Shown here in pieces: positions 1 to 25,618 of a DNA stretch of 25,618 nt. The position numbers and the translations under genes are program-made. The stretch is from Bacteroidales bacterium (GTDB taxonomy: Bacteria; Bacteroidota; Bacteroidia; Bacteroidales; JAOZTL01), in assembly GCA_029942205.1 (NCBI GenBank), contig JAOZTL010000001.1, positions 1 through 25,618 of the forward strand. The letters are read 5' to 3'. Within the stretch, counting starts at the first letter, position 1. Every line of letters starts with the position of its first letter. The notes beneath the pieces are model-generated. The model ran no database searches, was not told the origin of the DNA, and saw only the letters and a list, made by a program, of their open reading frames with translations.

Positions 1-1232
1 CTCTTGGTGATGATTTGTGCCGAGATGAACGGCTCTTCGATAAAATCGAGGTATTTGGGATCGGGTAATCCCGACGGATTGTAAACGGTTAGAGTTTCGT
101 CTTTTTTGGTATGCACGTGGTACGACACGTTGGGCACGGTGGTGATCACGTTCATGTCAAATTCACGGTCGAGGCGTTCTTGGATAATCTCCATGTGCAA
201 TAGCCCCAAGAAGCCACAACGGAATCCGAAGCCTAATGCCGCCGATGCTTCAGGCTCGTAAGTAAGCGAAGCATCGTTGAGTTGGAGTTTTTCCATGGCA
301 TAACGCAGCTCTTCATAGTCATCACTATCGATAGGATACACGCCAGCAAACACCATCGGCTTCACGTCTTCAAAACCATCAATAGCAATATCGCATGGGT
401 TATCGACATGCGTAATGGTATCGCCCACTTTGACCTCTTTGGATGCTTTGATGCCCGAAATGATGTACCCCACGTCGCCAGCCGATAGATCTTTCGTTGG
501 TTCTTGTTTGAGTTTTAGTATGCCCACCTCATCGGCGAAGTATTCTTTTTCGGTATTTACAAATTTGACTTTATCGCCCTTCTTGACCGTTCCGTTGAGG
601 ACTTTGATGTAAGCAATAATGCCACGGAAAGAGTTGAACACCGAGTCGAAGATAAGTGCTTGCAGCGGAGCTTGTGGATCGCCCTTTGGAGCAGGCACTT
701 TCTCAATAATCCGATGCAATATTTCTTTTACGCCCATTCCTGTTTTCCCACTCGCCTCGATGATTTCTTCGGGCTTGCAGCCAAGCATTTCTACTATTTG
801 ATCCGAAACCTCTTCGGGCATAGCCGTGGGCATGTCCATTTTGTTCATGATAGGGATAATCTCCAAATCGTTTTCGATAGCCAAATACAGGTTAGAGATC
901 GTTTGAGCTTGAATGCCTTGCGTGCCATCCACCACCAATAATGCGCCTTCGCAGGCAGCAATGGAGCGGGACACTTCGTAAGAGAAATCGACATGTCCAG
1001 GCGTGTCGATCAAGTTGAGAATGTATTCTTCGCCATCCTGTTCGTATTTCATTTGTATGGCATGACTTTTTATGGTGATTCCTCGCTCACGCTCCAAGTC
1101 CATGTCGTCGAGTACCTGCTCTTGCAGATCGCGCGCCGATACCGTGCCCGTGTATTCTAACAAGCGGTCGGCTAAGGTGCTTTTCCCGTGATCGATGTGT
1201 GCTATTATGCAGAAGTTTCTGGTATTTTTCAT
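1..1232 (-). CDS. lepA: Translation elongation factor 4 (LepA), 5' part; runs off the left edge
   Basis: Manual translation from ATG at 1232: [25 protein letters not shown]...[15 protein letters not shown]...[19 protein letters not shown]...[23 protein letters not shown], all hallmark LepA motifs. Not in the ORF track because it is truncated. Confidence 0.98.
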
Positions 1233-1302
1233 AGTATGCTCTGTTGTAAGGTCTTCGACCTATTTTTGTTCCTAATGAAGCGCATTGATTCAATATCGCG
1301 TA

Positions 1303-1310
1303 CAAAGATA
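1303..1310 (-). promoter_or_regulatory. Bacteroidota housekeeping promoter -7 box (TATCTTTG) upstream of lepA
   Basis: Matches TAnnTTTG, about 70 nt upstream of the lepA ATG; no clear -33 TTTG. Confidence 0.6.
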
Positions 1311-1356
1311 CCACTTTTTGATGGATTATTTATTATTGGAGATTTTATTTGTTTGG

Positions 1357-1460
1357 AATCCGACGTATCAAGATTCTACAGCAATCCGACGTATCAAGAT
1401 TCTACAGCAATCCGACGCATCAAGACTCTACAACAATCCGACGCATCAAGATCCTACGGA
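1357..1460. repeat. 26-bp tandem array AATCCGACGYATCAAGAYTCTACARC (units start at 1357, 1383, 1409, 1435)
   Basis: Exact 26-nt period read from the sequence; the fourth unit runs into the complete REP hairpin. Confidence 0.95.
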
Positions 1461-1520
1461 TGCTTGATGGTCTAGCAACACAGTAAGATATTGAAGCATC
1501 CGTAGGATCTTCAAGCATCT
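1439..1520. repeat. Inverted doublet of 35-bp REP-like hairpins (1439-1473 +, 1486-1520 -)
   Basis: CGAC G CATCAAG ATCCTACGGATG CTTGATG GTCT and an inverted variant with a CTTGAAG/CTTCAA stem. Confidence 0.85.
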
Positions 1521-1602
1521 GGACTTTAAGGAAAGACCGACGCATCATGGGCAACCATGAACGAGTTCGAAGCCACATCTTTTTTTTGCAATATTATATT
1601 TA

Positions 1603-1912
1603 TCAAATATTAATTCTTTTTTTTATAATTTCGGGATTCCTTGAAGTATGTAATACGGCATAAACATCCACAACTCTTCGGTCTTGATCTATCCTAAAAT
1701 ATAGTGCATAAGGGTATTTCAATAATAATGCTCTTCGGAAATATAAAAAAACTTTAATAAACATAAATGGATTGTTTCGTAAAAGCGTTACTACTCGATC
1801 AAACTCAAGTAGGAAATCGAGACCTAATCCTTTTTTTTGCTCTTCGTACCAAATCCACCGTATCTTCCAAATCCAATTCGGCTTCGGGCTTAACGATTAA
1901 CTTATACATCAT
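1603..1912 (-). pseudogene. RelE/ParE-family type II toxin with a single-base frameshift at about 1851-1853
   Basis: Removing one T gives MMYKLIVKPEAELDLEDTVDWYEEQKKGLGLDFLLEF...FRRALLLKYPYALYFRIDQDRRVVDVYAVLHTSRNPEIIKKRINI*, a typical ParE-like toxin. Span is 310 nt (103 codons + 1). The start overlaps the upstream antitoxin stop. As written the frame stops after 35 aa. Confidence 0.85.
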
Positions 1913-2336
1913 ATTTTTTTTCTAATCGCTGTTTTACATTTTCCCATGAGTCGCCTGCTTGTGGATCATTTTTGTAGGCATTGTATCGTTGTTGTAGGAT
2001 ATTTTTGTGTTCTTCGGAGATGGGCTGACTCTCTCTGTCGTAAAACAATTGTTTGGTGGAGTTAATCTTTTCTTGTAGAATCGAGCTCTCCATTTCGTTG
2101 CTTCGTAGATTGACTTTGTGTGCGAATAAGTCTTCTAACTCATTCTGTAATTGCTGCATTGTTTCATCATTATCTAAGGACTTTGTCCATTCTACCAACA
2201 AATCAATATCACTCGTTGCATGAAACTGATCGGTGCATACCGTCCCAAAGAAGAATAATTTCTTAACGGGAAAGCTTTCACATATTTCTTGTGATTTTTC
2301 AATATATGAAAATATATTTTCTAAAAGAATATCCAT
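1902..2336 (-). CDS. Minimal nucleotidyltransferase (MNT) domain fused to a putative addiction-module antitoxin (Unstab_antitox/TIGR02574-like)
   Basis: N-terminal ~100 aa: VKKLFFFGT...SDIDLLVE...LEDLF..KV.L...INSTKQLFY (MNT signature). C-terminal ~40 aa: ISEEHKNILQQRYNAYKNDPQAGDSWENVKQRL (addiction-module component pattern). Directly upstream of the ParE-like gene. Confidence 0.8.
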   Translation of the reverse strand: MDILLENIFSYIEKSQEICESFPVKKLFFFGTVCTDQFHATSDIDLLVEWTKSLDNDETMQQLQNELEDLFAHKVNLRSNEMESSILQEKINSTKQLFYDRESQPISEEHKNILQQRYNAYKNDPQAGDSWENVKQRLEKKYDV

Positions 2337-2355
2337 GCTATCGTTTATTAAAAAA

Positions 2356-2476
2356 ACAAAGATACCACTTTTTGATGGATTATTTATTATTGGAGATTTT
2401 ATTTGTTTGGAATCCGACGTATCAAGATTCTACAGCAATCCGACGCATCAAGATCCTGCGGATGCTTGATGGTCTA
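2356..2476. repeat. Direct repeat copy 2 (121 bp) with the TATCTTTG -7 box (2357-2364, minus strand), 26-bp units and a REP hairpin (2441-2475)
   Basis: Near-identical to 1302-1474; the -7 box lies 20 nt upstream of the MNT-antitoxin ATG. Confidence 0.95.
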
Positions 2477-2491
2477 AGGGGTAGCTGATGT

Positions 2492-3130
2492 CTAATGTAA
2501 TAAATAGTCTTTGTATAGGGCGTTTCGTTTGTTTTTCCAAACGAGTTTGCCTATTGTCGAAAATTTTTCTCTCTTTTTTTTCAGTTCCATGCCGTTTTCT
2601 AGTCGGTTGGCTTGTGCTTGCTTGCGTTCTGATTTACGGACATTAACGACGCCTACGCTGTCGCTAAACCTTTTGATGCATTGTTTCAATTCGTCCAAAT
2701 CGCGTTGTTGAATGTTTCGAGCCTGCAACTCGCTCGAATAAATGGTAGCTGCATGATGTATTATACTGCTTTTCGGAACTAAATCTACTTCTTTGGTCTG
2801 AAGGTAGTTTCTTGTGCCAAAAAAATGGTAAGTCGCCGTATGGCTAGGATACAGACTTGCTACTCGCTGCATGATATATTTCATTTTACTCAATAGTTGC
2901 TTTTTGGCTTTGGCTTTTTCGGTATATGCTTTTTTCACCATAGCGAGGTATCGTTCATCATCCAATATTTCTTGATAATCGTTAATCAAAACGTGAAACT
3001 GAGCAATCGTCTCGTTTGTTATACTGTATGCCTTCAGTTCGGCGATGTCTCTTGCCAATATTTGTTCCATAAAACGGCATTCGGATAGTAATTCTGCTTG
3101 TGCTATTTGTAATCTTGCTTTTTTTTTCAT
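2492..3130 (-). CDS. Hypothetical helical protein (212 aa), resembling a Bacteroidota conserved hypothetical family
   Basis: Long ORF with ATG, amphipathic helical composition and a C-terminal ..YKDYLL motif recalled from similar Bacteroidota hypotheticals; no function recognised. Confidence 0.75.
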   Translation of the reverse strand: MKKKARLQIAQAELLSECRFMEQILARDIAELKAYSITNETIAQFHVLINDYQEILDDERYLAMVKKAYTEKAKAKKQLLSKMKYIMQRVASLYPSHTATYHFFGTRNYLQTKEVDLVPKSSIIHHAATIYSSELQARNIQQRDLDELKQCIKRFSDSVGVVNVRKSERKQAQANRLENGMELKKKREKFSTIGKLVWKNKRNALYKDYLLH

Positions 3131-3548
3131 TCTTGTTTTTTTTAAGGTCTCTCCTTTTGTGATGTTGCTTATGCAATTGTTTTTAATTTATCAATAAAAT
3201 ATATTTTTATAATAATTCAAAAACGAATAAAATAATTATACTGCAAATTAAAGTAAATAATTTATATTATCCAAATGTTTTTATGTATTTTTTTTCATTG
3301 ATAACACAAATTTAGTTCTATTTATTGTATTATTTGCCAAAACAAAGCCAAATAAGTCGTTCTGTAAGCCTTTATTTTGCTAGTCATACAGCATTTCTCA
3401 CTAAGGATCAACGGTTTTATTTATTGGCACAATAAATAAATAAAAAAGAACATGTATTACACCAATAAAAACAAAAGAATAGTCCATTAGATCTCTAAAA
3501 AAGCATCTCGAAACATAAAAAAGAGACTTTGGGACATAAAAAAAAAGG

Positions 3549-3762
3549 CTTAGATCGACCAAAATAAAACTTAGATCAACTAAAAAAGGACTTAGTATCT
3601 GGTGAAAATGAACTTAGATCAACTAAAAATGAACTTAGATCAACTAAAAAAGGGCTTAGTATCTGGTAAAAACGAACTTAGATCGACTAAAAAAGAGCTT
3701 AGTATCGGGTGAAAACGAACTTAGATCAACTAAAAAAGAGCTTAGTGTCTGGTAGAAATGAC
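3549..3762. repeat. 21/22-bp tandem array with an invariant CTTAG core (AABAABABAB)
   Basis: CTTAG at 3549, 3570, 3591, 3613, 3634, 3655, 3677, 3698, 3720, 3741; degenerate units extend back to about 3486. Confidence 0.93.
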
Positions 3763-3940
3763 CTCAAACCAAGGAAAGCGTAACTATATTCAAGCCAAAA
3801 CAAATAAATATAGATTCAAAAGAAAATGAGTAGGCAATCAAAAGTGTATCACATACAAAAATAAATCAGGAATAGCTTAAAGTACACAGGAAGGATTGGA
3901 GGGATGATATTGAGGGTGAAGGATTGCTCCTACAAATGTC

Positions 3941-4036
3941 GCTAAGACCTTCGAGCATCTGTAAGATCTCGAAGCGTCTGGATTTGAGATGAAGTACAGA
4001 CGCTCGAAGGTCTTGCAGACGCTTCGAGGTCTTAGC
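3941..4036. repeat. 96-bp REP doublet (hairpins 3945-3979 and 3998-4032) with perfect terminal inverted repeats GCTAAGACCT/AGGTCTTAGC
   Basis: AGAC CTTCGAG..CTCGAAG C GTCT and AGAC G CTCGAAG..CTTCGAG GTCT; same architecture as the hairpin at 1439-1473. Confidence 0.88.
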
Positions 4037-4038
4037 TC

Positions 4039-5697
4039 TTAGTTCAATAGTTGTGCTTTTTGCATCAACATAATCAATTCGGCTCGGTATCCGTCATCGT
4101 CCACACCTTTGGCTAGTTTGGCAAGGGTAATGGCTGCTTCGTAGGATGCCGCAGCTTTGTATTTGGAGTTGCGCAGCAATAGTCCGAACATACTCACCGA
4201 TCCTGCAAGCTTTAGGTTCATGCTTGGTGTTTGGGTGTAAATTGCCGATTCAACAATTTTTTGACTGATGAGTTTGCTCACATCGCTGTCTGGCTTTTTG
4301 TATCGCAGCTTGAATGTCATAAAGTTAGGGCTTTTTACTACTTTTGTTTTCTGATATTCTAGCTCGTCGATATTCGGAATTTCCTCGGTCGATCCTGCTG
4401 GTATGATTTCATAAATGGCAGTAACGGTGTGTCCAGAGCCAATGTCGCCAGCGTCTTTGGTGTCGTCGTTGAAATCTTCGGCAGCCAACATGCGGTTTTC
4501 GTAACCAATCAATCGGTATGCTTTTACTTTGTTGGGATTAAACTCTATTTGTATCTTCACATCTTTGGCTATGGTGTATAATGTTCCCCAAATCTCTTTG
4601 CCCAATATTTTTTTTGCTTCCATGATGTTGTCGATGTATGCATAGTTTCCGTTTCCAGCATTGGATAGTTTCTCCATCTTGCTGTCTTTGTAGTTTCCCA
4701 TCCCAAAACCGAGTACGGTAAGGAATATTCCACTCTTGCGTTTTTCTTCGATCATGCGTACCAGTCCGTCATCGCTACTCTGCCCAATATTGAAATCGCC
4801 ATCTGTAGCCAATATCACACGGTTATTGCCGCCTTGAATGAAATTATCTTTCGCAATTTTGTATGCCAGTTCAATGCCTTGTCCGCCAGCGGTAGATCCA
4901 CCTGCTTCGAGTTTGGCAAATGCGTCTACGATTTTCGATTTATTGTCGCAGGTAGTAGAGTTTAACACCACGCCAGCCGCACCAGCATACACCACCATCG
5001 CTACACGGTCGCTACCACGCAGGTTGTCGAGCAATATCTGAAATGATTTTTTTAATAATGGCAGCTTATTCTCATCGCTCATCGATCCCGATACGTCGAT
5101 CAGAAAAACTAAATTGGAGGCAGGTAAGTTTTGTACGTTTACTTCACGCCCCTGCAAACCTATTGATAGCAGTTTGTGCTTGGTATTCCAAAAGCAATCG
5201 GTCATTTCCATGTTTATCGAAAATGGTACATCGCCTTTGGGCTGTGGGTAGTCGTAATCGAAATAATTAACAAATTCCTCGATACGTACCGCACCAGCTG
5301 GTGGTAATTGGCTGTTATTCAAATACCGACGTGCATTGGCGTAGGATGCCCGATCGACATCTACCGAGAAGGTGGACAGTGGATTGCTTAGTGGTGATAC
5401 GAATGGGTTTTCATAAATCCGATCGTAACTTTCGGTATTATGCACTGTATCTCTTCTTCCGTCATTTTTCTTTTTTACGGGGGCGACAGCTTGCCTACCA
5501 GAAAAGCTTTCTTGTGCCATCTCTTCAGATATTTCGCCTTCGTCATACTCTAACGCTGCATCTGCTACAACAGATTCTTCGCCTACATATAGTTTTTCGG
5601 TTTGATAGGATTGCCCGCCACATTGTGTTAATAAAAAGGCAGTAATAAATAAGGCTACCACCAAACTTGCTTGTTTTCTAATCTTCGTTGTTTTCAT
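4039..5697 (-). CDS. YfbK-like vWA-domain lipoprotein (vWF_A N-terminal segment, vWA, DUF3520)
   Basis: Lipobox LLTQC; LSTFSVDVDRASY...VRIEEFVNYFDYDY; MIDAS DVSGSM; ATDGDFNIG; YRLIGYENRML..EDFNDD..DAGDIGSGHTVTA.YE. Confidence 0.92.
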   Translation of the reverse strand: MKTTKIRKQASLVVALFITAFLLTQCGGQSYQTEKLYVGEESVVADAALEYDEGEISEEMAQESFSGRQAVAPVKKKNDGRRDTVHNTESYDRIYENPFVSPLSNPLSTFSVDVDRASYANARRYLNNSQLPPAGAVRIEEFVNYFDYDYPQPKGDVPFSINMEMTDCFWNTKHKLLSIGLQGREVNVQNLPASNLVFLIDVSGSMSDENKLPLLKKSFQILLDNLRGSDRVAMVVYAGAAGVVLNSTTCDNKSKIVDAFAKLEAGGSTAGGQGIELAYKIAKDNFIQGGNNRVILATDGDFNIGQSSDDGLVRMIEEKRKSGIFLTVLGFGMGNYKDSKMEKLSNAGNGNYAYIDNIMEAKKILGKEIWGTLYTIAKDVKIQIEFNPNKVKAYRLIGYENRMLAAEDFNDDTKDAGDIGSGHTVTAIYEIIPAGSTEEIPNIDELEYQKTKVVKSPNFMTFKLRYKKPDSDVSKLISQKIVESAIYTQTPSMNLKLAGSVSMFGLLLRNSKYKAAASYEAAITLAKLAKGVDDDGYRAELIMLMQKAQLLN

Positions 5698-5730
5698 GTG
5701 TCTATAATTTTAATTCGTTTTTTTATTAAT

Positions 5731-5755
5731 AAGATGCATAAAGGTATTTGTTTCC
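5731..5755 (-). promoter_or_regulatory. Bipartite motif GGAAAC-N12-GCATC upstream of the YfbK-like gene (second copy at 5815-5839)
   Basis: Three copies with identical spacing (5731-5755, 5815-5839, 7332-7356), all oriented toward the vWA lipoprotein starts. Confidence 0.55.
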
Positions 5756-5756
5756 A

Positions 5757-5941
5757 AAGGTCTTGACCTTTTTGATGTTGCTTCCGCAAGATTTTCTATT
5801 TGTTTTTTATTGATAAGATGCATAAAAGTATTCGTTTCCATAAAATAAAAACAAAATAATTTGAAGATCTTGACCTTTTTGATGTTGCTTAGAAACGCAA
5901 ATCAAATAAGAGATGAGCAACATCAAAAGGTCAAAGACCTA
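5757..5941. repeat. Three copies of the dispersed hairpin-headed element (5757-5790 +, 5864-5891 +, 5915-5941 -)
   Basis: AGGTCTTGACCTTTTTGATGTTGCTT consensus; the minus copy begins with the TAG stop of the 5939-7276 gene. Confidence 0.9.
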
Positions 5942-7276
5942 GTTTAGTTCTTTCATTATTAATCGTACCATTAGGTTGTTGAGCATTTCCACTTGATAGC
6001 TCCCCACGGTAGGCTCTAGGTGCGATTCCCCTACTCCGCTGTCGTCGGTCAAGAAGATGTACGTTCCGTTGGTAGCCATCGCCACGAAGCGCATCAAGAA
6101 TTCGGTTTCTTTATTGATACCACTCGCCACGATAGGCATTATCTTGATACCTTTCATAGCAGCCATCTTGCTAGCTTTCTGCATACGTTGTTTGGAAGCA
6201 TCATTGTTGTGTGGTGGTGCATCCAAAATCAGAAATAATATTTTGGCAGTATTGCCTTTGCTCCATACTTTCGACTCGATGGCATTGACCAAAGCCTCAT
6301 CAACCGCCTCTGGAAAATCGCCGCCACCACCAGCATACTGTTTATTTAAGTTAGCAAGCACCTTGCTGATAGTGGTTTCGAAAGCAAAATCACGGATAAC
6401 GTAATCATCTTCATGATCTCGGTAAAATACCATGCCCACACGTGTCTTTAATTTGTTTGTTTTATTGTTCACTTTCTGTATGATGTCGTCCAGCTCTGTC
6501 TTCAAGAACTCCAGCTCATCGCTCATCGATCCCGTAGCATCTACCACAAACATAAGATCCAATTTGTTAGTTTTCTGCACCGCAGCCTCCATCGTAATCT
6601 CATGCATGCTTTTGGTTGTATTGATTTTAGCAATGGTTTTCGTTTTGCCATCAGCTGTTTGTAGCACTAAGCTCATCGATTTGGCATTCTTCTCGAATAA
6701 ATTTGCCCACAATTCGGCTTTCCCAAAGTTATCGGTTTGAGCTTGCCATACGACAACCCCTTTTTCGTTCTTCAATTTAGCCGTTACGTCTTTCAGCATT
6801 TCGCCTTTGCTATTCTTTACCACAATTCCCACACGAATAGTCGGCTTGAAATTCCATAGCGTGGGCATTCGCAGCCAGTCTTCGGAGGCAATTAACTTTT
6901 TCCAAAAGTCCCAATGCTTGAGGTCGTTCCACTCGCCAGCCGTAAGCAAACCAGCATCGCTAGTGGTGTTTTCGGCGGCAGGTTCTTCTTCTACAAGCAC
7001 AGTCTCTGTTTCGTCACTTAGCTCCATGTCTGCCTCGTCAGCAATATCATCTGCCACAATAGAAATCACTTCTTCTGCTTTTTCTTTTTTAGTCCGTTTC
7101 GCACTTTCGGTAGGTGCTTCTTCTGCCGATTCTACAGCGGCTTCCTCTACGGCTTCTTCAGTTACTTCTGCATCACTGTCATCGGTATAATCGCTTCCTC
7201 TCTCCATGCTGCTACATGCATAGAAAAACAAACTGATGATTAATAAACTTTGTGCAATCCATTTACTTGTTTTCAT
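5939..7276 (-). CDS. vWA-domain lipoprotein with an acidic linker and a probable carboxypeptidase-regulatory-like/Ig domain
   Basis: Lipobox FFYAC; E/A/D-rich N-terminal linker; MIDAS variant DATGSM; GGGDFPEA and ILDAPPH motifs. Confidence 0.88.
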   Translation of the reverse strand: MKTSKWIAQSLLIISLFFYACSSMERGSDYTDDSDAEVTEEAVEEAAVESAEEAPTESAKRTKKEKAEEVISIVADDIADEADMELSDETETVLVEEEPAAENTTSDAGLLTAGEWNDLKHWDFWKKLIASEDWLRMPTLWNFKPTIRVGIVVKNSKGEMLKDVTAKLKNEKGVVVWQAQTDNFGKAELWANLFEKNAKSMSLVLQTADGKTKTIAKINTTKSMHEITMEAAVQKTNKLDLMFVVDATGSMSDELEFLKTELDDIIQKVNNKTNKLKTRVGMVFYRDHEDDYVIRDFAFETTISKVLANLNKQYAGGGGDFPEAVDEALVNAIESKVWSKGNTAKILFLILDAPPHNNDASKQRMQKASKMAAMKGIKIMPIVASGINKETEFLMRFVAMATNGTYIFLTDDSGVGESHLEPTVGSYQVEMLNNLMVRLIMKELN

Positions 7277-7331
7277 AATTTTAATTTTATACGTTCAGAT
7301 TTTCGACTATCATTTTATGCGTTTTACTCTA

Positions 7332-7356
7332 AGGATGCAAAAAAGAATGCCTTTCC
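7332..7356 (-). promoter_or_regulatory. Bipartite motif GGAAAG-N12-GCATC upstream of the second vWA lipoprotein
   Basis: Same spacing as 5731-5755 and 5815-5839; 55 nt upstream of the ATG at 7276. Confidence 0.5.
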
Positions 7357-7375
7357 ATAAAAATAGAAAGGCATT
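7346..7375 (-). terminator. Probable intrinsic terminator after the vWA-OmpA gene
   Basis: Perfect 10-bp stem AATGCCTTTC/GAAAGGCATT followed by CTTTTTT on the minus strand. Confidence 0.6.
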
Positions 7376-7380
7376 TTGTT

Positions 7381-7525
7381 AAAGCACTTCATGCTGTTTG
7401 ATATTGCTTACGCAAGTATGTAAGTACCTATGAAAAATTAATTGTATATTTACTTTTCGATAAATCATTGATTGTAATAGTTTTGCACAAGTGCGTAAGC
7501 AATATCAAAAAGGCGAAGGCTTTTA
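7381..7525. repeat. Convergent pair of the dispersed element (7381-7416 +, degenerate head; 7473-7525 -)
   Basis: TTTGATATTGCTTACGCA on both strands; the minus copy abuts the TAA of the vWA-OmpA gene. Confidence 0.85.
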
Positions 7526-10500
7526 TTTTGTTCCTTGTAGCATAATTTCGGCACGTCTGTTTTTCAATCGATTATCTTCGGTATCGTTCGGTGCAAGCGG
7601 CTGCGTAAGCGAATAGCCTATAATACTGAGTCTGTTGGTATTAATGCCATGACGAACAAAATAGTTGCGTACCGATTTGGCTCGTTGTTCCGATAAGGCT
7701 TGATTAAACGTCTGCGTGCCTTCATTGTCGGTATGCCCCGATATTTGGACATGTACGTCTTTATTTTTTGCCAGATAAGCCAACATGTTCTTCAGTTTCT
7801 TTTGTCCTTCGGTTGTTAATTGATAAGCACCAGTGGTGAAATTAAGTGTTGCAATTATTTCTCCTTGCTCATAGTCAAGCTTCGATAGTTTAAACGGGAT
7901 TCTTTCTTTCGGAATATCCAGTATCGACATAAATTCTACTTTTGCCTTTTCTGGTTTGTATCCCTTCTTGATGGCTTGCAAGGTACATGCTCTCCCAATA
8001 GGCACAGCGATAGAATAGTTTCCATCAGCTTTGGAGCTTACTCTACGAATAACGTGCCCCGAAGCATTATCAAAACAAACAACCATTGCCACCAAATCTT
8101 CATCCGTCAGTAAGTCTTTTACATTTCCTTTCACGGTCATGTACTTAGGAGCAATGCACTCGCCCACAAAAGTTACGGAAGCAGGAAAGTCAATGTTTTC
8201 AAAATAAATATTGATAGTAAGCGTGGTCAATCCTCGTTTATTGGGATTATACACCGATTTAAAATCTAGTGTGCGCCCAGGTAATATTTCTTTTCCAATC
8301 AATTTTTTTGGTAATCGAATTTGCCCATCGTTTTTTCCCAGCACTTCCACATAAACAACCTTTAAGTTTTCGTTGGATATATTTTCGACAACGGATGATT
8401 TTTTCGTTACAGCATGTTTTGGTTTGGTTTTACCAAAGTACACATAACTATTCGTTACCCGAAAAGGCTCAGGAATACCAATTCCAGCAATAATGGTTTT
8501 GAATGTTTTGGCTGGTGTTACCACCCACAGTTCGGCAGTTTTCAATCCTTTGCTACTTGGACGAAAAGCTAACTCTAAATTTTTAGATGTATTTGCAGCA
8601 ATCGTGTACGGCGCATGTCCCGATACAATGTGAAAATCAATAGAATCTTTTCCATGAATTTGAATACTGGTAACATTAGACGTAAACTTGCTGTTTTTAT
8701 TCGTTATTTCATTTTTGAAAACACCCGCTAAAGTGCGATTAACAAACACAGGCTTGAATGTGATGGGTTTCAAATTCAAATCGACCGACATGACCGAGAA
8801 GTTATTATTCGAAATATCTTGATAAAATCCCGTTTCATAAAACGAAACGACACCTAACTTATTTCCATTCAAAATTTCGATCATGTTCCGCTGGCTATGA
8901 TCGTAGACAGCCGCTACAATTTTCAAATCGGGTCGTGTGGGCATGGTTCTAATAAAATCCAAGTTTTTTCTTTTCCATATTTTAACCGCCTTGCTCGATA
9001 CGGTTATCATGTTGCGTGTATCTGGCGAGTAATCAACATAACGAATACCCTTTTGCTCGTTTTTAACGTTCTGCAATTCCTCTCCCATCCAATTCATCAC
9101 GACTAATTTGTTCTTATAGCAAAGTAGAATTTGTTTTTCCAGTGTCAAACGAAAATAGCCAATTCCTCTAGCCTTCATTATTTTATAAACTTCACCTGTC
9201 GTAGGACTCATCAAAAGTAATTTTCCTTTTGTGATGAGCATCAACGTGTCGCCTTTTGCATTTATCAATAATGCACGTGCGCCACCTTTACCCAATTTTA
9301 CTGTTTCTAATAGTTCGCCTGTAGCCACATCCCACGTTATCATTTTGTCATCACGTGCTACACTGATGATTTTACTGTTGTCGGGAGTAATGACGATGTC
9401 TTGTATGCGTTTTTTATGCCCTTTCAAATGAACAAACTTCAAGAAATCTGTTGGTAGCATTTGACTTACTTCTTGTCCTTTTTCGTCGTACACATAAATT
9501 ATGTTTCCAGCCGATACAGCTACCAAACTACCGTCATGACTGTACATGCTTTTACTTATTGATTCTCGTTCGTCATACAAGGTTTGGTATTTGGTGTATT
9601 CTTTGGTCAATAACGTTACACGATTCCTGCTCGTCAGCAAAAGCTTCGAGTTATCGTGGCTACGATTGATTTGAGATGTTCCTCGAATGAGCGGATAAAT
9701 TTTAGAAATACGAGCGTTGCTTTGTTCTGCTACTTTAACGATACAGCTATCACTCACCACACCTGGGATAATTACATGAGCACTACTTCCAGAGCCTACA
9801 CCGATTAAATCATAGGTTTCGCCACCATCGCTACTGAATGAAATATCGGTAAATGACATTTTATTTGCCGATTTCCATTTGACTTCTATGTGTTCTCCAG
9901 GCGAAAACTGTTCGCCTCCATTGGGATAAACAACTTTTAGCATTGATAAATTAGCAGGCACTTTATTGCGATCACCTGCCTGCAAAAACACCTCGGCATT
10001 GGAACACGCCTCACTCACCAAGCGCAAACGAGACCAATAAAACGAATCGGTTGGAGGAGTGTATTTAATATTAACGATCAAAACAGAATCTTGCTTTAAG
10101 GTAAAAGGCGCAGTTCTGTTACTTTCAAACGAAAAAGCCTCCTTGTTATTCAAAAGCATACTATCGACTACAAAATCGCCATTTCTTGCCGTAACTTTTA
10201 GTCGCATGTCTTGCGGTGTCAGGGCTGTGTCAGGCATTCCAAAATCATTGAAACTAGAGGAGAACACTGGTCGAATACGCACACTATCGGGCACTTCAAT
10301 ATCAAACTGTTCTACTTGCGATTGATAATCTAAATGTACTCGTTGCGTTTTATTACACGTAGGCGACAATTCCCATTCAATATCTCCGAAACTTGTTTTT
10401 TCAACAATCTGCAATATTTCCATGTAAGCATTAATCGCTTCACGGCTATTACTGATGTAATCAAAACTTTTTCCTTTCGTTTTTTTACTTATTTCACCCA

Positions 10501-11152
10501 ACGATTGTGGCATCGGCATGTTAATACTGACCGTAAAAATAGTAATTTTCTCTTTCAATGCAGCTTTAGTAATACTTTCGGCTTCGGCATATCCTAAACC
10601 ATCGGTAATGAAAATAATAACTTTATCATGATCGCCCCGCTTGGCTACACGTACCGCTCCGAGTGCTGTATTCATGAATGCTTCGTTATACTCCGTGCCG
10701 CCTCGTGCGTCCAGATTATCTACCGCAGTAATCAAATCTGATTGGTTTTGGCTAAAGTCTTCTTGCATGTAAGCTTGATGATCGAAAGACATGACAGCTA
10801 TTTCGGACAAATACAAAGGAGTTCGCATAATGAATTGCCGAGCGGCTTCTTTTGCCATTTCCATGTTTTCGCCATCCATCGATCCTGATACGTCCAGCAC
10901 CAATACTACCGATACGGGACGCACTTTTGAATCCTCAAACTCAGTTATTTTCACTTGCTTAACAAGTTGGTTATCTACACTGACTTTCAACTCACTTCTA
11001 TTCATTTTCAACAACTGCCCTTCGTCATCAAAAATAATATACTTTGCTTTTATTTTAGGATAATTATCATAATCAAAGCCAAAAAACTGAATATTTTGCC
11101 CCAAAGCGAATACTGGAAGGTACAAAAAAAGAATAAAGAATATTTTTTTCAT
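7523..11152 (-). CDS. Large secreted protein: vWA + Ig-like domains + WD40 beta-propeller + OmpA-like peptidoglycan-binding C-terminus
   Basis: Start moved to ATG 11152 (MKKIFFILFLYLPVFALGQ signal peptide); MIDAS DVSGSM; YPNGGE Ig-type motif; GHKKRIQDIVITPDNSKIISVARDDKMITWD WD40 repeat; ISGHTDNEG...NQALSEQRAKSV...NRRAEI OmpA domain. Confidence 0.9.
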   Translation of the reverse strand: MKKIFFILFLYLPVFALGQNIQFFGFDYDNYPKIKAKYIIFDDEGQLLKMNRSELKVSVDNQLVKQVKITEFEDSKVRPVSVVLVLDVSGSMDGENMEMAKEAARQFIMRTPLYLSEIAVMSFDHQAYMQEDFSQNQSDLITAVDNLDARGGTEYNEAFMNTALGAVRVAKRGDHDKVIIFITDGLGYAEAESITKAALKEKITIFTVSINMPMPQSLGEISKKTKGKSFDYISNSREAINAYMEILQIVEKTSFGDIEWELSPTCNKTQRVHLDYQSQVEQFDIEVPDSVRIRPVFSSSFNDFGMPDTALTPQDMRLKVTARNGDFVVDSMLLNNKEAFSFESNRTAPFTLKQDSVLIVNIKYTPPTDSFYWSRLRLVSEACSNAEVFLQAGDRNKVPANLSMLKVVYPNGGEQFSPGEHIEVKWKSANKMSFTDISFSSDGGETYDLIGVGSGSSAHVIIPGVVSDSCIVKVAEQSNARISKIYPLIRGTSQINRSHDNSKLLLTSRNRVTLLTKEYTKYQTLYDERESISKSMYSHDGSLVAVSAGNIIYVYDEKGQEVSQMLPTDFLKFVHLKGHKKRIQDIVITPDNSKIISVARDDKMITWDVATGELLETVKLGKGGARALLINAKGDTLMLITKGKLLLMSPTTGEVYKIMKARGIGYFRLTLEKQILLCYKNKLVVMNWMGEELQNVKNEQKGIRYVDYSPDTRNMITVSSKAVKIWKRKNLDFIRTMPTRPDLKIVAAVYDHSQRNMIEILNGNKLGVVSFYETGFYQDISNNNFSVMSVDLNLKPITFKPVFVNRTLAGVFKNEITNKNSKFTSNVTSIQIHGKDSIDFHIVSGHAPYTIAANTSKNLELAFRPSSKGLKTAELWVVTPAKTFKTIIAGIGIPEPFRVTNSYVYFGKTKPKHAVTKKSSVVENISNENLKVVYVEVLGKNDGQIRLPKKLIGKEILPGRTLDFKSVYNPNKRGLTTLTINIYFENIDFPASVTFVGECIAPKYMTVKGNVKDLLTDEDLVAMVVCFDNASGHVIRRVSSKADGNYSIAVPIGRACTLQAIKKGYKPEKAKVEFMSILDIPKERIPFKLSKLDYEQGEIIATLNFTTGAYQLTTEGQKKLKNMLAYLAKNKDVHVQISGHTDNEGTQTFNQALSEQRAKSVRNYFVRHGINTNRLSIIGYSLTQPLAPNDTEDNRLKNRRAEIMLQGTK

Positions 11153-11299
11153 TGGTCTGTAAATTATTAAATAGAATGGAAAGAATAAATTTGTAACGCA
11201 ATAATGCATTTCTTTATTTTCGTTCAATAAACAAAAAAACATTTTTTAACAAATAACAGACGAAGTCTGAACTGTAAATATACAGTTAATTTTGTTCGC

Positions 11300-12187
11300 C
11301 TATTTAATTCTATGAAATTCTTTTTTTTTCTCTTGCTTCTGTTGGTACATCAAATAAGAAATATACAGATTTTGAAACAAAATATAAGTCATCGGTGCAA
11401 TACTGACAAGAGGGTTGATGTACGTAATTGAAATCCAAACGGCAAACATGGTGTTCTTCTGCCCTAGAGCTACTTCTGCTTCTTTTCGGTATTTTCCTTT
11501 CGTCAGCAAAAGTCCTGCTTGGAAACTTACAAAACAAACAATGGCACTCATCAATGCAATGAGCAACAATTGAGTAATGCTTGCTGTTGTTTCAAACAAA
11601 ATGTAATCGGATGATTTGGCTGATGCTAAGAAGATGTTGGATAAAAACAGAATAAAAGTCGCATCTTTCAGTCGATTAAATAACGAATGAATTTTGGGCA
11701 TAAAATACAAAATACTCTGCGCCAATACAAATGGAATAATAAAAATAGTAACCATCGATTGTACCAGCACCCAGCTATTCACGTCGTTTTCTATGCCATA
11801 AACATGCGGAATATACCACGGCAGCAGGCTTGCAATAATGGTGTTGGTAAGAAGTGTAGAAATGGCTACCCACGTTACATTCAGTTTTAAAAATCCGCTA
11901 ATGGCAGGCGCAGCAATAGCAGTAGGCGCAAGTGCAATGATGGACGTTGCATAAGCCAATTGAATATCAAAGGGTTTGATGATGAAAAATGCAAGAGTGC
12001 CTATTGTTAAATTTGCAATAGCGATGTAGCCATGTGCCAAGCGAATGTGTTTATAGGAAATACGCAGGTTCAGAAATGAAAAAAATAGCATCGCAGCCAA
12101 AAGCCACTTTATCATAAAAGAAAAGACGGATGCTTGGTGAATAGCTGTTCCTACAATAATTGCGGCGATTATTAAAATAGATCTCAT
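11300..12187 (-). CDS. Bile acid:sodium symporter (SBF-like) family transporter
   Basis: About 9 hydrophobic segments; LLAAMLFFSFL, APTAIAAP and GQKNT motifs. Confidence 0.8.
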   Translation of the reverse strand: MRSILIIAAIIVGTAIHQASVFSFMIKWLLAAMLFFSFLNLRISYKHIRLAHGYIAIANLTIGTLAFFIIKPFDIQLAYATSIIALAPTAIAAPAISGFLKLNVTWVAISTLLTNTIIASLLPWYIPHVYGIENDVNSWVLVQSMVTIFIIPFVLAQSILYFMPKIHSLFNRLKDATFILFLSNIFLASAKSSDYILFETTASITQLLLIALMSAIVCFVSFQAGLLLTKGKYRKEAEVALGQKNTMFAVWISITYINPLVSIAPMTYILFQNLYISYLMYQQKQEKKKEFHRIK

Positions 12188-12418
12188 ACTTCTACTTTAT
12201 CAAGTTAATATTAGTTGATTATTAGTGCATTATCTCCTTTTTACTTCAAGCTCAGATACCTTTTCTCACTTGAATATTTCGCTAAAAGTACGCTTTTTTC
12301 TTATTTCTTTTCTAAGATAATCTATAAAGTTATTAACAATTATGTTGTCTCCTTATATCATGGAAGGACTAATTACAACAAATCGAAATATTATTTTTGT
12401 AAAATTTAAGTCTCTAAG

Positions 12419-12449
12419 TTTGGTATTTTATTTTTGTTTCCTAACTTTA
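12419..12449 (+). promoter_or_regulatory. Putative Bacteroidota promoter (TTTG-N19-TAACTTTA) for the YbjN-domain gene
   Basis: -33 box exact, -7 box has one mismatch, canonical spacing. Confidence 0.45.
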
Positions 12450-12463
12450 CGGAACGAAATTTC

Positions 12464-12515
12464 TAAGGTCTTCGATCTTTTTTGATGTCGCTTACGCACT
12501 TATACAAAATATTAC
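12464..12515 (+). repeat. Dispersed element, long copy
   Basis: TAAGGTCTTCGATCTTTTTTGATGTCGCTTACGCACTTATACAAAATATTAC. Confidence 0.9.
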
Positions 12516-12578
12516 CAATAACTAATCACTCCACACAAAGGAGTCATTGAATTTCAATTACTTATAAAATTTAAACTC

Positions 12579-13016
12579 ATGAATAAGTATTCGATTTTAA
12601 CACTTATTATTTTATTTAGTCAAATAGGTTTAATCGCACAACAAGTACAAACGAAAGAAGTGTACACGTATGCCAACTCCACACTTATCGAAGATATAAT
12701 GACAGCCAAGGATATTGAGTTCGAAGCTTTGCAGTATAATCAATATAAAATAAAGCTAGGAAGGTACAACGTTTCGGTAAGTGTAGATGAAGGTGATTTG
12801 CTTTTAAGAGCCTATTTTTCGGGTGAGCCTACCTTGAACCGAATCAATGATTTCAATACTCAATACCGATGGGCTCGTGTGTATTTAGACAAAGATGGCG
12901 ACTTGACCATCGCTTCAGAATTGAGCTTCACTGGCGGAATAACAAAAGATGGCATCCATACGTTTATCAATACTTTTAAGGCTTTATTAGAAACATTATC
13001 CGAATTTATGGATTAG
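12579..13016 (+). CDS. YbjN-domain (type III chaperone-like fold) protein with an N-terminal signal peptide
   Basis: INDFNTQYRWARVYLDKDGDLTIASELSFTGGIT...FINTF pattern typical of YbjN; hydrophobic N-terminus ending LIA-Q. Confidence 0.78.
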   Translation: MNKYSILTLIILFSQIGLIAQQVQTKEVYTYANSTLIEDIMTAKDIEFEALQYNQYKIKLGRYNVSVSVDEGDLLLRAYFSGEPTLNRINDFNTQYRWARVYLDKDGDLTIASELSFTGGITKDGIHTFINTFKALLETLSEFMD

Positions 13017-13185
13017 GTCTTCGACCTTTTTGATGTTACTTACGTAATTGTACTAAATTATAGAAGTCAAAAGTAGAAAGAATTCTTGTTAATAGTCTTT
13101 TTTTTAGACTAAAACTCAAAAAGATCTTTGACCTTTTTGATGTTGCTTACGCAATTGTACTAAATATAGAAGTCAAAAGTAGAAA
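13014..13185 (+). repeat. Tandem pair of ~65-bp copies of the dispersed element (13014-13079, 13121-13185)
   Basis: Shared GACCTTTTTGATGTTRCTTACGYAATTGTACTAAA(T)TATAGAAGTCAAAAGTAGAAA; the first copy starts at the YbjN TAG stop. Confidence 0.92.
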
Positions 13186-13229
13186 AAATGTATCCATCTA
13201 AAATCGAAGCTCTTAAATTTTAACTCATT

Positions 13230-14639
13230 ATGTCTACAGAACAATTAGGCTCGTACATTGTTGCTTTTAGCGACTTGATGTGGGGTACACCTTTACTGGT
13301 ATTATTACTAGGCGGAGGCTTATTTTTTCTTTTTTATTCACGTTTAGCCCCCTTGTTGTATTTGAAGCATGCCGTGGAAATACTGATGGGACGCTACGAC
13401 GATCCGAATGAAATAGGACAAATCAATCACTACCAAGCTCTATCGACCGCCATTGCTGGCACGGTAGGCATGGGTAATGTAAGCGGCGTGGCTATCGCCA
13501 TCAGTACAGGTGGTCCTGGTGCAATGTTTTGGATGTGGGTGAGTGCCATGATTGGAGTATCTACCAAATTTTTTACCTGCACGCTAGCCGTTATGTATCG
13601 AGGGAAAGACTCGGCGGGCGAAGTGCAAGGCGGTCCGATGTACGTGATTCGTGAAGGCTTAGGTCGTCGTTGGCAACCGCTAGCTGTTTTCTTTTCTATC
13701 GTGGCCATGATTGGGGTAGCACCAATGTTTCAAGCCAACCAATTGAGCCAAATTCTACAAGACGTAATTCTAACCAAGAACGGCATTACTCCCTCTTTTG
13801 AGTCAAGTTTGATTGTCGGAATTATCATTGCTGTTTTAGTAGGGTTGGTTATTTTTGGAGGCATACAGCGTATAGGCGCAGTTACGGGTAAGTTAGTTCC
13901 ATTTATGGTGGTTGTTTATATCATTTCTGTTCTTTATATTCTGTTCAGTAATGTAACCGAAATCATTCCAGCATTTCAGTTAATTATTCACGATGCATTT
14001 ACTGGTGATGCATTATTGGGCGGCTCACTTGGGTCGTTGATAATCGTAGGAGTACGGCGTGCGGCTTTCTCCAACGAGGCAGGAATAGGCACTGCACCCA
14101 TGGCTCACGGTGCAGCCAAAACAAACGAGCCAATTCGTGAAGGGCTAGTAGCTATGCTGGGTCCTATTATCGATACCATCATCATTTGTACGATGACGGC
14201 TCTGGCAATCATCATTACAGGAGTTTGGGTGGAGTCTGATGCAAGTGGAATTACGCTTACCACCATGGCTTTTGAGCAAAGTATGCAGGGTTTCGGCTCT
14301 ATTCTTCTCACTATCAGCGTATCGGTATTTGCACTTACCACGCTATTTGCTTATCCTTACTATGGAACAAAGAGTTTTGCTTTCTTGTTTGGTGTTAAGT
14401 ACCAAAATATCTATAAGATACTTTACATTTTAGCGATTCCTCTCGGGACGGTTACTTCTCTAGGAGTTGTCATTAGTATTTTTGATAGTGCTTATGCTTT
14501 AATGGCTTTCCCTACCATGATTTCGGCTCTCCTTCTTGCCCCAAAAGTAAGAAAAGCAGCTAAAGTCTATTTCAAAAAACTAAAGTCTTCGACCTTATCA
14601 GAGCAGCTTGTTCATAAAAAGTCATCCTCTGACGAGTAA
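13230..14639 (+). CDS. Alanine/glycine:cation symporter (AGCS, AlsT/AgcS family)
   Basis: ALSTAIAGTVGMGNVSGVAIAI..GGPGAMFWMW, GGPMY, GVRRAAFSNEAGIGTAP and DTIIICTMTA motifs. Confidence 0.95.
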   Translation: MSTEQLGSYIVAFSDLMWGTPLLVLLLGGGLFFLFYSRLAPLLYLKHAVEILMGRYDDPNEIGQINHYQALSTAIAGTVGMGNVSGVAIAISTGGPGAMFWMWVSAMIGVSTKFFTCTLAVMYRGKDSAGEVQGGPMYVIREGLGRRWQPLAVFFSIVAMIGVAPMFQANQLSQILQDVILTKNGITPSFESSLIVGIIIAVLVGLVIFGGIQRIGAVTGKLVPFMVVVYIISVLYILFSNVTEIIPAFQLIIHDAFTGDALLGGSLGSLIIVGVRRAAFSNEAGIGTAPMAHGAAKTNEPIREGLVAMLGPIIDTIIICTMTALAIIITGVWVESDASGITLTTMAFEQSMQGFGSILLTISVSVFALTTLFAYPYYGTKSFAFLFGVKYQNIYKILYILAIPLGTVTSLGVVISIFDSAYALMAFPTMISALLLAPKVRKAAKVYFKKLKSSTLSEQLVHKKSSSDE

Positions 14640-14827
14640 TTGATCCATTAATAATCCAGTATTTTATTGAAATAATTATAGACTTACCTAATTGTATAAA
14701 ATCTTAATTCTATTTTAAAACAATCAATTATTTTGTTTCTTACAAATTATTAGTTACCTTTATAGCATTATTTTGTTTTTTTTGCAATCAAATTACTGCA
14801 ATCAAGTACTTAAAAAAAAGCAAGTAA

Positions 14828-16378
14828 ATGAACCAACAAGCAACATATAAAGAATTAAAAGATGAATTAGAATTAATAAAAAAAACTAACGATTCTAAAT
14901 TTTTAATTAATCTAGCAGGCGTTATTTTTATAGAGATAAATGCCAAAGGAATAGTAACATTGGTAAATAAAAAAGCCTGTGAAGTATTCGGATATACCGA
15001 AAACGAGATGTTGGGTAAAAACTGGTTTGAAGCATTTATCCCCGAACGAATACAAAAAGAGATACTCCCGATTGCCGATAAAATACTCCGAGGCGAAATA
15101 GAATCGGCAGAGTATTATGAAAATCCGATACTCACCAAAAGCGGCGAAGAAAGACTTATTTACTGGCACAATGCAGCGATATACAACTCGGAGGGAGATA
15201 TAATTGGGCATTTGAGCTCTGGCGAAGACATAACCGAACGTAGAAAAGCAGAAAAAAGCTTACAAGAAAGCAAAGACCGCCTATCCATAGCCTTACTTGC
15301 AGGAAACAGTGGTATTTGGGATTGGGATATTCAGAAAGGAGAGGTTTTTTTTGATGAAAATTATTTTCTTATTGCAGGCTACGAACCAAATGCTTTCCCA
15401 CATACGTATGAAGAATGGAAAAAACGAGTACATCCCGACGATCGTGAAATTTCAGAAAAGAACGTAAACGATTACATCAGTGGAGTAGCCGATGAATATG
15501 CTTCAGAGTTTCGTTTTAAAACAAAAGATGGAGATTGGATGTGGATGATTGGTCAAGGAAAAATAACACAGTACGATAATACGGGTAATCCGATTCGTTT
15601 TATAGGCACACACACCAATATTGATAATAAAAAGAAATCAGAACAGTCCTTGATCGAGCGAGAAACACAACTAAGAGAAAGCAATCAGACCAAAGACAAA
15701 TTATTTTCGATTATAGCCCACGATTTGCGTAGCCCATTTAGTGGCATCATAGGCTTTGCAGGGCTATTGCTTGAAAATAATGCAACGTATAATACAGAAA
15801 AACGAAAAAAACTCATCGACACAATTCTGTTTAGTTCTCGAAAAACATACAGCCTCTTACAAAACTTACTGGAATGGTCGATGGCACAAACGAATAAAAT
15901 CAACTATAAGCCTGAGACACATGATTTGCAACAAATATTTGAAGATACGATCGATCAACATCAAAGTAGAGCAAGTGCTAAGGAGATTCAATTGCATCAC
16001 GTGCTAAAAGAGAAATTTGAAGTACACGCCGATTTGCATATACTACACACCATACTTCGCAACTTGCTGTCTAACGCCATAAAGTACACCCACTCTGGCG
16101 GGCAGATTACCTTAAATGGACAAAAGGACAAAGACGACTCCGTTATTATTTCGGTACAAGACTCTGGCATAGGCATCAGTGAAGCGCAACAACCACATAT
16201 TTTTAAATTAGCCGACAAACAAACGACCGCCGGTACTGAAAATGAAAAAGGTAGTGGGCTTGGCTTGGTTTTAAGCAAGGAATTTGTTGAAAAACACTAC
16301 GGAAATATTTGGGTGGAGAGTCAAGTGGGCGTTGGCTCTACATTTTATTTCTCTATCCGAAGCAAAAATGCAGACTAA
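14828..16378 (+). CDS. Cytoplasmic PAS-PAS sensor histidine kinase
   Basis: Two PAS/PAC domains (EDITERR; GIWDWD...VHPDD); H-box FSIIAHDLRSP; N-box NLLSNAIKYT; DSGIG and GSGLGL G-boxes; no transmembrane segment. Confidence 0.95.
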   Translation: MNQQATYKELKDELELIKKTNDSKFLINLAGVIFIEINAKGIVTLVNKKACEVFGYTENEMLGKNWFEAFIPERIQKEILPIADKILRGEIESAEYYENPILTKSGEERLIYWHNAAIYNSEGDIIGHLSSGEDITERRKAEKSLQESKDRLSIALLAGNSGIWDWDIQKGEVFFDENYFLIAGYEPNAFPHTYEEWKKRVHPDDREISEKNVNDYISGVADEYASEFRFKTKDGDWMWMIGQGKITQYDNTGNPIRFIGTHTNIDNKKKSEQSLIERETQLRESNQTKDKLFSIIAHDLRSPFSGIIGFAGLLLENNATYNTEKRKKLIDTILFSSRKTYSLLQNLLEWSMAQTNKINYKPETHDLQQIFEDTIDQHQSRASAKEIQLHHVLKEKFEVHADLHILHTILRNLLSNAIKYTHSGGQITLNGQKDKDDSVIISVQDSGIGISEAQQPHIFKLADKQTTAGTENEKGSGLGLVLSKEFVEKHYGNIWVESQVGVGSTFYFSIRSKNAD

Positions 16379-16430
16379 AGTCTTCGTGCTTATTTTTAGT
16401 TTAACAATCATTATTCTCCTTATTTTTCAG

Positions 16431-16438
16431 TATCTTTG
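16431..16438 (+). promoter_or_regulatory. -7 box TATCTTTG upstream of YitT
   Basis: Exact TAnnTTTG about 113 nt upstream of ATG 16552. Confidence 0.5.
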
Positions 16439-16551
16439 AAACAATTAAAGGCTTTAACTTACTTTATTTGAATTTAAAATCAGACATCCCAATTAATGGT
16501 TTATCTCAATTAACGAGTAACGGCCTTATCGTTTTCCCAAAAAAAGATACT

Positions 16552-17508
16552 ATGCAAGAGTCTATATTCAAAGAACTACTGATAGAAGCGGTCAAGCGCA
16601 AACTAAAGAACAGAAAAACCAAAATACCTTCGGAAGAATTTGAGACCGAAGTGCGTCAAACAAAGGTGGAGTTGATTCATATTGTACATGATATGTTTTT
16701 CATTGCATTAGGAATACTTGCCGCAGGCTTTGGTCTGAAAGGTTTTTTGCTCCCCAATATGTTTATTGATGGAGGCGTAACGGGTATATCTCTTATTGTG
16801 AATAAATTAAGCGATTTACCGCTTTCTATACTTTTGTTTATTATCAATTTACCGTTTATCATCATGGGGTATTCGAGTATCAGCCGCCAATTTGCTTTTC
16901 GTAGCATTATAGCCATTATGTTGCTGGCTGTTACTGTTCATTTTGTCGAATTTCCGATTATTACAGACGATAAATTGCTGATTGCTGTTTTCGGTGGATT
17001 CTTTTTGGGTCTCGGCATCGGATTGAGCATGCGAGGCGGTGCGGTGATTGACGGTACAGAGGTATTGGCAATATTCATCAGTAAGCGTACACCGTTCTCT
17101 ATTGGTGATGTTATTCTACTGTTTAATGTTTTTATCTTTGGTGCAGCTGCCTATGTGTTTACTATCGAAGTAGCATTATATGCCATGCTTACTTATCTGG
17201 CTGCTGCCAAGACGGTAGACTTTGTGGTGTCGGGTATCGAGGAGTATGTGGGTGTTACTATTATTTCGGATAATAATGAAGCAATACGTTTGGCTATTAT
17301 CGATAAACTAGGGCGTGGTTGCACGATATATTCGGGGCGTGGAGGTAAAGATCAAGAGGAAATTGACATCATTTACACCTTAATCACTCGGTTGGAATTG
17401 CCTAAACTGCATACGGAGGTGGACAAAATCGATGAATCGGCATTTTTGGTCATGCACAGCATCAAAGACGTAAAAGGAGGAATGATTAAGAAAAGAAATA
17501 CACACTAG
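16552..17508 (+). CDS. YitT family membrane protein (with DUF2179 C-terminus)
   Basis: FLLPNMFIDGGVTGISL, GGAVIDGTEVLAI and GRGCTIYSG motifs; ATG 16552 preferred over TTG 16468. Confidence 0.92.
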   Translation: MQESIFKELLIEAVKRKLKNRKTKIPSEEFETEVRQTKVELIHIVHDMFFIALGILAAGFGLKGFLLPNMFIDGGVTGISLIVNKLSDLPLSILLFIINLPFIIMGYSSISRQFAFRSIIAIMLLAVTVHFVEFPIITDDKLLIAVFGGFFLGLGIGLSMRGGAVIDGTEVLAIFISKRTPFSIGDVILLFNVFIFGAAAYVFTIEVALYAMLTYLAAAKTVDFVVSGIEEYVGVTIISDNNEAIRLAIIDKLGRGCTIYSGRGGKDQEEIDIIYTLITRLELPKLHTEVDKIDESAFLVMHSIKDVKGGMIKKRNTH

Positions 17509-17714
17509 GTATTCGCCCCCACTTGATAAGCACCTATAAAAAATTAATTGTATACTGAAATGCTATCATGATTATGAATTTAAAACGTTTCTTTTCTACC
17601 TGTTTTCACTCATAAAATTATTCCATAACACAGGCTATGCAAGAATTTTATGAATAAAAACAAATAAAAAATAATTCATTTTCTAAATCACAATTATAAC
17701 AGCAATTCAGTATA

Positions 17715-19022
17715 TTATTCAATTCTTTTGATTTTCGCACCAATTGCATTTAGTCTAATGTCAATATTTTCATACCCACGATCTATTTGTTCAATATTGT
17801 GTATCATACTTTTTCCTTTGGCCGAAAGAGCAGCAATCAATAACGATACGCCTGCTCGTATATCGGGCGAGGTCATGGTAGTGCCTCGCAAAGCAAGTTT
17901 TCTGTCTAAGCCTATTACTGTGGCTCGATGCGGATCACACAAGATTATTTGTGCTCCCATGTCTATTAGTTTATCGACAAAAAACAAACGACTTTCAAAC
18001 ATTTTTTGATGAATCAACACACTTCCCTTTGCTTGCGTAGCAACTACAAGTAATACGCTAATCAGGTCGGGGGTTAGTCCAGGCCAAGGCGCATCGGCGA
18101 TGGTCATGATCGATCCGTCTATAAATGTTTCTATTTCATAATTTTCGTGTTTGGGTATAAAAATGTCATCATTAATTCGTTCTATCTTTATACCTAAACG
18201 TTTAAATGTTGCTGGTATTATGCCTAATTTATCGAAAGCTACGTTTTTTATCGTAATTTCCGATTTGGTCATTACTGCCAAGCCTATAAAGCTTCCTATT
18301 TCAATCATATCAGGCAAAACGGTGTGCGATGTTCCGTGCAACGATTTTATGCCATCAATCTGTAATAAGTTAGAGCCAATGCCACTGATTTTTGCTCCCA
18401 TGCTATTCAGCATCAAGCATAACTGTTGGATATAAGGCTCACAAGCAGCATTGTAGATGCTCGTATGCCCTTTGGCAAATACGGCTGCCATCAGAATGTT
18501 AGCTGTGCCCGTTACCGATGCTTCTTCTAGGAGCATATCCGTGCCATGTAGCTGCTTTGCGCTGGCTTGATAAAAGTGTGTTTCGTCGTCGTAATGAAAA
18601 CTTGCACCTAGTTTTTGAAAGCCTTCAAAGTGAGTATCTAAACGCCGCCGACCTATTTTGTCGCCACCTGGTTGTGGAATAAATGCTTTTCCGAATCTTG
18701 CCAATAATGGTCCCACGATCATTACCGAACCCCGTAAACTTGCTCCTTGCGTTTTGAATGCATCGCTGGTAAAATAATCCATGTCGATGGAATCTGCACG
18801 AAATGAAACCGTTCCTTTTTGTTTTTTTTCCACTTTTACTCCCATGTTTGCTAATAAGTCGATTAGCTTATTGACATCAAGGATATTTGGAATATTGTGA
18901 ATTAAAACCTCATCGGGAGTCAATATCGTGGCGCATATTATTTGTAATGCTTCATTTTTAGCTCCTTGTGGGTGAAGTTCGCCTTGTAGACTTAGTCCGC
19001 CTTCTATTTCAAATGCACTCAT
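17715..19022 (-). CDS. murA: UDP-N-acetylglucosamine 1-carboxyvinyltransferase
   Basis: GAKNEAL, LRGSV..GPLLARFG, PGGDKIGRRRLDTH, SVTGTANI, AACEPY, SPDIRAG and DRGYENI motifs. Confidence 0.98.
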   Translation of the reverse strand: MSAFEIEGGLSLQGELHPQGAKNEALQIICATILTPDEVLIHNIPNILDVNKLIDLLANMGVKVEKKQKGTVSFRADSIDMDYFTSDAFKTQGASLRGSVMIVGPLLARFGKAFIPQPGGDKIGRRRLDTHFEGFQKLGASFHYDDETHFYQASAKQLHGTDMLLEEASVTGTANILMAAVFAKGHTSIYNAACEPYIQQLCLMLNSMGAKISGIGSNLLQIDGIKSLHGTSHTVLPDMIEIGSFIGLAVMTKSEITIKNVAFDKLGIIPATFKRLGIKIERINDDIFIPKHENYEIETFIDGSIMTIADAPWPGLTPDLISVLLVVATQAKGSVLIHQKMFESRLFFVDKLIDMGAQIILCDPHRATVIGLDRKLALRGTTMTSPDIRAGVSLLIAALSAKGKSMIHNIEQIDRGYENIDIRLNAIGAKIKRIE

Positions 19023-19033
19023 TCTTTTATTTT

Positions 19034-19618
19034 TTATTTCTTCGGAACACGGCGACGTTTGTTGCGATGTACGATTTCTTTTGATTCTGCAAGTTTCATG
19101 TCTTTGTTTATAACTAGTTTTCCATTAGACAATTCATTGATTGCAGAAAAAATAATATCGTCTGTTACCACATCTTTATTCCACATGATGTAGGATTTTT
19201 TCATGTGATTCATGATTACTTTTATCAAAAGATTTTTCTCATCACCTTCTGGGTATTCGATTGCTTTATCAATCAATTGCTTAATTACTTTACCAAAATA
19301 GCGATATTTGATGGGTTTTCGGTTGTAAGGAACTTGTTTTGGTCGAGTTTCAAAGTTTTCTTTGGTAGGAACAGGGTAGGGCGAATCGATGTTTAGCTCA
19401 AAGTTTGACATTACTGCCAAATGATCCCATAATTTATGTTTGAAGTCGTTAATGTCGCGCAAGTGTGGATTCATGTTTCCCATTATATTAATAATGGCTA
19501 ATACAAATTCTTTTTGCTTTTCTTTGTCTTCAATTGCTTTAGCTTTGTCTACTAATTCTTGAATGTTTCTACCATATTCGGGTAAATACATTTTTTTTCT
19601 ATTCGTATTGTATTCCAT
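19034..19618 (-). CDS. DUF4290 domain-containing protein
   Basis: LPEYGRNIQ, NPHLRDINDFKHKLWDHL and YRYFGK motifs; 11 nt upstream of murA, as is usual in Bacteroidota. Confidence 0.92.
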   Translation of the reverse strand: MEYNTNRKKMYLPEYGRNIQELVDKAKAIEDKEKQKEFVLAIINIMGNMNPHLRDINDFKHKLWDHLAVMSNFELNIDSPYPVPTKENFETRPKQVPYNRKPIKYRYFGKVIKQLIDKAIEYPEGDEKNLLIKVIMNHMKKSYIMWNKDVVTDDIIFSAINELSNGKLVINKDMKLAESKEIVHRNKRRRVPKK

Positions 19619-19790
19619 TGTACGTATTTAATATTAAATCAATTTTATTTTGAAAAGTCGTTTATGAATCTAAGGTAAGTTGTAATTTATCTTTTTTTTG
19701 TCTAAATTATTCTAAATATAGAATCCTATATTAAAAAAAATAGTACTACTGTATTCAGGTAAAAAAACGGAAGCTTTTTGTTTTAAATTG

Positions 19791-19821
19791 CAAAGTTAAA
19801 CAATTACATGGATAAAACAAA
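19791..19821 (-). promoter_or_regulatory. Bacteroidota promoter TTTG-N19-TAACTTTG for DUF4290-murA
   Basis: Exact -33 (19818-19821) and -7 (19791-19798) consensus with canonical spacing. Confidence 0.7.
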
Positions 19822-19847
19822 GTCTTTTTTTTCTTTTGGCTATAAAT

Positions 19848-19891
19848 TAAGGTCTTTGATCTTTTGATGTTGCTTACGTTAAAACATCAAA
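19848..19891 (+). repeat. Dispersed element followed by an inverted tail remnant
   Basis: TAAGGTCTTTGATCTTTTGATGTTGCTTACG...AACATCAAA. Confidence 0.85.
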
Positions 19892-20016
19892 TCTTCCGAA
19901 ACTTGAGGACATTTGATCGTCTGGTTTTAGTCTAATCCATACGATCGAATGTTCCCAGCAAACTGTACCAATCGGGGGGATATTAAATTATGGGTAAAAA
20001 TCGCACTTAAAAATAT

Positions 20017-20047
20017 TTTGCTTACGCTTAAATTCATTTTATCTTTA
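20017..20047 (+). promoter_or_regulatory. Putative promoter TTTG-N19-TATCTTTA for the helicase
   Basis: Canonical spacing with one mismatch in the -7 box. Confidence 0.5.
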
Positions 20048-20129
20048 CGCATTCTTTTTTCATTAATTAACAGAAATGCAACCTTTTTTAACTTTACAAA
20101 GTAAGGTTACATAATATACTTTTGATCGA

Positions 20130-22427
20130 ATGACAAACTACTTGGATGAATTAAACGACGTACAGCGGCAAGCGGTGGAGCAAACCACTGGCGCATCACT
20201 CGTAATTGCTGGCGCAGGATCGGGCAAAACCCGAGTATTGACTTATCGAATTGTACATCTGCTGAATCAGGGAGTTCGCCCAAGCAATATTTTGTCTCTC
20301 ACGTTTACCAACAAAGCGGCACGTGAAATGAAAGAACGTATCGCCTCCATCGTTGGTGAAGAAACGGCTCGCTACATCTGGATGGGAACATTTCATTCTA
20401 TTTTTGCCAAAATATTACGTATCGAAGCCGAAGCGATAGGCTATGCCTCTAACTTTACGATTTACGATGCCGATGATTCTAAGAATTTGATCAAAAATAT
20501 CATTAAGGAATTTAAGCTCGACGATCAAGCCTACAAACCAAATGTGGTATTCAGTAGGATTTCGCAAGCTAAAAACAATTTGGTTACCGCTCAAGCTTAT
20601 GCTGCCAATCCACGTTTAGTGCAAATTGATAAAAGCACAAAAACACCCGAAATTCATCAAATTTACAAAACCTATGCCCAACGATGCTTTCAGTCGGGCG
20701 TAATGGATTTTGATGATTTATTGCTACAAACTAATATTTTGTTTCGCAATAAGCCTGAAATATTGAAAAAATACCAAGATAAATTCAAATTCATACTCGT
20801 AGACGAGTACCAAGATACCAATTCGTCGCAGTATTTAATCATCCGAAAACTATCGGAAACAAATCAAAATATATGCGTGGTAGGCGATGATGCACAAAGT
20901 ATTTATTCGTTTCGGGGTGCGAAAATTGAAAATATTCTGAACTATCAAAAAGATTATCCAAATTGCCACGTTTTCAAGCTGGAACAGAATTACCGTTCGA
21001 CACAAAACATTGTAGATGCAGCCAATAGTATTATTGCAAAGAATAAACATCAGATACAAAAGCATGTTTTTTCGGAGAACAGCAAAGGCAAGCGAATAAA
21101 AGTAATTCAAGCGGTTACGGATGTTGAAGAAGGTTATAAAGTAAGTAATGACATCATCGAAAAGCATTTAGGGAATCATTATGATTTCAAGGATTTTGTG
21201 ATTCTATATCGCACCAATGCTCAATCTCGAATATTTGAAGAATCCTTGCGCAAACGCAATATTCCGTACAAAATTTATGGCGGATTATCGTTTTATCAAC
21301 GCAAAGAAATAAAAGACTTATTGGCTTATTTTCGGTTTATTGTCAATCAGCGTGATAGCGAGGCGCTCAAGCGAATTATTAATTACCCGAAACGAGGAAT
21401 TGGCGTGGCATCGGTTGGCAAAATCGAGCAGGCTGCCCGAATGGCAGAAACAAGTATGTGGGAGGTCATTACCAATTTAGCTTCATTTAATCTAGGATTT
21501 ACCGCCCGTACAATCAATCCGTTGCGTGAATTTGTGGGCTTAATATTATCGCTCATTCGTGAACAAGAACAAAACAATGCCTATGAAATGGCATCGATGA
21601 TTGCCTCCAAATCGGGTATTCTCAAAGGTCTATACAGCGACACAACCCCCGAAGGCGTTAGCCGATACGAAAATGTACAGGAATTGCTCAACGGAATAAA
21701 AGAGTTTAATAGCCAAGCCGAAAGCAGAGACGAAATTGCTACGCTTTCTCTTTACATGGAAGACGTTGCCCTGCTTACCAGCGACGACAAAAACGACAAA
21801 ACGGATAACAATCGAGTAGCTTTAATGACAATACACTCAGCCAAAGGGCTTGAGTTTAAAAATGTTTACATCGTAGGGGTCGAAGAAAACCTGTTTCCAT
21901 CCTTGCGAAGTGTAGGCTCGCAAAGCGAAATAGAGGAAGAACGGCGACTGTTTTATGTAGCAGTAACTCGTGCCGAAGAACACTTGAGCATTTCGTTTGC
22001 CAAATCCAGATACAAATGGGGACAGCTATACGATTGTGCCCCAAGCCGATTTATTACCGAAATAGACGAACTGTATGTCGATTTGCCCGAAAATGAATCA
22101 TTTGAAGAACAAAAAGAAACGCCTTCTTATAGCTTTAATAAACGTCCTGCGGCAAACAAAAAAACAAACTTATCAAGTAGGCGAGTAATCAATACCCAAC
22201 GGGCACAAAAAACAAATCCGGCAGCGGCATCCAACTTTACGAGTGATGATCCGAATAAACTAGAAATAGGTATGAATATTGAACATCAGCGTTTTGGAAA
22301 AGGTTTTGTAGAGGATTTACAAGGCGAATTTCCTAACAAAAAAGCAACCATCGTTTTTGAAAAAGAAGGAACAAAATTATTGTTGCTCAAATTTGCTAAA
22401 CTAAAAATACTTAAAGAACATAAATAA
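20130..22427 (+). CDS. pcrA: ATP-dependent DNA helicase, UvrD/PcrA family
   Basis: AGAGSGKT, TFTNKAA, LVDEYQDTN, VGDDAQSIYSFRGA, LEQNYRS, TIHSAKGLEF, EEERRLFYVAVTRA; C-terminal HQRFGKG Tudor-like domain. Confidence 0.95.
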   Translation: MTNYLDELNDVQRQAVEQTTGASLVIAGAGSGKTRVLTYRIVHLLNQGVRPSNILSLTFTNKAAREMKERIASIVGEETARYIWMGTFHSIFAKILRIEAEAIGYASNFTIYDADDSKNLIKNIIKEFKLDDQAYKPNVVFSRISQAKNNLVTAQAYAANPRLVQIDKSTKTPEIHQIYKTYAQRCFQSGVMDFDDLLLQTNILFRNKPEILKKYQDKFKFILVDEYQDTNSSQYLIIRKLSETNQNICVVGDDAQSIYSFRGAKIENILNYQKDYPNCHVFKLEQNYRSTQNIVDAANSIIAKNKHQIQKHVFSENSKGKRIKVIQAVTDVEEGYKVSNDIIEKHLGNHYDFKDFVILYRTNAQSRIFEESLRKRNIPYKIYGGLSFYQRKEIKDLLAYFRFIVNQRDSEALKRIINYPKRGIGVASVGKIEQAARMAETSMWEVITNLASFNLGFTARTINPLREFVGLILSLIREQEQNNAYEMASMIASKSGILKGLYSDTTPEGVSRYENVQELLNGIKEFNSQAESRDEIATLSLYMEDVALLTSDDKNDKTDNNRVALMTIHSAKGLEFKNVYIVGVEENLFPSLRSVGSQSEIEEERRLFYVAVTRAEEHLSISFAKSRYKWGQLYDCAPSRFITEIDELYVDLPENESFEEQKETPSYSFNKRPAANKKTNLSSRRVINTQRAQKTNPAAASNFTSDDPNKLEIGMNIEHQRFGKGFVEDLQGEFPNKKATIVFEKEGTKLLLLKFAKLKILKEHK

Positions 22428-22428
22428 A

Positions 22429-22645
22429 TAAGCTCTTCGCCTATTTGATATTGCTTATGCACTTGTGTATACTAAAATCCTCTGATTGATGTAGTTTCAG
22501 TTTGCTGTTCGTAGTTTGGAAACTACGACCCAAATTTTGTCAAATTTTAATCAATCCAATAAAAGATTTTGCTAATGAAGGAGATTGCTTATCTTTGCAG
22601 GATCAAAAAAGTCGAAAACCTTAACATCAAAAAGGTCGAAGACTT
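22429..22645. repeat. Dispersed element copies bracketing the pcrA-era intergenic region (22429-22477 +; 22602-22622 and 22623-22645 -)
   Basis: TAAGCTCTTCGCCTATTTGATATTGCTTATGCAC; AACATCAAAAAGGTCGAAGACTT. Confidence 0.85.
22568..22597 (+). promoter_or_regulatory. Promoter TTTG-N18-TATCTTTG for era-der
   Basis: Exact -7 box at 22590-22597 and TTTG at 22568-22571. Confidence 0.65.
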
Positions 22646-22666
22646 CAAATTATATATTTTTTGTAC

Positions 22667-23545
22667 ATGAATAAACACAAAGCAGGTTTTGTAAACATCA
22701 TAGGCAATCCCAACGTAGGGAAATCGACCTTGATGAACGCTCTGGTAGGCGAACGCATATCGATTATCACCTCCAAATCACAAACCACACGTCATCGTAT
22801 TATGGGAATTGTTAATTCCGATGATTTCCAAATCGTATACTCCGATACGCCTGGCGTACTCGATCCGCAATACAAATTGCAAGAATCGATGATGAAATTT
22901 GCCTCATCGGCGCTTACCGATGCTGATATTATTTTGTATGTTACCGACGTATACGAAACATTTGACAAAAACCAAACATTCCTGGATAGAGTCAAAAAAG
23001 TAGAAGTTCCTGTATTTTTGGTATTGAACAAAATTGATATGTCGGATCAAGAAAAGCTAGAAAAGCTTATCGACTTATGGCAAAAAGAAATTCCACATGC
23101 AACAATTTTTCCTATTTCGGCATTAGAAAAATTCAATACCGACAATTTATTGACCAAAATAGTAGAAACATTGCCAGAAAACGAAGCATATTTTCCAAAA
23201 CATCAATTAACCGATAAAAGCGAACGTTTCTTTGTATCGGAAATTATTCGAGAAAAGATACTCGAAAACTATAAAAAAGAAATTCCATATTCGGTAGAAA
23301 TCGAAGTGGAAGAATTTAAGGAAGAAGAAAATATCATCCGTATACGTGCCATTATTTATGTAACTCGTGATTCGCAAAAAGGCATTATTATTGGACACAA
23401 AGGCGCTGCTCTCAAACGAGTAGGCACACAGGCACGAAAAGATATGGAAGTCTTTTTTGATAAAAAAATATTTTTGGCAACACATGTAAAAGTGAACAAA
23501 GACTGGCGCAATAAACCAAAATCACTAAAAGATTTTGGATACTAG
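22667..23545 (+). CDS. era: GTPase Era
   Basis: [30 protein letters not shown] and KH-domain SQKGIIIG; ATG 22667. Confidence 0.98.
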   Translation: MNKHKAGFVNIIGNPNVGKSTLMNALVGERISIITSKSQTTRHRIMGIVNSDDFQIVYSDTPGVLDPQYKLQESMMKFASSALTDADIILYVTDVYETFDKNQTFLDRVKKVEVPVFLVLNKIDMSDQEKLEKLIDLWQKEIPHATIFPISALEKFNTDNLLTKIVETLPENEAYFPKHQLTDKSERFFVSEIIREKILENYKKEIPYSVEIEVEEFKEEENIIRIRAIIYVTRDSQKGIIIGHKGAALKRVGTQARKDMEVFFDKKIFLATHVKVNKDWRNKPKSLKDFGY

Positions 23546-23651
23546 GTCTTTGACCTTACTTAATTGATAATTGATAATTTTGCTTTCGCCTTATCTACAT
23601 GTAATAGTTTTGCATAAGTGCATAAGCAACTATAAATAGGTCGAAGACCTA
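23543..23651. repeat. Inverted pair of the dispersed element spanning the era-der gap, TA at both ends
   Basis: TAGGTCTTTGACCTT (23543) ... TGTAATAGTTTTGCATAAGTGCATAAGCAAC...TAGGTCGAAGACCTA (23600-23651). Confidence 0.88.
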
Positions 23652-23668
23652 AATAAATAAACAAAATA

Positions 23669-24979
23669 ATGAGTAATATAGTAGCAATTGTTGGTCGCCC
23701 GAATGTAGGCAAATCAACACTTTTTAATCGCCTCATACAAGCACGAAAAGCAATCATACACGAATCGAGTGGGGTAACTCGTGATCGACATTATGGCAAA
23801 AGCGACTGGAATGGAAAAGAATTTTCCTTGGTCGATACAGGGGGGTATGTACGCAATTCGGACGATATTTTTGAAGAAGAAATTCGCAAACAAGTACTCA
23901 TTGCTATCGAAGAGGCGCAAGTGATTCTGTTTGTGGTGGATGTATTGAGTGGAATCACTGATTTGGACGAGCAGGTAGCCGATCTTTTGCGTAAATCGAA
24001 GAAACAAATCCTTGTGGTGGTCAATAAAATAGACAATAACCAACGTCGCTACGAAGCTGCCGAGTTTTATGGTTTAGGCTTGGGCGAAATCAATATGCTA
24101 TCGGCTATCAATGGTAGTGGTACGGGTGATTTGCTCGACAAAGTAGTGGAGCTTTTGCCTAGCGACGAAGAAACAAAAGACGATGAGGATAGCCCACCAA
24201 AGTTTGCTATCGTTGGACGACCAAATGCAGGTAAATCGTCGCTTGTAAATGCTCTCATTGGTCAAGAACGGAACATTGTTACACCAATATCAGGAACAAC
24301 ACGTGACTCGATATACACACGCTACAATAAATTTGGGTATGATTTTGTACTTGTAGATACGGCTGGATTGCGCAAAAAAGCAAAAGTATCGGAAGATATT
24401 GAATATTATTCCAACTTGCGTGCCATCCGAACCATTGAAGATTCCGACGTTTGCTTATTGATGATTGATGCTACTCGTGGCATCGAAAGCCAGGATTTGA
24501 ATATCTTTAATCTCATTATCCGAAACAAAAAAGGTATCGTTATTTTGGTTAATAAATGGGATTTGATTGATAAAGAAAAAATATCGGCAAAGCAGTTTCA
24601 GGAAGATTTAGAAAAACGCCTTGCTCCATTTATTGATGTGCCCATTCTTTTTATATCGGCACTCACCAAGCAACGTGTATTGAAAGCACTAGAAGCAGGT
24701 ATACAGGTATTTAAAAGTAAAAAACAACGCATCGCAACTTCTAAATTAAATGAATTGATGCAAGCGGCTATTGATAATTATGGTCCACCAGCAGTGAAAG
24801 GGAAATTTATACGAATAAAGTATGTAACTCAATTACCAACGTTTACACCGTCTTTTGCTTTTTTCTGTAATTTACCACAATACATCAAAGATCCATACAA
24901 ACGCTATTTGGAAAATTATTTGCGTAGAGAGTTTAATTTTACTGGTGTGCCTATTCAATTGTTCTTTAGGAAAAAGTAG
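23669..24979 (+). CDS. der: Ribosome biogenesis GTPase Der (EngA)
   Basis: Two G domains (GRPNVGKS...DTGG; GRPNAGKS...DTAG) and C-terminal FNFTGVPI. Confidence 0.98.
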
Positions 24980-25003
24980 AAAGAAAATAAAATTACAAAT
25001 ACG

Positions 25004-25534
25004 ATGAAGAAAAAAAAAGGAGTCGTAAGTATATTATTTTTATTCATATTGCTTACACATTGTCAGAAACCAGAAACGTACCCGATAGAGCCATCGGTGT
25101 CTTTTCAGAGCTTTGAGATGAAAGACACACTGGATGAGCTAGGTAACGAAACCAAGCTAGGTATTCTTACTTTTTATATGATTGATGGTGATGGTAATGT
25201 GGGGCTAAATGAATGGGATACAGTCGATATTTATCACAAAGACAGCCTGTTTCATCATAATTTGTTTATAACTTTGCTGGAGAAAACAAATGGCATATTT
25301 AGTGAAGTACCTTTGGCAGCACCGCACTATTATCGAATGCCTTTTATTGAACCCGAAGGGCAAAACAAAACCATCAAAGGAGACGTAACCATTCGGTTGG
25401 AATATGCATTGACATTATTTGATTACGACACCATCAAATATTCATTTTATATGGTGGATAGGGATTTGAACATCAGTAATACAGATACTACGCCAAGTAT
25501 TGCTGGCGATTTTATCGGAAAATTAACGGAATGA
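25004..25534 (+). CDS. Hypothetical lipoprotein
   Basis: Lipobox LLTHC; YP.EP..F and DGDGNVG motifs. Confidence 0.75.
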   Translation: MKKKKGVVSILFLFILLTHCQKPETYPIEPSVSFQSFEMKDTLDELGNETKLGILTFYMIDGDGNVGLNEWDTVDIYHKDSLFHHNLFITLLEKTNGIFSEVPLAAPHYYRMPFIEPEGQNKTIKGDVTIRLEYALTLFDYDTIKYSFYMVDRDLNISNTDTTPSIAGDFIGKLTE

Positions 25535-25618
25535 TTACCAATCATCAAAAAATAGCAAGCATCGTTCATCAGAATTATTTACTACTGCCAGTGCTTAAGC
25601 GGTTTGGTATCAAGCTTA
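25531..25618 (+). CDS. 5' fragment of a probable hemerythrin-domain (ScdA-like N-terminus) protein
   Basis: ATGA overlap with the previous stop; MITNHQKIASIVHQNYLLLPVLKRFGIKL resembles N-termini of Bacteroidota hemerythrin-domain proteins. Only 29 codons are visible. Confidence 0.5.
   Translation, partial: MITNHQKIASIVHQNYLLLPVLKRFGIKL

Follow-up and report, generated by a model that had tools for sequence, protein, structure and literature searches.

Correia elements (CREE) of Neisseria occur in hundreds of intergenic copies of about 100-150 nt with TA at their ends and consist of two 26-bp inverted ends with a fixed core. They can create promoters at their ends. Their transcripts form long stems that are bound or cut by RNase III, with altered expression of neighbouring genes (PMC2649163). 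REP, BIME and REPIN sequences, mobilised by RAYT (Y1 HUH) transposases, are short intergenic hairpin repeats (imperfect palindromes of 20-40 nt), also present in hundreds, which appear as singles, tandems and inverted doublets, often past stop codons, and whose structure is kept via compensatory changes. Non-autonomous derivatives of IS200/IS605 (palindrome-associated elements) have asymmetric ends, an end hairpin and no clear target-site duplication. Among Bacteroidota, small, non-coding, spreading and assembly-breaking MITEs include MITE464/BrickBuilt of Porphyromonas gingivalis (PMC4596501) and the IS982-derived MITE of Cardinium (PMC9769881), both with terminal inverted repeats that lead back to a parental insertion sequence. 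Gene ends, including positions inside them, are tolerated or exploited by ERIC/IRU and Rickettsia palindromic elements (RPEs), which can rewrite final codons.

The repeat described here lies along the window, the whole 25,618-nt stretch of DNA analysed, which is an entire contig of a 3.47-Mb draft genome (G000) from an uncultured hydrothermal-vent Bacteroidales. By its sequence it is CREE-like in its outward TAnnTTTG boxes, its TA tip and its pairs, predicted to fold at about -30 kcal/mol; unlike CREE, the unit is asymmetric and mostly present as single left ends (LE), and a small hairpin, maintained through covariation, makes up its tip. It shares the general habit of REP sequences but not their GTAG/CGTC tag: the head reads TA(A)GG, and behind a hairpin of only 5 bp comes a non-palindromic 20-nt core. 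Fixed-spacing doublets are also absent (head-to-head distances run from 73 to 400 nt and about 80% of copies are unpaired), as is a copy-flanked RAYT, none being detected in G000. The distinct ends and the LE hairpin supported by covariation recall IS200/IS605 derivatives, for which insertion beside a short fixed word, here TA, would fit; no TnpA/TnpB partner was found, however (PF07282 in 0 of 5 host genomes, Y1 genes unlinked), and the hairpin of the right end (RE) is weak. A literature string search gave no sequence likeness to MITE464/BrickBuilt or to the Cardinium MITE. ERIC/IRU and RPEs differ in sequence, size and symmetry, and RPEs lie in-frame within genes whereas the present repeat terminates the gene. 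It is most likely a new MITE/REP-like repeat family, new as a family but belonging to a known kind of selfish DNA, and not new biology.

Results

Copies in the window and in the genome

A 49-nt covariance model (CM) was trained on window and metagenome copies of the motif TA(A)GGTC-TTC-GACCT, the consensus correctly given in a preliminary description of this DNA. At E<0.01 the CM matched 13 sites of the window (3142+, 5756+, 5864+, 5941-, 7381+, 7525-, 12464+, 13013+, 13120+, 19848+, 22428+, 22646- and 23652-), and nhmmer added 1247+ as a weak extra copy (Table 1). The preliminary description had counted about 18 copies; beyond those just named, five of its sites (14581+, 16376+, 17506+, 22622- and 23543+) are head-only remnants scored by no model. 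The doubtful one, 17506+, had been taken for an internally deleted mini version; by eye, its 3′ part matches an RE variant in reverse complement, fused to another repeat family. The "almost every intergenic region" of that description becomes at least one copy in 12 of the 16 inter-ORF gaps of the window, as read from the ORF list. A strict 21-mer pattern had 3 window matches versus 0.08 expected. Rfam returned no match at gathering score for the whole window and none at E<=1 for positions 12400-13300.

Table 1. Repeat copies and promoter-like boxes in the window.
Position	Strand	Feature	Gene context	Evidence
1247..1310	+	LE, weak	head 14 nt from lepA-like start (ORF 3..1232, minus strand)	nhmmer E 0.012, sequence
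1303-1310	-	TATCTTTG box	within 1247+ copy	
3142..3190	+	LE, hairpin degenerate, core intact	head 12 nt from start of ORF 2492..3130 (minus strand)	CM 37.2 bits, E 1.2e-7
5756..5803	+	LE, solo		CM 36.1 bits; nhmmer
5864..5941	.	short inverted LE pair (5864+ / 5941-)	5941- head is TAG stop of vWA gene 5939..7276 (minus strand)	CM matches; ORF end
7381..7429	+	LE, damaged GCAC-type stem (GCAC/ATGC)		CM 52.7 bits
7434..7525	-	near-full unit (LE, body and most of RE)	head (7525-) adjoins stop codon (7523-7525) of OmpA/vWA gene 7523..11242	CM 58 bits; nhmmer 64.8 bits, model positions 3-92 of 100
7478-7485	+	TAGTTTTG box	inside 7434..7525 unit; antisense into OmpA/vWA gene	
12464..12522	+	LE with second small hairpin		CM 61.2 bits; nhmmer 37 bits
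13013..13077	+	LE	TAG is stop of YbjN-like gene 12579..13016	CM 62.7 bits; ORF end; Pfam YbjN
13120..13168	+	LE, in tandem with 13013+ at 107-nt spacing		CM 64.5 bits
14581..14595	+	head-only remnant	out of frame, within final codons of alanine symporter ORF 13230..14639	sequence only, scored by no model
16376..16392	+	head-only remnant	TAA is stop of histidine kinase gene (14828..16378)	sequence, ORF end
19848..19894	+	LE, truncated past core		CM 30.7 bits; nhmmer
22428..22476	+	LE	begins 1 nt past TAA of UvrD-like gene 20130..22427	CM 55.1 bits; sequence
22590-22597		TATCTTTG box	upstream of era-side tandem heads	
22616..22647	-	two tandem head units	outer head ends ~14 nt ahead of era start (22661)	CM 23.3 bits; nhmmer; sequence
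23543..23560	+	head-only	TAG is stop of era (22661..23545)	sequence
23600..23652	-	LE	head 16-17 nt ahead of der ATG (23669)	CM 63 bits
23605-23612		TAGTTTTG box	inside 23600..23652; points at der	

The family is not restricted to this region. A genome-wide count, which had been proposed as a check, gave 403 strict hairpins, 768 core motifs and, in profile searches at E<0.1, 1,103 to 1,322 matches equally divided between the strands, corresponding to about 1,200-1,300 copies. With 1,322 matches, the repeat makes up 2.5% of the genome DNA and about 10% of non-ORF DNA. Inside ORFs, called crudely as ATG-first frames of at least 100 codons, lie only 6 of the 403 strict hairpins.

Structure of the repeat unit

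Alignments of 117 long copies, together with the inverted pairs, defined the anatomy and boundaries; the ends of local alignments may reflect divergence and not truncation. The full unit, of about 100 nt, is asymmetric and consists of an LE, a variable body with two main subtypes in the source genome, and an RE. The LE opens with TA(A) and the 5-bp hairpin AGGTC-TTC-GACCT; a T-run leads to a conserved core of about 15 nt, beyond which comes a second, small hairpin. The LE tip reads TAA-GGTC in 63 cases, TAG-GTC in 27, TGA-GGTC in 1 and TAG-GGTC in none. The RE carries an outward TAnnTTTG box and then about 12 nt ending in CTTA, so that the two ends have only TAAG...CTTA in common. The LE is present in 1,202 copies, about 950 of them LE-only and some 250 extending to the RE; RE without LE occurs in about 45 copies and is roughly 20 times rarer than LE-only. 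The majority of copies are LE-anchored truncations.

The LE hairpin is maintained through compensatory change: 5 of 6 pairs changed on both sides, the covariation score was 0.169 versus 0.088 in shuffles (0 of 500 reached 0.169) and at most 0.06 in slid controls, and compensated stem variants are common. No convincing hairpin was found in the RE. For a single LE the predicted folding energy is -4.6 to -6.3 kcal/mol (z -0.7 to -1.4); the pair at 5864..5941 forms one long hairpin at -28.6 kcal/mol (z -6.25), and copies 23543+ and 23652-, which fill the era-der gap, form another at -32.4 kcal/mol (z -5.6).

TAnnTTTG is the -7 element of Bacteroidota promoters. Within the unit, exact boxes are most frequent at positions 85-89 in forward orientation (89 copies) and at 40-44 in reverse (55 copies). 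At der, era and lepA a box precedes the gene by 57-70 nt, and the copy there stands between this promoter-like box and the start codon. Of 141 full units, only about 30 have an ATG on the same strand no more than 40 nt from the RE. Judged by their sequence, the boxes may drive neighbouring genes, and heads or inverted pairs may shape mRNA ends.

A role as intrinsic terminator was rejected. The fold of a single LE, at about -5 kcal/mol, is too weak; canonical terminators lie downstream of the repeat at several loci, and the repeat is equally frequent upstream of starts.

Position relative to genes

The heads of the repeat face ORFs. Among copies within 400 nt of each other, 115 pairs have their heads outward and 7 inward, with 71 and 62 in tandem, and the earlier observation that plus copies lie at the left edge of a gap and minus copies at the right holds strongly. 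The TA(A/G) of the repeat is the stop codon in 333 of 2,248 genes, about one in seven; of TA sites outside ORFs 2.3% are in stop codons, yet about 27% of copies are found there. At the other gene end, a head lies 5-25 nt before the ATG in 152 genes, with a sharp peak at 13-18 nt. The two states are independent (24 genes with both versus 22.5 expected), and the neighbouring genes have no common function.

The tenfold stop-codon excess and the 13-18-nt start peak go beyond what survivorship by itself leads us to expect, and may reflect targeting or a selected function.

Spread and distribution

As the preliminary description had it, this is a dispersed non-coding repeat, and it behaves like copied (mobile) DNA, with sublineages and unshared sites. 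The stem variant GCAC/GTGC is linked to the linker TATT and the core TAAT (Fisher p 1e-13 to 1e-16), bodies group into subfamilies, and tandem arrays have periods of about 30 nt and about 105 nt. Across 67 ortholog pairs with a second host genome, 3 occupied stops were shared and 17 were not, and 2 occupied starts were shared and 21 were not. Most of about 60 relatives have an era-der gap no longer than tens of bases, often about 17-20 nt, versus 123 nt in the source genome and 361 nt in another host genome, G015; the der-lipoprotein gap is 24 nt and empty in the source genome and is filled in G015. Linked variants, compensated stems, unshared sites and the short gaps of relatives point to copying over a conserved regulatory site.

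The LE is present in 5 of 401 Bacteroidales genomes spanning four families, which does not bear out the proposal of a lineage-specific element, and in six metagenome contigs; it was absent from the viral contigs and plasmids searched. Its 40 nt are near-identical across the four families, whose Der proteins are only about 69% identical, while body and RE differ. This conservation is compatible both with horizontal spread and with strong functional constraint. Neither a transposition event nor an empty-site allele nor a target-site duplication was observed, and the only public read run gave repeat-induced joints only.

Search for a partner enzyme

A transposase flanked by the same ends, which had been suggested as a further check, was found neither in the source genome nor in the other hosts. 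No IS630 (DDE_3) gene, no Y1/RAYT gene (PF01797) and no dispersed repeat of at least 400 nt were found in G000, an assembly only 77% complete and broken into 567 contigs, from which insertion sequences would have dropped out. The DDE_3 genes of G015, G142, G204 and G075 do not have the LE at their flanks, nor do the Y1 genes of other host genomes have the repeat at theirs. Since Y1 genes occur in 115 of 151 Bacteroidales genomes (76%), co-occurrence of Y1 and the repeat is uninformative. Reverse transcriptase (RT) genes are present in all five host genomes; the one in G000 resembles a stand-alone RT preceded by an RNA of its own, and the LE close to it is that of the neighbouring gene.

Discussion

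We consider that the motif is, with a probability of roughly 60%, the LE of a non-autonomous, copied (mobile) DNA repeat family with the anatomy, abundance, position rules, sublineages and patchy distribution documented above. Copies would persist wherever they are least harmful: when the head abuts an ORF, the stop codon is supplied by the TA(A/G) of the LE, and in the opposite orientation the head lies just outside the ribosome landing zone, about 13-18 nt ahead of the ATG. The family was probably spread by an enzyme acting in trans. Within the mobile-repeat explanation we tentatively favour a hairpin-recognising single-strand (HUH-like) mechanism over cut-and-paste, while giving it clearly less than even odds.

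The heads could instead belong to a host-selected cis module that is not selfish, a hairpin cap marking or protecting mRNA at both ORF ends (on the 3′ side immediately past the stop, on the 5′ side 13-18 nt ahead of the ATG), with processing in the adjacent T-run or core, or in inverted-pair duplexes, and spread via recombination or gene conversion because it is useful. The heads facing the ORF at both gene ends on either strand, the compensated stem, the near-identical LE of four families and the tenfold excess of copies at stop codons over the TA-site expectation all agree with such a cap, and the long stems of inverted pairs would suit RNase III, as described for Correia elements (PMC2649163). 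However, the two contexts read the core in opposite senses, so a single reader acting on RNA could not account for its conservation; two host genomes have mostly unshared sites, 396 of 401 Bacteroidales genomes do without the repeat, and the neighbouring genes lack a common function. Linked sublineages, tandem arrays and truncations, too, resemble copying and not site-by-site selection, and we hold the cap to be unlikely, if still worth some weight.

Improbable in our view is the classical cut-and-paste MITE of IS630/Tc1-mariner type named in the preliminary description, in which a head...head pair transposes and duplicates TA, and singles are decayed halves. TA does stand at every LE tip, 115 pairs are heads-outward, three other host genomes have IS630-type genes, and at era-der here and der-lipoprotein in G015, taking out the pair together with one TA leaves a stop, and the remaining gap of about 16-27 nt resembles the empty ones of relatives. 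The TAs described at both outer ends of the era-der pair are indeed there, but TA belongs to the LE as a constant component and they are therefore unreadable as a target-site duplication. When a pair or full unit is removed as a TA-duplicating insertion into a stop codon, a stop is restored no more often than by chance, in 54% of cases versus 49-53% in controls, and the base past the partner's TA restores one in 54% of class-A pairs versus 49% of others. Only about 20% of copies are paired, at lengths from 73 to more than 300 nt and often with arms of mixed subfamilies. What the genomes have in common is an asymmetric LE...RE unit and not a palindrome; no terminal inverted repeats were seen, and most copies are single LEs. 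The rarity of RE-only copies, the lack of DDE_3 genes in G000 and of LE-flanked ones elsewhere, and a hairpin kept by covariation, unexpected for a double-strand terminal inverted repeat, also count against it. An RNA-mediated, retroposon-like route, with transcripts from internal boxes ending at the head and copied into DNA from the head end, would leave copies that all keep the head and are shortened at the far end. The length spectrum anchored on the LE, with continuous far ends, the promoter-like boxes pointing to the head, the terminal hairpin and the RT genes of all hosts are in line with this; yet no RT is linked to the repeat, no poly-A tail or other priming signature was seen, and the far ends may be divergence. 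To our knowledge, repeat spread of this kind is not established in bacteria, and we regard the route as very improbable.

Beyond the mobile repeat that we prefer, a quite unlikely extension is that the LE is aimed at gene borders by a hairpin-recognising (ssDNA- or RNA-based) mobilisation system that places a unit so as to rebuild the stop on one side and carry outward promoters, and that would have moved horizontally among the four Bacteroidales families. If so, gaps between genes would receive ready-made "stop plus promoter" cassettes, and both mRNA ends would carry hairpin caps.

At the era locus, where copy 23543+ supplies the TAG stop, the C-terminus of the encoded protein ends in FGY, whereas most relatives have 1-4 extra residues.

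Abundance of the repeat in the source genome

The preliminary description of this window proposed a lineage-specific MITE/REP family, with about 18 copies, and the repeat itself was borne out. The hairpin head TA(A)GGTC-TTC-GACC is present, whole or as a remnant, at all 19 of the places listed for the window (five are head-only remnants), and 13 of the 19 were recovered at E<0.01 with a covariance model built on the unit's initial 49 nt. The abundance extends genome-wide: strict hairpins number 403 and core motifs 768, and profile searches give 1,100-1,320 hits. The copies are evenly split between the strands, lie inside ORFs almost never, and make up 2.5% of the genome and about one tenth of the DNA that crude ORFs leave uncovered. 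The window corresponds to contig C1 in its entirety. The genome is a 3.47 Mb draft (567 contigs, 34.5% G+C, 77% complete), the sole member of its family within the genome collection searched, and its Der shows at most 71% identity to Bacteroidales and Flavobacteriales relatives; gene and ORF figures rest on crude ORF calls (2,248 genes). A search of the window against Rfam gave no match to the element, and a literature search by sequence string and topic found no description of it. The family is real, very abundant and undescribed, and the kind of element is already known; what is unusual about it is its habit of bordering genes and its form, anchored on the left end (LE).

Anatomy of the unit

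When 117 long copies, inverted pairs and copies from other genomes are aligned, the unit proves to be asymmetric and about 100 nt long. Its LE opens with TA(A) and a hairpin of 5 bp and continues through a T-run and a conserved core to a small second hairpin, whose arms vary by subtype with complementarity apparently kept, as judged by eye. The body is variable, with two main subtypes in the source genome, and the right end (RE) consists of an exact outward TAnnTTTG box followed by about 12 nt with CTTA at the end. A full-length profile shows 1,202 copies beginning at the LE. Far fewer, about 250, extend to the RE, and RE-bearing copies that lack an LE number about 45, which makes the family LE-anchored. 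Copies also occur in tandem arrays, with a repeat length of about 30 nt in some and about 105 nt in others; on contig C81 a head-plus-core minisatellite (unit length about 30 nt, at least four units) comes immediately after a stop codon. Folding is weak for a lone LE (about -5 kcal/mol, no better than shuffles), and inverted pairs reach -29 to -32 kcal/mol (z about -6).

Position at gene borders

Heads point toward ORFs, and neighbouring copies are arranged heads-outward in 115 cases versus heads-inward in 7. The TA(A/G) of the LE overlaps the stop codon in 333 of the 2,248 crude genes (about 15%), and 152 genes (about 7%) have a head 5-25 nt ahead of their ATG, the distances peaking at 13-18 nt. 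A gene cassette bracketed by inverted LEs was considered and rejected, start and stop heads co-occurring at chance (24 observed, 22.5 expected). The junctions between stop and head read TAA|GGTC in 63 cases, TAG|GTC in 27, TGA|GGTC in one and TAG|GGTC in none; TGA accounts for 12% of all stops in this genome, yet TGA|GGTC was seen only once. The stop codon at such genes is made from element sequence. Stop-codon TAs represent 2.3% of the non-ORF TA sites and hold about 27% of the copies. At least 27 of 423 TAG stops are written by the element by strict match, perhaps about 70, and the stop-codon usage of this genome is in part a repeat artefact. With about 15% of gene ends and about 7% of leaders repeat-borne, annotation, stop-codon (TAG-use) statistics and operon prediction in genomes of this sort are shaped by selfish DNA.

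For proteins ending in the element, the mean length difference from orthologs is -1.1 residues (range -11 to +3), and C-terminal truncation caused by the element is slight only. Era ends exactly in FGY, and most relatives have 1-4 further residues. Liang and Deutscher are said to have found, in 2015, that REPs near stop codons influence translation. Separately, an alanine symporter ORF of 469 residues, with a Pfam domain reaching to about residue 454, has head-like sequence within its tail (see table), which, from the sequence, may be translated element-derived DNA.

Coordinates of individual features in the window and on one further contig of the source genome
Feature	Sequence	Position	Remark
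Weak extra match to the element	window	1247, plus strand	nhmmer
TAnnTTTG box	window	7478-7485	antisense into a gene whose stop is the element's
TAnnTTTG box	window	13068-13075, minus strand	antisense into a gene whose stop is the element's
Head-like sequence in alanine symporter ORF	window	14581-14639	out of frame, within the final 19 codons
Pile-up of public contigs at second repeat family	window	17266-17879	word depth 667
Second repeat family	window	17520-17620	
Stand-alone reverse transcriptase	contig C362	200-1658	427 aa, RVT_1 domain only

Distribution and signs of copying

The LE was found in 5 of 401 Bacteroidales genomes, belonging to four families: besides the source genome, G015 holds about 1,000 copies, G075 and G142 23-26, and G204 two. 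Six metagenome contigs also carry the element, and the viral contigs and plasmids searched gave no match. The 40-nt LE is nearly identical across hosts; loops, bodies and REs are lineage-specific. The gap between era and der is 361 nt long in G015 and 123 nt in the source genome, where two LEs fill it; in most of about 60 relatives it does not exceed tens of bases and is often about 17-20 nt. The der-lipoprotein gap (24 nt) is empty in the source genome and filled in G015. Among 67 ortholog pairs of these two genomes, 3 occupied stops were shared versus 17 unshared, and 2 occupied starts versus 21. In G015 (contig C656) the head at the der stop has a 5-bp stem variant, GGCTC/GAGCC, and short tandem words (TGTATCATTGAATAAT-like) lie upstream of era.

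Within the source genome, the stem variant GCAC/GTGC is linked to particular variants of the linker and core (p 1e-13 to 1e-16), and the bodies group into subfamilies. Both-side changes occur in 5 of 6 stem pairs, and stem covariation lies well above shuffled and slid controls, such counts being inflated by related copies. These stem variants, body subfamilies and stem covariation are signs of copying rather than of site-by-site selection. The family is well suited to the question of whether small repeats come to lie at gene borders through targeting or survival.

Mobilisation and relation to known families

The element failed the defining tests of IS630 MITEs, of REP/RAYT elements and of terminators; affiliation with IS200/IS605 derivatives was neither supported nor rejected. 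IS630 genes are absent from the assembly of the source genome and unlinked to the element elsewhere, and the classical MITE reading does not pass the tests for terminal inverted repeats and for stop-codon restoration. The idea that a pair or full unit entered a former stop codon as one insertion, duplicating TA, gained no support. Y1/RAYT genes are absent from the same assembly and unlinked to the element in the other hosts, and their co-occurrence with it is uninformative because Y1 genes are present in 76% of the order's genomes. TnpB was found in none of the five hosts. A reverse transcriptase is present in all five, but unlinked to the element, and was rejected as the partner. No partner enzyme was found in the five host genomes, that of the source being 77% complete in assembly, nor any assembled long dispersed repeat in the source genome. 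Spread via a hairpin-recognising single-strand mechanism would be more likely than the classical MITE reading, because the terminal hairpin covaries and the ends are asymmetric. The 40-nt LE, nearly identical in the four families, offers a way to track down the mobilising enzyme.

In behaviour, the family is closest to Neisseria Correia elements and REP elements. Correia elements have promoters at their ends, TA tips and RNase III stems (PMC2649163).

In G142 the contig with an IS630-type transposase (C220) is by eye far more GC-rich than the element-bearing contigs, and may be foreign to that genome. In the source genome the stand-alone reverse transcriptase on contig C362 is preceded by a possible structured non-coding RNA (by eye) and may be a retron-like defence unit.

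Promoter-like boxes and terminators

Exact matches to TAnnTTTG, the Bacteroidota -7 box, are putative promoter elements and peak at two fixed positions in the unit. The genes der, era and lepA each have such a box 57-70 nt upstream, at window positions 23605-23612, 22590-22597 and 1303-1310 (minus strand), respectively, and at this distance the LE would belong to the leaders of these genes. Of 141 full units, only about 30 have an ATG on the same strand no more than 40 nt from the RE. The head as a terminator was rejected, because ordinary terminators come after the element at several loci. A sigma-54 promoter in the core was also rejected, the -24 element being unmatched by eye.

Public data and other repeats

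Sequence words of the source genome were present in one of three listed public runs, a hydrothermal-vent metagenome (DNA), and the search yielded no RNA run; the contigs of that run contained no empty alleles, only repeat joints, and an exact-protein look-up for strain variants returned no record. The repeat family explains the poor assembly of these MAGs.

Several distinct repeat families are present in the source genome. A second one, palindromic and longer (about 200 nt by eye), begins TATACTGAA(A/T)TGCT... and occurs in the window and at many contig ends, e.g., C138, C145, C203 and C485; public contigs pile up at it (see table), word depth elsewhere being about 8. A third, of about 150 nt, contains GGAACATAAATTAAATAAGCTAT... 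and lies at the ends of contigs C45, C73, C128, C223, C332 and C388.

Follow-up and report, generated by a model that had tools for sequence, protein, structure and literature searches.

The gene described here joins, within one open frame, a whole MNT (minimal nucleotidyltransferase) domain to the toxin-binding tail of a ParE antitoxin, as our profile searches confirm, and it is probably a one-off chimera that arose by in-frame deletion or recombination and was left in a decaying toxin–antitoxin (TA) cassette. The stretch of DNA analysed, which we call the window, is 25,618 nt long and constitutes the whole of contig C1 of a Bacteroidales MAG (567 contigs, 77% complete, 2% contamination). The chimeric ORF (1902..2336, minus strand) runs open for 144 aa, is recognised in both halves by Pfam and is reproduced in a Logan contig. 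A ParE-like frame opens at 1912, and its first 11 nt take in the stop codon of the chimera (1902-1904); an equal 11-nt overlap is present in the intact pairs of loci L018-L021. From the N-terminus, the protein comprises an essentially full-length MNT domain (residues 1-100; 2037..2336, minus strand), delimited by homologues, an AF2 model and Foldseek; a breakpoint zone, 'ESQPIS' (residues 102-107; 2016..2033, minus strand), located by comparison with the C-terminus of the MNT P0004 and the middle of the antitoxin P0008; and a predicted C-terminal ParE-binding module of a DUF2281/Unstab_antitox-type antitoxin (residues 103-144; 1905..2030, minus strand), assigned from identity to P0008, a six-sequence antitoxin alignment (A2), Pfam and a complex model. 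The original prediction had described a 144-aa ORF joining a full MNT domain to an addiction-module antitoxin, with its stop codon overlapping a ParE-like toxin, and its description of this DNA is accurate in every point that we checked.

Profile searches with each half, the check that the original prediction had proposed, gave matches to Polbeta, NTP_transf_2 and Unstab_antitox that all lie above their gathering scores. Polbeta (PF18765) covers residues 13-103 over profile positions 1-92 of 93 (E 6.6e-10, 39.5 bits, cut-off 26.9), NTP_transf_2 (PF01909) reaches 27.8 bits against a cut-off of 21, and Unstab_antitox (PF09720) covers residues 100-134 over profile positions 19-54 of 54 (E 2.3e-6, 28 bits, cut-off 23.3), with residues 100-144 alone matching positions 20-54 of 54 at 30.2 bits against the same cut-off of 23.3. 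The antitoxin half therefore corresponds to the C-terminal two thirds of the Unstab_antitox family. In NCBIfam the fusion matches MntA_antitoxin and TIGR02574, both under their cut-offs; against the MntA equivalog NF047752 it scores 40.3 bits (cut-off 60), and the stand-alone MNTs P0002 (40.4) and P0004 (41.0) are likewise under that cut-off.

The architecture is a singleton. A HMMER scan of 1.84 billion cluster representatives returned 265 matches to the fusion, and among the best 150 of these none besides the window's own protein spans both halves: the MNT matches cover query residues ~1-107 and are ~100-112 aa long, and the antitoxin matches cover ~97-143 and are 74-87 aa long. A word-indexed search of 5.8 billion protein clusters recovered the window's protein and two plain MNTs, with no second fusion, and when 400 genomes from this order were searched in six frames, no match crossed the junction without stops. 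Two candidates that appeared to bridge the halves were rejected. The match at G041:C50 (query 10-133) proved to be an ordinary 112-aa MNT with an overlapping HepT-like ORF, and P0107, which aligns across the junction (query 69-141), was judged a chance helical similarity, since MNT homologues fit the stretch beneath it (ELEDLF..KV.L...KQLFYDRE) much better. The combination of MNT and antitoxin domains is thus seen nowhere else in the collections searched and is formally new. The original prediction had called for MNT–antitoxin fusions beside an intact parE in other genomes, and none was found in these collections; it had also named restriction of the fusion to this one assembly as one half of the pattern expected of a chance deletion, and this assembly is the only one in which the fusion was found across the 5.8 billion clusters, the 1.84 billion representatives and the 400 genomes.

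Each half nevertheless has ordinary stand-alone relatives. Among the matches listed, the nearest MNTs are P0002 (51% identical) and P0004 (49%), both 112 aa long, and both terminate in '...NTKQLFYDRE(N/S)..KIS(A/V)'; after P0002 comes a HepT gene, with a 32-nt overlap between the two. The nearest antitoxin among the matches listed is P0008, an 83-aa protein whose N-terminal part is DUF2281-like and which carries the C-terminal half of Unstab_antitox; in four contigs it is followed, with an 11-nt overlap, by an intact 102-aa ParE (P0153 in L018). Compared with P0008, P0059 and P0108, the fusion lacks the N-terminal ~42 residues of the parent antitoxin and carries the MNT domain in their place.

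These parent families also place the join. Because the fusion is MNT-like up to 'FYDRES' and antitoxin-like from 'ISEEHKNIL', the breakpoint falls within residues 102-107. An '..IS' is found at this point in both parent families, in P0004 as 'FYDRESRKISV' and in the middle of P0008 as NPEISDEHKNIL, and this shared sequence would suit a deletion mediated by microhomology. In L001, hepT starts at an ATG within the 3' end of the MNT gene; the corresponding triplet in the window is ACG. The proposed ancestral arrangement was sought in several ways. An intact tandem of MNT-HepT and antitoxin-ParE was found at 0 of the 45 loci examined; no MNT lies within about 1.5 kb of the antitoxin at 29 antitoxin loci from the 400 genomes of the order, or within 3 kb at L018, L019, L033 and L034; no antitoxin or ParE lies near the MNT at 12 MNT loci, in a search whose positive control worked; and a search of genome contigs for related loci returned two distant loci and nothing else. 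The relatives compared all come from other families, the MAG being the sole genome of its family among them, and the failed search for the tandem neither supports nor refutes the deletion model.

The toxin gene that the chimera overlaps is a pseudogene. Three-frame translation delineates a ParE-family toxin at 1603..1912 (minus strand), with the same sequence present in the Logan contig, and its lesion is a single +1 frameshift, caused by one surplus T in the run at about 1852-1854, with no other stops: the frame that opens at the ATG (start 1912) ends after 35 codons, and the remainder continues in another frame down to 1603. Read through the break (window:1606-1851~1853-1912:-, with a single X marking the break and the intact relative P0153 supplying the numbering), the product is 103 aa long, matches PF05016 over profile positions 2-89 of 89 (29.9 bits, cut-off 23) and shares 48% identity with P0153 along its whole length; among solved structures its one match is a weak one to ParE2 (8c26). 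Such a lesion may be of very recent origin or polymorphic. No intact ParE was found in the assembled 77% of the genome (no PF05016 match at E <= 0.01), and the new three-domain TA architecture that the original prediction had offered as one reading gains no positive support.

The MNT half presents a preserved fold with altered catalytic positions. In the AF2 model, built from a 37-sequence alignment, residues 1-100 form a confident MNT domain (pLDDT about 90), and the tail is less confident and is modelled as two helices (108-122 and 131-142). The best Foldseek matches of the model are MntA antitoxins and minimal nucleotidyltransferases such as 8xeh_E and 1wot, the top matches having TM-scores by target of 0.74-0.79 and rmsd of 2.2-2.3 A over 96 residues. 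Column counts were made over the window protein and 106 homologues of 90-125 aa, almost all of them MNT matches of the scan of 1.84 billion representatives. Position 32 is Thr in the window and Ser in 104 of the 106 homologues (Thr in 0/106), position 76 is Asn where 103 have Asp and one has Asn, and position 73 is His where 94 have Arg; the DxD aspartates are retained at positions 43 (Asp in 105/106) and 45 (106/106). The fusion accordingly departs from the GS-x10-DxD motif, reading G31-T32...D43-I-D45 with DxD intact, and from the third conserved acidic residue, with Asn76 giving KVNL for KVDL, all of which the original prediction had read correctly from the letters. GS-x10-DxD is the nucleotidyltransferase motif required for AMPylation in MntA-type proteins (PMC13000451). 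Against NF047752 the MNT half scores 38-40 bits, on a par with its HepT-linked relatives, which indicates that the changes are specific to the catalytic positions and that the MNT has undergone no general decay. The MNT half has presumably lost its enzyme activity.

The antitoxin tail, for its part, retains the features of a toxin-binding module. It is 62% identical to residues 36-82 of P0008 and keeps 9 of the 9 columns that are invariant in the six-sequence alignment A2. When residues 97-144 were modelled with the intact ParE homologue P0153, the complex scored 0.79 against 0.02 for the best of three controls, a mark reached by 51 of 78 solved complexes and by 2 of 108 mismatched pairs; the partner was a heterologous ParE, 48% identical to the window's, and a pass of this kind does not single out the binding family member. 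The modelled interface with P0153 comprises fusion residues 105-143. No solved structure of the antitoxin family was found by sequence. The model supports a retained tail that is a toxin-binding module competent for a ParE, here P0153 rather than the window's own, and suggests that the tail could still bind a ParE. Antitoxins of the P0008 group carry the same C-terminal module with differing N-terminal domains, and this natural N-terminal modularity makes a domain swap not far-fetched.

Taken together, the singleton status of the fusion, the ordinary stand-alone relatives of each half, the frameshifted toxin and the two altered catalytic residues favour a chimera of separate genes. The deletion chimera that the original prediction had put forward as its second reading is thus the favoured one, and the part that stays conditional is the deletion: we infer the ancestral tandem of MNT-HepT and antitoxin-ParE, the order of events and the deletion itself. 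In the proposed sequence, an in-frame deletion or illegitimate recombination would have fused the 3' end of an MntA-type MNT gene with a point midway along a small ParE-antitoxin gene. Judging from the nearest relatives, the DNA lost between them would have comprised the HepT gene and the first ~42 codons of the antitoxin, which encode its DUF2281-like N-terminal domain. The remaining product would be a folded MNT domain with a two-helix ParE-binding tail, just downstream of a duplicated lepA upstream region, and since the tail looks competent, the deletion could have been tolerated with ParE still active. The cassette would also have lost ParE to the frameshift and gained substitutions at two catalytic MNT positions. 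Because ParE is frameshifted, HepT is absent and two near-invariant MNT catalytic positions are changed, the cassette no longer works as a toxin–antitoxin module, and the chimera is most likely a neutral remnant on its way to loss. Several observations nonetheless run counter to this chimera reading: the frame is open, the MNT is predicted to fold confidently and its family score is not reduced; the invariant residues of the tail and its modelled ParE binding are also what a working antitoxin would show; ParE carries one lesion only; and the proposed intact tandem was found at none of the 45 loci examined.

The same observations lend themselves to a reading in which the protein is a working hybrid type II antitoxin, with a dead MNT replacing the DUF2281-like N-terminus as a scaffold or dimeriser and the ParE frameshift being recent or confined to a minority of cells. 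The conserved tail columns and the high score of its complex with a ParE, the confident MNT fold, the N-terminal modularity of the family, a promoter-like box 20 nt upstream of the ATG and the single lesion in ParE all speak for it. We nevertheless consider it unlikely: about 15 billion proteins and 400 related genomes yielded no second example of the fusion, both assemblies carry the ParE frameshift, a second ParE was not found in the assembled genome, and the complex model relied on a ParE only 48% identical to the window's. The specific evolutionary version of this idea, in which an inactive MNT was co-opted to scaffold a type II ParE antitoxin, a swap between type VII and type II caught just after its birth with the frameshift recent or polymorphic, is decidedly unlikely.

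The promoter-like box belongs to a direct repeat that brackets the TA cassette. A repeat search places the upstream copy at 2356..2476, where a 55-nt part found twice in the genome is followed by REP-like 26-nt units, and the second copy at 1302..1474, upstream of lepA (ATG 1232, minus strand), the two being 98% identical over 102 nt. The 55-nt segment occurs at these two genome sites only, and the REP-like units are dispersed over many contigs. The minus-strand end of each copy is TATCTTTG, which lies 20 nt before the fusion ATG and 70 nt before the lepA ATG, so that lepA and the chimera share one upstream region. This sequence fits the TAnnTTTG box of Bacteroidota promoters, and with such a box upstream the chimera probably has a promoter and may be expressed. 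The stretch was found in one public run, a hydrothermal-vent metagenome (run X1), and in no RNA run.

Several further features were observed around the cassette. The repeat bracketing would be consistent with a local duplication, or with a circular cassette having integrated through homologous recombination. A REP-like, hairpin-forming element of ~40 nt with the core GACGCATCAAGATCCTACGGATGCTTGATG lies in the window at 1437-1521 and 2437-2476 and on C8, C131, C469, C328, C558 and others; it is present at at least 14 places in the MAG, often at contig ends, where it probably breaks the assembly. A 212-aa ORF upstream of the cassette (2492-3130, minus strand) belongs to no Pfam or NCBIfam family (best E 0.02-0.15), and a tandem array of five copies with a 43-nt period (3518-3774; copies 64-78% identical to the reference copy) sits in a very AT-rich intergenic stretch (GC 0.22-0.32).

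These repeats bear on whether the arrangement is real. An assembly or sequencing artefact, with a junction or frameshift that occurs in no cell or a cassette misplaced through its flanking repeats, might be suspected of a contig from a 567-contig MAG, of a cassette set between 98%-identical repeats where the Logan unitigs end, and of a sequence present in one run only. It is very improbable in view of a k-mer assembly made independently of the MAG's: the Logan contig of run X1 (805 nt, depth 7.8) reproduces 1581-2385 with 0 differences and 0 gaps and covers both the domain junction and the ParE frameshift, so neither is peculiar to the MAG assembler, although the reads behind the two assemblies are probably the same and contigs hide minor variants. 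Depths agree as well: the cassette stands at 7.8 and the flanking unitigs at 6.9 and 7.2, and the shared repeat unitig (2356-2453) has a depth of 16.2, the near doubling expected of two copies. A false join within the coding region would, moreover, need a 31-mer shared between unrelated genes. What the resolution of the repeats determines is where the cassette sits, between lepA and the 212-aa ORF, and not what it contains.

The remaining partner to consider is the HEPN toxin. As the original prediction had stated, no HEPN gene is present in the window, where the HepT profile (PF01934) has no match, and the fusion's MNT is the only clear MNT in the assembled 77% of the genome. Elsewhere in the MAG, PF01934 matches two sequences, a 39-aa fragment that contains a stop and a full-length HepT-like ORF. 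The latter (G000:C296:638-1012, L003; minus strand, 124 aa, 43.3 bits) lies directly downstream of aspS with no adjoining MNT. By inspection of an ungapped C-terminal alignment, it reads RSRVSSES at the position of RNRIIHAY in the L001 HepT and so has neither the RNase His nor the AMP-acceptor Tyr; no NCBIfam HepT model matches it. That the MNT half serves in trans as a type VII antitoxin or sensor for a distant HepT/HEPN, with the tail as a passenger, an option raised by the original prediction, is extremely improbable even with its DxD intact and a HepT-like ORF that has no MNT beside it, since Thr32 and Asn76 occupy near-invariant catalytic positions, the sole full-length candidate is without catalytic His, acceptor Tyr or NCBIfam support, and the other HepT match is a broken fragment.

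Comparison with known systems sets the chimera between two TA types. The N-terminal 100 residues share the MNT fold and DxD of the HepT/MntA type VII TA system (Shewanella oneidensis SO_3166/SO_3165; PDB 5yep, 7bxo, 7aer), MntA chains being the top Foldseek matches and the Pfam Polbeta and NTP_transf_2 models and the NCBIfam MntA model all matching the fusion. In that system, however, an adjacent and usually overlapping HepT gene is the rule, as after P0002, whereas the gene that follows the fusion is a ParE, and the protein differs in having Thr for the Ser of GS, Asn for the third Asp and an appended 40-residue ParE-antitoxin tail. Fused MNT-HEPN proteins (FhepTA) are reported as a group of systems in which the partner is the cognate HEPN toxin and the GS-x10-DxD motif is required for self-oligoAMPylation (PMC13000451, Nucleic Acids Res 2026). 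The window's protein resembles FhepTA in carrying an N-terminal MNT domain within a single-chain TA-derived protein, whereas its second part comes from an unrelated type II antitoxin, of which it is a fragment, and no other such fusion was found in the collections searched. On the other side stand the PF09720/TIGR02574 antitoxins found with ParE/RelE toxins (PF05016), some of them with a DUF2281 N-terminus, as in the P0008-P0153 pair of L018. Fusion residues 103-144 are 62% identical to the C-terminal half of P0008, and the fusion, as in that pair, precedes a ParE with an 11-nt overlap; its tail keeps the A2 invariant columns and could be modelled on ParE. It departs from the pair in that the antitoxin's N-terminal ~42 residues are swapped for an MNT domain and the window's ParE is frameshifted; the norm in PF09720/TIGR02574 is a complete protein of ~70-90 aa with its own N-terminal helix or domain, which the fusion does not have.

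In summary, as a one-off next to a broken toxin, the fusion is best viewed as an evolutionary scar. The case serves mainly as a caution and a small illustration: through an in-frame deletion, TA genes can give rise to what looks like a clean 'new architecture' but is a unique remnant. Were the fusion functional, for which nothing that we found offers support, it would illustrate that antitoxin domains can be swapped naturally between TA types. The chimera also appears to mark out the ParE-binding module of this antitoxin family as its last ~40 residues, surviving on a foreign N-terminal domain.
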